From an uncultured delta proteobacterium (lineage in GTDB: Bacteria; Myxococcota_A; Polyangia; Polyangiales; Polyangiaceae), in NCBI GenBank assembly GCA_963850305.1, contig CAWKKR010000008.1:832001-896000 (forward strand): DNA of 64,000 nt, in the 5' to 3' direction. Positions 1 through 64,000 of the stretch are shown piece by piece (within the stretch, counting starts at the first letter, position 1; the number at the start of each line of letters is the position of its first letter). Made by a program: the position numbers and the translations under genes. The notes beneath the pieces are model-generated. The model did no database searches. It had not been told where the DNA came from and was given only the letters and a program-made list of their open reading frames with translations.

Positions 1-48
1 CCGAGCTTCATGCTTCGGGGAAGGCGCTCTCGCCGATGGGCATCTACT
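1..48 (-). mobile_element. Non-coding (left) end of a second IS110 copy; the rest lies upstream of the window
   Basis: Positions 1-48 are identical to 34303-34350, the end of the IS110 at 32851-34351. The sequences diverge right after CTACT. Confidence 0.9.
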
Positions 49-793
49 GACAGATGGCGTAGTCCGGCGACAAGGTCGGGGTACCGAGGCACCGTCCACC
101 GTTGGGGCACGTGTTCGCCTGGGGATGACAGGCGATCGCCCTGCCGGAACCGCACGCGGCCGCCGGGACGCAGTCGAAGCTGGTATAGAAAGGGACGATC
201 ACGAGGGTCTGCGCCGTGCCGCAGCAGACATCGCCATTGGCGCAGTCTTCCGGACCGTCGCAGTGCGCCGCGGTGAAGGGAAAACCGCAGGGCGCTCCCG
301 CGGCGAGGCACGTCGCTGTGACCTGCTCGGTGGTCGTACCGGTTCCCGACGACGACGTCGACGAAACGGACACGCAGCAATCGCCTCCCTGATCCGTTTC
401 ACACGTCGATCCGTTGCACGCGACGCTCGCGCCCTGAACCGGCGGTTCGATCGCACTGCCCCCCGCGCCCGGGCTCCCGCCGCCCGTCACGCCACCGTTG
501 CCGAAACTACCCGCGTCGAAGGCGCCGTCACCCACTCCGCCGGTAGAGTCCGCGCCCCCGAACCCGTCCACTCCGCCGCTCTCGGCGAGGCCTCCGCCCT
601 GCGCGATTGAACCGCCCTCGGCCGTGAAGCCAACCGTGCCTCCGGTGAGGCCGCCCGATCCGCTCGAGCTCGTCCTGCTCCCTGCGCCGGCCGAAGCACC
701 GGCCCCCGAGAAGAGGCCCTGCGTGGAACTACCGCCACACGCACAGAGGACCGATCCCGTGAGGACGACGCGGAGAAAAGAATCGAAGCCCAC
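44..793 (-). CDS. Gly/Cys-rich secreted lipoprotein, hypothetical
   Basis: Part of ORF 44..1027. Probable GTG start at 793, lipobox-like LCAC, Gly/Ser linker and Cys-rich C-terminus (CC..CDGPEDC..CC). Its TAG stop abuts the IS end. Confidence 0.7.
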   Translation of the reverse strand: MGFDSFLRVVLTGSVLCACGGSSTQGLFSGAGASAGAGSRTSSSGSGGLTGGTVGFTAEGGSIAQGGGLAESGGVDGFGGADSTGGVGDGAFDAGSFGNGGVTGGGSPGAGGSAIEPPVQGASVACNGSTCETDQGGDCCVSVSSTSSSGTGTTTEQVTATCLAAGAPCGFPFTAAHCDGPEDCANGDVCCGTAQTLVIVPFYTSFDCVPAAACGSGRAIACHPQANTCPNGGRCLGTPTLSPDYAICQ

Positions 794-1051
794 ATCGAAC
801 CATAACACGCAGACACGGGCGCGGACTCTCCGCCGTGCGCGCGGCGTTGACGAGGCTCGCGGCGTTCTCTCATCGCCTGTTCGCCTACATCGTCGCCGCC
901 CGGCGCTTCGGTCGAACTGACGCGTTCGCCTCAACTGGGGCTTGATGCCACGCGTCGTCGGTCGCGCGGGTGGCTCGGCGCGGCCGCTTGTCCGTTCAAC
1001 CTGGCCTATCGTTCGACGGATCAGCACACCCGAGAGTTATCTCGACCCGAC

Positions 1052-1067
1052 CGGCATTGCTCTTGCA
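1052..1067 (+). promoter_or_regulatory. sigma-54 (-24/-12) promoter of dps
   Basis: CGGCATTGCTCTTGCA fits GG-N10-GC with TTGC, about 30 bp upstream of the ATG. Confidence 0.7.
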
Positions 1068-1097
1068 GGCGTGCGACGCGAGATCCATAGGGAGTCA

Positions 1098-1580
1098 ATG
1101 TACCAAACCAAGAATGACCTACCCGAGTCTTCACGAACGAGATTGGTGGAGCTCCTGAATCTTCGTCTGGCCGATGCGATCGACCTCGGGACGCACTGCA
1201 AACACGCACACTGGAACGTCAAGGGCCCCGGATTCATCGCGCTGCACGAGCTCTTCGACAAGGTGAACGAGGACGTCGAGGATTACGTGGACCTCATTGC
1301 CGAACGCGCGGTTCAACTCGGCGGCGTGGCCGACGGCACCGCGAGGTCCGTGGTAAAGCGCTCGACCCTGCGTGACTATCCGCGGGAAGCGGCGGCGGGA
1401 CGGGATCACGTCGAGGCGCTGTCGGCTAGCCTCGCCGCTTTCGCGAAGCTCGTGCGCCAGGCCACCAACACGGCGTCGGAACTTTCCGACCAGGACACGG
1501 CGGATCTCTTCACCGAGGTGAGCCGCGGCGTGGACAAGTGGCTGTGGATGGTGGAAGCCCACCTGCAGTCCGAACGATGA
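1098..1580 (+). CDS. dps: DNA starvation/stationary phase protection protein Dps
   Basis: MYQTKNDL..., ferroxidase motifs KHAHWNVKG, LHELFD, DLIAER and KWLWMVEAH; GGAG Shine-Dalgarno. Confidence 0.95.
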   Translation: MYQTKNDLPESSRTRLVELLNLRLADAIDLGTHCKHAHWNVKGPGFIALHELFDKVNEDVEDYVDLIAERAVQLGGVADGTARSVVKRSTLRDYPREAAAGRDHVEALSASLAAFAKLVRQATNTASELSDQDTADLFTEVSRGVDKWLWMVEAHLQSER

Positions 1581-1619
1581 CCAGCTAATTTCCGCAGCAG
1601 AAAACCGCGAGATGGGCCG

Positions 1620-3089
1620 ATGGACGGGTGCACGGAGGCAATCCGAGAAACGAAGAGTGCGGTCGAGCCCCTGACGGAAGGTTCCGCTGCGCCGGCCCGA
1701 TCGCTCGGTGAGCGAATGCGTACGTGGGAACGCGCCCGGATCCTCGTCATCGACGACGACCAGACGAATTGCGAGATGCTCGAGTTCGCGCTCAAGCGCG
1801 AGCACCGAGTCACGTGGCGAACCTCGGCGCACTCGGCGCTGGAGCTGTTCGCGACCGAGGACTTCGACGTCGTGCTCACGGATCTCAACATGGCCGAGCT
1901 CGGCGGCATCGAGCTCTGTCAGCGCGCGACGGAGATGCGGCCCGACGTCCCCGTCGTGGTCATCACCGGGAACGGGACGATGATCGCGGCGATCGCTGCC
2001 ATCCGCGCCGGCGCCTACGATTTCGTCAACAAGCCAGTCGACGGCGAAAGACTGCGCGTGACCGTCCGCCGTGCGTTCCGTCTTCGCCGCCTGCGCGACG
2101 AGGTGAAGCGGCTGCGCCTCGACGCGTGTACGGCGCCCGCTTTCGAGGAAATGCTCGGGACGAGCGACGCGATGAAGCACGTCTTCGAGCTCGTTAGCCG
2201 CGTCGCACGCTCGGACGCGACGGTGCTGATCGAGGGCGAGAGCGGCACCGGCAAGGAGCTCGTGGCCCGCGCGGTTCACGCCCAGAGCTCGCGCCGCGAC
2301 CAGCCGTTCCTTGCCATCAACTGCGCGGCAATGACGCCGTCGCTGCTCGAGAGCGAACTCTTCGGGCACGCACGGGGAGCGTTCACGGACGCGAAGACCG
2401 CCCACGCCGGGCTCTTCGAGCAAGCCTCGGGAGGCACTCTCTTCCTCGACGAGATTGGCGAGCTGCCCCTCGAGATGCAGCCGAAGCTCCTGCGAGCCCT
2501 CCAGGAGCACCGGGTGCGCCCGGTGGGGGCGAATCATGAAGTGCCGTTCGACGCCCGGATCGTCGCTGCCACGAACCGGCATCTCGAGCGCGACGTGTCT
2601 GCAGGGCGCTTTCGCGCGGACCTTTACTACCGCATCAACGTCGTCGCCGTCACCCTGCCGCCGTTGCGCGAACGCCCGGGAGACATTCTCGCGCTCGCCC
2701 AGCACTTCGTCGAACGCGCCGTCGCTCGCTCCGGCAGCCGCGTCGCCGGCATCGACGCGTCGACGGCGGAGAAGCTCTGCAGCTACGACTGGCCCGGCAA
2801 CGTGCGCGAGCTGGAGAACTGCATGGAACGCGCGGTGGCGCTCGCCCGTTTCGACACAATCACCGTCGACGACCTCGCGGAAAAGATCCGGAACTATCGC
2901 TCGGACCGCATCGTCATCGCCGCCGACAATCTGTCCGAGCTCGTGACGATGAGCGAGCTCGAGAGTCAATACTTCGCCCGTGTATTGACCCTCGTCGGCG
3001 GGAACAAATCGCGCGCCGCAAAGATACTCGGCGTTCACCGGCGCACCCTGTACCGAAAAGCCGAGAGCACCAGGACCCGCGGGCTTTGA
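1620..3089 (+). CDS. Sigma-54-dependent response regulator (NtrC family)
   Basis: Receiver domain (ILVIDDD, TDLNM), Walker A GESGTGKE, GAFTDA loop, WPGNVRELEN and a Fis-type HTH. The start may be 1716. Confidence 0.95.
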   Translation: MDGCTEAIRETKSAVEPLTEGSAAPARSLGERMRTWERARILVIDDDQTNCEMLEFALKREHRVTWRTSAHSALELFATEDFDVVLTDLNMAELGGIELCQRATEMRPDVPVVVITGNGTMIAAIAAIRAGAYDFVNKPVDGERLRVTVRRAFRLRRLRDEVKRLRLDACTAPAFEEMLGTSDAMKHVFELVSRVARSDATVLIEGESGTGKELVARAVHAQSSRRDQPFLAINCAAMTPSLLESELFGHARGAFTDAKTAHAGLFEQASGGTLFLDEIGELPLEMQPKLLRALQEHRVRPVGANHEVPFDARIVAATNRHLERDVSAGRFRADLYYRINVVAVTLPPLRERPGDILALAQHFVERAVARSGSRVAGIDASTAEKLCSYDWPGNVRELENCMERAVALARFDTITVDDLAEKIRNYRSDRIVIAADNLSELVTMSELESQYFARVLTLVGGNKSRAAKILGVHRRTLYRKAESTRTRGL

Positions 3090-3146
3090 GGCGTGCGCCA
3101 TCTCGGCGCTCTCCGCCCCACCGCCCTTGGTGTACGCTCGGCAGCA

Positions 3147-4358
3147 ATGGACTTCGAACACTCCGCTCGGGCTCAGGATTTCATCGAACGAGTGCGGCGC
3201 TTCATCGACGAGCGCGTCCTGCCGAACGAAGGGACGTACGAAGCCGAGCTCGTGCGCTCGAACGACTTCAGGGAATGGCGAATCCCTCCCATCATGGAGA
3301 CCCTGAAGGCCGAGGCGAAGACACAGGGGCTCTGGAACCTGTTCCTTCCAGATCCGGCCGACGGTGCCGGCCTCGACAATCGGGATTATGCGCCGCTCGC
3401 GGAGCTCATGGGCAAGAGCTTCATCGCCCCGGAGGTCTTCAACTGCAACGCGCCTGATTCGGGAAACGCCGAAGTTCTGCACCGCTACGGCTCCGACGAA
3501 CAGAAGGAGCGATGGCTCCGCCCGCTGCTCGACGGCAAGATCCGCTCGGGCTTCGCGATGACGGAGCCGGCCGTCGCCTCGTCGGACGCGACGAACATGC
3601 AGGCGACCTGCGTCGTGGAGCGGAACGAGGTCGTCCTGAACGGTCACAAGTGGTGGACGAGCGGCGCCGGCGATCCGCGCTGTCGTTTTCTGATCTTCAT
3701 GGGCGTCACCGATCCCGATGCGGAAGATCGTCATCGGCGTCACTCCATGGTGCTCGTCCCCATGGACGCGCCCGGCCTCCGGATCGTGCGCATGGTCCCC
3801 GTCTTCGGACACCTCGACGAACCGCACGGCCACGCGGAGATCTTGTTCGAGAACGTGCGCGTTCCGCTCGGAAACGTCGTCGCAGGACCGGGCCGCGGCT
3901 TCGAGATCGCCCAGGGCCGGCTCGGGCCGGGCCGCATTCATCACTGCATGCGCGCCATCGGTGCAGCGGAGAAGGCGTTCGACCTCATGTGCAAGCGCGC
4001 CACGTCGCGCGTGGCGTTCGGTAAGCCGCTCGTCAACCTCGGCGGCAATCGCGACATCATCGCCAACTGCCGCATGGCGATCGATCAGGCGCGGCTCCTC
4101 ACCCTGAAGGCTGCGTGGTTGCTCGACACGCAGGGCCTCATGGGCGCCATCAACACCGTGTCGCAGATCAAAGTCGTCGCGCCCAACGTGCTCCAGACCG
4201 TGACGGACGCCGCGATCCAGATGCACGGTGGTCAGGGCGTCGCGGATCGGGACCTCAACATGCTCATGGGCATGGCGCGCGTGCTCCGCATCGCCGACGG
4301 ACCGGATGAGGTCCACCGCGGTCTCGTCGCAAAGTTCGAGCTCATGAAGTATCGCTGA
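3147..4358 (+). CDS. Acyl-CoA dehydrogenase
   Basis: [33 protein letters not shown] and [10 protein letters not shown] motifs. Confidence 0.95.
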
Positions 4359-4361
4359 CTT

Positions 4362-5672
4362 ATGCTCCCGGGATCGATGAGACGCCCGATAGCGTGTTCC
4401 TTGCTCTGTCTGCTGGCGGTCGGTCCAGGCTGCGCCTCGAGTGACTGGTGGTATTCGAGTGACGGCCGGGACGCCGGAAATGAGGATGCCAGAGCATTGG
4501 GTCGCGGCGGATTCGAAGACGGCGGGGCCAAGCAAGGCGGCGGAGCTTCGACTCGTGACGGCGGCAGCTCCTCGGACCGAGACGGCGGCGCGTGCGTGAC
4601 ACCGCCGTCGGTCAACGTGGACGCGACCCAGTGGGACTTCGACGCGTCACCGACGTGGAACTGCTCGGCAGCCGGCACGACGACCATCGATTCTGCGGCG
4701 GGTACCGTCACGAGCACGAGCTGCAGCTTGGGTGCGCTCGACGTGTCGAACGGCGTGGCGCAACTCGATACGACGGGGTCACCCGTCATGGTCGTGCGTC
4801 TGCGCGGGCTCACCGTCAGCGGCGGCCATGTGTTCAAGATCGTCGGCGACAAGCCCGTCGTCTTTCTCGTCGCGGGCGACGTGTTGATCGACACGGGCGG
4901 CACCCTGGACGCCGGTGCGGCGGGGACGACCGCGGGCGCGGGCGGCGACCTCGCCGCACAGTGCACGACGTCCGCAGGTGCGGCCGCGACGGCCACGACG
5001 AATGGCGGCGGCGGTGGCGGCTTCGGCACGCCCGGCGGCTTCGGCGCGAACCTCACGGGCGCGAGCGACGCAGCGGGTGGCGTCGCGAGCTCGGACACGG
5101 ATCTCGTTCCCCTCCGCGGCGGTTGCCCCGGAGGCACGGGAGGCAGCGGCGCGGGCGCGGCGGGAGCAGGAGGCGGCGCGTTCGAGATCAGCGCTTCCGG
5201 GGCGATCACCATCGGCACTGGCTCGAACCCTGCGGTCCTGAGCGCCGCCGGTGGCGGTTCACCTGCGGTCATGAAAGGCCAGAACGTCGGGAGCGGAGGC
5301 GGCGGAAGCGGCGGCGGCATTCTCCTCGTGTCGCCCGTCCCGGCTGTCTTCGGCAGCGGAGGTGCTGCGCGAGCGCACGGCGGCGCGACGGGCGCGTCGC
5401 AGGGTTGCGCGTGCGCGCCAAACAAGACCGCAAACGACGGTGCCGACGGGCACTCCGCCGACGACACCGCGGCCGCAGGCGGCAAGTCGATCGACGTCAA
5501 TGCCGCCACTGGTGCGAACGGCGGCCAATGTTCGGGAGTGCTGTGTCAGACGTCCTCGGCGAGCGGCGCGAACGGAACCGCCGCCCGCGTCCCGGCGAGC
5601 GCGTCGGGTGGAGGTGGCGGCGGCGGCAGGATCGTCGTGACCACGATGCCCGCATCGTCCGCGTGCAAGTGA
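4362..5672 (+). CDS. Gly-rich secreted protein/lipoprotein, hypothetical
   Basis: Signal peptide ending GPGC; GGGGG.GG.I repeats and PLRGGCPGG. Confidence 0.75.
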   Translation: MLPGSMRRPIACSLLCLLAVGPGCASSDWWYSSDGRDAGNEDARALGRGGFEDGGAKQGGGASTRDGGSSSDRDGGACVTPPSVNVDATQWDFDASPTWNCSAAGTTTIDSAAGTVTSTSCSLGALDVSNGVAQLDTTGSPVMVVRLRGLTVSGGHVFKIVGDKPVVFLVAGDVLIDTGGTLDAGAAGTTAGAGGDLAAQCTTSAGAAATATTNGGGGGGFGTPGGFGANLTGASDAAGGVASSDTDLVPLRGGCPGGTGGSGAGAAGAGGGAFEISASGAITIGTGSNPAVLSAAGGGSPAVMKGQNVGSGGGGSGGGILLVSPVPAVFGSGGAARAHGGATGASQGCACAPNKTANDGADGHSADDTAAAGGKSIDVNAATGANGGQCSGVLCQTSSASGANGTAARVPASASGGGGGGGRIVVTTMPASSACK

Positions 5673-5799
5673 GGGCGCGCTTGCCCGATCACCTGGCTCG
5701 TGCGACAAACGCGGGGAATCTTGCGCCGACGCTCCAAACCATGGCGATGGCCATCGCGACAGGAACAGAATCGCAGAATTCATCGAAGAAGACTGATAA

Positions 5800-5873
5800 G
5801 CGCCCCTAGCTCAGCTGGATAGAGCATCGGACTTCGAATCCGCAGGTCGCAAGTTCGAATCTTGCGGGGCGCG
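5800..5873 (+). tRNA. tRNA-Arg(TCG)
   Basis: Acceptor stem GCGCCCC/GGGGCGC, D-arm TAGCTCAGCTGGATAGAGC, anticodon loop CTTCGAA, T-loop GTTCGAATC. No encoded CCA. Confidence 0.95.
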
Positions 5874-5922
5874 CCGCAGAGAACATGCTGGATTCGTGAT
5901 CCAGACGATCGGCCAGAAAGGG

Positions 5923-5946
5923 GTGCGGGTACCTGTGCGGGTACCT
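5923..5946. repeat. Tandem 12-bp direct repeat GTGCGGGTACCT x2
   Basis: Exact tandem duplication 50 bp downstream of the tRNA. Confidence 0.8.
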
Positions 5947-6153
5947 CGATTTGGGGAAATGCCGTCGCCGAAGAGGGGGGCTCTTGTCACTTGGCGGTGG
6001 GTCGCCAGCGAAATCTGTTCAGGCGTGCAATTGCGCCACGAAACTCCCGAATGCCTGACTCCGCAGCAAGGGTGGGATGAGTCCGGGACCTCGAGTTCGG
6101 GGCGCTTCAGAGCGCTGAACCCCGCTGTGCCGGCTACCTCGGTCATCCTTCCT

Positions 6154-6452
6154 TCAAAATCCCCGGCGCTCCCCTTCACTGCACCCCACAGTGCAACGAT
6201 CATGACGACGCGCTCGCTCTCGTCGACCTCGTAGTACACGTGGTTTCTCGTCCTCTCCATGAGCAGCCGGCGCACGGCAACTCCACCGCGATGGATGAAG
6301 AGCAGCCCGAGGTCCGGCTTTTCGGCAAGCCGTCGCTGGGTATCGCGCAGCTCCTCCGCGAAGAGGGTCGTGGCATCGTGACGATTCGCGCGCCACCAAG
6401 CGTCCATCTTCCGCGCCTGACGCTGCGCAGGCTTGGCGAGCCGAACCTTCAC
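6154..6452 (-). CDS. RelE/ParE-family toxin; native stop apparently lost by a 1-nt indel
   Basis: MKVRLAKPAQRQ..WWRANR..RRLLM.RTRNHVYY..IVALWGA, with a GTGA overlap to the upstream antitoxin. As sequenced the ORF runs on to 5811 antisense to the tRNA. One extra T in GATTTTGA would restore a TGA near 6154. Confidence 0.75.
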
Positions 6453-6688
6453 GCCCGAGCCAGAAGCTCGGCCACGAACTCCTCGGCATCCACGTGCTCG
6501 CCGCGTCTGGCTGCACTCTGGCCTGCGTCGATGGCTCTGAGTATCCTCTCTCGCTCCTCTGGTTCGAGATCTGGATCATCTCCGCTGACGGGCACGATGT
6601 GGAGCACAGTTCCGTCGGGCAGGACCATCGGTTCGTCCACGACGATGCGGCCGTTTTCGACGTGCGCCTTGAGGGCGTTCATGATCAT
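6449..6688 (-). CDS. Putative antitoxin
   Basis: 79 aa, LKAHVENGRIVVDEP..LPDGT with an acidic C-terminus; translationally coupled to the toxin. Confidence 0.75.
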   Translation of the reverse strand: MIMNALKAHVENGRIVVDEPMVLPDGTVLHIVPVSGDDPDLEPEERERILRAIDAGQSAARRGEHVDAEEFVAELLARA

Positions 6689-7219
6689 TCACGCTAGCAC
6701 CGCTTGCCCTTCGTTGCTCGTCTCCCGGATCCCTCCGCGAAAGTGCGAACGCTGCTACTGCCAAAGATCGAACGGAACCGCGGCAGAAGGCGGGGATCAC
6801 TTCCATCGAAATCGCGCCGAAGAAGCGCCTCAGCCGGACCACCGCGACGATTGGGAGCAACTCAGCGCGAGGTCGCCGCTGCGGAGGTGGCGGCCCGCTC
6901 CCACCCGTAGGCGGCCACGTTCACGAGGACCAGCGAGAAGGGAACGAGGGAGCAGTGCTTCAAGCTGGGGCGGTTCGTTGGACGGTAGTGCCTCGGTCGC
7001 GCTTCACTGTCACCTGCCCTCGCCGCGCATAACCGAAAGCGACATTTACTCGCGTGGCATCAGCGGAAGGCGTCGTGGGGAGGAGCAACTCCAGTAGAGC
7101 CCGACGCGCTCGACCTCGCCGGCCGCCTTGGCCACCTGCTCAGCGGCCATCCCTACTCGCGTCGGGATTCCCAAGTCGTGTCGCCCACCTGGTCACGACG
7201 CCGCACCGTGATGTAGTCG

Positions 7220-7595
7220 TCGATGGAGTGGGCGCGGAGCGCATCGAGCAGCGGCCGGATGCCGCTTCGCCGGATGAACGCCATGACCACGTCGATGCGG
7301 TCCGCGGAGTGGATCTCGGTGAGGAGCTGTCTTCCGACCCTGGGCTCACCGGGTGCGTTCGTGAGGAGCGTCGTGTCGAGCAGCGGGATGAGAGGCTCGG
7401 AGATCTCTTCCGGGCTGCCATCCGGCAGCCTCGACAAAACGGCGCGGAGGACCGCGCCCGGCGTGATCGGCTTTTCCCCGTCCGTCGCTTTGGTGGCGAC
7501 GGCGGCGATCTCATCGACGAGCTGTCTAGCGAGGGCGATCCCCTTTTCGACGCGCTCCTCGGCCTTGAAGGACTCCACTGCGCGTTCCACGACGC
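7220..7595 (-). pseudogene. Fragment of a PLD-nuclease/helicase (DUF3427-like restriction) gene
   Basis: PLIPLLDTTLLTNAPGEP..EIHSADRIDVVMAFIRRSGIRPLLDAL resembles the N-terminal PLD region of these proteins. It ends before the HxK catalytic motif and the helicase. Confidence 0.6.
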
Positions 7596-7760
7596 GACCG
7601 GAGCATGGTGTGCGCGTCCGGCACGAACACGTGTTCGCCCACAACGGCGGGGACCCGTGCCGGACCTCCGGCAACGCGCGCCGTGCCAGCGGAAGCGCTC
7701 ACCGAGCGCTCGGGAAGGCGACACCGACGTCCAGCAACGCGCGTCAAGCGTTGGGAAGGG

Positions 7761-7918
7761 CGGCCCGGGCACGCCGAGCGTCGACACCAGCACCTGGAAC
7801 GGCGGCCCGGACACGCGGAGTCTCGACACCAGCGTCGGGAACAGCGGCCCGGACACCCGGAGCGTCGACACCAGCGTCGGGAACGGCGGCCCGGGCACGC
7901 CGAGCGTCGACACCAGCG
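7761..7918. repeat. 42-bp tandem repeat, about 4 copies
   Basis: CGGCCCGG recurs at 7761, 7803, 7845 and 7887. Confidence 0.85.
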
Positions 7919-7967
7919 CGCAGTAAGGCGAGTAACGTTTCCGGAAGCGCGCGCCGAGCGCTTGGGA

Positions 7968-8202
7968 CGACGCTCCGGATGCTTGAGCCGACGCTCCGGA
8001 TGCTTGAGCCGACGCTCCGGATGCTTGAGCCGACGCTCCGGATGCTGGAGCCGACGTTCCAGGTGCTGGAGCCGACGTTCCAGGTGCTGGAGCCGACGCT
8101 CCGGGTGCTGGAGCCGACGTTCCAGGTGCTGGAGCCGACGCTCCGGATGCTGGAGCCGACGTTCCAGGTGCTGGAGCCGACGCTCCAGGTGCTTGAGCCG
8201 AT
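7968..8202. repeat. 21-bp tandem repeat, about 11 copies
   Basis: Unit GAGCCGACG(C/T)TCC(G/A)G(A/G)TGCT(T/G). Confidence 0.95.
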
Positions 8203-8415
8203 GAGCGACCGGGGATGGGCCGCGCAGTCGTGGGTCGGCGTGCATGAGGACGGGTTCGGAGAGCCCTCCTTGAGGACGCATTCATCGACGTGGCCGTCGT
8301 GGGGGTGGTGCAAGTGTCCCCCGTGCAGGTAGTCGATGTGTCCGTCGTGCTTCAGCGCCGTGTGGCCGCAGTTCGGCCCGTGTACGTGGGAGCAGCCCGC
8401 CGTGAGATCACGCAC
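8203..8415 (-). pseudogene. His-rich putative metal-binding protein, cut off by the repeat array
   Basis: HVHGPNCGHTA..HDGHIDYLHGGHLHHPHDGHVDE..CTP.H.C, after which the frame runs into the 21-bp repeats. Confidence 0.6.
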
Positions 8416-8427
8416 GCAGTGACATTC

Positions 8428-9219
8428 TCAGGAGCAAAAGCTACCCGGATAGCACGTGCCGTGCTCGCACGTCGGCGTCCCGTAGCCACTTCCGGTCTGA
8501 TTGACGCAGTCGGCGTCGTGTGTACAGGCGGGGCCGCATTGCATTTCGTACCGGATGTCGTCGCACGAGGGCACGATCTGCACCCTCTCACAAGGCAATC
8601 CGTTCGGGCAGTCCGCATCCGTCGTGCAGCTCGCTTTCACGCAAGTACCGACAGGATCGCCGCACAAACAGACCGAACCTGGGTCGCACTCGTCGTCGTT
8701 CACGCAACCGTAGTGACAGCTTTCGGTCGGTGAACCTCCGATGCCACCTATACGCTCCGGCACTTCGACGCTGCAGTAGCCATGAGGTGCCCCGGTGCAT
8801 TGGTCGTTAGCGTTGCACTCCCGCGGCACGCCGCTTCCCACGTCAAGAGGGAGAGGCTCGGCCGCGTCCGGCGCACCAATCACCGACCAGCAGTCACTCT
8901 TGGAAGGTCGGTGAACCACTCCTGAGTCGCAGACTTCGAAACCACCGCTTGGGCCCGTGCCGCTTCCGTCGCTCGTCAGCGGCTTCGGGTTCAAGCAAGG
9001 CGCAAGAGGAGGTCCCGCGTCCCCGCCGCTTCCGCTCCCCCCGCTCCCCTGGGTGGCGTTCCCCGGGGCAGCATCCCCGGAGGGAGCACGACCCGCGTCG
9101 TCCGCGGGCCCAGCCGTGTGACGGGTGTCGCCCCCCGTCGTGCCGCCGCATCCAACGATGAGCCCAGAGATGACGAGGCCACTGATCCGAAATGCGAGCG
9201 GCACGAAGTTCCGAAACAT
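8428..9219 (-). CDS. Cys-rich lipoprotein, hypothetical
   Basis: ATG at 9219, lipobox IVGC, repeated C..D.DC motifs. Confidence 0.75.
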   Translation of the reverse strand: MFRNFVPLAFRISGLVISGLIVGCGGTTGGDTRHTAGPADDAGRAPSGDAAPGNATQGSGGSGSGGDAGPPLAPCLNPKPLTSDGSGTGPSGGFEVCDSGVVHRPSKSDCWSVIGAPDAAEPLPLDVGSGVPRECNANDQCTGAPHGYCSVEVPERIGGIGGSPTESCHYGCVNDDECDPGSVCLCGDPVGTCVKASCTTDADCPNGLPCERVQIVPSCDDIRYEMQCGPACTHDADCVNQTGSGYGTPTCEHGTCYPGSFCS

Positions 9220-9266
9220 ACGCGATTGAAATTGAGAAATTAGGCGGTGTAGCGAAGACGGCGTTG

Positions 9267-11468
<2,202 letters not shown>

Positions 11469-11600
11469 CTACACTGCGGGGCTTGCGCCCCGCGATAGGC
11501 GTGCGCGGCCGGGTATATCGGGCGAGCGGATTTGCGTCGAAGCAAGAAGCAGGCCGTTTCTCGAAACCGCACGGGAGCCAACTTGGGCTTCCTCGAGGCC

Positions 11601-12911
11601 CTAGCCCGCATCAGATGCCCTCCCGGCGTCAGTCGTTGCGCCGGGAGTCTGCTCGCCCCCGCTCGGCGAGCTCTGACGTGGGTCCTCCACCCGGCCCATG
11701 AAGAGGATGCTGCCGTTCTTCGCGTCACGGATGAGGAACAGGAACGGGTGGTCGATTGCTACTACCTCGGGTTCGAGGAAGCCGGCCGACTTTGCTGCTC
11801 CCGCCGCGGTCGCGGCAGCGGCGACGGTTCCGTGCTCGTCCACCTGCACGAGCGCCTCCTGCACGACGACATTCACGAACAGGTCTCTCGCGCCGTCCAT
11901 CCCGGAGAGGTCGGCCTTGGTCGGGTCGAAGACGTCGGGCATGCCCATGGCGGCGAGCACGGGAACGAGGGAGACGCGATTCGTGAACGAGAACTTTGGC
12001 AGCAGGAGAGTCACTTGCGATGCCGAGCCGACCGAGGCCAGCGCGCCGGTCAACGAGGTATCCGTGAGGCCCGCCTCGAAGGCCGACAGCGAACCGTTCG
12101 GGAGGACGAAGTCCATGACGAGCGACCTCCCTTTGTAGGGAAGCTCGTAGACGAAGAAGCTCCCTCCGCCGCCGCTTCCCACACCGACATTGACCAGCCC
12201 CGACATCGTCGGCACGGAAGCCACCGTGCCGTCGGAAAGCGTAAACGGCTGCGGCGACGTGTGATTCGGGTCGAACCCGACATCCCAGACGCCATCGAAG
12301 TACACGGCGTTGGCCAGTACGAGCTGCGTCGAGTTCGTGATATCGCCCGGCCGAAGGACGGCAGGGATCTTCGCCTGCGTTGCGTTCGAGACCCACTGGT
12401 TGATCGTGCTCGTCGCGCCGCCCGGGTCGCCACTGAAGTCGACCTGCTGCAAAGGAGCGTCGTACCCACTGGAGAGCACGGAGAGAAAACTCGCCTCGAA
12501 CGTCTTGCCTTGCTGCCCCCAGAGCGAGTTGGCAATGAGCAGCTCATTGCCCGCGGACGAGCCGTCCGTCTCGTCCTCACACGCGACCGCCGCATAGGCC
12601 GGGGCGACCGTCGTTCCGTTGCCCGGAAGGTGCAGCACGGTCTGCATCTGCGAGTCCGTTTCACCGGCCGCCCCGACGTCGACCATCGTCACGGTGGTCG
12701 AGACGCCGTAGGGCGAGACGATGACGTTATTGCCGGCTCCGGCAGCCGCCACGGCGGGCCCGTACAAGGCGACGGCGAAGCTCGCGTCGTCCGAGGCAAG
12801 GCTCTTCGCCGCCGCTGAACTGCCCTGCGGTGCGCCGCACACGGCGGGTGGCGGCGGACGATCCGTGCAGCCTAATAGCGCGAAGCATCCAAGCGCCGTG
12901 CCAATCCACAT
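11601..12911 (-). CDS. Serpin lipoprotein
   Basis: NVIVSP, LANAVYFDG.W..F, hinge VDEHGTVAAAAT, DHPFLFLIRD..ILFMGRV; lipobox LLGC. Confidence 0.95.
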   Translation of the reverse strand: MWIGTALGCFALLGCTDRPPPPAVCGAPQGSSAAAKSLASDDASFAVALYGPAVAAAGAGNNVIVSPYGVSTTVTMVDVGAAGETDSQMQTVLHLPGNGTTVAPAYAAVACEDETDGSSAGNELLIANSLWGQQGKTFEASFLSVLSSGYDAPLQQVDFSGDPGGATSTINQWVSNATQAKIPAVLRPGDITNSTQLVLANAVYFDGVWDVGFDPNHTSPQPFTLSDGTVASVPTMSGLVNVGVGSGGGGSFFVYELPYKGRSLVMDFVLPNGSLSAFEAGLTDTSLTGALASVGSASQVTLLLPKFSFTNRVSLVPVLAAMGMPDVFDPTKADLSGMDGARDLFVNVVVQEALVQVDEHGTVAAAATAAGAAKSAGFLEPEVVAIDHPFLFLIRDAKNGSILFMGRVEDPRQSSPSGGEQTPGATTDAGRASDAG

Positions 12912-12946
12912 GACGGGGATGTTTAGCAACGGGAGCCTTGCCAGCC

Positions 12947-13000
12947 TTGCCCCCGCGGCTCGCTGTCGCGACCGCTCCCCCGCCGCCTTCGGCGGGCTCG
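12947..13000. repeat. Single dispersed copy of the REP-like unit
   Basis: CGCGACCGCTCCCCCGCCGCCTTCGGCGGGCTCG matches units of the 32194-32786 array. Confidence 0.85.
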
Positions 13001-13266
13001 GGCTCGCGTGGGTTCTCGGAGCCCGGATCCCCCGCAGCCGCATCGCTGAAGCATCGCCCACTTTACCTGCATGGTCCAGAGCCTCGGTCGTCGCGCTCCC
13101 TTGCGCGGCCGCTTCGAGCGCCGGACCGCGGGCTGCTCGGGTGCCGGGGACGATCTCTCCGCGCAGCCCGGACGGGGATTCACGCTCGGTGCAGGACGTA
13201 CCGCACGCTCCACCGCGTCGGCCTCGCGGATTTCGACGCCGCGCTTTTCCGTGTTACGGAAAACTC

Positions 13267-13542
13267 GTGCGTTTCGGCTGGGATGCAAGGAAGGACCGCG
13301 CGAACGCGATAAAACATGGCGTCACTTTCCAGGAAGCGGCTACGTGCTTCGACGACCCGGCAGGCGTCTACCTCCGGAACGAGTCGCCATCGTACGAAGA
13401 TCGCCTCATCCTCATCGGGCGCTCGACAGCGAGCCGGCTCCTCTTCGTCGTCCACGCGGAAGTCGGCCGCGACTCCATCCGCATCGTCAGTGCCCGGAAA
13501 GCGAGCGCGGCACAAGTCCGCATCTACCGGGGATTGGACTGA
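13267..13542 (+). CDS. brnT: BrnT-family toxin
   Basis: VRFGWDARK..NAIKHGVTF.EA..F.DP..EDR...IG..IRIVSARKA. Confidence 0.9.
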   Translation: MRFGWDARKDRANAIKHGVTFQEAATCFDDPAGVYLRNESPSYEDRLILIGRSTASRLLFVVHAEVGRDSIRIVSARKASAAQVRIYRGLD

Positions 13543-13819
13543 CGAGCCCATCGACCCGAAGGCGTGGAGGCGCGTTCCTGGCAACCCGTTCGCGGACTAC
13601 GACCCGTCCGAAGGCATCGCTCTCTGGTCGCTCTGGGAGATGCCGTCGACCAGCGTGGGGAAGGTCGTTCGGCGAGGCCGCCCGCCGGGTGAACCCACGG
13701 TCGTGCGAAGCGTTCGCCTGCCCGCCGCGATGTGGGAGCATCTCGAGCATCTCGCCACCGAGGCCAACACGACGCTGAACGGGCTGATCCGCGACAAGCT
13801 TTCCGGACGGGGTCGCTGA
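13490..13819 (+). CDS. BrnA-like ribbon-helix-helix antitoxin
   Basis: Overlaps brnT; RGRPP..SVRLP..LNGLIR. The GTG start is inferred. Confidence 0.7.
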   Translation: MPGKRARHKSASTGDWTDEPIDPKAWRRVPGNPFADYDPSEGIALWSLWEMPSTSVGKVVRRGRPPGEPTVVRSVRLPAAMWEHLEHLATEANTTLNGLIRDKLSGRGR

Positions 13820-13838
13820 CTGGTCATTGCCCGGTGCA

Positions 13839-14720
13839 CTACCACCGCAGGTCCGTCGCTCCCGACGTCGCGACGATGCGATTGCCCGGATCGTGCGTGT
13901 GACCATAGGCAGACTGGATGGCTACCCTACCCGGCCCCTGGAGGCGCAGCCACAGATAGCGCTCACCCCAGGCCCAGATGCTCACACCGCTGCTCCGGGG
14001 GTGCTCGAAGTGGAGCGCCACCGAAACGCTCGCGTCCTTGTAAAGGAACGCCGACGGCTTCACCAGAATGTGCTCGCCCGCCGACAGCTCTCGCAGAAAC
14101 GCGTTCCCGTGGGCATGGATCAAGAGCAGCCCCGGCGCTGCGGGCGCAGAGAACCTGTCGATGAGCATGCCGATCGGAAAATGCGTCTCGGTCTCGTCCC
14201 CGTTCTGGGTCCGGAACCAGACGTCGCTCGACAGAAAGTCGTACTGGACGCTCCCCGTTGCCACCATGAAGAGGTGCTCCCGGACGTCGATCGCGCGCCC
14301 GGGATGCAGCGGAACCGCGAGCGTCTCGCCGGCGGCGTCCCGTGAAAACGCGATTCGCCCCGGGCCCGTCGCGGTGAGCAGACGAACGGGGAGCCCGGCG
14401 AGCATTCGCTTCCACGCCCCCTTGAGGCTCGTCTGCGCGAGCGTGACCTTCTGATCCTTCCAGAGGATCTCGTGCTGCGCGAAGTACAGGCCCTCGCCGG
14501 CGGCAAGGTCGAAGTCCGCGACGGGAACGGTCGCGCCCTCGATCTGAACCGACGTGCGGCCGCACTGGATGCGCGTCATGTCCGCCACTGCGGGGAGCTC
14601 GATCCAGCCGGACGCGGCCTTCTTCAGCCGGACATCGACGGGCGCGCCGCAGCCCGCGCAACTTCTGGCCGCGCCGTCGCCGACCGTCCGGCAATAGGGG
14701 CAGGTGTACGCGTTCGACAT
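13839..14720 (-). CDS. AIM24-family protein with N-terminal zinc ribbon
   Basis: CPYC..CAGCGAP, GPGRIAFS, GLLLIHAHGN and GPGRVAIQS. Confidence 0.85.
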   Translation of the reverse strand: MSNAYTCPYCRTVGDGAARSCAGCGAPVDVRLKKAASGWIELPAVADMTRIQCGRTSVQIEGATVPVADFDLAAGEGLYFAQHEILWKDQKVTLAQTSLKGAWKRMLAGLPVRLLTATGPGRIAFSRDAAGETLAVPLHPGRAIDVREHLFMVATGSVQYDFLSSDVWFRTQNGDETETHFPIGMLIDRFSAPAAPGLLLIHAHGNAFLRELSAGEHILVKPSAFLYKDASVSVALHFEHPRSSGVSIWAWGERYLWLRLQGPGRVAIQSAYGHTHDPGNRIVATSGATDLRW

Positions 14721-15526
14721 CACTCCCCCGACGCGTGATGGTGATACATCGACTGGATACCGACGCGGCCCGGCCCCGTCATGTGCGCGAGGTACATGGA
14801 CGTGCCGCCGAAGAGGCCGGTGGAGAGCTGGACCTTCTCGGCCTGCATCTGGACCGAGGCGTCCTTGAAGAGCATCGAGCCCGGTTCGATCTGGATCGTC
14901 TCTCCGGGGCCGAGCGTTCGAACGAACACGTTGCCGAAGCCGTGGAGGACGAGCAGGCCCGGAGCCGCCGTGGTGACGAAGCGGTCCATCCACATCCCGC
15001 TGCCGCCGTAGAAGATGTTGGCGAGCCCCTTGATGCGCACGTACGTGTACTGAATCTGGTGGCTCGCGAGCAAGAACGCATGTTCGCGCGCGTCGATCTC
15101 GTGCCCCGGATGGATCGGGAGGACCACGATCTCGCCCGTGGCGTCCTTGGAGAAGGCGATTCGCCCGGGACCCTCGGCCATCGTGACCAGGTGGGGAAGG
15201 CCGAAGAGAGACCGCTTCGGACCCGTGAGCTTCATCAAGGACAGCGGGACCCGATCCGTCTTCCAGAGCATGACATGGTGCTCGAAGTAGACGCCGTCGC
15301 CCGCGGCGAGCTCGACGTCCACCACCGGAACGATCTCGCCCTCGACCTGACAGGTGCTGTTGCCGAAGCGGAACGCGGCCATGTCGCGCAGCCGCGGCGC
15401 TTCGCGCCAGCCCGATTCACTGACCAGGTTCTTGATATCGAGCGGCGCGCCACACGTCGCGCACTGCGTCGGGTTCGTGTTCTGCGCGCCACACCACTGG
15501 CAGACGACTCGCTCGTACTCGTTCAT
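14720..15526 (-). CDS. AIM24-family protein with N-terminal zinc ribbon
   Basis: CQWCG..CATCGAP, GPGRIAFS and GPGRVGIQSM; paralog of the next gene. Confidence 0.85.
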   Translation of the reverse strand: MNEYERVVCQWCGAQNTNPTQCATCGAPLDIKNLVSESGWREAPRLRDMAAFRFGNSTCQVEGEIVPVVDVELAAGDGVYFEHHVMLWKTDRVPLSLMKLTGPKRSLFGLPHLVTMAEGPGRIAFSKDATGEIVVLPIHPGHEIDAREHAFLLASHQIQYTYVRIKGLANIFYGGSGMWMDRFVTTAAPGLLVLHGFGNVFVRTLGPGETIQIEPGSMLFKDASVQMQAEKVQLSTGLFGGTSMYLAHMTGPGRVGIQSMYHHHASGE

Positions 15527-15694
15527 GGTACCTCCGCGACCAGGAACGGTATCACGGGCCCGTCGCGAAACTCGGTAAGACTCACTCGGCGATGCCTGCC
15601 ACTATCGAAAGACCCGCCACATGACAGACGCTCCGTTCGGCTTCGCACGTCTTCTGGTTGGTGCGGTGCTGGCGGTCTGACATCGTCGCCGCGT

Positions 15695-16165
15695 CTACGT
15701 ATCTTGTTCGTCCAGCACAACCGCCAGCGCCGCCTCGAGCGCGGGGAGGGCGGCCCTGTCTTTGGGCCGGTTCGCGGTTCGCTTCGAATGAATGATTCTC
15801 TCCAGCGGCAAAACGCGGACCGGAACCCCGTCCACCTCGAGCGCCTTCGAGCCCGCATACTCCACGTCGAAGCCTTCGAGCCCGCTCAACGTGAGGACTA
15901 CGTCGAATCGATCGCCCAGCGCGCCTCCCAATGCCGGCGGCTGCATGCCGAAAGTGCCAGAAATCCAGATGCCCCCGGAGCGACGCGCTGCCTCGCCGAC
16001 GCGCGGATCGGTCGTGTCTCGAAACCACAGATCGACGTCCTCCGTCGCGATGCGGGCGCCCTGCATGGAGGCCGCGGTAACGCCGACCACGAGATAGAGC
16101 ACGCCGAGCTCGTTGAGAGCCGCGAGGAACTGCCGCTCAGCAGGTTCTAGGGCGTAGGCGGGCAT
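15695..16165 (-). CDS. Minimal nucleotidyltransferase-like protein
   Basis: YLVVG..A...G..IATEDVDLW..KRTANRPKD. Confidence 0.75.
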   Translation of the reverse strand: MPAYALEPAERQFLAALNELGVLYLVVGVTAASMQGARIATEDVDLWFRDTTDPRVGEAARRSGGIWISGTFGMQPPALGGALGDRFDVVLTLSGLEGFDVEYAGSKALEVDGVPVRVLPLERIIHSKRTANRPKDRAALPALEAALAVVLDEQDT

Positions 16166-16337
16166 GGGCGAGGGAGCGACGGACTCGTTCGGACGGAGTC
16201 TCGTGGTACGTGCAGAGCACGTGATAGACGTCGCCGGGATCGAGGTTCGGGTTCCGCGCGACAATCGAGTGCGCACGACGCCACCGCGCTTCACTGGCGA
16301 GCGCCCACGCGCGCTCTTCCGGAGTGAGACTCTCCAT
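16137..16337 (-). CDS. Small partner protein of the nucleotidyltransferase
   Basis: 66 aa with TP.ER motifs; overlaps the NTase start. Confidence 0.6.
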   Translation of the reverse strand: MESLTPEERAWALASEARWRRAHSIVARNPNLDPGDVYHVLCTYHETPSERVRRSLAHARLRPRTC

Positions 16338-16550
16338 GTCCACGCGGAAAGTCTCACACGGAGCGACGCATCCCGCCAGTGGCTTCGGTGCTGGCAAGGA
16401 CGCGCCATCTGTGTCGGAACGCCGGGGTCCCGGACCGAGACTATTTCGGCGTCGCCTTCATGATGGTGCTGCTGTGAGGAGCGTCGTTCGCAACCATAGT
16501 GGCGACCGTTACCCTGCCGCCCCGACGGCGGTGTAAGGTCTGCGTCACGC

Positions 16551-16848
16551 ATGCCCGGTTGTTGCCTCGGAGCGCTCGTCCTTTTCTTTGGTCCACGCGC
16601 GGTGCTGGTCTTCGCGTGGCTGACCACGAATTGGTACGCCGCGTTCGAGTCCCGGCTCGTGGCGTTGTTCGGCTTTTTCGTCGTGCCCTGGACGTCCCTC
16701 GCGTGGATGTACGTCTTCTTTCATCACCACGGCGACTTGAGCGGCGGGTACGCGTTACTCCTCGCGGGAGCGGCGGTCGCGGATTTCGAGCACCTACGGC
16801 GGCTCGCACGCCGCCAGGCGACGACAACGGAACGGCTGGCCCTCCTGA
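16551..16848 (+). CDS. Small membrane protein, frameshifted near 16788
   Basis: Hydrophobic MPGCC..PR..PWTSLAW. A +1 shift gives the plausible end STYGGSHAARRRQRNGWPS*. Confidence 0.65.
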
Positions 16849-16884
16849 ATCTCGTGGCGCGGGGCGGGGGCCAGCACCGCATGG

Positions 16885-17502
16885 TCATGTGCCACGCCTC
16901 GCCGCCCAGGAAACCGCCGCTTCGCGACAGTCCTCTGGAATTTGACTCGGCATCCGTGGCTCGCATTCCACGACGCGTCCGCGGCAGTCGACGGAGATGC
17001 GGCAGCACCTGTCGAACATGTCGCGGATCTTCTCCCGTCCGCGCTGGACGCGCGACTTGATCCCCGAGAGAGAAATGCCGAGCATGTCGGCGGCATCCTT
17101 CTGCGTGAGCCCTTCGAGCTCGGTCAGCGTGATGGCCTCTCGATAAGGCGACGGCAATCGAGCGACGAACAGGGAGACGCAAGTGCCGAGGTCCGTTTGG
17201 AGCTCCACGACCTCGTCCTCACCGGGATCCGGTTCGACACTTTCGGGGATCTCCGCCACCGGGACCAGCGGCTCGCGTGCCCGAGACCGAGACAAGTCGG
17301 CGATGGCGTGCTGCGCGATGCGATACACCCAGCCACCGAACCGTTCACCGTCGCGCAAGGTTCCAATGCCTCGGTGCACCCGGATGAAGATTTCCTGGAG
17401 GACGTCGTCCACGTCCGCTCGGGAAGCCACGCGGCGCGCGACGTACGGTCGAAGCCGTTCTTCGATCTCGTTCCACGCGCCGCGGGCGTCCGATCCGATC
17501 AT
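16885..17502 (-). CDS. sigZ: ECF RNA polymerase sigma factor, SigZ-like
   Basis: DDVLQEIFIR, WVYRIA, LPSPYREAI, KSRVQRGR and a C-terminal CC..DCRG..C tail. Confidence 0.85.
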   Translation of the reverse strand: MIGSDARGAWNEIEERLRPYVARRVASRADVDDVLQEIFIRVHRGIGTLRDGERFGGWVYRIAQHAIADLSRSRAREPLVPVAEIPESVEPDPGEDEVVELQTDLGTCVSLFVARLPSPYREAITLTELEGLTQKDAADMLGISLSGIKSRVQRGREKIRDMFDRCCRISVDCRGRVVECEPRMPSQIPEDCREAAVSWAARRGT

Positions 17503-17515
17503 GCGGCGTCCTTGA

Positions 17516-18319
17516 CTACGCGCAGCACGAGGACGCGCAGCAGGTTTTTCCTCCGGGCTTCGTGGCTTCGACCGTCGCCGACGCGACGTAGTCTTCGGCT
17601 CCGGGCATGCATTGACCGATGATCGCGCCGCTCTCGGGTCGTGGCTCGAGCCGTATATTCTCGAAGCCAGCCTCCGTGAGCAGGGCGCGAAGGTCGTCCA
17701 CCTTGGCGGCGCCGGACACGCACCCCGTGAGAGCTTCCACGCTCTCCGCGAGCCCTCGGGGCATGGCCTTCATTGCCACGACATCGAAGATCGCGAGACG
17801 TCCGCCGGGCTTCAGCACACGGAAGGCGTCGCGAAAGACAGACCCCTTGTCCGGCGAGAGGTTGATGACGCAATTCGAAAGAACGACGTCCACGGACGCG
17901 TCCGACGCCGGCAGATGCTCGATCTCGCCGAGCCGGAACTCGACGTTGCTCGCCTCGACGCGGCGAGCGTTGTCGCGGGCCTTCGAGATCATCTCCGGAG
18001 TCATGTCGACGCCGATGACGCGACCCGCTGCACCCACGCGCTTCGCCGCGAGGAAGCAGTCGAACCCCGCGCCGCTTCCGAGATCGAGCACGGTCTCGCC
18101 CGGCCTGAGCGCCGCAATGGCCTGGGGGTTACCGCATCCGAGGCCCAGGTCCGCGCCATCCGGGACGCTCGCCAGATCTTCCTTCGTGTAGCCCATCGCG
18201 AGGCTGCCGTTTCCCTGCCTGCCGCAACAGCCGACGCTGCAGCCATCGGCACCCTTCGCCACCGTGGCGTAGGCAGTTCGAACCTTGGTTCTGACTCGAT
18301 CGTCGTCTTGGGTTTCCAT
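17516..18319 (-). CDS. arsM: Arsenite S-adenosylmethionine methyltransferase
   Basis: LGLGCGNP, VLDLGSGAGFDCFLAA, SNCVINLSPDK, TGCVSGA; C-terminal CCASSCCA. Confidence 0.93.
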   Translation of the reverse strand: METQDDDRVRTKVRTAYATVAKGADGCSVGCCGRQGNGSLAMGYTKEDLASVPDGADLGLGCGNPQAIAALRPGETVLDLGSGAGFDCFLAAKRVGAAGRVIGVDMTPEMISKARDNARRVEASNVEFRLGEIEHLPASDASVDVVLSNCVINLSPDKGSVFRDAFRVLKPGGRLAIFDVVAMKAMPRGLAESVEALTGCVSGAAKVDDLRALLTEAGFENIRLEPRPESGAIIGQCMPGAEDYVASATVEATKPGGKTCCASSCCA

Positions 18320-18457
18320 CGTGACCTCCGAAGACAAGGACGCGGGTTCCTCGAAAAGGACGCCGCGAAAAGGGCCCGCCAGGCGCCTGGCGTCGGCGCG
18401 TGGTTCCAAATTACTCGAAATGTTGCTTGCAGGCTGATTCGATTTTGTTAGAAGAAC

Positions 18458-18850
18458 ATGGTGCCCTCCACGACCATCCGCGTCTTCGATCCCGCCATGT
18501 GCTGCTCCACCGGCGTTTGCGGCCCGAGCATCGATCCCGAGCTCGCGCGCTTCGCGGCGGACGTCGAGTGGCTCCGGAACCAGGGCGTGAAGGTCGAGCG
18601 CTTCAACCTCTCGCATCAGCCGGCCGCGTTCGCCGAGACGGCCGTCGTGAAACAGGCCCTCGAGCGCGGCACGGATGTGCTGCCGCTGGTCCTCGTGGGT
18701 GATCGGATCGCGGTCGAAGGCGCATATCCGTCTCGCGACACGCTCGCGGCTCTCGCGGGAGTCGTCGTGAAGAAGCTCGCACCGGCGCCCACGTCGAGTT
18801 GCTGCGGTCCGAGTACGAGCAGCGCGAAGACGAAGACCGGCTGCTGCTGA
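18458..18850 (+). CDS. arsD: Arsenite metallochaperone ArsD
   Basis: FDPAMCCSTGVCGP, ERFNL, YPSR; C-terminal CC pairs. Confidence 0.95.
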   Translation: MVPSTTIRVFDPAMCCSTGVCGPSIDPELARFAADVEWLRNQGVKVERFNLSHQPAAFAETAVVKQALERGTDVLPLVLVGDRIAVEGAYPSRDTLAALAGVVVKKLAPAPTSSCCGPSTSSAKTKTGCC

Positions 18851-18866
18851 GCTCACGAGCGCAGCA

Positions 18867-20651
18867 ATGGACCTCGTCGAACGCGCTCCCCGCAACCTGT
18901 TCTTCACGGGCAAGGGCGGCGTCGGCAAGACGAGCGTAGCCTGCGCGACCGCCATCGCGCTCGCGGAACGTGGAGGTCGCGTGCTGCTCGTCAGCACCGA
19001 CCCAGCGTCGAATCTGGACGAGGTACTCGAGACCGAACTCGCGTCGTCGCCGCGACCCATCGCCGGCATACCGGGCCTCTTCGCACTGAACATCGACCCC
19101 GAAGCGGCAGCACACGCCTATCGCGAGCGCATGGTCGGACCCTACCGCAACGTGCTTCCAGACGCGGCCGTCCGGAGCATCGAGGAGCAGCTGTCCGGCG
19201 CATGCACCGTGGAGATCGCCGCGTTCGACGAGTTTTCGAAGCTCCTCGCCGACGACGCCGCGACTCGCGACTTCGACCACGTCGTCTTCGACACGGCTCC
19301 CACCGGGCACACCCTTCGACTGCTCGAACTGCCCGCGGCGTGGGTCGGCTTCCTCGAAGCGAATATCGGCGGCACGTCGTGCCTGGGCCCACTCGCGGGA
19401 CTGAAAGCGCGGGAAGCGCTGTACGCCGCGTCTCGCGCGGCGCTGGTAGATCCGCAACGCACGGCGCTCGTGCTGGTGTCTCGCGCAGAGCGGTCAGCCC
19501 TCATGGAGGCCGAGCGCACGCGCCACGAGCTGGCGATGATAGGTATCCATCCAGCGCGCCTGATCATCAACGGCATCTTCCGCGCCCAAGATGCGCGCGA
19601 CGGCGTCGCCGTCGCAATGCAGCGCCGGGGAGAGCGCGCCGTCGACGCCATGCCAGCGGGCCTCGGAACGCTGCGGCGGACGGACCTGCCGTTGCTGCCG
19701 TTCGGGCTCGTCGGGCTCGATGCCGTCAGGGCGCTGTTCGCGAAGGCCGGCGCCGATCTCCCCGCATCGCGCCGTGAACCGACCACGCCTTCGACGGTGA
19801 CGGCGCTGCCGTCCCTCGCGAGCCTCGTCCCCGCGCTCGAAGGCAGCGGTCACGGCGTCATCATGACGATGGGCAAGGGTGGCGTGGGTAAGACGACCGT
19901 CGCCGTGAGCATCGCCGCGGAGCTCGCTCGACGCGGCCACGACGTCCGCCTCACCACGACCGATCCCGCGACGCATCTTTCGGACGCGCTCGGCTCCGCG
20001 GTGGATCGAATCCGCGTGAGCCGCATCGATCCCGCGCTCGAAACGCGAGCCTATCGCGACGAGGTGCTCCGAACCGCTGGGGCGAACCTGGACGCCGCGG
20101 GGCGCGCGCTCCTCGAAGAGGATCTGCGGAGCCCCTGCACCGAGGAGATCGCCGTGTTCCGCGCGTTCGCGCGCGTCGTCGACGAGGGCGAGCGCGGGTT
20201 CGTTGTCGTCGACACCGCGCCCACGGGCCACACCCTCCTCCTCCTGGACGCTGCCGAGTCGTACCATCGCGAGGTCCTCCGAACGGCGGGGCACGCTCCA
20301 GAGGAGGTGCGTCGCTTGCTGCCCCGTCTCCGGGATCCTCGCTTCACCCGGATCCTCCTCGTCACGTTGCCCGAGGCGACACCGGTGCACGAGGCAGCGC
20401 AGCTCCAGCGGGACCTGGCGCGCGCGGAGATCCATCCATTCGCCTGGGTCATCAACCAGAGCCTGGTCCCGCTCACGGTGACCGATCCGGTCCTGGTGCG
20501 CCGTCGCGCGAGCGAGGGCCGCTACCACGCCGAGGTGACGAACCTCTCCGGACGCGTCGCCCTCGTGCCATGGGCAGAGCCGGACGCGCGGCGGCGTCTG
20601 GACGTCATCGGCGCTGCACTGCCATCGACGTCCACGGGGGTGGCGCCGTGA
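18867..20651 (+). CDS. arsA: Arsenical pump-driving ATPase ArsA
   Basis: Two GKGGVGKT and two DTAPTGH motifs; SGACT, SCLGP and SPCTEE cysteines. Confidence 0.97.
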
Positions 20652-21556
20652 CCGAGCAGGTTGCGGGTGGCAACCGCGAGATCATCAAGGTGCTCTTCGT
20701 CTGCGTGCACAACGCCGCTCGCAGTCGAATGGCCGAGGTCCTGCTGCGCACGCGGGGCGGCGCCCGCTTCGAGGTGACGAGCGCAGGCTTCGAGCCGCAC
20801 GATGTGAACCCGCTCATCGTGGAATCGATGGCCGCCGTGGGCTTGAAGCTCGCCAGGTTAGGGCCGCAGCCCTCGGTGTTCGATCTGTTCAGGCAGGGAC
20901 GCCGTTTTCACTACGTGATCAGTGTCTGCGACGAGGCGCACGGCCAGAAGTGCCCGCTCTTCCCTGGCGTGAACAAGCGTCTGTCCTGGAGCTTCCCGGA
21001 CCCGAGCACGTTCACTGGCACCCACGAGGAGAAGCTCGTCCGGGTTACCGAGGTCCGGAACGCGATCGGCAAGCGCATCGACGCATGGCTCGAGTCGCTC
21101 GCGGACACGGGCCGAGAGTCCGTGACGAACTACGAGAAGAGCATCCTCTTCCTCTGCGTCGCAAACTCCGCGCGGAGCCAGATGGCCGAAGGTTTCGCCC
21201 GTATGATGTTCGAGGATCGCATTCCGGTTCAGAGCGCCGGAAGCGAGCCCTCCCAGGTCAACCCTTACGCGATCGAGGTGATGCACGAGGTCGGCGTGGA
21301 CCTCACCCGACACTCGTCGAAATCAGTCGAGAGCATCGACCCCGCAACCGTCGGCACCGTCATCACCCTGTGCGCGGAGGAGGTGTGCCCCGTGTTCCTC
21401 GGAGAGGCGCGGCGCCTGCACTGGCCGATTCAGGATCCCGCAAGCAAGGATCCGTCGATCTCGAGGGAGGAGATGCTCGCGCGGTTCCGGACGGCACGGG
21501 ACACCATTCGCGAGAGGCTGGAGAAGTTCGCACGCAAAGAGCCAAGCTCCACGTGA
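20648..21556 (+). CDS. arsC: Arsenate reductase (LMW-PTP fold), two tandem domains
   Basis: Domain 1 has [18 protein letters not shown]. Domain 2 (from 21122) has [18 protein letters not shown]. Confidence 0.85.
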
Positions 21557-21619
21557 GCTTCCAGGGGCCGCGCGGGATCGGGAACGAAGCGAAATCCGTT
21601 CATGGGACGAGTGACCGGG

Positions 21620-22474
21620 CTATCTCGGGCCTGGTTGTCCTCCCGGAGCTTTGCGCGCGGCGTCGATGGCTCGCTTCTGTTCGACCGTGAAATAGCGGCC
21701 TGGAATCTTCAGCGCGACGCCGTTCACGTGCACCTGGACGGCGGTGACGTCGCGGAACGAGACGTCGGGCGCAAATACGGCGATCACTCCTTCGACCCTG
21801 GCTCGGGGCGGCACGGTCGTGGTTCGAGCTCGCGCGACGTCGGTGCTCGATGCCGCGCCCCGTGCTGTCGAGCCGTTCGAGCCGAGGGCGAGCGCGCCGT
21901 CGACGTCGAGGACGATCGCGATCTGGCCTTCGACGTTGTCCACGCCGAAGAGCACCAGTCGACCCGGGCGGTCGGCGCCCCTCAGCAATAGTTTGCCTGC
22001 GCCGGATCGAGGATCGATCTCGAGCGCAAACACCTCGGCTCCGTCCACCCGAACGCCACCGTTCCAGCCGGGAAAGTCGTGGACGGCGCGGGTGACGGCG
22101 GCGTGCAGCTCCGCCTCGGAAGCGCGGGCGGAGAGGACGCCCGTGAGCGACGCGAGCTGCGTCAGCACCAGGATGGCGACGCTGACCCCGGTTCCGATCG
22201 CCGCCCGGCGCAGGGACGCTCCGCGCAAGGGTGCGCGGGCAATCAGGAGGAGCGCCGTCATTCCAAGCGCAGCGCCGAGGACCGCGGCGATCTCCGCGGC
22301 CAGGATGAGGAGCTCCGGGGGAACGGCGAGGCTCGCCGCCGCTCGGTCAGAGAGCCCGACCAAAAAGAGTGCCGCAACCGGCAGAAGCCACGACAGGTTG
22401 GCCAGGTACGGCGTGACCCGTTCGGCTGCCGGTGGAGATGCGAGGGACGCCACTTTCCGAGGAGCTTCACACAC
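21620..22474 (-). CDS. Hypothetical membrane protein
   Basis: Three hydrophobic helices followed by a soluble domain; start uncertain. Confidence 0.6.
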   Translation of the reverse strand: MCEAPRKVASLASPPAAERVTPYLANLSWLLPVAALFLVGLSDRAAASLAVPPELLILAAEIAAVLGAALGMTALLLIARAPLRGASLRRAAIGTGVSVAILVLTQLASLTGVLSARASEAELHAAVTRAVHDFPGWNGGVRVDGAEVFALEIDPRSGAGKLLLRGADRPGRLVLFGVDNVEGQIAIVLDVDGALALGSNGSTARGAASSTDVARARTTTVPPRARVEGVIAVFAPDVSFRDVTAVQVHVNGVALKIPGRYFTVEQKRAIDAARKAPGGQPGPR

Positions 22475-22507
22475 GGGTTTTGCTTTGTGGCAAATTACTG
22501 ATTCACG

Positions 22508-23584
22508 ATGGCCGACTCTGCATTGTCGTTCGCGGACGCACGGCGCGGCGAACGCGCCATGATCGCGCCCTCGATCGATCTGCTCTGCGTGGGGGGGCTG
22601 TCCGTGCTCGTCACGGGCGCCCTGCTATTCGGGACGAAGTCGTTCGACCATCGGGTCCCCTCTTTCGTCCCGTACGCGCTGACCGCCGCGATCACCTGGC
22701 CGCACTTTCTGTCGTCGTACCGGCTCCTCTATGCGACACGCGAGCGGATCCTGACGTACCGGAAGGCGTCGCTTTACTTTCCGGCGGCGCTCGCGGCGTA
22801 TGGGCTCTTCGCCGTCGTCCGGTCTCCCGTGACGGCGCTCCACGTCCATCTCCTCGCCCTGGTAGCGGCCGTTTACCTTGCTCGACACTACACGGGCCAG
22901 ACGTGGGGCATGATGGCGTCGTTCGCGCACGTCGAGGGACTCGCGTTCACGTCGAGGGAGCGCCGGCTCTGTCAGACGAGCCTCAATCTCGCCATGACCT
23001 GGCAGATCGCCTGGGCGGCGGCAGAGTCCGTCGGTCAAGTGGCGCCCTCGCTCGACCCCGTGGCGCGCTGGTTCGACGCGCACATCGATCCGCTGGGCAT
23101 CGCGGCGTTCGGAATCGGTCTCGTGGGGCTGGCACGGATGACGCGGAGAAGGGGTGCGCCACCGCCGGCCCGCGTCGCCGTTCCATACGTGGCGCTCTTC
23201 GGCTGGTACGCACTCTTGCGACACGATCCGACCAGCCTGGTCGTCGTGCAGGTCGCCCACGCGCTCCAGTATCTCCTCTTCCCGCTCCGGATCGAAGAGA
23301 ACACGCGCCCCGAGGGCCCCGCGCGCGTGACGGCGGGGCGGGCGCTCGTGTGGCTCGTCGGCCTCGTCGCGGTGAGCATGGCGGTCTTCGCCGGGCTTCC
23401 AACGCTGTTTCGCTATTCGTACGCGGCGTCCGGGGGCGTCGCCGATCTCCCCGTCGCGTTCACGTCGGTCTTCGTCTCGTTCATCAACATCCACCATTAC
23501 TTCGTCGACGGCTGTCTCTACAAACTCCGCAACCCTGCGGTCCGCAGGGATCTCTTCGCTCATCTGGCCACGGCCGCCGGCTGA
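22508..23584 (+). CDS. Polytopic membrane protein with conserved-looking His motifs
   Basis: About 8-9 TM segments; WPHF, RHY..Q, HALQY and IHHYFVDG. Confidence 0.8.
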   Translation: MADSALSFADARRGERAMIAPSIDLLCVGGLSVLVTGALLFGTKSFDHRVPSFVPYALTAAITWPHFLSSYRLLYATRERILTYRKASLYFPAALAAYGLFAVVRSPVTALHVHLLALVAAVYLARHYTGQTWGMMASFAHVEGLAFTSRERRLCQTSLNLAMTWQIAWAAAESVGQVAPSLDPVARWFDAHIDPLGIAAFGIGLVGLARMTRRRGAPPPARVAVPYVALFGWYALLRHDPTSLVVVQVAHALQYLLFPLRIEENTRPEGPARVTAGRALVWLVGLVAVSMAVFAGLPTLFRYSYAASGGVADLPVAFTSVFVSFINIHHYFVDGCLYKLRNPAVRRDLFAHLATAAG

Positions 23585-23590
23585 AAGGGC

Positions 23591-25132
23591 TCAGCGAGCC
23601 GCTGCGCGAGCGGCCTGGGCGCGCCGGAAGTGCTCGACAGCCTCGGCGTCGTGTCCGGTCTCGACGAGAGAGACGGCGAGGTTGGCTTCCAGCGACGTCA
23701 AGGTTGGGTCCCTCGCCAGCGCCTGCTCGTAAAAGCGGACCGCGTCGCCATAGCGCGCATGCTCGAACGCGTCGGTGCCAGCGTCCCCGAGGTAGCTGGT
23801 CGAGCCGAGGTACGCCGCGAGCCCGCGCGTGTAGCGCTCCCCGGGGTGACCGCTCCACTCGACGCAAACGACGCCAACCTTCCTTTTGCACCCGAGCGCG
23901 AGCGCGTCGCGAACCCGGCCGATGAAGAGCGCGTTCTGCGCCGCGACGGCCGTAACCGCGACGGCCACGAGCGCCCACCGAAAGGCGAAGAGGCTGCCCG
24001 CCAGAAGCTCGGCGACGAGGACGAGCACCGGCAGCGCCGTGTGGATGGTGAAGATGAAGGGTTGTCCGTTCGCGCGGTAGAAGAAATGGAAGACGACGTT
24101 GAAGCCGATGTAGAGGAACGCAACTTCGGCCGAACGGGAACGGAGCGCGCGCGGCGCCGTTCGGCGCAGGACGGCGACGACGGTGAGTGCCACGAGCGCG
24201 AGCAACCCGATGACGTAGCCGGGGGCCTTCCAGTTTCCGAACTGGAGCATCTGATTCGGCCCGGTCGCGGACTCCACGACCTGAACGACGCAGCCCGGGG
24301 CGACGAGATTGTCGACCAGGAACGCGCGCGTCAGGTGACCCATCTCACGGAAGGAGAACGGCCGAGCGAAGCTCAGGAAGACGTCATGCCGTGACGCCGC
24401 CAGCGGGTTCAAAGCAGCGAGGTCGTGTGACACCTTGCTGCCCAGAAGCGCACGCTGCGTGAAGAGGAGCGCGACGAAGACGATCGCCACGGCGACGGCG
24501 TACGCCAGCAACGACCCGGCACGGCTCCGCCACGTCGTCTGGCTCCGGCGGAGATCCACCAGGTACGCGAGCACGACGTAGACGCCGTTGGTCACCGTCA
24601 CGCCGATTGCCAGCGCGGAGAGCAGCACGAACGTCGCGAAGCGCCATGTGTTTTCCCGCGACGGCCACGAGCTTTGCTCACGCATCAGGAAGCACGCCGT
24701 GATCACGGCTGCATTGAGGGCGAAGGTCTCGGGCACCGACGCCAGGAGCCAGACGGTGGAGCAGGTGCCGAAGAGGATCGCGAATGCGACCGCGAGCCGT
24801 TCGTCGGCCAGGATTCCCCGGAAGACGACGGTCGACGCTGCGACGGAGAGCGCCGCCCCCGACGCCACGATCAGTCGGATCGCGGAGATCGTGGGAAGAC
24901 CGAAACCCGCAAGGGCGGATGCCGGCCATGCCACGATGAGCTCGAACAGGGGGTGTCGCCCGAAAACGACGTCGTTCTGGCGGCCGAGGACGTCCGCGAG
25001 GATTCGATCGAGGTCCGCGTCGAAAACGAAGTTGTGCGCCAGCACGTTCGGCGCACGAAGATCGATCGACGTCAGATAGAGGCCAAGGAACGCCGCAAAG
25101 AGCCCGAAAGAGATCCAGCGACGAGAGCGCAT
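23591..25132 (-). CDS. Membrane protein with C-terminal TPR (glycosyltransferase-C-like topology possible)
   Basis: Many TM segments, RHPL and PET motifs; TPR-like DAVRFYEQALARDP. Confidence 0.75.
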   Translation of the reverse strand: MRSRRWISFGLFAAFLGLYLTSIDLRAPNVLAHNFVFDADLDRILADVLGRQNDVVFGRHPLFELIVAWPASALAGFGLPTISAIRLIVASGAALSVAASTVVFRGILADERLAVAFAILFGTCSTVWLLASVPETFALNAAVITACFLMREQSSWPSRENTWRFATFVLLSALAIGVTVTNGVYVVLAYLVDLRRSQTTWRSRAGSLLAYAVAVAIVFVALLFTQRALLGSKVSHDLAALNPLAASRHDVFLSFARPFSFREMGHLTRAFLVDNLVAPGCVVQVVESATGPNQMLQFGNWKAPGYVIGLLALVALTVVAVLRRTAPRALRSRSAEVAFLYIGFNVVFHFFYRANGQPFIFTIHTALPVLVLVAELLAGSLFAFRWALVAVAVTAVAAQNALFIGRVRDALALGCKRKVGVVCVEWSGHPGERYTRGLAAYLGSTSYLGDAGTDAFEHARYGDAVRFYEQALARDPTLTSLEANLAVSLVETGHDAEAVEHFRRAQAARAAAR

Positions 25133-25203
25133 GTGGAACGCTGGATGATAAGGCAGCCCGCCGCCTCGGACCGCTCAATCGTCCCCCCCGACGGGCGCGG
25201 CTT

Positions 25204-25983
25204 TCAGAGGGCTTCGATGATGAGACTCTGGGTGGCTCTGCCGATCGGCCCGTCCGCGTCGAAGAGCTGGCTCTCCGCGACGCCGACGCCGTTCGGCGAC
25301 ACCCGGGTACGCGCGTCGAGACACGTCCATTCGCCCCGCTGGTACCGGTGCAGATACACGGTGAGGTCTGGATTGATGAAGGTGTGCGTGCCCGCGAGCA
25401 CGGACGAGATCCCGTTGCCGAAGTCAGCGACCGCGGCGACGCGGCAGAGCGGCGAGGTCTCTTCGTCCGCAAGGAGCGGCACGCGGAGGCGGATCCAGTC
25501 CGTCGCGGGCCCGGGCTGAGCGATGCTGCCGCGCAGGAACCGGTGTTCCACGCCTCGGTTGTGGAAGCCGTCCAGGAAGTGCGACGACGTGAACGGCGTC
25601 CCCTCTTCGGGAAGACCCAGCCGCGGTGCATCGTCCGGCGGCAAACTCGGGAGCGGCACGTCGGCTTGTCGGATCCGGAGCGCCGTCATCCGCGCGACCA
25701 CGTTCGCCTCCGTGCCGAGCGTCGCCTCGACGAGCTGCACCTTCTTCCCCTGACGCACCCAGCGGACCGCAACGGCGAGCGGCTCCGGCGGCACCGGGCG
25801 AAGGAGCTCCACCGTCATCCGGGCGACGAACGGCGCGCTCGCGTTCTCGAATCGCTCGACGGCGCGCGCCAGCAGGGCCGACGGCGGTCCCCCGTGAAGC
25901 GCATTGGGACTCCACGGCCCGTGCGAGAACAAAGTGGGGCGAAAGTGGGTCTCGTCGAGGCGGTCGAACAGAGCGTCCGTCAT
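25204..25983 (-). CDS. TesB-like thioesterase family protein
   Basis: GPWS..LHGGPPSALLARA, AVADFGNG and FINPDLTVYLHR. Confidence 0.9.
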   Translation of the reverse strand: MTDALFDRLDETHFRPTLFSHGPWSPNALHGGPPSALLARAVERFENASAPFVARMTVELLRPVPPEPLAVAVRWVRQGKKVQLVEATLGTEANVVARMTALRIRQADVPLPSLPPDDAPRLGLPEEGTPFTSSHFLDGFHNRGVEHRFLRGSIAQPGPATDWIRLRVPLLADEETSPLCRVAAVADFGNGISSVLAGTHTFINPDLTVYLHRYQRGEWTCLDARTRVSPNGVGVAESQLFDADGPIGRATQSLIIEAL

Positions 25984-26101
25984 CCGGAGACGCTTAGCGC
26001 GGACCCGGACGGGGCTCTACCGTCATTCGGGGCGCGCCGCAGGGCCTGCCGAGACGACGCGCGCCCCCTTCGTCTCTCGAGTTCGGCTCGATGGAGACGG
26101 T

Positions 26102-29100
26102 TCAGTGCGCGGCGTGCGGAACGCCGAGCGCCGCCGGCCCGGTCTCATCGTGCTCGCTCGATTCCTCGCGCTTGGCGAAGATGAGGAACATCACCGGGAC
26201 GAGGAAGAGCGACAGGATCGTGGACGAGGTCAGGCCGCCCACGACGGAGAGGGCGAGCGGCTGGTTCGCCGCGGAGCTCCGCTCGATACCGGACGCCGTG
26301 GGGAGGAGTCCAATGACGGTCGCGAGGCTCGTCATGGCGATCGGAACGAACCGCGAGCGCGCGGCGGCGATGATCGCTTCCACCTTGTCCACGCCTTCGT
26401 TGAGACGGCGATTGGCGTCGTCGACCAGGAGGATGCCGTTCGACACGGCGATCCCGATGACCATGAGGATACCCATGAGGGCGGTGATCGAAAATCCCTG
26501 CCCGGCCGCCATGAGCGCGAGCACGATGCCGACGAGCGACACGGGGATGGTGAACAGCATGACGAAGGGCAACCGCAGGGACTTGAACTGCGACGCCATG
26601 ATCATGAACACCACCATCACCGCGAGTCCGAGTGCGACGCCGAGGCCGGAGAAGGTGTCCCTCATCAGTTCCACCTGACCGACGAAGTCGAACGGGATGT
26701 TGCGCGTTCGAGGGTCTTCATGGAGGGCACGCTCCAGATCTTTGGCGACGGAACCGATGTCGCGCCCCTCGGTCTGCATGAGGATGTGCCCGGCACGCTC
26801 GAGGCGATTCCGTTCGATGCCGATGGGGCCGACCGACCGACGAACCTCTCCGTAAGCGCCGAGGCGGACGGGTTTGCCGTTCTCGCCGATGTGCACGGGG
26901 AGCTGCGCGAGGGCGTTGATGTCGTTGACCTTGGCGCCGTCGTAGTCGGTGACGACGTAGTAGCTCTGTCCGTTGTTCGGATCGAGCCAGACGCTCGGCG
27001 TGTTGATATTGCCGAGCGTCGCCTCGAGCGTCGTCTGCGCCGCGTCCCGTGTGGTGACACCGACGAGCCCGGACTTCGTGCGATCCGTGTCGATGTGGAT
27101 CTCCGGATAATTCATCTCGAGCGACGGCCAGACGTCGCGCACGCCGGGAACGGTCCGGGCCACCTCGGCGACGGCCTTGCTGCGCGCGTCGAGCTCTTCG
27201 AGGCTTTCGCCACGGACCTCGACGACGACGGGTGCATTATAGCCGTTGTTGAAGACGCTCGTGACGAGCCCACCGGGCAACTCGAGAAACTCCACGCCGG
27301 GGTAATGGCGCTTCAGAATCTTCCGCATCTCGTCGGCGATCTGACGTTGCGTATGCACACGATCCTCGGGGTCCGAAAGCGCGAGCCGGATGAATCCCAT
27401 GTGGGGACCCCAGTTGGGGCTGGTCATCGCGCTCCGGGCGTTGTTCGGCGAGCCCACGTTCGTGAGCACGAGCTTCACTTCGCTCTTCGGCAGCTCACGC
27501 CGGAGCGTCATCCCCATTTCCTTGATCTGCTCCGCCGCTTGCTCGAGAGACGTACCCGGAGTGAGCCTCACGTAGACGCGCTCCATCGATTCGTCGATCT
27601 CGGGGAAGAAGGTGCTCGGTAACCGGTTTGCGGCCCACGCGCTCGCCAGGACGAGCAGGAACGACGCCGCGAGGACGGTGCTCTGGAACGGGAGGACCCT
27701 GCGGAGCGTCCGTGCATACCCTTCGGCGAGCCCGTCGATGGCCGCCTCGACGCGCTTCCCGAGGGCGCCGTGCTCGACGTGGCCGAGGAAATACCTGCAC
27801 GCGACGGGCGTGACGCAGATGCTGACGAAGTACGACGCTGTCATCGCGACCGCCACCGTCAGTGCGAGCGGCCCGAAGAGCTTCTGCGCGAGCCCGGCGA
27901 GGAGCAGCACCGGCAGCAAGACCGCCATCGTCGTCAGGGTCGACGCGAGCACGGGGAGCGCGACCGCGTTCGTGCCCTGGAGCGCCGCATGGAACGCGCT
28001 CAGCCCCTGCCGTTGATGACGGTGGATCGACTCGAGCACGACCACCGCGTCGTCCACGAGACGCCCCATGGCGAGCGTCAGACCGCCCAGCGTGAAGGCG
28101 TTCAACGTCTGACCGGTCGCGTAGAGGACGATCAGCGTGATCGCGAACGACAGCGGGATCGCGACCGAAACGATCATCGTGCCCCGCGTGCTCTGAAGGA
28201 AGAGCAGGATGACGATGGCGATGAGCACCAGCGCCTGGAGGACTTCCTTCTTCAATCCATCGTACGTCGTGCGGACGAACGTCGACTGATCGAAGACCGG
28301 GAGAACCTCCAGGCCGCGCGGCAGGTCGTGAAGTTCGGTCACTGCCTTTTTGACGGCGTCGACGATCTGGATCGTGTTGCCGCCCGGTACACGGAGCACG
28401 TTCAGGTAGACCGCGTTTTGACCGCCGACGGTGACGGACTGAGTCTCCGGTGCGCCGCCGTCTTCCACTCGCGCGACGTCCCGGATGAGGACGGGGGCGC
28501 CGTCGCGGTACTTGATGAGCGCGTCGCCGATCGTCGCGACTCGCGCGGGCACGGCGTTCGTGTACACGTTCGCGTCGAATTTGGGCGAGAGGAACTCACC
28601 CGATGGCAAGAGCGCGTTCGAGTCGCGTACGGCTGCTGCCACCTCGGTGGAGGTGATGCCGCGCGCCTGCGCTTCCACCGGGTCGACCACCACGTTGATC
28701 TGCCGCTGGCGTCCGCCGTTGATGGACGCACTCGCCACGCCGGGAATACCTTCGAGGATCGGCTCGATGTAGTTCTGTGCGTAGTCGTAGAGCTGCGGAC
28801 CCGTGAACCCAGGGCCGGAGACGGCGACCTGGATCACCGGCGCGTTCGACGGATCGTACTGGAGCACGAACGGCGGGAGCACGCCGAGAGACTTCGGCAC
28901 GGCCGCCATCGCGAACGCGGCTTGCTGCTGCACGAGCGTCTGGGCACCGTTCAGATCCGTGCCCCACTTGAGCCACACGTAGACGATGCTGAGGTTGTTT
29001 CGGGAAGTGCTCTCCACGTGGTCCACGCCCGGCGTCGCGCTGACGTATTTCTCCAGGCGCCATGAGAGCGTCTTCTCGACGTCCTTCGGGCCGAGGCCCG

Positions 29101-29248
29101 GCGCCATCGTTCCGATGATGAGCACGGGCGGAGTGAGGTCCGGAAAGGTATCCACGCTCATGCGCGGCGTGACGACGAACGCGAACACGACGACCGCGAT
29201 GCACATCATCAGCACCGCGACCGGATTCTTGAGCGCGAGCGCCGTCAC
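26102..29248 (-). CDS. RND efflux permease (AcrB/CzcA-like)
   Basis: 1048 aa; GRLVDDAVVVLESIHR, SNGILLVD and RFVPIAMT. Confidence 0.95.
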   Translation of the reverse strand: MTALALKNPVAVLMMCIAVVVFAFVVTPRMSVDTFPDLTPPVLIIGTMAPGLGPKDVEKTLSWRLEKYVSATPGVDHVESTSRNNLSIVYVWLKWGTDLNGAQTLVQQQAAFAMAAVPKSLGVLPPFVLQYDPSNAPVIQVAVSGPGFTGPQLYDYAQNYIEPILEGIPGVASASINGGRQRQINVVVDPVEAQARGITSTEVAAAVRDSNALLPSGEFLSPKFDANVYTNAVPARVATIGDALIKYRDGAPVLIRDVARVEDGGAPETQSVTVGGQNAVYLNVLRVPGGNTIQIVDAVKKAVTELHDLPRGLEVLPVFDQSTFVRTTYDGLKKEVLQALVLIAIVILLFLQSTRGTMIVSVAIPLSFAITLIVLYATGQTLNAFTLGGLTLAMGRLVDDAVVVLESIHRHQRQGLSAFHAALQGTNAVALPVLASTLTTMAVLLPVLLLAGLAQKLFGPLALTVAVAMTASYFVSICVTPVACRYFLGHVEHGALGKRVEAAIDGLAEGYARTLRRVLPFQSTVLAASFLLVLASAWAANRLPSTFFPEIDESMERVYVRLTPGTSLEQAAEQIKEMGMTLRRELPKSEVKLVLTNVGSPNNARSAMTSPNWGPHMGFIRLALSDPEDRVHTQRQIADEMRKILKRHYPGVEFLELPGGLVTSVFNNGYNAPVVVEVRGESLEELDARSKAVAEVARTVPGVRDVWPSLEMNYPEIHIDTDRTKSGLVGVTTRDAAQTTLEATLGNINTPSVWLDPNNGQSYYVVTDYDGAKVNDINALAQLPVHIGENGKPVRLGAYGEVRRSVGPIGIERNRLERAGHILMQTEGRDIGSVAKDLERALHEDPRTRNIPFDFVGQVELMRDTFSGLGVALGLAVMVVFMIMASQFKSLRLPFVMLFTIPVSLVGIVLALMAAGQGFSITALMGILMVIGIAVSNGILLVDDANRRLNEGVDKVEAIIAAARSRFVPIAMTSLATVIGLLPTASGIERSSAANQPLALSVVGGLTSSTILSLFLVPVMFLIFAKREESSEHDETGPAALGVPHAAH

Positions 29249-30419
29249 GGCCGGGGACCCTTCGCCATCGCGTCGACCTCCGCCGACGCCGCGGGCTCGG
29301 TCGAGTGCTCCTCCGTGGCGACCACGTGATCCCCCTCCTCGAGAAGCCCGCGTCCCTCCGTCACCACGAGAGTACCGGGCGCGAGCGACGTCCCCAGGTA
29401 AAGTTGCCCCTCGGATTCTCCCTCGACCGGGAAGGTCTTCTTGTTCGCCACGTCACCGTTCACCACGAAGACGGACGCCTTCGCGCCGCGAAGGGTCGCG
29501 GCGTAGAGTGGGATCTCGCTCGCGGGCTTGGGCACCCCGACGTCGATGTGAACCTCTCCGGTCGTGCCGACGGGAATTTGTCGGTTCGGATCTGGAATGT
29601 CGATCTCGAAATGGACTGTCCGTGTATGTGGATCCGCAGACGGCGCGCGGCGCGAAACCACTCCGACCACGTCTTCGTCGATCGCGTAGAGATGAACTCG
29701 TACCTTCGCGCCCGGGGCCACCACACCGAAGTCTATTTCCGGCGCGTCCGCCGTCATTCGCACCACCGTGCGGTCCACCTCGGTGACGATGGACGAGCCC
29801 GGCCGTGCGAACGCGCCGGGGTCCATCAGGCGCTGGGCGATCTCGCCGTCGAACGGCGCGCGCAGGACGCAGTCGCTCACCGCGAGAACCGTGGTCGCGA
29901 GGGTAGCCCGCGTCGCCTCGAGCTGCGCGAGCTGCGCGGCGCTCTGTGCGGCCTTCTGTTCCGCTTCGTTCGGCGAGACGAAGCCTCCGTCGAGGAGCGT
30001 GTTCGTGCGCGCGGCCTCGTCCGCGAGGGCCTTCTGCTGCGCGTCGATGGCGCGCGCCTGGCTCGCGACGGCTCTCTGTCCGGCGCTGGCCGTCCGGCAA
30101 TCGAGCGTCGCAAGGATCTCTCCGCGCTTGACGGCGGCGCCCGGGCGCACGAGCACCGTGTCCACGTACGCGGAGACGAGCTGCGGTCCGATGCTGGCTT
30201 CGACCCAGGGCTCGAGCGTGCCGACGTACATCCTCGACGGCCGATACATCGCCGCCTTTGCGGCCATGACGGTGACCGGCTTCGCCGTCGACGAAAGGGC
30301 AACCTTGTTCGTCCGCGCTTCGGCTCGGAGCATCATCGAGACGCCGAGCGCGAGGACGGCGAGCACGGCCGCGCCGATGACGAGGGGCACGGTCAGCTTA
30401 CGGGGGGATCGTTGACCAT
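29245..30419 (-). CDS. RND membrane fusion protein, with an apparent 1-nt deletion in the C-run near 30405
   Basis: VLVRPGAAVKRGEILATLD and LRAPFDGEI. The ATG at 30419 overlaps the tolC stop (TGATG) but is out of frame by one base. Confidence 0.85.
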
Positions 30420-31810
30420 CAAATTCCTTCCGCGATTGCGCGCCCGAACGCCGCGCGTGCACGCGCCGTCTCGAATTCTCCGAGGGCGAGTTGAATCTCC
30501 GCATCCGCCCGCAGCGCCTCGGCATCGGCGAGCTCCACGCTCGTTCCGAGGCCTGCTTTGAAGCGCGCCTCGGCCTGTGCGTAATTGGCGACGGCGGCCG
30601 TGACCGCTTGCTCGAGCTCAGGCAGAGCGGTGCGCGCCACCTGGACCTGTATGTAGCTCTCTCGAACGCGGGCCGTCACTTCCTGGCGCGCGACGCCGAT
30701 CTCCTCCTGTGCAACGCGTTCTTCGGCGCGAGAAGCGTCCTTCCTCGCGGCGACGACGCCGTCGAACAGGGGCCACGTGAGGACAACCCCGACGTCCCAG
30801 TTCGGCACGTTCGGGACCCAGCCATTCCCGTCGGCGGGAATGCCGTTGCCGGACGGCGCCGCGCCGCCGGCGCGTCCCGTGAGAGTGGCCGTCAGCGCCA
30901 GATCAGGCCGCAGCTCGGCACCGACGGCGCGTGTCCGCTCCTCCGCGGCGCGGAGCTCCGCGAGCATGGCGAGCAGGTCCGGATCTTTCGCGCTCGCGCG
31001 CCGCAGCGCATCGTCGAGTGAGGGCAATTCATCGGGAGCAGGCGGACGATTGGCGACGTCGAGCGCGGCCTCCGGCGCGCCGACGGCGGCCGCGAAGACC
31101 GTCTGCGCCGTGATGACGCCGCCGCGCGCGCGGATCCGTCCGATGTCGAATTTCGCGAGATCGGCCTCGGCTCGAGTGAGCTCGATCGGCGATCTCAACC
31201 CCGAGCTCACGCCCGCCTTTGCCATGTCGCGGTGCACCCGGGTGCGCGCGTAAGCATCCTCCGACGCGCGCAGCACCGACTTCGCGGCGAACACCGCGAA
31301 GTACGCTTCCTCGACGTCGTACGTGACGTCGAGCAGCGCGCTCGCGGCGTGCTCGGTCTCGACTGCCACCCGCGCGTCTTCGGCTGCCGCCTGTGCGGCG
31401 ATGCGCCCGAAGTCGAACAGCTCCTGATCGCCCCCGATGCCGACGAGCGTCGACGCGTACGGCTGAAAACTGCCCTTGGCCACGCCGCGCGTCCCTCCAA
31501 TCCGAGGCAGATCGAGGACCCCCGTCGAGACATAGCTCCCCGTCGTCTGGTTCGCCGTGGCACCGAGGAGCTGCGCTGTCGCACCGAAGCTCGGAAGCCA
31601 CTGTGCCCTGGGAATGCCGGCGCGCGCTCGCTCCGACTCGATCCGGGCAAGGGCCGCGCGGACCTGTGGCTGGTGCGCGCGAGCGTATGCGATCGCGTCG
31701 GCGAGCGTCATCGAGCGGGGGCCTGGCGCCGGTGGCGCGGCGGGCTCTGCCCCTGCGCTCGTCGCAGCGAACAGCGAAGCGAGCGCGGCGTTCCGGAACC
31801 AGGTCACCAT
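30419..31810 (-). CDS. TolC-family outer membrane efflux protein
   Basis: Signal peptide, LFDFGR, WPLFDG and RFKAGLGT..ELADA. Confidence 0.92.
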   Translation of the reverse strand: MVTWFRNAALASLFAATSAGAEPAAPPAPGPRSMTLADAIAYARAHQPQVRAALARIESERARAGIPRAQWLPSFGATAQLLGATANQTTGSYVSTGVLDLPRIGGTRGVAKGSFQPYASTLVGIGGDQELFDFGRIAAQAAAEDARVAVETEHAASALLDVTYDVEEAYFAVFAAKSVLRASEDAYARTRVHRDMAKAGVSSGLRSPIELTRAEADLAKFDIGRIRARGGVITAQTVFAAAVGAPEAALDVANRPPAPDELPSLDDALRRASAKDPDLLAMLAELRAAEERTRAVGAELRPDLALTATLTGRAGGAAPSGNGIPADGNGWVPNVPNWDVGVVLTWPLFDGVVAARKDASRAEERVAQEEIGVARQEVTARVRESYIQVQVARTALPELEQAVTAAVANYAQAEARFKAGLGTSVELADAEALRADAEIQLALGEFETARARAAFGRAIAEGI

Positions 31811-32193
31811 TTCAGATACGGGCCTACCATCATGCGGCCTGAATTTGGCAATGCAGATCTCGAAAATACGTGGAGATCACTCGGGTCTCTTGCTCGGCCT
31901 CGACCTACCACGCCGCGATCCGGGAGCAATCGCATCGCAAAGGCCCGTGCCGCGTGGCGTGGCCCGGAGAAACTCCGATGCCGTGCCGGAATTTCTCCGA
32001 CCGACTCGACGCGGGCAGCCTCGCAGAGCGGCTGCAGTGACGGCTTCACGCGCACCCCCATCAAGCACGTCGTCGTGATCGCGACCGCAGCGGCTCCCGC
32101 GGGCTCGGCTGCGGACGCCAATGCTCGCGACGGCGAGACGCTCGACGCCGGCGAATCGCGACGCGTGCAGGGCGGGCCTTGCCCCGCGGCTCC

Positions 32194-32786
32194 GCGACCG
32201 CTCCCCCGCCGCCTTCGGCGCGCTCGTGTTCGCAAGGGGGTCTTGACCCCCGCGGCTTGCTTCGCAACCGCTCCCCCGCCGCCTTCGGCGCGCTCGTGCT
32301 CGCAAGGGGGTCTTGACCCCCGCGGCTCGCTTCGCGACCGCTCCCCCGCCGCCTTCGGCGCGCTCGTGTTCGCAAGGGGGTCTTGACCCCCGCGGCTCGC
32401 TTCGCGACCGCTCCCCCGCCGCCTTCGGCGCGCTCGTGTTCGCAAGGGGGTCTTGACCCCCGCGGCTCGCTTCGCGACCGCTCCCCCGCCGCCTTCGGCG
32501 GGCTCGTGTTCGCAAGGGGGTCTTGACCCCCGCGGCTCGCTTCGCGACCGCTCCCCCGCCGCCTTCGGCGCGCTCGTGTTCGCAAGGGGGTCTTGACCCC
32601 CGCGGCTTGCTTCGCAACCGCTCCCCCGCCGCCTTCGGCGCGCTCGTGTTCGCAAGGGGGTCTTGACCCCCGCGGCTTGCTTCGCAACCGCTCCCCCGCC
32701 GCCTTCGGCGGGCTCGTGTTCGCAAGGGGGTCTTGACCCCCGCGGCTTGCTTCGCAACCGCTCCCCCGCCGCCTTCGGCGGGCTCG
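32194..32786. repeat. 70-bp REP-like tandem array (8 full units plus a partial)
   Basis: CTCCCCCGCC recurs at 32201, 32271 ... 32761. Each unit has hairpins CGCC-TTC-GGCG and GGGGGTC-TT-GACCCCC. Confidence 0.97.
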
Positions 32787-32863
32787 CTATGCTCGCGTAG
32801 TGCCGCGGCTCTTTGATCCCTCGGGGACGACGCTGCTCGTCGATGCGGAACTACTAGGAAGCT

Positions 32864-34097
32864 CTACGCCGCATGAGGTTTGATCTCCGACTTCGCAGCC
32901 GAGGTCGGTCAAGCGGCGGACGAGGCGTTTGATGGTCTTGCTCTGGTCGCGGCGGTCGAAGTGATGGGGTCCGAGGTCGCGGTAGGGAGTGCCGTCGCGG
33001 AGCATGTAGAAGGCGGCGGTGAGCATCGATGCGGCGACGGCCAAGATCGCCTTCTTTGCTCCACGGCGGGACTTGAGCCGGAGAAACTGGGCTCGAAGGT
33101 AGCTTTCCTTCGTGCGCACCGCGGCCCAGGCGGATGTGACGAGCGTCGTCTTGAGCCAGTTGGCGCTCTTGCGGACGCGCGTCGAGCGACGCTTGCCGGC
33201 GCTCTCGTCGTTGCGGGGGCAGAGGCCGGCCCAGGACACGAGGTGTCCCGCAGACGGGAAGCGCGACATGTCGACGCCGATCTCCGCCACGATCACGTTC
33301 GCGACGATGTCACTCACTCCCGGCATCGTCGTCAGGATCTCGGCGTGCGCCCGGATCGGCTCCAGCGCTTTTCCCGCAGCTGCATCGATCTCGGCCAGGG
33401 CCCCTTCGAGCGAGCCGATGACGCCGAGATGCAGCTTCAGCATGGCTCGGTGATGAGGGGTAACCCGCCCGCGCAGCGCTTCGATCAAGTCGGCCCTCTT
33501 CTTGCGCGCGGTACCGACCGCGAGATCGGCAAGGCGCTCGGGGTCATCTTCTCCGGCGATGAGAGCGGCGAGCATCGCCCGGCCGCTGGTCCCGAGCACG
33601 CTGGACAGGACGCTCGCGACCTTGATGTTCGAGTCCTCGAGCGTTTTCTGTATGCGCAGCGTGTGCTGGGCGATTTCTCGCACGAGCTGCGCGCGCGTTC
33701 GAGTGAGATCGCGCAGCTCCTGGATTCGCGCAGGAGGCACGAAACTGCTGCGGATCAGCCCGTGCGCGAGCAGATCGGCGATCCACGTCGCGTCGTTCAC
33801 GTCGGTCTTGCGCCCTGGCACGTTGCGAATGTGCTGGGCGTTCGCGAGCACGAGTTCGAAGCTCCCTTCGAGCATGTGCCAGACCGGCTTCCAGTACACG
33901 CCGGTGGCCTCCATCGCCACGTGGGTCACGCCGTGCTCCTCGAGCCATTCCGCCAGCTCGAAGAGGCTACGTGTGGTCGTGCCGAACGTTCGGACCTCGC
34001 GCCGCGTTGGTTCGCTGACGCAGCGCACGCAGGCAACGACGCTATCCTTGTGGACGTCGAGGCCCGCGCAACGGGGATACATGACTTCCATGACCAT
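32864..34097 (-). CDS. IS110 transposase (bridge recombinase)
   Basis: GLDVHK, AMEATG.YW, KTD..DA, MPGV and ESAGK; AGGAGG RBS. A +1 indel near 32889 hides the likely native end EIKPHAA* at 32864; as sequenced the ORF ends at 32787. Confidence 0.93.
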
Positions 34098-34109
34098 CTC
34101 CTCCTTTCG

Positions 34110-34263
34110 GCGCGTCGAGAGGAGCCCTCGTCATCGAAGTCTACTAGGCGTGCTCCCGGATCTTTCGACCCGCGGTCACAATTCGGGGTGCTCGCAGGGC
34201 TCCGGGTCCATCTACTGAACGGGTTCTTGGCACCAAGTCACGGCCGACCTCCTTCCCGACGCC
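34110..34263 (-). ncRNA. Putative IS110 bridge RNA
   Basis: Closing stem 34249-34262 paired with 34112-34124, GAAA hairpin, and a -10-like TATCCT at 34274-34269. Internal TCAGTAG (target match) and CCTAGTAG (donor match). Confidence 0.72.
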
Positions 34264-34451
34264 GCGGCAGGATACACTCGACTCCACCGTCCACGCGACG
34301 ACCCGAGCTTCATGCTTCGGGGAAGGCGCTCTCGCCGATGGGCATCTACTACTGACGCGGAACTGCTCCTCGCATCGGCGCGAGCGCGGGTGGCCTGAAT
34401 CTAAACCGGACCTTTACGAGCGTCCGGTCCGGATGCCATCGTTGGCGCGCT

Positions 34452-35358
34452 TTGTTCAAGAAGATCCTGCTCGGTATGGGCGCGCTGCTCTCGTTGCTCG
34501 TCGCGGGGGGCGGCGTATTCGTCTACGCCGAGACCTCGGCGTTCGATGCGAGCATGAGTCACGTCTACGACGTGCCGGTGCCGTCGATCTCCGCACTCGG
34601 TCGATCCCGCCGTGCTGGCCCGCGGCCAGCACCTGGTACGCGCCACCGCGGGTTGCGCGGACCACGACTGTCACGGTCCGGACCTCGGCGGCGGCCAGAG
34701 GCTCGACATGGGTCCCATCGGCACGCTCAGCGGGCCCAACATTTCGGAAGGAGGACTCGGCGCGGCCTACACCGACGGCGAGCTCGCGCGCCTCATCCGT
34801 CATGGCATCAAGAAAGACGGCACGTCGCTTCGCTTCATGCCCGCCGAGGAGTTCGACTGGCTACCGGACTCCGACATCCTGGCCGTCGTTTCGTACCTCC
34901 GCTCGGTGCCGCCGGCAGATCATCCCAACGGAACGATCCACCTCGGTGTTCTCGGAAAGGTGCTGGACCGTCTCGACAAGCTTCCGCTGGACGTCGCCCG
35001 GCGCATCGCGGCCGGGCCTCCCGAACTCGCGCCGCCTCCGACGCCCACCGCCGAGTACGGCAAGTTTCTCGCGCGCCTGTGCTCGGGCTGCCACGGCGAG
35101 GGCCTGAGCGGCGGGAAGATCCCGGGCGCGCCGTCGACCATGCCGATTCCGTTGAACCTCACTCCGGATCCGACGGGGCTCGCGGGCTGGACCTATCAGG
35201 ACTTCGATCGCCTACTCACCACCGGCATCCGGAAAAACGGCAAGCAGCTCAACCCATTCATGCCCATCGAGGCCTTCGGCAAGCTCGACGACATCGAGAA
35301 ACACGCCCTCTTCGCTTACCTCCAGACCCTCCCGCCACGGCGGTTCGGGGGCCGCTGA
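34452..35358 (+). CDS. Diheme c-type cytochrome, frameshifted near 34590
   Basis: N-terminal TM anchor in frame 34452. Frame 34612 carries CADHDCH, GPNIS, RHGIK, FMP, CSGCH, NLTP and PFMP. Confidence 0.8.
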
Positions 35359-35365
35359 GACGCGA

Positions 35366-35680
35366 ATGAAAGACCCTCGCGACGCCTCGCGACGCGAACT
35401 GCTCCGGTCGACGCTGCTCGGGCTCGGCACGATCGCGGGCCTCGCTGCTTGCAAGAAGCCTCGCGCCGTCGTGTGCGTGAACGGCGGGCTCACCCCGGCG
35501 GACCTCGCAGCGCGCCACAAGCTTGCATACACCGACACGTCGAGCGACCCGATCAAGACCTGCACCACGTGCCAGCAGTTCGTTCCACCAGCGTCGGACG
35601 ATCGATGCGGCCGTTGTAAGGTCCTGAAGGGCGAGATCCACCCGCTCGGGTATTGCAAAGGGTACACGCCGAGGGCGTGA
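35366..35680 (+). CDS. High-potential iron-sulfur protein (HiPIP), Tat lipoprotein
   Basis: SRRELL Tat motif, LAAC lipobox, Y..CTTCQQF..CGRC..IHPLGYC..Y. Confidence 0.85.
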   Translation: MKDPRDASRRELLRSTLLGLGTIAGLAACKKPRAVVCVNGGLTPADLAARHKLAYTDTSSDPIKTCTTCQQFVPPASDDRCGRCKVLKGEIHPLGYCKGYTPRA

Positions 35681-35754
35681 GGGTGCGTGCTAGCATGCGC
35701 GCGTTTTGAGCGGCGGGTCCCGTCGCGCGCAGCAAAGAGAGTCGCGAGGAGAAC

Positions 35755-36171
35755 ATGAGCCTACTCACGGAATTCAAAGAGTTTGCCATGAAGGGCAATG
35801 TCGTCGATCTCGCCGTGGGCGTGATCATCGGCGCGGCCTTCGGAAAGATCGTCTCGTCCCTGGTGGGGGACATCATCATGCCGGTCATCGGCATCGTCGT
35901 GGGAGGCGTCAACTTCAACAGCCTGGCCATCACGCTGAAGGAGGCGAAAGATGGGGCTCCAGCGGACATCCTGCACTACGGCGCGTTCCTTCAGAACTGC
36001 TTCGACTTTCTGATCGTCGCTTCGTCCGTCTTCATCATGGTCAAGGCGTTGAACAGCATGAAACGAAAGCACGACGCGCCGGCGTCTGTCCCAGCCAAAC
36101 CCGCCCCAACGCCCAGCGAAGAGCTTCTGGGCGAGATCCGCGATCTTCTCAAGGCCGCTCCGCACGCCTGA
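35755..36171 (+). CDS. mscL: Large-conductance mechanosensitive channel
   Basis: [42 protein letters not shown]. Confidence 0.98.
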
Positions 36172-36257
36172 ACGGCGAGTCGTACCCGCCCTCGCGCGGC
36201 AGCCCGGCGCTTTCGTGTTGCTGGTTGGGTCGCCTTGCGCTACCGAACTCTTGGACA

Positions 36258-36313
36258 GGCGGTGGAGTCCGCCTCGAAACGCCGCCGGCAGTCCGGCGAC
36301 CAATGACTCCTAC
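36258..36313 (+). promoter_or_regulatory. Fluoride (crcB) riboswitch
   Basis: GGCGGTGGAGTCCGCC..AAACGCC..AATGACTCCTAC fits the aptamer, including GGAGTC/GACTCC pseudoknot pairing; 60 bp upstream of crcB. Confidence 0.88.
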
Positions 36314-36373
36314 GGCTGAACGGACGCCGTAGGACCCCCCGAGGAGTTCCCGGCGCTGCAAGGAGAGCACGGG

Positions 36374-36757
36374 ATGGATCGTTTTTTGTGGATCTGCTTG
36401 GGCGGTGGCCTGGGAACAGGCACCCGGTACCTCGTTGGGCTGTGGGCGGGACGGACGCTCGGAACCGCATTTCCTTACGGCACGTTGATGGTCAACGTCG
36501 CGGGATGCTTCTTGATCGCCGCCATCATGCAAGCGTCGATGACGACCGAGTTCGTGCCCCCGACGCTGCGGCTGACGCTGACCACGGGGTTCATGGGCGG
36601 CCTGACCACCTATTCGAGCTTCAACTACGAGACCACGCGCTTCCTGCAGGAACGCGCGTGGGGAACCGGTTTGCTCAATTACGCCGTGACGACCGCCGCG
36701 TGCTTCGCGGCCGGGCTGCTCGGGCTGGCACTGGCTCGCCGACTCCTCGGCGGGTGA
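36374..36757 (+). CDS. crcB: Fluoride channel CrcB/Fluc
   Basis: GG.LG...RY, FPYGTL.VN..G and GFMGGLTTYSSF. Confidence 0.97.
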   Translation: MDRFLWICLGGGLGTGTRYLVGLWAGRTLGTAFPYGTLMVNVAGCFLIAAIMQASMTTEFVPPTLRLTLTTGFMGGLTTYSSFNYETTRFLQERAWGTGLLNYAVTTAACFAAGLLGLALARRLLGG

Positions 36758-36775
36758 CGGAAGATAGGAGACATC

Positions 36776-37129
36776 ATGCGAGTTCTCGATGGTGAACGCA
36801 CGCTCGTGCGCATCTTCATAGGCGACGCGGACAAGTGGCACCACTCGCCGCTCGATCGCGCCCTCCTCGAACGGCTCCGGCGCGAAGGCTTCGCCGGAGC
36901 CACCGTTATCCACGGCGTCGCGGGATTCGGTGCACGAAGCATCGTTCATACGGCGCACCTCATCGATCTTTCGGGAGATCTTCCCGTCCTGATCGAAGTC
37001 GTGGAAGACGATGAGCACATCCAGAAGCTGATGCCGATCCTCGACGAAATGCTGCCCGGAGGCGCGCTCGTCACGATGGAGAAAGTCCGGGTGCTCAGGT
37101 ACGGACCGACCGTCGAATCGCCCAGCTGA
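36776..37129 (+). CDS. DUF190 (PII-like) protein
   Basis: RIFIG..D.W, AGATV..G..GFG and DLPVLIEVVE; usual neighbour of crcB. Confidence 0.9.
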   Translation: MRVLDGERTLVRIFIGDADKWHHSPLDRALLERLRREGFAGATVIHGVAGFGARSIVHTAHLIDLSGDLPVLIEVVEDDEHIQKLMPILDEMLPGGALVTMEKVRVLRYGPTVESPS

Positions 37130-37240
37130 CGTGAGCGCGCCGGGCGCACGGCGATTGCCGACGGCGTTCCCGGCACCGTGCTACACGTCGGCCAAGTTCG
37201 CGGCCCTCCGAAGGCCTGCACACAAAGCGAGGGAAGTCCC

Positions 37241-38077
37241 ATGCTCAGCGCGAAAGACCTGGTCATCGAAGGCGTTCGCTGCGCCGTTCACGATACCGAC
37301 CCGAACGGGAACCCCGAAGCCGTCGTGTTCGTCCACGGCAATCCCGGGCCCATGGACGACTGGGACGTCCTCGCGCCCGCAGTCGCCAAATTCGCCCGCG
37401 TCGTCGCCATGGATCTGCCCGGCTACGGCCGCGCCGATCATCCGCGAAAGTTCGACTTCACCGTCTCCGGTTACGCGCGCTACCTCGGCGCGATCCTCGA
37501 GCGACAGGGCGTTCGCCGCGCGCACCTCGTGCTCCACGACTTCGGCGGCGCGTTCGGCCTCGCGTGGGCCATCGAGCACCCCGACGCATTCGCGAGCGTC
37601 ACGCTCATCAACACCGGCATCCTCGAAGGCTACAGGTGGCACAAGTTCGCGCGCGTCTGGCAGACCCCCGTTCTCGGCGAGCTCTTTCAGATGGTTGGCA
37701 ATCGCAAGCTCTTCAAGCTCGCGCTCGATCGCGACAACCCGAAACCCATGCCCGACGAATTCGTCGATCGCGTCCTCGAGTACGCCGATTGGAATCACAA
37801 GCTCGCCGTGCTCGCTCTCTACCGCGCCTCGCGCAACCCCGATGCCGCCTTCGGTGCCTTCGCGGCGCGCGCCCGCGGTCTCGATCGCCCCGCGTGCGTC
37901 ATCTGGGGCGCCGAAGACCCGTACCTCCCCGTGGAGTTCGCCAAGAAACAGAAGTCCGTGTTCCCCCAGGCGGAGATCCACATACTCCCCGGCCTCGGCC
38001 ACTGGCCGTTCATCGACGACCCCGAACTGGTTTCAGGGTTGGTCGTTGCATATTTGAAACGGCAGATCCACGCCTAG
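37241..38077 (+). CDS. Alpha/beta hydrolase (epoxide hydrolase/haloalkane dehalogenase-like)
   Basis: HGNP, DLPGYG, nucleophile HDFGG, WG.EDP and GHW. Confidence 0.9.
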   Translation: MLSAKDLVIEGVRCAVHDTDPNGNPEAVVFVHGNPGPMDDWDVLAPAVAKFARVVAMDLPGYGRADHPRKFDFTVSGYARYLGAILERQGVRRAHLVLHDFGGAFGLAWAIEHPDAFASVTLINTGILEGYRWHKFARVWQTPVLGELFQMVGNRKLFKLALDRDNPKPMPDEFVDRVLEYADWNHKLAVLALYRASRNPDAAFGAFAARARGLDRPACVIWGAEDPYLPVEFAKKQKSVFPQAEIHILPGLGHWPFIDDPELVSGLVVAYLKRQIHA

Positions 38078-38112
38078 CGGCTCGTTGACGGCGCCGGAGG
38101 GGCGGAGGCGCC

Positions 38113-39393
38113 TCATGCCGCGTGATGCGCTTCTCGCCCGCCCGGCGAGTGCCTATCCCCGTCGGGGCCGAACGGACCGGCGCCGAGAGGCCCCTGCCGG
38201 AAGGTGTCCCGCGACGTTCTGGCACCCGGTTTCCATGCGAGCTCGAGCCAGCGAGCCACGTCACGGCGACGCAGCATTCCCACTAGCCTGCCGTTCGTGA
38301 CCACGGGCAACTGGTCGACGTTGCGTTGAGCGAGGCGCTCGAACGCCTTTGCCAGGGGCTCCTCCGGTGTCGCAACCGACAGCACGTCGACGGCGCGCAT
38401 GATCGAGCGAACTGGCGTGCGTTCCCATTGATCCGCAGGCACGCCCCGAACATCCTCGATGGCCACGAGGCCGAGCAGTCGCCCGTCCTCGACCACGGGG
38501 AGCGCGCGATCGTCTCCGGGGATCAGGTGCTCGTGGACGAGCAGGGCTACGGAGAGTTCCGGGGCCGCAATGGGACCGTCGCGATGCATGAGTTGCTCGA
38601 CCGTCATGCCGGCGAGCGCTTCATCCAGGGCGAGGCGCGTCGATGCCTGCGTGGCCGCACCGTGCAGGAACCAGCCAATGAAGGCGATCCAGATCCCGCC
38701 TACGAGCCCGGTGCCGAAGAACGGAATGCGCGTGCCAAAGGTCATCGCGATGCCGCACCCGATGAGAAACCAACCGACGCCCTGACCCGTCGCGGAAGCC
38801 CAGCGCGTCGCCTTGTGGAGATCTCCCGTGATGCTCCAGAGGATGGCCCGAAGAACGCGTCCCCCATCGAGTGGAAATCCCGGGACCATATTGAACAGCC
38901 CGATCAAGACGTTGATGGGGCCGAGCCAGACGAGCAGCGTGGTCAGCGGCCCGAGCTGGGCGAAGGCCTTCCAGTTGTCCTCGGGGACCATGATTGGAAC
39001 CGTCGTCACGAGAGACGCCAGGACCAGGAAGGCAATTCCCAGCGCGATGCTCGTGAGCGGCCCGACGATCGCCATGAGGAACTCGACTTTTGCCGACGGC
39101 GGTTCCTGCTCGATGTTCGAGACGCCTCCGAACAGAAATAGCGTGATGCTCCGGACTCGGATTCCGTAGTTCACCGCCACGGTGGAGTGCGCCAGCTCAT
39201 GGAGGAGCACGCAGCCGAAGAAGATGAGAGAAGCACTCGCGGCGACCACGAACGCCCCGAGCGGGGACCATTGCGGATGCCAGTGCGAGAAGACGGCCAC
39301 CAGGTTCCACGTGAGAAGTACGAAAATGAAGACCCAGCTCCAGTCGACCCGGACGTCGATCCCGAAAAGCCGTCCAAGACGAAAACCACGCAT
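38113..39393 (-). CDS. Site-2 protease (M50) with CBS pair
   Basis: HELAH, FNMVPGFPLDGGR and C-terminal CBS domains; start MRGFRLG. Confidence 0.93.
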   Translation of the reverse strand: MRGFRLGRLFGIDVRVDWSWVFIFVLLTWNLVAVFSHWHPQWSPLGAFVVAASASLIFFGCVLLHELAHSTVAVNYGIRVRSITLFLFGGVSNIEQEPPSAKVEFLMAIVGPLTSIALGIAFLVLASLVTTVPIMVPEDNWKAFAQLGPLTTLLVWLGPINVLIGLFNMVPGFPLDGGRVLRAILWSITGDLHKATRWASATGQGVGWFLIGCGIAMTFGTRIPFFGTGLVGGIWIAFIGWFLHGAATQASTRLALDEALAGMTVEQLMHRDGPIAAPELSVALLVHEHLIPGDDRALPVVEDGRLLGLVAIEDVRGVPADQWERTPVRSIMRAVDVLSVATPEEPLAKAFERLAQRNVDQLPVVTNGRLVGMLRRRDVARWLELAWKPGARTSRDTFRQGPLGAGPFGPDGDRHSPGGREAHHAA

Positions 39394-39459
39394 GATGATT
39401 GCCTCCGAAACGGGGAAAGTGAGTGCCGCGAAGCCGGGCGCCCCAAGCCCTCCAAACAG

Positions 39460-39475
39460 AGCAATTGCCGTACCG
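39460..39475 (-). promoter_or_regulatory. sigma-54 promoter; upstream palindromes at 39526-39538 and 39545-39557
   Basis: CGGTACGGCAATTGCT (GG-N10-GC). Confidence 0.65.
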
Positions 39476-39625
39476 CATTTGCTTCCGGCGAGCGCGCGAG
39501 AGTGCCGGGACTCTGGCAGGACATGCGCAAAGCGTGCGGCGCCGGGCAAGAGGTGCGCTGACATAGAGCGGGCTGGAACCTCGCCTGTCGGGCCGAGGAC
39601 GCACGGAGGGGCACCTGGCGCTCCC

Positions 39626-40390
39626 TCAGCGTGCGAATGGGAGCGAGACGAGGAACGTCGAGGCGCTCACGAGGACGATCAGGGGGCCCGCCGGGAGACT
39701 GCCGAGACGAGACAGGGCAATTCCGACCAACGACGACGAGGCGCCGATGGCCATCGAACCGAGGGCGTACTGTCTCAGATTCTTGCTGACGTTTCGGGCC
39801 GCGGAAGGCGGGATCGCCACGAGAGCCGCGGTGAGGAGCCCCCCCACCATCCGGACTCCCAGCGCGACGATGACCGAGATCGCGAAGAGGTAAAAAAAAT
39901 TATACCGCTTCACGTCGATGCTTTCCGACGCGGCGAGATCCTCCGAGACGTTGATCAGGACCAGCTTCGGGTAGGCCCGGTTCACCCAAAAGACGAGCCC
40001 GAGAGACGCGATCACCGCGCCCACGGTGTCCCCGACGCGAGCCTTGGAAATGTCGCCGACGAGAGCCGCCTCCGCTCGATCGAGAGGCAGAAACAAGAAT
40101 GCAATCGCCACCCCGGTGGCAAAGACGATCGCCGTCAGGGCCTCCATCGGCAGCTTCGTGCGCATCTCGAGGATCCAGATCAGCAGGACGCCGAGCACGA
40201 CGAAGGGGAAGGCGCCCAGGGAAACGTCGAAGCCGAACATCAGGGCGAGAGCAACACCCGGCAACGTCAAGTGTCCCAATGGGCCGGCCACGAGCGCCAT
40301 CCTCCGGCCGAGCATCAACGACCCGAGATACCCAGCGGCGCCCCCGATGAAGATCCCGGCGACGAGGCCGGGGAGGAGCGACTCATCCAT
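39626..40390 (-). CDS. Metal (Zn/Mn) ABC transporter permease
   Basis: RRMAL...LGH..LPGVAL, LVGDI and VGGLL..AL..IP..AAR. Confidence 0.9.
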   Translation of the reverse strand: MDESLLPGLVAGIFIGGAAGYLGSLMLGRRMALVAGPLGHLTLPGVALALMFGFDVSLGAFPFVVLGVLLIWILEMRTKLPMEALTAIVFATGVAIAFLFLPLDRAEAALVGDISKARVGDTVGAVIASLGLVFWVNRAYPKLVLINVSEDLAASESIDVKRYNFFYLFAISVIVALGVRMVGGLLTAALVAIPPSAARNVSKNLRQYALGSMAIGASSSLVGIALSRLGSLPAGPLIVLVSASTFLVSLPFAR

Positions 40391-41153
40391 GTGGGGGCCG
40401 CTCGTGCTGGTGCTGGTAGTACTTCACCTCGGTTCCGTAGATCTGCCGGAGACTCTCGGGCGTCAGCACGGTGATCGGCGAACCGTGGCAAAGTACCTCT
40501 CGGTTCAGGCACAGCACCGTCGACGACAGCTGATAGACCAGGGACAGATCGTGCGTGACGATGAGCATCGTCATGTTCCTCTCGCGATTCAGCCGGGTGA
40601 GCAGACCATAGACGGTCTCCTCGCCGCGAATGTCGACTCCCGTCGTCGGCTCGTCGAACAGCAGGACCCGAGGATCTCCGGAGAGAGCCCACGCAATCAG
40701 GATCCGCTGGAACTGCCCGGAGGACAGGTCGCCCATGCGATGGTTCGCCGTGCCCTCGTCCAGGCCCACGGCGCGCAGCATCTCGCCGACACGAACGCTG
40801 GCGTTCTGCTTCAGTGCGAAGAAGTCGACGACCCTCAGTGGAATGTCGCGGATGTACGGGAGGCGTTGCGGCACGTACCCGACGCGGAGCCCAGCCTCCC
40901 ACTCGATCGATCCGGCATGTGGAAGGACCCCGAGCAAAGCCCGTAGGAGCACCGTCTTACCCGCACCGTTGGGGCCGAGGATGGTGAGGATCTCCCCGCG
41001 CTTCACGGTGAACGACACGCGTTCGAGGACGGCCTGATTCTCGAGCGTCACGGAAAGGTCGGTGACGCGAAGGACCGCGCCGCCGCCGCCCGCCGTGGCT
41101 TCCGCGCTCGTCCCGGGAGTCGGTTGGAACGAGGATGATTCCGAGCTGGTCAT
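40383..41153 (-). CDS. Metal ABC transporter ATP-binding protein
   Basis: GPNGAGKT, GYVPQ, LSSGQFQR and DEPTTGVD; His-rich tail. Confidence 0.92.
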   Translation of the reverse strand: MTSSESSSFQPTPGTSAEATAGGGGAVLRVTDLSVTLENQAVLERVSFTVKRGEILTILGPNGAGKTVLLRALLGVLPHAGSIEWEAGLRVGYVPQRLPYIRDIPLRVVDFFALKQNASVRVGEMLRAVGLDEGTANHRMGDLSSGQFQRILIAWALSGDPRVLLFDEPTTGVDIRGEETVYGLLTRLNRERNMTMLIVTHDLSLVYQLSSTVLCLNREVLCHGSPITVLTPESLRQIYGTEVKYYQHQHERPPHG

Positions 41154-43714
41154 GTCGGCACGCGTTGCACCTCGTGTGTCAGCTCGGATGTCGGCCGGCG
41201 ACGATGGACCACCCGCTTCACGATCTCGACGAACCCGAGATAGGAGGCCGTGGCGACGCCGAGGAAGGCGAAAAACGGGGCCGGGAGCGGCGTGAAGCCA
41301 AGGCGCCCCGCGAAGCCCGTGAACGGCAGAGCCAACGCGATCCCGACGACGGCCACCGTCGCGGTCGAAAGGGCAGCGCTCGGCCGGAAGGAAAACGGGT
41401 TCTTTGCGGTTCGAATGACGAAGATCACGAGCGTCTGCGTGACGAGAGATTCGACGAACCACCCGGTATGGAACAGGGCTTCCGACGCATGAAATAGTTT
41501 GATGAGCACGTAGAAGGTCAAGAAATCGAACACCGAGCTCACGGGTCCGATCCAGAGCATGAATCGCCGAACTTCGTCGATGTCCCAGCGGCGAGGCTTT
41601 CGCACGAAGTCCGGGTCGACGGTGTCCGACGGAATCGTGATCTGCGCAAGGTCGTAGAGAAAATTGTTGAGGAGGATCTGCGTCGGGAGCATCGGCAGGA
41701 ACGGCAACAGGGCCGATGCTCCCGCCATGCTGAACACGTTCCCGAAGTTCGAGCTCGTCCCCATGAGCAGGTACTTCATGACGTTCCCGAACGCCTTGCG
41801 CCCCTCGACGATACCGGTGAAGAGAACCTTCAATCCCGGCTCGAGCAGAATGATGTCTGCAGCGTCCCTGGCGACGTCGACCGCGGTCGACACCGAGATG
41901 CCGACGTCGGCCGCATGTAACGACGGCGCGTCGTTGATTCCGTCGCCGAGGAACCCGACGACGTGCCCCCGCGTTCGGAGGGCACGCAGGATGCGACTCT
42001 TCTGCGCCGGGGAGACACGCGCAAAGACGTGAGCACGCTCCGCCGCATACCCGAGCGCCGGATCGCTCATCTTCTCGATATCGCTTCCGAGGAGAGCGTA
42101 CTGCGTCGGCAGCCCGACGCGTTCGGAGACGTGCAGCGCGACCAGCTCGCTGTCGCCTGTCAGCATCTTGACATCGACGCCGGCGGACCGAAGCGACGCG
42201 AGTGCTTCTCTCGCGTCATCTCGCGGAGGATCCGTGAAGGCCAGGTGGCCCGCAAGGACGAGGTCGTGTTCGTCGTTCTTGGTGTACGCGGAACGCGGTT
42301 CGAGCTTCGAGTACGCGACGGCGAGGACCCGGTACCCGTCCGAGCACGAGCGCTCGAACGCCTCGGTGAAGCGACGTCGTGTCTCGTCATCGAGAACGCG
42401 GACCTTGCCTCCGACTTCGCAGGTCGTGCAAACGGAAAGGACATGCTCCGGCGCGCCCTTGGTGACGAGGAGCGTTTCTCCGCCTCGTCTCGCCACGACG
42501 CTGACGCGGCGCCGTTCGAAGTCGAACGGTACTTCGTCCACCTTGCTGAACCCGGAGATGTCCGGGTGCTCGTGTTTGAGCACGGCCGAATCGAGGGGAT
42601 CGAGCCGAGCTCTGCGCAGGACCGCTTCGTCGACCGGATTGTCGACGCCGCTCTGGAAATAACTGTTCACGTAGCCGAGTAGCAGGGGACGTTCGGACGG
42701 TGCTCCGAGTGGATCGACCCACTGCTCGAGCGTCATCTCTGCGGTCGTGAGGGTGCCGGTCTTGTCCGCGCAGAGAAGATCCATGCTACCGAGATTCTGG
42801 ATGGCGGCGATGTTCTTCACGATGACGTTTTCGCGCGCCATGCGCTGCGCGCCCTTCGTCAAGGTCACGGTCGTGATCATCGGCAAGAATTCCGGAGTAA
42901 GACCCACGGCCAGGGCCACGCCGAACAGCAGCGATTGGAGCGGGTTTCGGTGGAGAGCCGCGTTCACCAGAAACACGAACAGAACGAGGAAGACGACCGT
43001 CTTCAACACGAAGACGCCGAATCGAACGATTCCGCGCTCGAACTCCGAAACGGGCGGGCGAGCGGCGAGCGCGCGGGCGATGCCTCCGAAAGCCGTGCGG
43101 GAGCCGGTGAGCGTCACGGTCGCCACCGCCCGACCGCTCACGACCGACGAACCCATCAGAACGCCGGCTCCGGACTCTTTCTCGACGGGGAGGGATTCAC
43201 CCGTCAGAGCCGCCTCGTTGAGATGCAGATCCCGGGCGTCGAGCACGGTTGCGTCCGCGGGAACCATGTCCCCCGCTTCGAGCCGGATCACGTCGCCCGG
43301 GACGATGAGCCGCCGCGGTAGTTCTTTCCACGCGCCGCTACGAAGCGCCGCGGCGGTCTGGGTCACGCGCGCTTTTAGCGCTTCCGCCGCCCGTTCGGAG
43401 CGCCGCGTCTGAGCAAACTCGACGGCCACGCTCAACGCCACGATGACGAACACGATCGTTGCGTTGGCGACGTCGCCCAGGGCCGCTGAAGCCCCGCTGG
43501 CGATGAGCAGGATGATGACCAGTGGGTTCGCGAAACGAGCGACCGCTTGCCGCAGGAGGGTGTTCTTCTTGGCGACGAAGGGCTCGTTCGGCCCGATGCG
43601 GTCGAGAAGCGCTGCGGCTTCGTCCTCGGTGAGGCCGCCCGACCCCCGCAGGCCGGGAGGCAGGCATGCATCGGCGCCACCTTCCTTCCAGGAGGCAGTC
43701 GTCGCGTTCGACAT
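41150..43714 (-). CDS. mgtA: Mg2+-translocating P-type ATPase (type IIIB)
   Basis: LTPEFLPMI, DKTGTLT, PFDFERRR, SSNFGNVFS, NFLYD and GWFVESL; exact start uncertain. Confidence 0.93.
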   Translation of the reverse strand: MSNATTASWKEGGADACLPPGLRGSGGLTEDEAAALLDRIGPNEPFVAKKNTLLRQAVARFANPLVIILLIASGASAALGDVANATIVFVIVALSVAVEFAQTRRSERAAEALKARVTQTAAALRSGAWKELPRRLIVPGDVIRLEAGDMVPADATVLDARDLHLNEAALTGESLPVEKESGAGVLMGSSVVSGRAVATVTLTGSRTAFGGIARALAARPPVSEFERGIVRFGVFVLKTVVFLVLFVFLVNAALHRNPLQSLLFGVALAVGLTPEFLPMITTVTLTKGAQRMARENVIVKNIAAIQNLGSMDLLCADKTGTLTTAEMTLEQWVDPLGAPSERPLLLGYVNSYFQSGVDNPVDEAVLRRARLDPLDSAVLKHEHPDISGFSKVDEVPFDFERRRVSVVARRGGETLLVTKGAPEHVLSVCTTCEVGGKVRVLDDETRRRFTEAFERSCSDGYRVLAVAYSKLEPRSAYTKNDEHDLVLAGHLAFTDPPRDDAREALASLRSAGVDVKMLTGDSELVALHVSERVGLPTQYALLGSDIEKMSDPALGYAAERAHVFARVSPAQKSRILRALRTRGHVVGFLGDGINDAPSLHAADVGISVSTAVDVARDAADIILLEPGLKVLFTGIVEGRKAFGNVMKYLLMGTSSNFGNVFSMAGASALLPFLPMLPTQILLNNFLYDLAQITIPSDTVDPDFVRKPRRWDIDEVRRFMLWIGPVSSVFDFLTFYVLIKLFHASEALFHTGWFVESLVTQTLVIFVIRTAKNPFSFRPSAALSTATVAVVGIALALPFTGFAGRLGFTPLPAPFFAFLGVATASYLGFVEIVKRVVHRRRPTSELTHEVQRVPT

Positions 43715-43726
43715 CAGCCGGCAGAT

Positions 43727-43742
43727 AGCACCGGGCATGCCA
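43727..43742 (-). promoter_or_regulatory. sigma-54 promoter of the mgtA operon
   Basis: TGGCATGCCCGGTGCT. Confidence 0.6.
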
Positions 43743-43828
43743 CCCGCGCTTCTCGCGCTTCACCCTGGGTAAGAACCCGCGGCATGGACTGACCGGGAGA
43801 CGCGGAAGTCAGGACGCTTCGCAACGGT

Positions 43829-44230
43829 TCAACCGTCTTCCGGCGCCTGGATGGGACCCTCCGCGGCCTCCGCCTCCCCACTCGATGAAACGCCCATCGC
43901 GGCGGCCGAGTAGGCGCCGATCCGTGCGGGCGGGTGGACGAGGTTCGGCGCGCCGATGTCTCCGCCCGAAATGCCGAGCTCTGCGTCCAGGCGCCTGCGG
44001 GTGGCTTCTTCCTCTTCGTCGGTTCGCTGGAGAGCCAGCGCCCCGAGGGCGCCGACAGCGCCGCCCACGACGGCTCCGGCGACCATGCCCGGGGGCCCCG
44101 CGAGTGCGCCGGCAATTCCGCCGGCTGCGGCTCCCGCGACGGCGCCGATCGCCTCGTGCTCTCGGGTGCGTCTAGCCAGATCGTCCTGCGCCGTCTCCGT
44201 CGATCGCCTCGCGTTCTTCTTGCGTTTCAT
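43829..44230 (-). CDS. Small glycine-zipper protein
   Basis: MKRKKN..GAVAGAAAGG.AG..GPPG..AGAVVGG..LDAELG; GGAGG RBS. Confidence 0.75.
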   Translation of the reverse strand: MKRKKNARRSTETAQDDLARRTREHEAIGAVAGAAAGGIAGALAGPPGMVAGAVVGGAVGALGALALQRTDEEEEATRRRLDAELGISGGDIGAPNLVHPPARIGAYSAAAMGVSSSGEAEAAEGPIQAPEDG

Positions 44231-44278
44231 CGTTGCCTCCTGCGCGTCGTTGGTTTGGGACGCACAGGCAAGACAGAG

Positions 44279-44294
44279 AGCAACGATTGTGCCC
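44279..44294 (-). promoter_or_regulatory. sigma-54 promoter; upstream palindromes at 44404-44416 and 44423-44435
   Basis: GGGCACAATCGTTGCT. Confidence 0.7.
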
Positions 44295-44466
44295 GGCGCG
44301 ACTCGTTGCCGAATCGGCAGGCTCGTCCCGATGGAGGCGCCGTCGCCGCCGGATGCCGCGGCGGCCGCGCATTGCGTCAGGGCCATAGACGAATGCCCGG
44401 CAGTGCAGCGTTTGCGGCGGTGCGCGTGTATTGCGCGATCCGCGAAGCCCTTGCATCGCACGTCGT

Positions 44467-46935
44467 TCATTGCTTTCCGGGGGGCCACAGGAGCGACTGG
44501 TGAACGCGCGCGAGGTGCCTCGCCTGGGGCGCGTGCTCGAGCTTTATCAGCCGATACACACCGATCTTCACTGCGCTGTTCAGCAACAGCCACAGAATGG
44601 CGTACGCCCAGACCGCGAGCGCGTACGTCCATCCGATGGGCGCCACGAACCAGCCGTACACCGCGGCGAGCGATCCGATGGCCTGCGTGGTCTCCGCAGC
44701 CACCACGAGCTTCCAGCTGGGCCAGGGCTTCTGCCACAAAGGTCCCGTGTTTCGCGTCAGGTAGATCGTCATGTGACCAGCGACGAGGAGCTTCAGGAAC
44801 ACGACGGTGCGCACCATGTCGCGCGGAAGATGGAGGTAGTCTCGCGCGAACCAGAAGGCGCCGAACGACGACACGACGCCGAGTACACCGAGCACGCTGC
44901 TCATGGTGAGGACGCGCTGCATGTCCCACCGCACCGGGCGCGGCGCGACGGGCGCGTTGTCGTACGCGATCATCATGATCGGAAAGTCGTTCAAGATCGC
45001 GAGCAGCACGATCATCACCGCGGTCACGGGATAAAAGTCGAAGACCAGGATCGACAGCGTCATGAAGAGGAGCACGCGGATCGTCTCCGCGATGCGGTAA
45101 ATCGCGTAGCTCGTCATGCGCTCGAAGATGCGGCGCGCTTCTTCGACCGCGCTCACGATGACCGACAGACCCGACGCCGTCAGTACGACGTCCGCCGCGG
45201 CCCGCGCCGCGTCGGTGGCGCCGCTCACGGCGACGCCGACGTCGGCTTGCTTGAGAGCTGGGGCGTCGTTCACGCCATCGCCCGTCATTCCGACGATGTG
45301 CCCCCGCTTCTGCAGCTCCGCCACGATCGCGAACTTGTGCTCGGGGAAGACCTGGGCAAACCCGTCGGCGCGTTCGATCGCCTCGGACGTTTTCGCCGCG
45401 TCGCGGCCGTCGAAGATGTCCTGCGCGACGGCGATGTTCGCGCCTAAGTGGAGCTGCTTCGCTGTCTCGCGGGCGATGGCGACGTGATCGCCGGTCACCA
45501 TGCGGATCTGGAGCCCGACCCGGCGGGCCGCGTCGATCATCGCCGCCGCGTCGTCTCGTGGCGGATCGAAGAGCGGTAACAGACCGAGCAACTCGTACCC
45601 TCGACCGCAATCGCGTGCGACGCCGAGTACCCGGTAACCCGATTCCGCGAACTCGTCCACGCGCGACGAGACGTGCGCGCGCAGGTCCCCGTCGGCCTGG
45701 ACCAGGTCGAGGATCTCCTGGGGTGCGCCCTTGCTGACCCGCCACCGCTCGTGGCCGCGCTCGACTTCAGCGTCGGCGCGCTTCCTCACCGGGTCGAACG
45801 GCTCGAAGTGAACGAGGTGGAACTCTGCGACCTCCGCCGGGTTCGCGCGGGCGCAAATCGCCGTGTCGATCGCGTCGCCGTCGTGCTCGGTGGAACCGAG
45901 GGCAGCCGCAAGGACGAGGTCCTCCGTGCTGCTCGCACCGAACAGCACCGGATCGCCGAGCGTGAGCAGATTTTTCGTGAGCGTGCCCGTCTTGTCGCTG
46001 CAGAGCACGTCCATGCCGGCCATCTCTTCGATGGAGACGAGGCGCGACACGATGGCCTTCATCTTCGCGAGCTTCGACGCGCCGGCGGCCATGGTGATCG
46101 ACAGGACCGCCGGGAGCGCGACGGGGATCGCTGCAACGGTCAGGATGAGCGCGAACAGGAGGGTCTCGACGAGCGGGGCATGGCGGAAGAGTGCGACCGA
46201 GAGAATGAGCAAGACGAGTGCGCCCGTTACCCCGATGAGGAAGTTGCCGATCCGGAGCACCGCCTTCTGGAAGTGCGATTGAGTCTCGGCGGTCTCGACG
46301 AGCTTCGCGGTCTTGCCGAAGTACGTATCCATACCGGTGCCCGTGACGAGTCCGTTCATCTCGCCCATTCGAACGACGGAACCGGAATAGACGTCGCCGC
46401 CTGCCTGCCGATCGACGGGCAGCGACTCACCCGTGAGCGCGGACTGGTCGACGCTGAGAAACCCGTTCCCGAAGAGCCGCATGTCCGCCGGGACGATGTT
46501 CCCGAGCCGCACCCGGACCACGTCTCCGGGGACAATCTCGGCGGCGTCAATGTCGTGCCATTCGCCGTCACGGAGCACGCAGGCACGCAAGGCGAGCCGC
46601 GCCTTGAGCGCAGAGATGGCCGTGTCGGCCTTGAACTCTTCCCAGAAGCCCACGCCCGCGTTGATGACGAGCATCGAGCCGATGATGATCAAGTCTTCCC
46701 AGTGACGCGCGAACGCGGACAGGACGGCGGCGCACTCGATCATCCAGGGAATGGGGCCCCAGAAGAACACGAACAACCGCCTGGCGATCGAGGTGTGCTC
46801 CTCGGCGAGCGCATTCGGACCGAACTTCTCGCGGCGCCGTCCGGCTTCTTCGGTGGAGAGTCCGGCGGCCGTATCGATTTCAGGAGGCGGCGGGCTCCGT
46901 GCTCCTTCCTGCGAGGGCTCGACGGCAGTCGTCAT
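44467..46935 (-). CDS. Plasma-membrane proton-efflux P-type ATPase (type IIIA)
   Basis: FWGPIPWMIE, IPVALP.V, DKTGTLT, FDPV.KR, RIFERM.SY..YRI and AILND. Confidence 0.93.
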   Translation of the reverse strand: MTTAVEPSQEGARSPPPPEIDTAAGLSTEEAGRRREKFGPNALAEEHTSIARRLFVFFWGPIPWMIECAAVLSAFARHWEDLIIIGSMLVINAGVGFWEEFKADTAISALKARLALRACVLRDGEWHDIDAAEIVPGDVVRVRLGNIVPADMRLFGNGFLSVDQSALTGESLPVDRQAGGDVYSGSVVRMGEMNGLVTGTGMDTYFGKTAKLVETAETQSHFQKAVLRIGNFLIGVTGALVLLILSVALFRHAPLVETLLFALILTVAAIPVALPAVLSITMAAGASKLAKMKAIVSRLVSIEEMAGMDVLCSDKTGTLTKNLLTLGDPVLFGASSTEDLVLAAALGSTEHDGDAIDTAICARANPAEVAEFHLVHFEPFDPVRKRADAEVERGHERWRVSKGAPQEILDLVQADGDLRAHVSSRVDEFAESGYRVLGVARDCGRGYELLGLLPLFDPPRDDAAAMIDAARRVGLQIRMVTGDHVAIARETAKQLHLGANIAVAQDIFDGRDAAKTSEAIERADGFAQVFPEHKFAIVAELQKRGHIVGMTGDGVNDAPALKQADVGVAVSGATDAARAAADVVLTASGLSVIVSAVEEARRIFERMTSYAIYRIAETIRVLLFMTLSILVFDFYPVTAVMIVLLAILNDFPIMMIAYDNAPVAPRPVRWDMQRVLTMSSVLGVLGVVSSFGAFWFARDYLHLPRDMVRTVVFLKLLVAGHMTIYLTRNTGPLWQKPWPSWKLVVAAETTQAIGSLAAVYGWFVAPIGWTYALAVWAYAILWLLLNSAVKIGVYRLIKLEHAPQARHLARVHQSLLWPPGKQ

Positions 46936-47001
46936 GCGCCCTCTGGAAGTGGCGGATCTTTGGGGAGCAGAGCGGCCATCCGAGGTTCTCCGCTCCGGCT
47001 T

Positions 47002-48231
47002 TCACTCGTACCGGAGCGCGTCGATTGGATCGAGCCGCGCTGCCTTGCGCGCCGGGTACAGGCCGAACAGAATGCCCACCATCGCGCTGAACCCGAACGC
47101 GAGTAGTGCCGTCTCGGGCCGCGCCGAAAACTGCCAGCCAAACCGTGAGGCGACCACCTTGGCGGCCAGAAGCCCACTGCCGACGCCCAGTGCGCCGCCA
47201 GCCATCGACAAGGTCACGGCTTCGATCATGAACTGAGCGAGGACGTGCCACGGCTTCGCCCCCACGGCCATCCGGAGACCGATCTCGCGAGTGCGCTCGG
47301 TGACGCTCACGAGCATGATGTTCATGATTCCGATCCCACCCACGACGAGCGAGACGACGGCGATCGCGGCGAGAAGCCCGGTCAACGCGTTGGTGCCCTG
47401 CTGTTGCGCTCCCGCAATTTCCGTCAGATTGCGAACCGAAAAGTCGTCCTCCGTCGCTGACGCCAGGTGGTGCCGATCTCGGAGCACGCCGGCGATTTCC
47501 AGCTCGGCTCGCCTCGTGTCAGCGCTCGAAATCGCGCTCACCATGATGACGCCGGCAATGTAGTTTTGCAGACCACCCTGGATCTTCGTTTGAAACGACG
47601 AGATCGGAATCAATGCGGTGTCGTCGTAGTCGGTGCCCATCGGCGACTGTCCTTTTTGCTCGAGGACTCCGACCACCTGGAATGGTACCGAGCGGAGCCG
47701 CACCGTCCGTCCCACCGAATCGACACCGGGTCCGAAGAGCTTGTCCGAAGCCGTCTGGCCGAGCACGACAATCTTCGCGTTCGACGCGACGTCCTCGTCG
47801 GCAAAGAGCGCCCCTCGCGACACCTTCCAAGCGCGAACGTCGAAGTAGTCCCGGGTCGTACCGGCCACGTTCGTCGTCCAGTTCGCGTCGTCCCCCACGA
47901 TGGTGACTCGTGTGCTCATCACCGGCGCCGCGATATGGACCGCCGGTGCTTGAGTTTGAATCGCGTGCAGGTCGCCCCAGGTGAGCGTCGGCATCGAGCC
48001 GAACCCGCCCATCACGCCGCCCGACGACGTGGAGCCGGACAGCACGATGAGCATGTTCGTGCCCATCGCTGCAAAGACGCTCTCGACACGCTTCTTTGCT
48101 CCTTCGCCGACCGCGACCATCGAGATGACCGACGCGACGCCGATGACCACCCCGAGGGTGGTCAAGAGCGATCGGGTCTTATTCCGGAGCAGGGCCCGCG
48201 CCGCGAGCGGAATCGTCTGAACGATGTTCAC
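47002..48231 (-). CDS. MacB/FtsX-like ABC permease
   Basis: RNKTRSLLT.LG..IG, GIGIMNIMLVSVTERTREIG and DPIDALRYE; GTG start coupled to the upstream stop. Confidence 0.93.
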   Translation of the reverse strand: MNIVQTIPLAARALLRNKTRSLLTTLGVVIGVASVISMVAVGEGAKKRVESVFAAMGTNMLIVLSGSTSSGGVMGGFGSMPTLTWGDLHAIQTQAPAVHIAAPVMSTRVTIVGDDANWTTNVAGTTRDYFDVRAWKVSRGALFADEDVASNAKIVVLGQTASDKLFGPGVDSVGRTVRLRSVPFQVVGVLEQKGQSPMGTDYDDTALIPISSFQTKIQGGLQNYIAGVIMVSAISSADTRRAELEIAGVLRDRHHLASATEDDFSVRNLTEIAGAQQQGTNALTGLLAAIAVVSLVVGGIGIMNIMLVSVTERTREIGLRMAVGAKPWHVLAQFMIEAVTLSMAGGALGVGSGLLAAKVVASRFGWQFSARPETALLAFGFSAMVGILFGLYPARKAARLDPIDALRYE

Positions 48232-48956
48232 GCAGCCCTCGGCAGATCGTCCTGAGCCATTCGAGCCGTCTGAGGAAGATCGCTCAGAACGCGGCCGTCG
48301 CGCAGCACGACGACGCGCGAAGCGTACCGGGCCACGTCCGGCTCGTGGGTCACGAAGACGATGGTGAGCCCGGCCTTCCAGAGTTCCTGGAAGAGCGCCA
48401 TGACCTCCGCGCTCGTCCGAGAATCGAGATTCCCCGTCGGCTCGTCGGCAAGAAGGAGCTTGGGATCGTTCACGATGGCACGAGCGATCGCCACCCGTTG
48501 TTGCTGACCGCCCGAGAGCTGCGAAGGATGGTGCTCGAGCCGTCCGCCGAGGCCGACGCGACCGAGCGCGACCCGAGATCGACGCAAACGCTCCTTGCGC
48601 GGCACCCCCGCATACACGAGCGGCAGCTCGACATTCTCGACCGCGCTGGTCCTCGGTAGCAGATTGAAACTCTGAAACACGAACCCGAGCAGTCCGTTCC
48701 TGATCTCTGCGAGCTCGTTCCGGCTCATTCCCGACACCTCGCGTCCGTCGAGCAGGTAGCGACCGGTCGTCGGCCGATCGAGGCAACCGATGATGTTCAT
48801 CAGCGTGGACTTTCCCGAGCCGGACGACCCCATGACCGCGATGAACTCCCCGCGTCGAACGGAGAGGCTCACGTCGTCGAGGGCGCGTAATTCCTCTGCG
48901 CCGAACAGGTAACGCTTCACGAGATGTTCGGCCGTGATGACGGTATCTTGCGGCAT
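48228..48956 (-). CDS. MacB/LolD-like ABC ATP-binding protein
   Basis: GSSGSGKST, LSGGQQQRVAIARA and ADEPTGNLD. Confidence 0.95.
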   Translation of the reverse strand: MPQDTVITAEHLVKRYLFGAEELRALDDVSLSVRRGEFIAVMGSSGSGKSTLMNIIGCLDRPTTGRYLLDGREVSGMSRNELAEIRNGLLGFVFQSFNLLPRTSAVENVELPLVYAGVPRKERLRRSRVALGRVGLGGRLEHHPSQLSGGQQQRVAIARAIVNDPKLLLADEPTGNLDSRTSAEVMALFQELWKAGLTIVFVTHEPDVARYASRVVVLRDGRVLSDLPQTARMAQDDLPRAA

Positions 48957-48965
48957 CGGTCGGTC

Positions 48966-50216
48966 TCACCTTTTGGCGGCGTCGACGCTGGCTTCGACGA
49001 TCGCGAGGTCGCCAGGACGCACCGCGCCGGTAACCAGCTCGGTCCACGTGCCGTCGCTGATCCCGACGTGCGACAGCACCGGGACGGCCCTTCCCGCGCG
49101 GAGTACCCAGATGACCCGTTCGTCCTGCGCCGACGGCGACGGCGGCGTTTCGGCGGTCATCGCTGCGAGGGTGGCGGCGTCGGGCCGAAATCGGAGAGCT
49201 CCGATGGGCACGCGCGTCACGTCCTGTCTTCGCGCGTGCACGAAGGTGACACTCGCGGTCATCCCGGGTTTCAAGAGTCGCTCTCCGTTGTCGACATCGA
49301 TGACGGCATCGTACGTGACGACGTTCTGAATCGACTGCGCGTTGTCGCGCACCTGGCGCACCGTCCCCGGAAACGCCTGTTGCGGGTAAGCGTCGACGGT
49401 GAAGAGTACGTGCATCCCCGCGCGGATCTTGCCGATGTCTGCTTCGGCCACGTTCGTGTCGACCTGCATGTGGGTAAGGTCTTGCGCGATCGTGAACAGC
49501 GTCGGGGCCTGGAGGGTTGCGGCGACAGTCTGGCCCACGTCGATATTCCTGGAAATCACGACGCCGTCGATGGGCGAGACGATCGTCGTGTACTTGAGGT
49601 TCAGGGTGGCTTGATCGAGCGTCGCACGCGACAGAGCCACGTTCGCATCCGCCGTGAAGAACCGCGAACGCGCTTCCCAGGCGGTTGCTTCCGCGGTGTC
49701 GAAGTCGGCCTCGGCGATGAGCTTCCGCTCTACGAGCGCCTTCGAGCGTTCGTACTGGCGTTCGGAGTTGTTCATGTCGGCCAGCGCGCCTTCTCGAGTC
49801 GCCTTCGCGGCTGCGAAGCTCGCGCGCGCTTGGGCGACGGCCGCACGGAAGAGCGACGGCTCGATCGTCGCGACGACTTGGCCGCGCTTCACCTGCGACT
49901 CGAAGTCGACGCCGATCGAGTCGATGCGACCTGAAACCTGGCTCCCGACACTCACGGTCACGAGAGCCGAAAGCGTTCCGCTCGCCGTCACCTTCGCGGC
50001 GATGGGGCCGTGGTCGACGACGGCGGTTTGATAGTGAACCGGGGGCGGCGTCCGGGACGTTTCCACGCGCCACGCGAGGGCGGAAGCTGCCGCCAGGACC
50101 ATGAAGCCGACGGCTCCAAGCATTCGCTTCAGCGACTTCGATGCCACCCTCGGCCCGGGTACCGCCGCGGATGGCGGGCCGACGACCGTGGACGTCGGAG
50201 GCATTGCTTGGACCAT
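48966..50216 (-). CDS. MacA-like periplasmic adaptor
   Basis: VGSQVSG.I, SPIDGVV, GQTVAA..QAPTLF and LKPGMTA. Confidence 0.92.
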   Translation of the reverse strand: MVQAMPPTSTVVGPPSAAVPGPRVASKSLKRMLGAVGFMVLAAASALAWRVETSRTPPPVHYQTAVVDHGPIAAKVTASGTLSALVTVSVGSQVSGRIDSIGVDFESQVKRGQVVATIEPSLFRAAVAQARASFAAAKATREGALADMNNSERQYERSKALVERKLIAEADFDTAEATAWEARSRFFTADANVALSRATLDQATLNLKYTTIVSPIDGVVISRNIDVGQTVAATLQAPTLFTIAQDLTHMQVDTNVAEADIGKIRAGMHVLFTVDAYPQQAFPGTVRQVRDNAQSIQNVVTYDAVIDVDNGERLLKPGMTASVTFVHARRQDVTRVPIGALRFRPDAATLAAMTAETPPSPSAQDERVIWVLRAGRAVPVLSHVGISDGTWTELVTGAVRPGDLAIVEASVDAAKR

Positions 50217-50228
50217 CGCGAGGAGCTC

Positions 50229-50244
50229 AGCAACTCTCACGCCA
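50229..50244 (-). promoter_or_regulatory. sigma-54 promoter of the macA-macB-H+-ATPase operon
   Basis: TGGCGTGAGAGTTGCT. Confidence 0.7.
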
Positions 50245-50438
50245 TGTCGCAGAAGGCGCGTGGGCCCCGTCGAGCTCCGCTACGGAGTGCACGTCACCGC
50301 CAGGATGCTCGAAGCAGACGGTTCCAAACGACGCCCCGCCGGTGGCGAACACGTTCGCTCGGTCGCAAGTTTTGCACTTCGGCGCAATGACCGCATCCGA
50401 TCGTGATCGAATGGGGCGTATTTGCGTGACCGGATGGC

Positions 50439-50454
50439 TGGCATCCGGCGTGCT
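50439..50454 (+). promoter_or_regulatory. sigma-54 promoter of the CBS pair (divergent); shared palindromes at 50364-50376 and 50383-50395
   Basis: TGGCATCCGGCGTGCT. Confidence 0.65.
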
Positions 50455-50468
50455 TGAGCAAATGTTCC

Positions 50469-50885
50469 ATGTGCAAGGTTGCCGAAATCATGACGCGCAA
50501 GGTGCTGACGGTTGCCGCCGAGGCGGATCTGGAGGACGCCGCCTGGGGGCTCACACTCAAACGGATTTCGGGTGCACCGGTCAAAGACAAGTGGGGCAAC
50601 GTGATCGGCGTGCTGTCGAAATCGGATCTGCTGGATCCAAACGAGCGCGATCTCCGTTCGGACGAGTCCCCGAAGGCTCGCGACGTCATGACGCCGGTGC
50701 TCTTTGCCGCGAGGGAGACGGACCCAGTCGGGTTCGCGGTTCGACGCATGGTTGAAACGGGAGTGCATCGCCTCGTGGTTCTCGACGAGCGGGGAATCCT
50801 GATCGGTGTCGTGACACCGATGGACGTTCTCCGTGGGCTCCTCGAAGGCAAGGTCGACGCGCGTGACTTCAACGGAACAGTCTGA
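50469..50885 (+). CDS. CBS domain protein
   Basis: V.EIMT, ISGAPV.D, GVLS.SDL, VHRL.V.D and GVVT.MD. Confidence 0.88.
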   Translation: MCKVAEIMTRKVLTVAAEADLEDAAWGLTLKRISGAPVKDKWGNVIGVLSKSDLLDPNERDLRSDESPKARDVMTPVLFAARETDPVGFAVRRMVETGVHRLVVLDERGILIGVVTPMDVLRGLLEGKVDARDFNGTV

Positions 50886-50903
50886 ACGACTCAGGAAAAA
50901 AAC

Positions 50904-51314
50904 ATGAAAGCAAGTCCCGTAACCGCCTACATGTCCCGCAATCCACACTCGATCGGACGCCAGCAGACCATGGCGTCGGCCCACGCGATCATGAAGGAGC
51001 ATGGTATCCGGCACTTGCCGGTGCTCGAGGCTGGGCGCGTCGTCGGGCTAGTTTCCGATCGCGACTTGAACCTGATCGAAGCCTTGAAGGACGTCGATCC
51101 CACGAAGGTCTCGGTCGAGGAGGCCATGACCCAAGATCCGTACGTCGTCTCCTCGACGGAACCGCTCGGCGATATCGTCCGCGAAATGGCGACGCACAAG
51201 TACGGCTCGGCAATCGTGGTCGACGGTTCCAAGCTCGTCGGCATGTTCACCACCGTGGACGCATTGAGGGCGTTCGCGGACACGCAGACGTGGGAAGAGC
51301 GGCATTCCTCGTGA
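50904..51314 (+). CDS. CBS domain protein
   Basis: YMS.NP, IRHLPV, GLVSDRD, EAMT and GMFTTVDAL. Confidence 0.92.
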   Translation: MKASPVTAYMSRNPHSIGRQQTMASAHAIMKEHGIRHLPVLEAGRVVGLVSDRDLNLIEALKDVDPTKVSVEEAMTQDPYVVSSTEPLGDIVREMATHKYGSAIVVDGSKLVGMFTTVDALRAFADTQTWEERHSS

Positions 51315-51350
51315 GCTCCTCCGCGCCGGCCACCCAGACGATCTCCGGGG

Positions 51351-53312
51351 TCAGGACGAAGCGCCAATCAGGGTTTCCAGAGCCGCTTCGAGTTCGTCTA
51401 TCTGGACGGGTTTCGTCAGATAACGGTAAAAGCCGGCTTCTTCCCCGCGCTGCCGGTCGCGATCGGACGCCGCGGCCGTCAACGCAATGACGGGGATGGC
51501 GCGCGTTTCCGGAATGGAGCGCAGGGTGACGAGCGCGTCGAGGCCGCTCATCCCTGGCAGATTGATATCCATGATGATCACCGTCGGCACCTTCGCGCGC
51601 GCAAGCGCCACGCCGATCTCCGCAGTAGGCGCCGTCAGGAGCTCGATACCGTCGAAGTTGCCGAGCAGATCCTCCATGAACCGCACGTTGGCGGGATTGT
51701 CCTCGATGTAGAGGATCGAACGCTGGCCCACCGCGCGAAGGCGCGGTCCTTCGTTCGCTGGCGACGGAACCGCAGCGAGCGCTCCGTTCGTGAGCGCGTG
51801 GATCGGCATGTCCACCCAGAACTCCGAGCCCTCGCCCTCGATGCTTCGAAAGCCGACGGTCCCGTTCATGAGGCCGGCGAGCCGCTTCGTGATCACGAGA
51901 CCGATACCCGTGCCCTCGATCGAGCCTGTCTCCTGTCCGGCGCGCTGGAACGGCTGGAAAAGCTTCCCTTGTTTCTCCTCCGGGATGCCCATCCCCGTGT
52001 CGGTCACGGCGACGCGAACGAAGCCGTCGTTTGGCCTCGAGACGGCGAACGTCACGCAACCTCCCGGGCGGTTGTACTTGATGGCGTTCGAGCCGAAATT
52101 CATCAAGATCTGCGCGAAGCGGGTGCGATCGGCCGTGAGCATGGGCACCGGTTCTGCACCGATCTGGACGACGACCGAAAGCCCGCTGCGGGCTGCCATG
52201 GGCTCGAGCGTCGATTGAACGTGACGGAGAACGTCAGCGACGCTCACGGGTTCCGTCGAGAGCGAGACCGCTCCCGCCTCGATGCGCGAGAGATCCAGGA
52301 TGTCGTCGATGAGCCGGAGGAGGTGCTCGCCGCCTTTGAGGATCTGCGTGACGCGCCCCTGGTGTCGTTCCGACAGGGGCTCTCTCTTGTCTCGCCGCAG
52401 GAGCTGGGCGAATCCGAGGATGGCGTTCAGGGGCGTGCGAAGCTCGTGGCTCATCGAAGACAGGAAATCGCTTTTGGCTGCGCTGGCCGCTTCCGCGGCG
52501 GCCCGCGCGATGCTGAGCTCTTCGGCCACGCGCACGTCGTTGGTCAGATCCCAGATCATCCGAACCGTGCCACCCTCGATGGTGCGGCGATCCACGACGC
52601 GAAGGCTGCGACCGTCACGTGTTCGTACGTCGAACGTGCTCTGATGTTCGCGGAAGGTCGTGACGCGGTCTCTGCGGAAATCGGCCTGCTCTTCCGCGTT
52701 CGAAAATGCGAGATCGACGAGCCACGCGTCGAGGATCTCATCGTGCGACTTTCCGACGAGCGGGCCCGGAAGGGACTCGGCGACGAGTCTCCGAAAGACG
52801 CTGTTGCACAGGACGAGTTGGTCTTCCTTGTCGAAGAGCGCGAAAGCATCCTGGATGCTCTCGACGGCGCTCGAGAGGCGATCGGCCGCCAGCTTGGCCT
52901 TGGCTTCGGTGCGCTTCCGTTCCGAGATGTCGCGAAGCGCAGCCGACACGAGCGCGCCGTCTTTCGTGAAGACGGGGCTCAGGCTGACTTCGATCGCGAT
53001 TTCCTTGCCGTCTGCGCGGCGCCCGAAGAGCTCCAGCCCGGACCCCATGGGACGTGTGCCGGGGTCCGCGAAGAAGCGCGCCACGTGGCTGCGGTGATTT
53101 CGCCGGAGCCGCTCCGGAATGAGAGTCTCGAGCGTCAGCCCGAGGAGCTCGGAACGCGCATAGCCGAACAGGCGTTCCGTTTGCACGTTCACGTATTGGA
53201 TCTTCTCGTCGGGTCCCACGATGACCATCGCGTCCGGCGCGGTCTCGAGAACCTGCCGGAACCACTCTTCCCGGCTCTGATTCGAAACATCGTCGGTCGT
53301 CGGACTAGTCAT
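51351..53312 (-). CDS. Hybrid PAS-PAS sensor histidine kinase with C-terminal receiver
   Basis: PAS domain with H..H..PMG (FixL-like), SHELRTPLN, N.IKY, DTGMG, GTGIGL; receiver MDINLP. Confidence 0.93.
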   Translation of the reverse strand: MTSPTTDDVSNQSREEWFRQVLETAPDAMVIVGPDEKIQYVNVQTERLFGYARSELLGLTLETLIPERLRRNHRSHVARFFADPGTRPMGSGLELFGRRADGKEIAIEVSLSPVFTKDGALVSAALRDISERKRTEAKAKLAADRLSSAVESIQDAFALFDKEDQLVLCNSVFRRLVAESLPGPLVGKSHDEILDAWLVDLAFSNAEEQADFRRDRVTTFREHQSTFDVRTRDGRSLRVVDRRTIEGGTVRMIWDLTNDVRVAEELSIARAAAEAASAAKSDFLSSMSHELRTPLNAILGFAQLLRRDKREPLSERHQGRVTQILKGGEHLLRLIDDILDLSRIEAGAVSLSTEPVSVADVLRHVQSTLEPMAARSGLSVVVQIGAEPVPMLTADRTRFAQILMNFGSNAIKYNRPGGCVTFAVSRPNDGFVRVAVTDTGMGIPEEKQGKLFQPFQRAGQETGSIEGTGIGLVITKRLAGLMNGTVGFRSIEGEGSEFWVDMPIHALTNGALAAVPSPANEGPRLRAVGQRSILYIEDNPANVRFMEDLLGNFDGIELLTAPTAEIGVALARAKVPTVIIMDINLPGMSGLDALVTLRSIPETRAIPVIALTAAASDRDRQRGEEAGFYRYLTKPVQIDELEAALETLIGASS

Positions 53313-54433
53313 GAGGGATCCTGATCTTGAAAATGGCGCCGGGGGCTCCGTCTTCGATCCAAGTTCGGCCGCCGTGCGCTTCGACGGCCAGTTTGCAAAA
53401 CGCGAGGCCGAGTCCACGCCCGCTCCTGGTGAGACGGCGATCGCCGCCGGGTTCTGCTTGAACGAAAGGGTCGAAGACGCGCTCGCGGAGCTCGCTCGGC
53501 ACACCCGAGCCAGAGTCGGTCACGGAAAGCTCGGTGCCGCCCTCCGCGGCGATGGCCCGGATCGAAACGACCGTTTCCGGCGGCGCGTGTCGGATCGCGT
53601 TTTCGACCAGATTCACGAGAATTCGTCGCAAGAGGTCCGCGTCGGCATGGATCCGGTCGACGCCGGCGAAGGATTCCAGCCGAATGCGGCGCGCCTGCGC
53701 CGTCGCGCCGAGCTCATCGGTGAGATCCGTGAAGAGTACGTGCACGTCCAGGCTCCCTGGCCTGGCGACGAGCTTGCCTTCGTCCCCTTTGCTGAGGTCG
53801 AGCAGGTTCAAGAATCATCCGGCCGAGCTGGCGTGCCTCGCTTCGAATCTGGGTCACCGAAGCGCGCGCGCTCTCCGAGAGACTTGGGTCGCGGAGCAAG
53901 ACCTGAGCGTGAAGATCCATCGAGTTCACCGGGTTCTTCAGATCGTGAACGAGAAATGCCGTCAGACGCTCCTTCTGAAGCTGGACTCGCAGGAGATCGT
54001 CGCGCTGGTGCTTGAGGAGCTCGTAGTGCTCCCGGAGCTCTCCTCGCATCTGGCGGAGCTTGAGCGCGATCTGAACGCGCGCAACGAGCTCCGCCGGGCG
54101 CACCGGCTTCGTGAGAAAGTCGTCTCCGCCGGCCATGAGCGCGCGGTCGAACGTGTCCACGTCCCGGAGCGCCGTCAGAAAGATGACGGGCGTCTCCGCG
54201 CCGCGGGGGAGCTCACGAATCCGCGCGCACGCCGTGAAGCCATCGATGTCCGGCATCCTCACGTCGAGCAGGACGCAGTCCGGCGCGTCGCGCGAAACTG
54301 CTTCGACAGCCGCGACGCCGCCCGTCGCAAGGACGACGTGGTAGCCCTCGTCTTCGAGGGTGCTCGCCGCGAGCGTGCGGTTCGCCTCGTTGTCGTCGAC
54401 CACGAGTATGCGGCTAGGGGGAGCGACCTCCAT
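53305..54433 (-). CDS. Receiver-histidine kinase hybrid, frameshifted near 53812
   Basis: Receiver (VVDD, LDVRMP) and HDLKNP in one frame; NLLDLS, NL.ENA, D.G.G and GLGL in the next frame. Confidence 0.85.
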
Positions 54434-54528
54434 GACTTTTGCGGGCCCGAACGTATCATTGTCGCGGGCACTACGAAGGGTCGCAGGAACAATTCGGCCG
54501 GGGCCCAGCGAAAAGCGGCCCCGATGCA

Positions 54529-55602
54529 TCACTTCGACGCGTCGTGCGGGCATAGAACGCGAAGAGCATTCCGGTTGAAGATACGCTCGACATCGTCGTG
54601 GCTCATCCCGGACGCGACGAGCGCGCGAGCGAGCACCGGGAAGCGCGCCGCGGTTTCGAGGCCATCCGGCGCGCGCACGCCCTCGTAACCCGAGCCGATC
54701 GCGACATGGTCGATGCCGGCCACTCGCGCCATGTACAGGATTTGGCGAAGGAGATCGTGCAGCGACGCCGCGTGGCCGCGCACGATCCGATGCTCGTCGA
54801 AGCTAACTGCTACTACCCCTCCGCTCGCGCCGACGGCACGCAGCTCGGAATCCGTCAGATTTCTCGCGTCGCCTGCTTCTCTCCAGGCATTCGAAGAGAT
54901 GCTGACCACCGGAGCCTTGAGCTCCCTGGCGATCTCGAGCACGTCCTGGCGAGTCATTGCGGAACCGGAACCGATGTCCACGATGCCTCCGGCTGCGTAG
55001 ATTCGCCGCACGACCTCGGCGCCACGAGAGCTCAGCCCGACGACCGGCCCCGGCGGCGGATCCTTCCACGACGTCGCGAGCTCGTTGTCCTCCGAGTCGA
55101 CGAGGCGGAACAGGCGAACCCCGCGCGTGACCCAAAGTCCAATCTTGGTCGGCTCGCGCGCAAGCTCCGACGCACCGTCGATCGCAAACCACGTGCGGAT
55201 CCCGTCCGACGGGCGCGAGCAGCCCGGCGAGCGGAACTCACCCGACTGGGAAAGCCAGCGCTCGACGTCGTGAAACACCGTGTCCGTCGTCATGTCGAGG
55301 GGAGCCCATGGCCTCGGCTCGTGCAACGGCAGAACGACACCTACGACATTGCCTTGCCGGAGTCGGAGGTCGGTCGCTTGCCCGCGTTCGCCGTCGAACG
55401 GCTGGGGACCGTTCAGTGAGCGCGGAGTGAGTTCCTCCGCGAGATCGACGACGGGAATCGCCGTGTCCTCGCTTTTCGCGTCGTGTGGAAGCAGAGCGAA
55501 CAGGCCGACGCCGAATGCGAGCAACTTCCTCGCGGCTCGCCCTCGTCGACCTCGTGCCCTCGACACATCCGGAGAGACGAGCGTCATCGGCGTCGGGTTC
55601 AC
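54529..55602 (-). CDS. Membrane dipeptidase (M19)-like protein with degenerate active site
   Basis: GLS..G..VV, RNLTD.EL, GIDHVAIGS and N.LR motifs are present; metal-ligand motifs are altered. Confidence 0.75.
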   Translation of the reverse strand: MNPTPMTLVSPDVSRARGRRGRAARKLLAFGVGLFALLPHDAKSEDTAIPVVDLAEELTPRSLNGPQPFDGERGQATDLRLRQGNVVGVVLPLHEPRPWAPLDMTTDTVFHDVERWLSQSGEFRSPGCSRPSDGIRTWFAIDGASELAREPTKIGLWVTRGVRLFRLVDSEDNELATSWKDPPPGPVVGLSSRGAEVVRRIYAAGGIVDIGSGSAMTRQDVLEIARELKAPVVSISSNAWREAGDARNLTDSELRAVGASGGVVAVSFDEHRIVRGHAASLHDLLRQILYMARVAGIDHVAIGSGYEGVRAPDGLETAARFPVLARALVASGMSHDDVERIFNRNALRVLCPHDASK

Positions 55603-56027
55603 GGCGCCCAGTAGGCGTCGAAGACGTGATCCTGGATGACCTCGAGGTCCGCTTCCGCGATGTCCTTCGGGACGGACGCGACGATGAGCGCGCGGGTCGC
55701 CTCGTCCAGCGCGGCGCGCAAGAGTCCCAGGAAGTGAGGCTCCGCGACCAGAATTATCCGTTCGACGGCGTGATCGGTCCGGCCTCGGCGAAGCTCCCCC
55801 GCGAGTTCCTTGGCAAAGTCATGGGCTGCGTGTTCGTGGGGTGAGGTGTTCTGCTGACGTCCTCTTGCATGGCTATCGAAGGTTCGATGCGAGCTTCCGC
55901 CTTCGATGCTTTCGTCGCGTCCTCGGCCCGAGGGGAATTCGATATTCTCCACCAGGCCGAGCCTTCGCCCATCCCGCGCGAAGATGCGCGCGCTCACGCG
56001 ATTCGCAACAAGAACCCATGTAGCCAT
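55599..56027 (-). CDS. Host attachment (AtsE/baeRF12-like) protein
   Basis: TWVLVA....ARIF, FAKELA, LVAEPHFLGLLR and V.KD. Confidence 0.88.
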   Translation of the reverse strand: MATWVLVANRVSARIFARDGRRLGLVENIEFPSGRGRDESIEGGSSHRTFDSHARGRQQNTSPHEHAAHDFAKELAGELRRGRTDHAVERIILVAEPHFLGLLRAALDEATRALIVASVPKDIAEADLEVIQDHVFDAYWAP

Positions 56028-56056
56028 TGGCCTCTCGCTTTCTCTGACCGAGAAAC

Positions 56057-56072
56057 AGCAAGCGGCATGCCG
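56057..56072 (-). promoter_or_regulatory. sigma-54 promoter; upstream palindromes at 56126-56138 and 56145-56157
   Basis: CGGCATGCCGCTTGCT. Confidence 0.72.
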
Positions 56073-56198
56073 CCGGTCGGGACCGCGGCCTCGGGACGAT
56101 TTTCGTCCATTCGAGCTCGGCGAGACGCAGAACGTGCGCTGGAGCGCACAGCCTGCGAACGCCTGGCTTCGGGTGTCGGTTCGAGGCGCCAGCCACGG

Positions 56199-57458
56199 TT
56201 ATCTCCCGACTGCAGGACCGATCCTGGCCCTGCGGCGTGTTCGTCGAATGAGCGCGGCGTGGCAGGCGAACGCGAGTGCGCCGTTGATGAATAGCGCCCG
56301 GCGCACTCCCCAGTGCGAGGTGACCATTCCCGTGACCAGATTGCCGATGGGCGCCCCGCCGCGCAACGCCAGTGTGTACATGCTGGAGAGACGGCCACGG
56401 AGACGGCTGTCTATGGAGCCTTGAAGGATGGAGTTGGCGGCGGTGTTGCTCGCGACCATCGCAACGCCCACGATGAAGAGGAGCGCGAGTTCGAGAGCGA
56501 AGCTTCGACCCAGAGCCAGGGCCGCGACGACGACGCTCAGACAAACCGCGGCGAGGCTCGACAGAATCTGCCGGTGTCGATTCGTCTTGAGAGGTAAGAC
56601 GACCGAGGCGCCGACGAGTCCACCGAAACCGAACACGGAGAGTGCACCGCCGAATTCACGGCTTCCCAGATGAAAGGCGTCCCTGACGAGCACCGGCAAG
56701 AACGTGACCGTGGGCATGCACAGCAAGCTCGTCACCACGACCGTCAGGATTGCGCGCCGGAGCCGGTGCCTCCTTGCGATCGTCGTGGCGGCTTCCAGGA
56801 TGGATGCGCGAGCGAAAGTCGAGCCGTTTCGTGGGGAAGGTGCGGGAGCCGGGATGCGGAGCAGGTACAGCGCGAGGAGATAGGGCGCATAGGACGAGGC
56901 GTTGAGCACGAAACAGGCGATGGGACCGACGGCGGCCATCGCCACGCCGGCGAAGAAGGGTCCGAGCACTCGTGAGAGGTTGAGCTGCGCCGAGTTGAGC
57001 ACCACGGCGCTCGGAACTGCGTCCTCCGGCACCGACGAAGGGACGAGTGCGTTGATTGAAGGACCGGACAAAGCGTCCGTCACGCCGACCACGAGCGAGA
57101 GAGCGATGACCATCCAGACCCGGATGCGTCCCGTGAGGAGAAGCACGACCACGAGCACCGGGCAGATCACCTGGATGCCCTGAAAGAGCAGCGCGGTTCG
57201 GCGGCGGTCCGCGCGGTCGGCGATGACACCTCCCGCCAAAATGAGCGCCCAGATGGGCGCGTCCGTCATGAACGAATCGAGGCCGAGCAAGAACGCCGAG
57301 TTCGACAGCCGAAGGACGAGCCACGGCTCTGCGACCTGCTGCATCCAGGTGCCGGTGTTCGACAGCAAATTCCCGAGCCAGAGGATCGAGAAATTGCGTG
57401 ATCGCAAAGCCAGAAAGACGCTGGACTTCGAACCCGGAGGTCTTGCCGAGTCGGGCAC
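56199..57458 (-). CDS. MFS transporter
   Basis: RNF..LW.G..SNTGTWMQ, GVIADR.DRR and LRGR; about 12 TM segments. Confidence 0.93.
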   Translation of the reverse strand: MPDSARPPGSKSSVFLALRSRNFSILWLGNLLSNTGTWMQQVAEPWLVLRLSNSAFLLGLDSFMTDAPIWALILAGGVIADRADRRRTALLFQGIQVICPVLVVVLLLTGRIRVWMVIALSLVVGVTDALSGPSINALVPSSVPEDAVPSAVVLNSAQLNLSRVLGPFFAGVAMAAVGPIACFVLNASSYAPYLLALYLLRIPAPAPSPRNGSTFARASILEAATTIARRHRLRRAILTVVVTSLLCMPTVTFLPVLVRDAFHLGSREFGGALSVFGFGGLVGASVVLPLKTNRHRQILSSLAAVCLSVVVAALALGRSFALELALLFIVGVAMVASNTAANSILQGSIDSRLRGRLSSMYTLALRGGAPIGNLVTGMVTSHWGVRRALFINGALAFACHAALIRRTRRRARIGPAVGR

Positions 57459-57491
57459 GCGAAACCAATCTACCGGGGAAGACGGCTCCGG

Positions 57492-58443
57492 TCAGGACGC
57501 CGCCTTCAGCGCGACGCCGCTTTCTCGACGTGCGTCTTCTTCTCGAAGGCGCCTCGAGAGCCGCGCATGTTCGGGAGTTCCTTCGAGGCTCGCGAGCACG
57601 CGCTCCGGCGTCCCCCAGTCCGACCATCCGCAAGGCGCGAGCCGCACGATCCCGAGCGCATCCGCGCGCTCGAGTACGTCGCGCGAGAAATCGGCGGCGC
57701 TCATGTCGTCGTAGCATTCGGAGAGCAGGCGCCGCTCCCACGGCCGTCCGATGGCGTGGCGGTACGAGTGAAGGCGCGCGCACTGCGCGGGCATGTTCTC
57801 GCTCCCCAGCTGCCAGAAGCGGTTGGCCGAGGCCGACCATCATGAATGTGTTCCACAGCGCGCCGCGCGCGAAAAGGTTCTCTGCCTTCTGTCGGGTCGG
57901 TTTTTCGAGAAACGCGGTCACTCGATTCGAGTCCGCGACGATCCATCCGTACTGAGTCTCGGGCGCCTCGGGAGTTGCACCGATGAGCACGACTCGATCG
58001 GTGTCTCTCGCCATGGTTTCGGCTTGCCTCACCGCGTCGAGCAGCGGCGCCTCGTCCCGGACGTGATGGTCCGAAGGCATCACGGCCACCATCGCCGACG
58101 GGTCGCGTGCGAGCACGTGCGATAGAGGGAGGAGCAACCCCGGGCCCGTTCCACGGTTCTTCGGCTGGACGACGATCTCGACGTCCCCGAAGTTCCGGAG
58201 CTGTTCGCGCGCGACCGACTCTTGCTCTTGCGCAACGACGACGACGGTGTGCTCCGGCTTGCTCCAGCGGGACGTTCTCGAAAGCGTCGCCTGGAGAAGC
58301 GATCGGCTCCCGACTATGCTCGCATATTGCTTCGGCACGTCCGCGCCGTGAATCGCTCGCGTGAGAGGGCGCAGGCGCGTTCCTTCACCGGCGGCGAGAA
58401 TGATGGTCCAGAGGTTTGCTCGAGGTCGGTTGTTCTGGGTCAT
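57492..58443 (-). CDS. Mannose-1-phosphate guanylyltransferase-like nucleotidyltransferase, frameshifted near 57830
   Basis: IILAAG.GTRL..PKQY, QP.NRGT, PSDH, FLEKP, LWNTF; the next frame has DFSRDVL..GWSDWGTPER. Confidence 0.85.
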
Positions 58444-58457
58444 GTGACCCCTGCTTG

Positions 58458-58473
58458 TGCAAGGGGCTTGCCA
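58458..58473 (-). promoter_or_regulatory. sigma-54 promoter; upstream palindromes at 58518-58530 and 58537-58549
   Basis: TGGCAAGCCCCTTGCA. Confidence 0.75.
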
Positions 58474-58644
58474 TGTTTCGCGTTGGAGTCATTCACCGTC
58501 TCGGTCTCGATGGCGCGTGCACCGATTGCGCCGGTCCGAAAACGGTGCGGCATTGAGGGAGATGCGGGGCTCGGGGGGAAGTTCGGGGCGCGCGCTCACC
58601 CACCGCATCGCCCACGCGAGGGCACTCGCCCAATCGAAACGCCC

Positions 58645-59040
58645 ACGCGCCAAGATCACGAACGATCACGCCAAGATCACGAACGATCACGCCGTGGTTC
58701 ACGACGATCTCGTCGAGGATGGACATGATCTCGTCGAGGACGGAGGCATCCGTGCCGAGGACGGAGGCGTCCGCGTCGAGGACGGAGGCGTCCGCGTCGA
58801 GGACGGAGGCGTCCGCGCCCAGGATGCAGGCGTCCGCGCCCAGGACGCAGGCGTCCGCGCCCAGGACGCAGGCGTCCGCGCCCAGGACGCAGGCGTCCGC
58901 GCCCAGGACGCAGGCGTCCGCGCCCAGGATGCAGGCGTCCGCGCCCAGGACGCAGGCGTCCGCGCCCAGGACGCAGGCGTCCGCGCCCAGGATGCAGGCG
59001 TCCGCGCCCAGGACGTGCATGGTCTCGTCGAGGACGCACG
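58645..59040. repeat. 21-bp-period tandem array with progressive unit drift
   Basis: GTCCGCGCCCAGGA(C/T)GCAGGC x9 plus a partial unit (58811-59015), preceded by diverged 21-mers. Confidence 0.95.
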
Positions 59041-59116
59041 CGTCCGCGGTCCGGACATGGCCGTCCAGGGCGACGGAAGCATCCTCTGAGCGCTTCGAAG
59101 CTAGGGCTACTGGTCG

Positions 59117-62100
59117 TTAGCTCGGCGTGACCTGGATCACCTGCGCGGGTGCGGATGCCTTCTGGTCGGGCTGGTAGTAGAGGAAGGCCTGCCCGCCACC
59201 ATCGGACGCGGTGATCGGCATCGTTGCGACGAGGTGATAGGCGAACGCGGCCGTCGTGTTCGGAGCGATCGACGTGAGGTAGAGCGTGAGCTGTCGCTCG
59301 GTGAGCTCGTAGTAGCTCAGGGTGCCCCCCGCTTTGTAAGCGTCGAGATCCGCGGTGTTCACCGAGAAGCCAGGTGGAATGCCCACCGTGACGAGCACCA
59401 TGTTCTCCGTGCTCGCCGTCGTGTTCGCGACCGAGACGGTGGCTTGCACGGTGTCGTTCAGGCGGAGCGTCGTCTTGTCGTAGGCGACGCTGATGTCGAG
59501 CGGACCGGTGTTCGCGGGCACGTCGGTCCACGGCTCGTTGTACCGCTGCACGATCTCGTAGCCGGGCGCTCCCGAGCCCGAGAACCCGAGCGTCACGATG
59601 TGCGTTCCGCCGGAAGCGAGACTCGAGAGGTCGACGGTGGTGAGCAGATCTCCCTGGGCCTGACTCATCCCGACCGTCGTGAACGGAGCGCCGTCCAATC
59701 CCACGCTGACGGTGCCGGCGGCGATGGCCGCGCCCTTCGTCGCCGCGAGAACGAGCGCGCGGAGTGCCCACACCGTCGCCTGCGTCGAGCCGAAGTTTCC
59801 GTTCGGATTCTTCGATGCATCGAGGAATGAAAGCGCGCCGTTCACGTCGCTCGGGTAACCGCCCGCCGTCAGGAGCGCGTATGCCACGATGCCCGTCGTC
59901 GCGACCGTGGAGTCCTGTCCCGAGCCGTAGAAGTTCGTCTGCGTTCCGCCGGAGTCCCAGGAGACGTTCTGACCGTCGATCTTCTTCATGCCGTCGAGTT
60001 GCGACAGGACCTGGGTCAGGAACGGATCGCTCGGCGCAGCGGCAGCGAACGCGTTCGCGACGAGCCCGAGCGTGTAAGCGTCCTGCCCCGCGAGGGACGC
60101 CGTCTTGAGGTAGGCGATCCCGCGCGACAGCTCGGGCCCGGCGTCGCCCGCGCTCGCGAGGGCCCACACGACGAACGCGGTGTTCCGGAGCGCGCTCGCC
60201 TGCACCGTGAAAAACTCGGATCGGTCCGGCGCCCACGACCCATCCGATTGTTGCTGCGCGACGAGCCACGCCTTCGTGCGCGAGAGCATCGCCGCGTCCA
60301 CCGTGTGGACCTTGGACATGTCCGCGAACTCCATGACTCCGAGCGCCGTTACGCTGAGATAAGGGGAAGGATCTTGCGTGCCGAACCACGAGAAACCACC
60401 ACCCGGATGCTCGAACGTGAGGAGCCGCTGGTAGCCGGCGTTGATGTACGAATCAGCTTTGAGCTCCACATCGGGGGTCCCCTGCTTGGTCGCCTGCATG
60501 TAATCGAGCGCGAGCACGTCCGGCCACGTCGTGGACGTGGTCTGCTCGAAGCAGCCGTTCGGCACCTGGAGAATGCTGTCCATGCCCTGCACCACTTGCG
60601 ACAGATAGCCGGGGAACAGGTTCACGTAGAGTTGCGCGGATCCGGGCACTTCGTCCGCTGGAAAGGTGAAGGACTCGGTTACGCCGCTCGCGGGCACGGA
60701 GCCCGAGCGCGACACCGGCACGACCTGCCCGTTCGGCACGACCGTAACCGAGCGCGACACCGCATCCGACGCCTTGGTGCCGATGGCCTGGACCGTGAGC
60801 GATTGATGTCCGACCGCCGTGACCTGCACCGGGAACCTGACGCCCGTGACCTCACCTGGATCGAGCGGGACGTCCATGGCCGTCGCGCCCACCGGCGTGA
60901 ACCAGCTCGCGGACTGGAGCGTGAGATGGACGATCTGCGAGGTGGTCAGGTAGTTGTAGACGGTGATCGGAAACTCGACCTCGTCACCGAGCGTCAGCGA
61001 TGACGGAAGGCTCGCGTCCACGAAGAAGTCCTGGAACACGGTCATGCTGCCCTGGCCGCCGCCGAGCTTGCCCGTGCCGGTGTTCGCGAGCGCGGAGACC
61101 TTCCACTGGGTGATGCTGTCGGCGAGCGGGATCTGCACGCTGGCGGTGCCGTCCGCACCCGTGATGACCTCCGGGTTCACGTAGAGCGTCTCCGGAAAGC
61201 TCTGCCGCACGCGCGGAGCCGTGTCGCTCGCGCCCGTCCCCCCGCCGGAAGCGGCCTGGGTGCTCGCCGAACCACCCGCTCCAAGGGCCCCGCCCGGCGC
61301 TCCGAGGAAACCGCCGCCCCCGAAGGTGACATCGCTGACGAGGTTCGCGTTCAGATCCGTCGCGGCGATCGCGATCGTGACGTCGTCCGCGGTGCCCGGT
61401 CGCTCGTCGGGGCCCATCGAAACGAGATCGAGGAAGTCGACGCCGGTCGTGCTGACGGTGAAGGGATTGCCCCAGTAATCGACGGCCGAAATGTCCCGCG
61501 CGAGTCGCGACTGGAGCGCCGCGTAGTACGAGGTGCCGAGCGAGGAGCAGTAATAGCCGGATGCCGTGCACCCCTGGTTCTCGAGGAGCGCCGACTCCGC
61601 GGCGAGCAGCGAATTGACGACGGCGACCAGGCTCGCCTTCGTCGTGGCAAGGTAAGGTGCGAGCAGGGTGTCGACCGCGGTGACGACCGCCGGCCAGCTC
61701 CCGTCCTCGATGCCGGTGACCCCGGAGCCCCCGATCGCCGCGAACGTCGCGGCCGCTTCGGTTTGCGCGGCCTGACTCGCGGACGGATCCGTCGCCGCGG
61801 TGCCGGTGAAGAGCAGGTCCGGCAGCGAAGCCGGCGGCGCGTCGATCTGGTAAGTGGGCTGTGAGTAGCTGTCCTCGAGCTGGAAGAAGGTCTGCAAGAG
61901 CCCCGGCTGCGCATCCACGAGCCCGAACACGGCCGCGTCCACGACCTGGACACCGACCGCCGCGACCGCGGGTTTTCCGGAAGAGTCCTTCACGGCGAAG
62001 CTGAGCGTCGCGGTCTGTCCTGGGGTGTACGTGCTCTTGTCGGCCGTGATGGTGACGTCGAGGGACGCGTCGTCCCGGACGTAGAGGGTCTTGCCCGCGC

Positions 62101-64000
62101 GAACGACGTTGCCGCCATCGTCGACGATGTACGCATCGACGCGATTGTTGCCGAGGAGCGTCTGATCGAGCGGCATCGTGAAGGAGCCCGCGCCGTCGTT
62201 CAGATCGATCGTGCGCATGTCCACCGTCTGACCCTCGTTGATCCAGTCGACGTACGCATGGTTCTCCGACGTCGATGCCTCGACGTTCACGGTCGCGGTG
62301 CTGCCGACGGCGTAGACGCTCTCGTCCGTGCGCACCAGGACGTGCTCGGCGCCGGTCTGGGCGCCGAACGTCAGCGTGCGCGCGATCGGGGCGCCTCCAC
62401 TCGGGGTCACGGTGGCGAGCACCGTGAAGGTGTCCGGCGCCGCGTCCGGCGTGAAGTCCATCACGACCTGACCGAAGCCGTTCGTGACCCCCGTCAGCGT
62501 CGTCGTCCCACCGATGACGAGCGACACGGAGGCGTTCGGGATCGGGTTTCCCAGCGGGTCGGTTGCGAACACGTCGAGCTTGTTGTCGAGCCCGGGAACG
62601 ATCGTCGTCGATTCCGGCACGACGGTGAGCAGCACCGAGTTTTGCGCGACCGTCACCGGCACGGACTTCGTCACCACCTGTCCTGCCGTGTCGGTCACCG
62701 TGACCTGCAAGCTGACCGTCGCGTTGCCTTGCTCGAGGGGCAGCCCTGCGAGAGTCGACGGCAGCGTCATGCTGAAGGACATCTTCCCCGTCGCGTCCGT
62801 CTTGCCGACGACGCGCTGGAACGGGGTCGTGCCCACGTCGAGCGTGTCTCCCTCGATGACTACGTCCGCGGTGGCCACCGGCTTGCCGAAGAAATACGTC
62901 GCGTCGACGGTGCCGGTGACCGTCGCGCCCGCGGTGTACCAAGGCGCGTCGGTGCTCACGTCGAGCCCGAACTTCGGCAGCGTGTACGTGGACACGTTCA
63001 CGGTCTTCTGCGTCGTCGCGCCGGAGACCGACACGCTGGTCTTGAACGCGCCCTCGTTGACGATGGGTCCGATGACGAAGTCCGTCGATGCGACGCCATA
63101 GCCGTCCGTCGTGATCGATTTCTGGAAGACCTCGTTGCCATTGCCATCGTCCACCTCGAACACGGCGGCGGCGCCGGCGATCGGCGTATTTTGGGGCGGC
63201 GCGAGCGCGAGCGCGCGAAGGTGGATGGTCTGACCCGGCTGATAAATGGGTTTGTCCGTCGTCAGGAGCACCTGCTGCCCCGGCGCCGATACGGCCATCG
63301 GATCGGTGACAGTCTGGGTAGTGCCGCTCGCCGTCGCGCTCGCTTGCAGCGTGTAGGAGCCCACGTCCGCGTCAGCGAGGGTGAGCGGGAAGATGGCTTC
63401 TCCCGTCGCCGACGTGGTGCCGGTCAGCGTGCGCGACGGCTTCCCCGTCTCCGAGAGGACGAGTGTCACGGGAACACCGGCAACGGGCGCCTTCGTCACC
63501 GGCTGCTCGGCGCGGACGCGATACGACGCGGCCTTGCCACCGGCGACCGTCGAGGGCCCTTCGAGGCGCACCTCGTAGGGCCGGACGACACGAAGGAGTG
63601 AGCTCGTCACGAGCAGCGACGCCGCAGCTCCGTCGTCGATGACCACGATGTAGCGAGCCCAGTCGGCCTCGCCGTGAACGTCCGCGGGTACGGGGAAGGT
63701 GGCGTGCAGCGTCCTGCTCGCCCCGGTCGCGAGCGAATAGGCGAGAGCCGTGCTCTCGAGCGTGCGTGAGCCGTCCACGACGCGTATCGACGTGGCGAGC
63801 GTACCCGTCACGGCGCGCGTCGCGGAGATCGGCACGTCGAGCGACAGGGTCCCGCCGGAGACCGTCGCGACCATGCCCGCTTCGTCGATCGAGACGAGCC
63901 CGTTACTCGTCTTGTCCACTCCGCCCACGCTGGCGCTCGGCCGTCCGCCTTCCGAGCACGCGCCGCCCACGAGAACGGCAAGCAACACGCAAAGCCCCGC
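59117..64000 (-). CDS. Alpha-2-macroglobulin family lipoprotein (start at or beyond the window edge)
   Basis: TDKPIYQPG MG domains, VRQSFPETLY, ADSITQW, thioester PNGCFEQT and FGSTQAT; lipobox-like GGAC. Confidence 0.95.
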   Translation of the reverse strand, partial: AGLCVLLAVLVGGACSEGGRPSASVGGVDKTSNGLVSIDEAGMVATVSGGTLSLDVPISATRAVTGTLATSIRVVDGSRTLESTALAYSLATGASRTLHATFPVPADVHGEADWARYIVVIDDGAAASLLVTSSLLRVVRPYEVRLEGPSTVAGGKAASYRVRAEQPVTKAPVAGVPVTLVLSETGKPSRTLTGTTSATGEAIFPLTLADADVGSYTLQASATASGTTQTVTDPMAVSAPGQQVLLTTDKPIYQPGQTIHLRALALAPPQNTPIAGAAAVFEVDDGNGNEVFQKSITTDGYGVASTDFVIGPIVNEGAFKTSVSVSGATTQKTVNVSTYTLPKFGLDVSTDAPWYTAGATVTGTVDATYFFGKPVATADVVIEGDTLDVGTTPFQRVVGKTDATGKMSFSMTLPSTLAGLPLEQGNATVSLQVTVTDTAGQVVTKSVPVTVAQNSVLLTVVPESTTIVPGLDNKLDVFATDPLGNPIPNASVSLVIGGTTTLTGVTNGFGQVVMDFTPDAAPDTFTVLATVTPSGGAPIARTLTFGAQTGAEHVLVRTDESVYAVGSTATVNVEASTSENHAYVDWINEGQTVDMRTIDLNDGAGSFTMPLDQTLLGNNRVDAYIVDDGGNVVRAGKTLYVRDDASLDVTITADKSTYTPGQTATLSFAVKDSSGKPAVAAVGVQVVDAAVFGLVDAQPGLLQTFFQLEDSYSQPTYQIDAPPASLPDLLFTGTAATDPSASQAAQTEAAATFAAIGGSGVTGIEDGSWPAVVTAVDTLLAPYLATTKASLVAVVNSLLAAESALLENQGCTASGYYCSSLGTSYYAALQSRLARDISAVDYWGNPFTVSTTGVDFLDLVSMGPDERPGTADDVTIAIAATDLNANLVSDVTFGGGGFLGAPGGALGAGGSASTQAASGGGTGASDTAPRVRQSFPETLYVNPEVITGADGTASVQIPLADSITQWKVSALANTGTGKLGGGQGSMTVFQDFFVDASLPSSLTLGDEVEFPITVYNYLTTSQIVHLTLQSASWFTPVGATAMDVPLDPGEVTGVRFPVQVTAVGHQSLTVQAIGTKASDAVSRSVTVVPNGQVVPVSRSGSVPASGVTESFTFPADEVPGSAQLYVNLFPGYLSQVVQGMDSILQVPNGCFEQTTSTTWPDVLALDYMQATKQGTPDVELKADSYINAGYQRLLTFEHPGGGFSWFGTQDPSPYLSVTALGVMEFADMSKVHTVDAAMLSRTKAWLVAQQQSDGSWAPDRSEFFTVQASALRNTAFVVWALASAGDAGPELSRGIAYLKTASLAGQDAYTLGLVANAFAAAAPSDPFLTQVLSQLDGMKKIDGQNVSWDSGGTQTNFYGSGQDSTVATTGIVAYALLTAGGYPSDVNGALSFLDASKNPNGNFGSTQATVWALRALVLAATKGAAIAAGTVSVGLDGAPFTTVGMSQAQGDLLTTVDLSSLASGGTHIVTLGFSGSGAPGYEIVQRYNEPWTDVPANTGPLDISVAYDKTTLRLNDTVQATVSVANTTASTENMVLVTVGIPPGFSVNTADLDAYKAGGTLSYYELTERQLTLYLTSIAPNTTAAFAYHLVATMPITASDGGGQAFLYYQPDQKASAPAQVIQVTPS

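Follow-up and report, generated by a model that had tools for sequence, protein, structure and literature searches.

According to our analysis of the window (the whole stretch of 64,000 nucleotides of DNA considered here), its minus strand carries an IS110-family insertion sequence which very probably encodes a bridge recombinase with ends of the ISPpu9 type, accompanied by a family of hitchhiking MITEs. An IS110 bridge RNA that can be read off is routine in itself; the more unusual part of the finding is the companion MITE family, which had escaped the initial annotation of this DNA.

The IS110-family element and its recombinase

From core AG to core AG the element measures 1,497 bp (positions 32851 to 34347, minus strand, as for all features below), with limits set by the boundaries shared among its eight copies in the host genome, G000, which are 99.3 to 100% identical. 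Beyond these eight copies, tblastn and PF02371 searches of G000 found no IS110 genes. The gene at 32787 to 34097 was assigned to the DEDD/Ser recombinases on the basis of PF01548 and PF02371, of model NF033542 (282.9 bits, against a cut-off of 140) and of an alignment to IS621 (8wt6), whose E value of 1.2e-12 denotes distant proteins; the candidate catalytic residues are predicted to be D14, E63, D99, D102, and S299. Judged by its sequence, the element is a member of the IS110 family, since both a RuvC-like DEDD domain at the N terminus and a Ser domain at the C terminus are present; it is likewise multi-copy, has a short AG core, and is devoid of terminal inverted repeats and of a true target duplication.

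The focal recombinase has 436 aa and those of the remaining seven copies 410 aa, because one extra G at 32891, private to the focal copy among the eight, replaces the last 7 residues with a tail of 33. This G is absent from the contigs of sequencing runs X3 and X4, and it may be either a private mutation or an assembly error. The dinucleotide at 33694 to 33695 divides the copies by contig, the four on contig C8 having GC and the rest AA, a split that may be due to local hopping, conversion, or a polishing artefact. A cytochrome c-like coding region appears to be divided over two overlapping frames (34452 to 35369 and 34612 to 35358), which suggests a frameshift.

Guides of the bridge RNA

For the analysis of covariation we assembled 159 foreign loci, added the 8 copies of G000 itself, and left out 7 own duplicates, 8 loci lacking a gene start and 3 lacking a guide anchor, so that 149 rows were retained, corresponding to 113 distinct RNAs. 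Left ends were called again without use of the guide in 124 of the 149 rows, and 117 agreed with the guided call. The titles of the records that supplied relatives at 64 to 85% protein identity name Polyangiaceae, Anaeromyxobacteraceae, Burkholderiales, Mesorhizobium, Vicinamibacterales, and further groups, and the clade extends over Myxococcota, Proteobacteria, and Acidobacteria records. Since the homologues are kin, any P values derived from them are overstated.

The initial annotation had proposed an IS110 bridge RNA, and the target and donor guides do covary with the DNA across the 113 homologous RNAs; by this measure the RNA is real, about 155 nt long (34110 to 34266, exact ends predicted), end-closed, and encoded upstream of the transposase. 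The strings CTACTGA, CTACTAGG, GAATT (34180 to 34184), and TATCCT (34269 to 34274), from which that proposal started, occur exactly where it had placed them: CTACTGA, as read on the plus strand, at 34212 to 34218, 44 to 50, and 34349 to 34355, and CTACTAGG at both 34141 to 34148 and 32851 to 32858. The chance of such matches in a shuffled 165-nt region is 0.6% for the 7-mer and 0.13% for the 8-mer.

Covariation with the left flank and with the right end identifies TCAGTAG as the target guide and CCTAGTAG as the donor guide, as had been suggested. The left-target guide, UCAGU followed by core AG (34212 to 34218), lies on the 3' side of the target loop, and its nucleotides 34218 to 34214 equal left-flank positions -5 to -1 in 84/89, 79/89, 83/89, 85/90, and 88/91 elements, respectively. 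All five positions match in 72 of 89, whereas position -6 does so in only 5 of 85. The check on covariation among homologues recommended in the initial annotation turned up 31 distinct target guides, and 39 of the 49 guides other than TCAGT fit their own flank at all 5 positions, a natural covariation which suggests that the system is programmable. On the 3' side of the donor loop, the left-donor guide CUAGU (34147 to 34143) plus core AG (feature 34141 to 34148) corresponds to the element's right end in 88, 100, 100, 97, and 101 of 101 elements, position by position.

A short right-target guide, consisting of two nucleotides and the core complement CU, was located on the 5' side of the target loop (34236 to 34243; GACU at 34239 to 34236). 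The two nucleotides before CU are complementary to right-flank position +1 in 32 of 62 elements (16.9 expected) and to +2 in 23 of 62 (13.8 expected), after 24 of 86 elements without CU in register had been left out; when each distinct sequence was represented by a single element, 45.5/92 were obtained versus 23.7 ± 4.0. A scan of guide against right flank by alignment column gave no signal, which emerges only upon anchoring on the CU motif. We regard this guide as real but weak or loose, with about half of the +1 and +2 bases matching. The right consensus of the 22-locus L026 group is not clear. One contig of run X3 carries a substitution in the core-complement CU, at 34236, which may be an error at a depth of 2.8.

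The two bases that follow the left-target guide (AU, 34210 to 34211) are identical to left-end bases +1 in 100 of 102 elements and +2 in 98 of 102. This identity covers all the rare A and C variants, while four Burkholderia-type elements mismatch at +2, and the dinucleotide fits the handshake pairing defined for IS621 in PMC11208158. After the donor guide stands an invariant A, and the facing right flank has A in 30 of 84 elements, a weak hint. No right-donor guide emerged as pairing covariation between the 5' side of the donor loop and left-end bases, a search of limited power because the first bases of the left end vary little.

Fold and promoter of the bridge RNA

The initial annotation had described a long closing stem and an RNA with closed ends. 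Both stand on comparative grounds, with 34263 to 34254 pairing with 34120 to 34111 and two-sided changes in 9 of the 10 pairs of this helix among 46 sequences, but the fold of the single sequence is no more stable than its shuffles (z = -0.06). An Rfam search returned nothing beyond a chance match below the gathering threshold. Over 46 RNAs, 92.6% of the cells of the named structure are paired (85.9% after shuffling; just 34 to 46% in slid controls), with 147 two-sided changes against 42.7 in shuffles. The donor-loop stem shows such changes in 5 of 10 pairs and its inner hairpin in 4 of 4, whereas in the target loop the closing stem does not vary and the inner hairpin shows compensation at a single pair (3/46), so that guide placement is firmer for the donor loop. 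In each loop the long guide occupies the 3' side, after an inner hairpin. For a possible pairing of GAAUU with the UUCG that follows the donor guide, 0 of 4 pairs are compensated. The near-invariant GGUGC (34234 to 34230) and GCACC (34191 to 34187) could form an alternative or pseudoknot helix, in which no compensation was seen by eye.

The -10-like hexamer TATCCT (34269 to 34274), just after which the initial annotation had the RNA start, is a putative internal promoter, a probable assignment based on conservation of TAnnnT. The pattern recurs in 97 of 107 homologues (20.5 in shuffles), mostly at offsets -26/-25 (focal, -24) and about 25 nt before the loop; its position is thus conserved, but a full sigma-70 promoter was not found. 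Nor does the circle junction form a sigma-70 promoter, the best junction score being 5/12.

Target sites, core, and element ends

The initial annotation had pointed to the other genomic copies as a check, and all eight sit at TCAGT-AG on the left; the right CTTCCTAGT-AG is likewise common to them. TCAGTAG directly abuts the junction in seven copies. In the focal copy (left junction, 34346 to 34355) it stands 3 nt away because of an extra TAG (34348 to 34346), so the statement that TCAGTAG occurs at both insertion sites of the window holds with this offset; one similar slip was seen, in homologue L100. The second site (1 to 50) is the left end of another copy, located at the TAG stop of the open reading frame 1027 to 44. 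The T that precedes AG varies among homologues and tracks the guide in 88 of 91, so the core is AG and not TAG, and the (T)AG core favoured initially has to be given up. The apparent AGTAG duplication is a likeness between the target guide and the donor guide.

Two conserved boxes delimit the element. The left-end box (34305 to 34345), conserved in homologues, ends in the sub-terminal inverted repeat arm GAAGCTC (34311 to 34305), 35 to 41 nt after the core, and the right-end box (32851 to 32864) consists of the arm GAGCTTC, 5 nt, and core AG. The two arms covary in 89 of 94 elements, the variable base being C/G in 72 and T/A in 17.

On both strands of G000 (6.26 Mb), TCAGTAG occurs only 68 times, among which are 6 intact guides and 18 junctions. 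The left flank ends an open frame of at least 100 codons in 5 of the 8 IS copies and in 17 of the 42 free MITEs; a "safe harbour" strategy of targeting stop codons was nevertheless rejected, since unoccupied TCAGTAG sites do the same (24/45). Landing on stop codons follows from the rarity of TAG, with no added selection, and a TCAGTAG guide reaches them by default.

Several arrangements in the homologues touch on the same junctions. Head-to-tail copies, with right end joined to left end at AG, account for 7 of 123 right junctions (L058, L066, L067, L075, L084, L115, and L152), and L061 and L065 appear to be inserted at a donor-like site within the left end of another copy. The Burkholderia-type elements L046, L047, L049, and L153 always occupy one conserved site, with left CCAACTCTTGAG and right AATGGAG, which we take to resemble an IS3-family end, and CCAUU, their 5' guide, agrees with five bases of the right flank once the register is shifted. 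The left end of L124 is preceded by the 5' half of its own bridge RNA, ending at the target guide; its right flank does not continue the RNA, and a second self-targeting event or an internal duplication is possible. No empty sites were found in congeners, where the flanks are too diverged or absent, and four DNA runs of one study contain neither a circle nor an empty-site joint, which weighs neither way.

The probable companion MITE family and its origin

Downstream of the focal element lies a companion repeat (32174 to 32850) made of a head resembling the IS left end and nine palindromic units of about 70 nt, with an eroded distal end; such a repeat adjoins 7 of the 8 IS copies. BLAST detected 112 repeat regions in G000, with 75 recognisable heads: 54 free, 8 in tandem, 7 behind the IS, 2 inside a guide, and 4 without a core. 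Among free canonical heads, 29 of 49 are preceded by TCAGT with at most one mismatch, against a background of 0.5%; the AG beside them is not evidence, because the assignment of heads itself required an AG at a distance of up to 3 nt. Array ends that fit the right-end pattern number 24; so few intact-looking ends for 75 heads speak against the hitchhiking account. A hidden Markov model built from 86 foreign left ends and run on G000 (E values up to 10) retrieved the 8 IS ends, 7 repeat heads, and 1 other match. Being non-coding, homologous to the IS at both ends, and precisely inserted at the IS target, the repeats would qualify as MITEs.

An identical 130-bp repeat sits exactly at the target-guide AG of 2 of the 8 copies (G000 C8:718132-719811 and C5:149076-150756), and the other 6 have the empty allele. 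The two identical insertions may represent one event that was later copied. In view of this insertion and of the sole IS110 genes of G000, we infer that the MITE is mobilised in trans by the recombinase. Much of the spread may nonetheless stem from a related, now absent element, because the repeat starts with TT, which fits the consensus handshake of the clade better than the AU of the focal RNA. The right flanks of 21 MITEs in G000 are A-rich at +1 (11/21), whereas the focal RNA predicts T. Heads in congener G152 begin AT..CCATC, as does the focal IS, and the IS homologue L152 begins with TTCCGCATC, as does the repeat. Much of the repeat's spread probably predates the present IS variant. With the query used, no close transposase was found in the 5 repeat-bearing congeners, whose assemblies are fragmented.

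How the IS-MITE pairs arise admits a second answer that we deem possible if somewhat doubtful, namely, that the repeats do belong to this IS clade as its MITEs, with the pairs formed by re-insertion of the IS at the left junctions of resident MITEs, followed by gene conversion, and not by joint movement. The seven adjacent arrays differ in distal length while the IS copies are more than 99.3% identical, only 2 of the 7 keep a right end with an AG core, and the IS-MITE junction fits both target guides, all of which would be expected from re-insertion. The sequences of the arrays themselves point the other way: adjacent heads differ at 5.0 of 72 nt versus 16.8 for random free heads (0 of 5,000 draws as low), of the 28 occurrences of one unit variant 23 are IS-adjacent, as are all 3 of one head variant. 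This account is compatible with the hitchhiking MITE family that we favour, and the sole difference is the way in which pairs form.

It is unlikely, instead, that the repeats are ordinary host REP/REPIN sequences spread by a Y1 (RAYT) transposase and merely targeted by the IS, as happens with IS621, ISPpu10, and ISPa11. Their heads are indeed GTAG-tagged palindromes in BIME-like arrays, the repeats occur within the genus alone (in 5 of 6 congeners and in none of the 34 other relatives that were searched), 7 of 8 IS copies abut one, the MITE left junction TCAGT-AG-TT fits the right guide GA with one wobble, and Y1 genes exist in 3 of 5 congeners. Against this, PF01797 has no match in G000 (94.8% complete), the repeat is absent near 11 congener loci (10 Y1 and 1 distant IS110), homology links the heads with IS left ends and the tails with the IS right end, and one repeat is inserted precisely at the AG core of a guide. 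No cognate Y1 transposase flanked by repeats was found in these assemblies, which are incomplete. Genome G020 has 13 PF01797 (Y1) matches, many of them frames of about 235 aa, and the loci fetched from it carry no repeat.

Least probable by far is the guide map of the initial annotation, with guides in the IS621 order, a TAG core, and GAAUU guiding AGTTC, because, although GAAUU (34180 to 34184) can pair with AGTTC through one wobble and AGTTC does follow 7 of 8 copies, GAAUU lies within the strongly covarying donor-loop stem, does not covary with right flanks, and makes a wobble match of a kind that arises somewhere in the RNA for 19 of the 64 possible AGnnn halves, while the T before AG changes with the guide. 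GAAUU, on the 5' side of the donor loop, thus has no detected guide role: it matches the right target in 13/89, 23/89, and 27/89 elements, compared with 13.3, 17.8, and 28.3 after permutation, and shows no match to the left end beyond base composition. AGTTC, for its part, is not a genomic right target half but the start of the companion repeat's head. What survives of the proposed IS621 arrangement is the target loop preceding the donor loop; within the loops, the guides are not in IS621 order.

Proposed mechanism and significance

We propose that an internal promoter would drive an RNA, closed at its ends, in which the target loop and the donor loop each carry, as covariation shows, a long guide on the 3' side in the same sense as the coding strand. 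UCAGU-AG would select the left target half and CUAGU-AG the right end of the element, whereas, on statistical grounds, the right target half is read loosely by the guide of 2 nt which, together with CU, lies 5' in the target loop. Viewed on the opposite strand, the core would be CT and the layout would become that of IS621, with a short 5' guide and a 3' guide with handshake bases; with respect to the gene, the site would thus be held in flipped orientation. Recognition of the left end probably relies on the conserved box and inverted repeat, and by analogy with ISPpu9 and IS621 the element would circularise and recombine at AG. A left-end-like box and a ...TTCCTAGT-AG end could then suffice to make any DNA a substrate, which would allow a non-coding REP-like module to be moved in trans, whether by itself, in tandem, or following the IS. 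With a target of only about 7 nt, the guide-encoding DNA itself would be a target, and has been struck.

More tentatively, and as a proposal that we rate somewhat short of even, a genus-wide GTAG-tagged REP/BIME-like family might have arisen and been maintained as bridge-recombinase cargo, not through RAYT, which would constitute a second origin of REP-like DNA; under the same proposal, a widespread IS110 clade would keep its DNA in flipped orientation, would act mostly through a single long guide in each loop, and would be throttled whenever its own MITE enters the target-guide DNA.

What gives the finding its value, as far as sequence comparison goes, is a putatively complete guide map for a widespread clade, with a layout reversed relative to the editing models; because of this reversal, anyone taking over the design rules of IS621 would alter the wrong bases. 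For ISPpu9-type elements the map is likely to hold as well. The MITEs represent a natural two-ended cargo of about 130 to 700 bp at dozens of sites, whose spread suggests that some REP-like families are IS110 cargo, beyond being mere IS110 targets, and the insertion into guide DNA reveals a self-targeting liability of short-guide bridge systems.

Comparison with known systems

On sequence criteria, the element is an IS110 with a bridge RNA whose layout is not of the IS621 type and whose gene organisation is not of the IS1111 type. It shares with the IS1111-type seekRNAs (ISEc11, ISKpn4, and ISPa11) a top-strand match located 5' of the bottom-strand match and sub-terminal inverted repeats, but their RNA lies downstream of a transposase of about 340 aa, whereas here it lies upstream of a 410-aa protein (PMC11187229). 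ISEc21, an upstream-RNA example in the same report, has an order opposite to that of IS1111 seekRNAs, and the focal guide order is in turn opposite to that of ISEc21. With REP/REPIN-RAYT systems the companion repeats have in common GTAG-tagged, GC-rich palindromes, intergenic clusters, and restriction to a taxon; they differ in that no Y1 transposase was found in G000 and that GTAG, in the present case, marks the junction of target and core at an IS110 end (PMC3733652).

The resemblance to IS621 concerns the DEDD and Ser recombinase, an RNA in the left end with a target loop followed by a donor loop, a dinucleotide core, and handshake bases beside the 3' guide (PMC11208160, PMC11208158). In IS621, however, the RNA runs in the order stem, LTG, stem-loop, RTG (PMC11208158), so that the left guide is 5' and the right guide 3', with a coding-strand CT core, whereas the focal element reverses this order and has an AG core; moreover, IS621 has guides for both donor halves, together with a promoter at the junction and a 5' stem-loop, while here a right-donor guide was not detected and the RNA ends pair (PMC11208160, PMC11208158). 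Fig. 6d and Extended Data 10c of PMC11208160 may depict a similar RNA.

Tandem non-coding repeat units beside IS110 have already been reported (bioRxiv 10.64898/2026.08.14.744561), as has recombination with one-sided guides or half matches (bioRxiv 10.64898/2026.08.14.744561, 10.64898/2026.08.31.748434). The word MITE is absent from the main text of the former, and in the available text of these two preprints on expanded IS110 we found neither dispersed repeats with two IS ends nor insertions into guides. A literature search, with subscription texts, figures, and bioRxiv supplements outside its scope, retrieved no instance of an "AG core" together with a bridge RNA, of the focal guide layout with an upstream RNA, of a genus-wide REP-like IS110 MITE family, or of a guide insertion.

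By analogy, the element would work most like ISPpu9 with MITEPpu9, both from Pseudomonas putida (PMC12288879), a likeness in ends, core, and module; in the consulted text on ISPpu9 its guides are not mapped. The two systems share an AG core and an upstream non-coding end, a left box of about 41 nt and a short right box (A and B' in ISPpu9) with inverted-repeat arms 5 nt and about 35 nt from the core (PMC12288879 Table S2), and a native promoter with no junction promoter (PMC12288879). Both are accompanied by a non-autonomous module that has the same ends and occurs by itself as well as next to most IS copies, on their downstream side; MITEPpu9 has 8 copies, encodes the ssr9 sRNA, and is inserted into REPs, whereas the focal family comprises 75 heads, forms REP-like arrays itself, and is genus-wide (PMC12288879).

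Follow-up and report, generated by a model that had tools for sequence, protein, structure and literature searches.

What joins a seemingly unrelated set of peptidase, ion-pump, transporter and kinase genes behind sigma-54 promoters, and which signal would switch them on, is the question raised by a 64,000-nucleotide stretch of DNA (the window) from an uncultured member of the Polyangiaceae. All seven −24/−12 boxes proposed in the initial annotation are present, each facing its gene (Table 1). Scanned with a −24/−12 matrix trained on 18 boxes, all outside the window, they score 12.0–15.8 bits and fall within the top 1.3–7.8 × 10−5 of intergenic 16-mers; 22 boxes in the window score at least 10, and the six best all belong to these seven. 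The five pairs of palindromes reported to start 19 bp apart were also found, although the description of the pair at 44404/44423 was incomplete, a third site at 44443 having been missed, and the mgtA box has, as described, no full pair of its own. Trained on 19 pairs outside the window, a site matrix picks out these five window regions, and no others there, at period 19. Dinucleotide shuffling of the five intergenic regions produced such a pair in 0, 0, 0, 2 and 0 of 1000 shuffles, a test that is partly circular, the pattern having been drawn from the sites of the same regions. No IHF consensus was found between enhancer and box in 6/6 regions. Among the gene labels, those of the Mg- and H+-type P-ATPases lie above the NCBIfam cut-offs, whereas macAB, the metal ABC and the M1P-guanylyltransferase (M1P-GT) fall below them and are therefore termed 'like'. 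An upstream pair is conserved in 3/4 homologues of the Host_attach gene, 4/10 of the MacA-like gene and 0/3 of the S2P-CBS gene.

Table 1 Predicted promoter elements and genes of the cluster (window coordinates)
Feature	Positions	Strand	Score or basis
Sigma-54 box, S2P(M50)-CBS protease gene	39460..39475	-	15.5 bits
Sigma-54 box, mgtA; without own pair, nearest enhancer 660 bp upstream	43727..43742	-	matrix
Sigma-54 box, glycine-zipper gene	44279..44294	-	13.5 bits
Sigma-54 box, macA-like operon	50229..50244	-	14.8 bits
Sigma-54 box, CBS gene pair	50439..50454	+	12.0 bits
Sigma-54 box, Host_attach-dipeptidase-kinase operon	56057..56072	-	15.8 bits
Sigma-54 box, M1P-GT-like/MFS operon	58458..58473	-	14.2 bits
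Paired predicted activator sites 39526/39545, period 19	39526..39557	.	motif and matrix
Three predicted activator sites 44404/44423/44443, periods 19 and 20	44404..44455	.	matrix
Paired predicted sites 50364/50383, period 19, between two divergent sigma-54 boxes	50364..50395	.	matrix
Paired predicted sites 56126/56145, period 19, CGCA-N5-TGCG perfect in both	56126..56157	.	matrix
Paired predicted sites 58518/58537, period 19	58518..58549	.	matrix
M50 peptidase-CBS protein, predicted target	38113..39393	-	
ZnuBC-like metal ABC permease and ATPase, downstream of mgtA	39626..41153	-	
Mg-translocating P-type ATPase (MgtA)	41150..43714	-	
Small glycine-zipper protein, predicted target	43829..44230	-	
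MacA-like, ABC ATPase, MacB-like permease, proton-efflux P-type ATPase (predicted operon)	44467..50123	-	
Two CBS-domain genes	50469..51314	+	
PAS-PAS-HisKA-HATPase-REC hybrid kinase (P0002), first PAS predicted heme-binding	51351..53312	-	
REC-HisKA-HATPase kinase (receiver-kinase), frameshifted near 53810-53844 in assembly, candidate kinase of activator	53308..54433	-	
M19 dipeptidase-like and Host_attach/baeRF12 genes, first in kinase operon	54529..56027	-	
M1P-guanylyltransferase-like gene (frameshift near 57834) and MFS transporter	56199..58443	-	

The arrangement extends well beyond the window. Outside it, 20 pairs of YGCA-N5-TGCR with at most one mismatch in total per pair have period 19, and 19 of these are intergenic, compared with 0–11 pairs (0–6 intergenic, the 6 being at period 20) at the comparison periods 13–44. 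This count is independent of the sites that defined the pattern. The probability that the excess arises by chance, or from codon periodicity in DNA rich in GC, is negligible: once two or more mismatches are allowed, period 19 no longer exceeds other periods, but nearly all the outside pairs are intergenic, most have a sigma-54 box nearby, 19 is not divisible by 3, and the peak tracks one gene across genomes. About 33 enhancer regions with a fixed period of 19–20 make up the regulon, nearly 30 of them outside the window. The initial proposal of one activator for a cluster of about 20 kb is supported as to a single sigma-54 activator with tandem dimer sites; the regulon itself reaches beyond 20 kb, the window containing 5 of the regions. 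Targets outside the window include cbb3 ccoNO, universal stress proteins (USPs), CBS proteins, hemerythrins, an N-ATPase operon and PEP synthase, and the set is also rich in nitroreductase genes. The assignment of two further targets, hemL (C8:1804185) and thioredoxin, is uncertain because the good box faces the opposite direction. The enhancer-to-box distance is phased at 10.5–11 bp in relatives (43 promoters, Rayleigh p 2 × 10−5); in this genome alone the phasing is not significant (32 promoters, p 0.08).

Sequence comparison makes it probable that these regions are bound by P0001, a Polyangiales NmpR paralogue encoded outside the window (G000:C8:1451130-1452503), which would switch on a low-oxygen programme. 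P0001 is a REC-AAA+-HTH protein with the phospho-Asp, the GAFTGA motif and a 12-residue AAA-HTH linker. The recognition helix S[VI]R[TK]IQY occurs in only two of the genome's activators, and in a quick tree both group with the Myxococcus NmpR-like protein L203 (SH-aLRT 99), apart from the other activators; P0001 lies within a 28-row clade, clade A, with support of 100. L203, from a relative and not from M. xanthus itself, matches the peptides that the published nmpR primers encode. Among the matches listed in the locus search for P0001, mostly distant activators, only L071 (Polyangiaceae MAG, 68%) and L068 were used. The second activator with this helix is a canonical NmpR (C7:1008348-1009889), which adjoins an NmpS-like kinase; no NmpS-type hybrid kinase lies beside P0001. 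The activator encoded within the window (1716-3089) was discounted as the regulator, having a different recognition helix and falling outside the NmpR clade.

The palindrome that the initial annotation gave for M. xanthus NmpR, GCGCA-N5-TGCGC, is correct (PMC11841059), and the site matrix, G-Y-G-C-A-N5-T-G-C-R-C, equals this consensus. NmpR prefers period 29–30 (gap 14–15 nt), with further pairs at period 20 (pilR, gap 5) and 39 (gap 24) (PMC11841059), and its regulon in M. xanthus comprises 7 promoters (PMC6211767, PMC11841059); at L203 the pairs have periods 29 and 39, as published. The Polyangiales system resembles NmpRSTU in its same-family activator, in having the same core with two sites per promoter and a sigma-54 box, and in its targets, which comprise cbb3 oxidase, USP, CBS and hemerythrin genes together with an operon containing two sensor kinases. 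It differs in its period of 19–20, one helical turn shorter, and in its some 33 enhancer regions. In P0001 itself, Thr replaces Lys in the recognition helix and the linker is the shorter one, and no pair was found in its own promoter in this genome, unlike the autoregulated nmpR. For the NmpT double receiver, the search gave only one 28% match to the L203 protein. DosR, the mycobacterial dormancy regulon, is alike in its low-oxygen-type content, but its regulator family and sigma factor differ, so that the resemblance is one of content only. A link of USPs to the DosR regulon has been described (PMC11841059).

Across relatives, the spacing accompanies the activator clade. Near clade A genes, 22 of 30 promoter pairs have period 19–20, whereas near other (canonical) NmpR-family genes 12 of 14 have period 29–31 and none has 19–20. 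Among 60 relatives, the median period-19 count is 14 in the 21 genomes with clade A and 3 in the other 39, against period-22 control medians of 3 and 2, and an excess of at least 5 is seen in 15/21 and 1/39 genomes, respectively, the relatives sharing ancestry and not being independent, so that p-values overstate the difference. The six clade A genomes without the excess are G011, G024, G028, G029, G030 and G050; G034, with 20 pairs, gave no full-length activator match at first, and a follow-up found clade A. Within the genus, G001–G004 have clade A and 12–22 pairs, whereas G005 and G006, without it, have 1 and 2; in G001, G003 and G004 mgtA orthologues adjoin the clade A activator gene with a period-19 pair. 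No canonical NmpR was found in G001–G004. Genome-wide counts at period 29–30, where the background is high, did not distinguish the genomes that have canonical NmpR from the rest.

Low oxygen is favoured over acid stress, the other half of the initial suggestion of a hypoxia/dormancy or acid-stress programme, because of the cbb3 ccoNO, hemerythrin, USP and CBS targets and the globin-coupled kinases beside activator orthologues. Such a kinase adjoins the activator in 13/21 clade A genomes; in other genera its globin domain matches AfGcHK/NmpU (PDB 5OHE; E 4 × 10−39), from which these kinases differ in that the globin is fused to an NmpS-type kinase helix. Neither this genome nor its congeners have them: no PF11563 match to the NmpU globin sensor was found in G000 (95% complete), nor any by tblastn or phmmer. 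The predicted heme-PAS hybrid kinase and the receiver-kinase are both present in 8/8 clade A relatives that have no adjacent globin kinase, and the window's pair may replace it. A period-19 pair lies within 1.4 kb upstream of the receiver-kinase in 4/4 congeners and at 0/11 other loci (one has period 20); three of those four congeners have no box on the receiver-kinase strand.

The first PAS domain of P0002 is predicted to bind heme. Its modelled structure (pLDDT 84.5) has FG214, FixL or DosP as the 24 best listed chains (TM 0.77–0.86). FixL carries a distal Arg220 with a role in that sensor, and Leu occupies this alignment column here. The proximal histidine (H65 of the domain) and the Met found in FG214 (His156 and Met172) are invariant in 18/18 orthologues, and the histidine lies on helix Fα, whose His is the main heme determinant of PAS domains (PMC10468136). 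The domain thus keeps the fold, proximal His and Met of heme-PAS sensors such as FG214 (PDB 10JX), but also lacks FG214 His175, and belongs to a PAS-PAS hybrid kinase that adjoins a receiver-kinase.

Two phosphorylated activator dimers would bind each pair on one face of the helix, oligomerise and loop to sigma-54 polymerase 40–130 bp away to open the promoter, as shown for NmpR, with low oxygen as the presumed activating signal. The shorter site period would go with the shorter AAA-HTH linker. Upstream, the PAS hybrid kinase would sense oxygen through heme and phosphorylate the receiver of the neighbouring kinase, which would in turn phosphorylate the activator; that this relay stands in place of NmpU and NmpS is a plausible but tentative proposal, at slightly below even probability.

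The canonical NmpR, acting alone or with P0001 at period 19–20 as at pilR, is quite unlikely to drive the regulon. Its recognition helix is nearly that of P0001, M. xanthus NmpR does bind pairs at period 20 besides 29–30 and 39, and its neighbour (C7:1010094-1011503) is the genome's closest kinase to the clade A globin kinases (34–39%); against this, its own promoter has a period-31 pair, canonical loci have no pair at 19–20, and G001–G004 keep the period-19 regulon without that gene or an NmpS-type kinase. With P0001 as the regulator, a signal other than oxygen (energy state, redox or acid) is unlikely. It would suit the many targets that are ion pumps or nucleotide-binding proteins (H+-ATPase, MgtA, N-ATPase, CBS and USP), the failure to find a globin sensor in this genome and the missing Arg220, and redox regulation has been described for FG214, the PAS domain's closest structural match (10.64898/2026.03.15.711900). 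The cbb3 oxidase and hemerythrin targets, shared with the NmpR regulon, and the globin-coupled kinases beside most clade A activators argue for oxygen.

A further reading, raised by the assembly, is that this strain has a genuine regulon in decay. In the assembly its only rpoN is broken across three reading frames, and the receiver-kinase and M1P-guanylyltransferase-like genes are frameshifted; were these changes genuine, it would fit that only one of 32 genes compared with congeners, the receiver-kinase, is split, errors thus not being frequent everywhere. Yet the genome's approximately 30 activators, the boxes and the pairs are intact, the receiver-kinase is intact in 15/15 other matches, and other genes are also split (an activator at C2:92305), as scattered assembly errors would have it. 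Decay is accordingly very unlikely, and the frameshifts in rpoN and the candidate kinase are read as probable assembly errors. In two DNA runs 5–6% of sequence words matched, the frameshift lying outside their coverage.

One possible history, less likely than not, is that nmpR was duplicated in Polyangiales and one copy kept the DNA core while shifting its period from 29–31 to 19–20 through a shorter AAA-HTH linker, the two paralogues in one cell being insulated by spacing alone, and that in this genus this copy lost its globin kinase and took the window's heme-PAS hybrid kinase and receiver-kinase relay as its oxygen input. The two paralogues offer a natural test pair for what fixes the spacing of a sigma-54 activator's dimer sites and for what keeps duplicate activators with the same motif from cross-talk, with the same core, periods one helical turn apart, linkers of 12 versus 13–17 residues and both proteins in one genome. 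The seven-promoter NmpR regulon would thereby be extended to a large low-oxygen programme in Polyangiales, with the heme-PAS relay named as a candidate replacement of the globin sensor.

The five site pairs and seven sigma-54 boxes (−24/−12 promoters) that the initial annotation had placed in the window are all present, each pair consisting of two palindromic sites with a start-to-start distance (period) of 19 bp. The window spans C8:832001–896000. Matrices trained outside the window, on 19 pairs for the site and 18 boxes for the promoter, recover exactly these five regions at period 19, one of the pairs being lengthened by a third site at 44443. At mgtA, the box that had been described is strong, without a pair; mgtA orthologues in three congeners have both pair and box.

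Across the genome under study (G000; 6.26 Mb, 66% GC, 95% complete), YGCA-N5-TGCR pairs with at most one mismatch occur outside the window 20 times at period 19 (19 of them intergenic), against 0–11 times at any other period between 13 and 44, and the peak is lost in background once two or more mismatches are allowed. A scan for pairs scoring at least 18 with a box no more than 230 bp away returned 34 pairs at period 19–20, 6 in the window (five regions) and 28 outside, 18 of which were training sites. The pairs are clustered in islands at C4:535–564 kb, C5:16–55 kb, C7:507–513 kb, the window and C8:1448–1465 kb. Among their first genes, with starts taken from a simple gene caller, are those for a cbb3 ccoNO fusion, four USPs, CBS proteins, two hemerythrins, one CBS-hemerythrin, nitroreductases, Dps, SPFH, PEP synthase, an N-ATPase operon and a multiheme protein; farther downstream, some target gene runs also carry genes for acetate kinase and NiFe hydrogenase. 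At C3:56390, a period-19 pair separates a nitroreductase gene from an N-ATPase operon. The pair is partly kept upstream of homologues (Host_attach, 3 of 4; MacA-like, 4 of 10; S2P-CBS, 0 of 3). Pair-to-box distances concentrate near 42, 53 and 64 bp, with 10.5-bp phasing in relatives (43 promoters; Rayleigh P = 2 × 10^−5, jitter P = 5 × 10^−5) that is not significant within G000 alone (32 promoters, P = 0.08). The period-19 pattern of G000 is real.

The boxes before dps and katG possibly belong to a separate peroxide circuit; an unrelated activator (window 1716–3089) comes after dps. A 38-mer of the IS110-family transposase is repeated at C8:718921, 788464, 831358 and 865660, and the gene run at window 16885–23584, labelled from translations, is presumably arsenic-resistance-like.

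Other features of the window
Feature	Window position	Strand	Remark
Sigma-54 box before dps (1098–1580)	1052–1067	+	good box, without period-19 pair
Sigma-54 box before katG (9267–11447)	11541–11556	−	good box, without period-19 pair
IS110-family transposase	32787–34097		
Alpha-2-macroglobulin-family gene, 1623 aa	59117–63988		

The motif is the same as that of NmpR, from the low-oxygen system NmpRSTU of Myxococcus xanthus, for which the consensus is GCGCA-N5-TGCGC, with, among NmpR-bound promoters, gaps of 14–15 nt in five of seven, 5 at pilR and 24 at nmpU (PMC11841059). These gaps convert to periods of 29–30, 20 and 39, a conversion confirmed by pairs at periods 29 and 39 at a metagenome locus (L203) located via a primer (PMC6211767), whose protein matches the primer-derived NmpR peptides. 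The spacing differs, 19–20 being one helical turn shorter than 29–30, and both dimers would therefore stay on the same helix face; a period of 19–20, the exception in M. xanthus (pilR), is the rule in G000. The G000 system would resemble NmpRSTU in its mode of working, and its candidate activator is a member of the NmpR family, but it does not share the spacing, NmpU, NmpS or NmpT of NmpRSTU.

Among the approximately 30 sigma-54 activators of G000, two have the NmpR recognition helix: the candidate P0001 (C8:1451130–1452503), encoded inside the cbb3 island, and the C7 paralogue (C7:1008348–1009889), the canonical NmpR, whose gene adjoins an NmpS-like kinase gene. In a tree built by a quick method from 60 rows (49 NmpR-like and 11 other G000 activators), both group with L203 (support 99), and P0001 falls in a 28-row clade A (support 100), in which Thr replaces Lys in the recognition helix in 27 of 28 rows, one row being cut short. 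The closest named relative of P0001 among the matches listed, a Polyangiaceae MAG protein (68%), is nested in clade A, and on this basis G000 is probably one of the Polyangiaceae. The AAA–HTH linker has 12 residues in 21 of 23 scorable clade A rows and 13–17 in 14 of 16 other rows, both exceptions being basal to clade A. Best promoter pairs lie at period 19–20 in 22 of 30 cases around clade A genes (42 loci) and at 29–31 in 12 of 14 around other NmpR-family genes (22 loci); the linker may contribute to this spacing. In L223 (G019:C290), an activator basal to clade A that has mgtA as a neighbour and a period-19 pair, the canonical Lys helix occurs together with a linker of 12 residues, which uncouples linker from helix.

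Of the 60 relatives, 21 have clade A, and 15 of these show an excess of period 19 over period 22 of at least 5; of the 39 that lack it, 1 does. Membership was taken from best hits only, and the counts run over kin that are not independent. G034, initially scored without clade A, is counted with it, its 20 pairs having prompted the search that found it. The excess is missing from the other six genomes with clade A. A decaying system is very improbable; the window's receiver-kinase is frameshifted in this assembly, the one such case in 32 tested genes, and other split genes include rpoN, the sole copy of which (C9:20315–21786) is spread over three reading frames, likely through assembly errors. 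Regulation by the C7 paralogue, which has nearly the same helix, also seems improbable: congeners G001–G004 have the regulon and lack canonical NmpR, and the paralogue has a period-31 pair in its own promoter. Clade A and the pairs are both missing from G005 and G006. The canonical nmpR and nmpS-like genes (C7:1008348–1011503) occur without nmpT and nmpU, and four congeners lack them; upstream of a glycine-zipper paralogue (C1:340353) there is another period-31 pair.

A signal other than oxygen is unlikely, if somewhat less so. No protoglobin was found in the 95% complete G000 genome, and the clade A globin domain has no match in G001–G005, G002 and G004 having weak, different protoglobins; an NmpS-type kinase is absent from G001–G004 (best 35–39%, against 44% for the control G011). 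A globin-coupled kinase directly precedes the activator in 13 of the 21 relatives with clade A, as read by hand. Globin-PAS-kinase fusions with an NmpS-type helix stand directly before clade A activators at L185, L189, L211–L216 and L220–L222, and condense the Nmp relay into one step.

The relay of the window's two kinases, the receiver-kinase (53308–54433) and the PAS hybrid kinase P0002 (51351–53312), may feed P0001 in G000, with either sign, and the C7 NmpS-like kinase is its rival. Among the 60 relatives, 13 have orthologues of both, about 1.7 kb apart or less (G017 has only one). These are all 8 clade A genomes that have no adjacent globin kinase (four being congeners, and G023 having its activator close to a contig end), 3 of the 13 that do have one, and 2 of the 39 genomes lacking clade A. 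In G001, G004, G007, G029 and G008 the module is about 5 kb or less from an NmpR-family gene; activator and both kinases share one strand in G007, and the adjoining genes in G008 are canonical NmpR copies. At helix positions H+7, +11 and +12, whose role as specificity positions and whose offset we assume, the receiver-kinase has N, L and H, as do the globin kinases; this triplet is unique to it among 43 kinase motifs of G000, occurs in 2 of 65 background motifs and is complete in 12 of 16 orthologue loci. The positions follow PhoQ numbering (10.1101/2024.07.28.605469). The first PAS of P0002 best matches FG214, FixL and DosP in sequence and predicted fold, and its His and Met, which correspond to FG214 His156 and Met172 in the alignment (10.64898/2026.03.15.711900), are the same in 18 of 18 orthologues; the aligned His is the main heme determinant (PMC10468136). 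The lack of the FixL distal Arg and the receiver-kinase frameshift count against the relay. Four more P0002 paralogues or fragments lie at C5:64440–66092, C8:908923–909999, C4:77749–80064 and C1:710986–712152.

Among the papers listed on NmpR, on Sorangium and Polyangiaceae sigma-54 regulons and on helical-turn spacing, mostly from outside subscription journals, none describes clade A, this spacing or the relay; S2 Fig of PMC6211767, on Nmp homologue synteny, may already include some of these loci. Most probably, low oxygen would lead to phosphorylation of P0001, two dimers of which would occupy the period-19 pair and open the sigma-54 promoters that drive respiratory, ion-pumping and dormancy-type genes.
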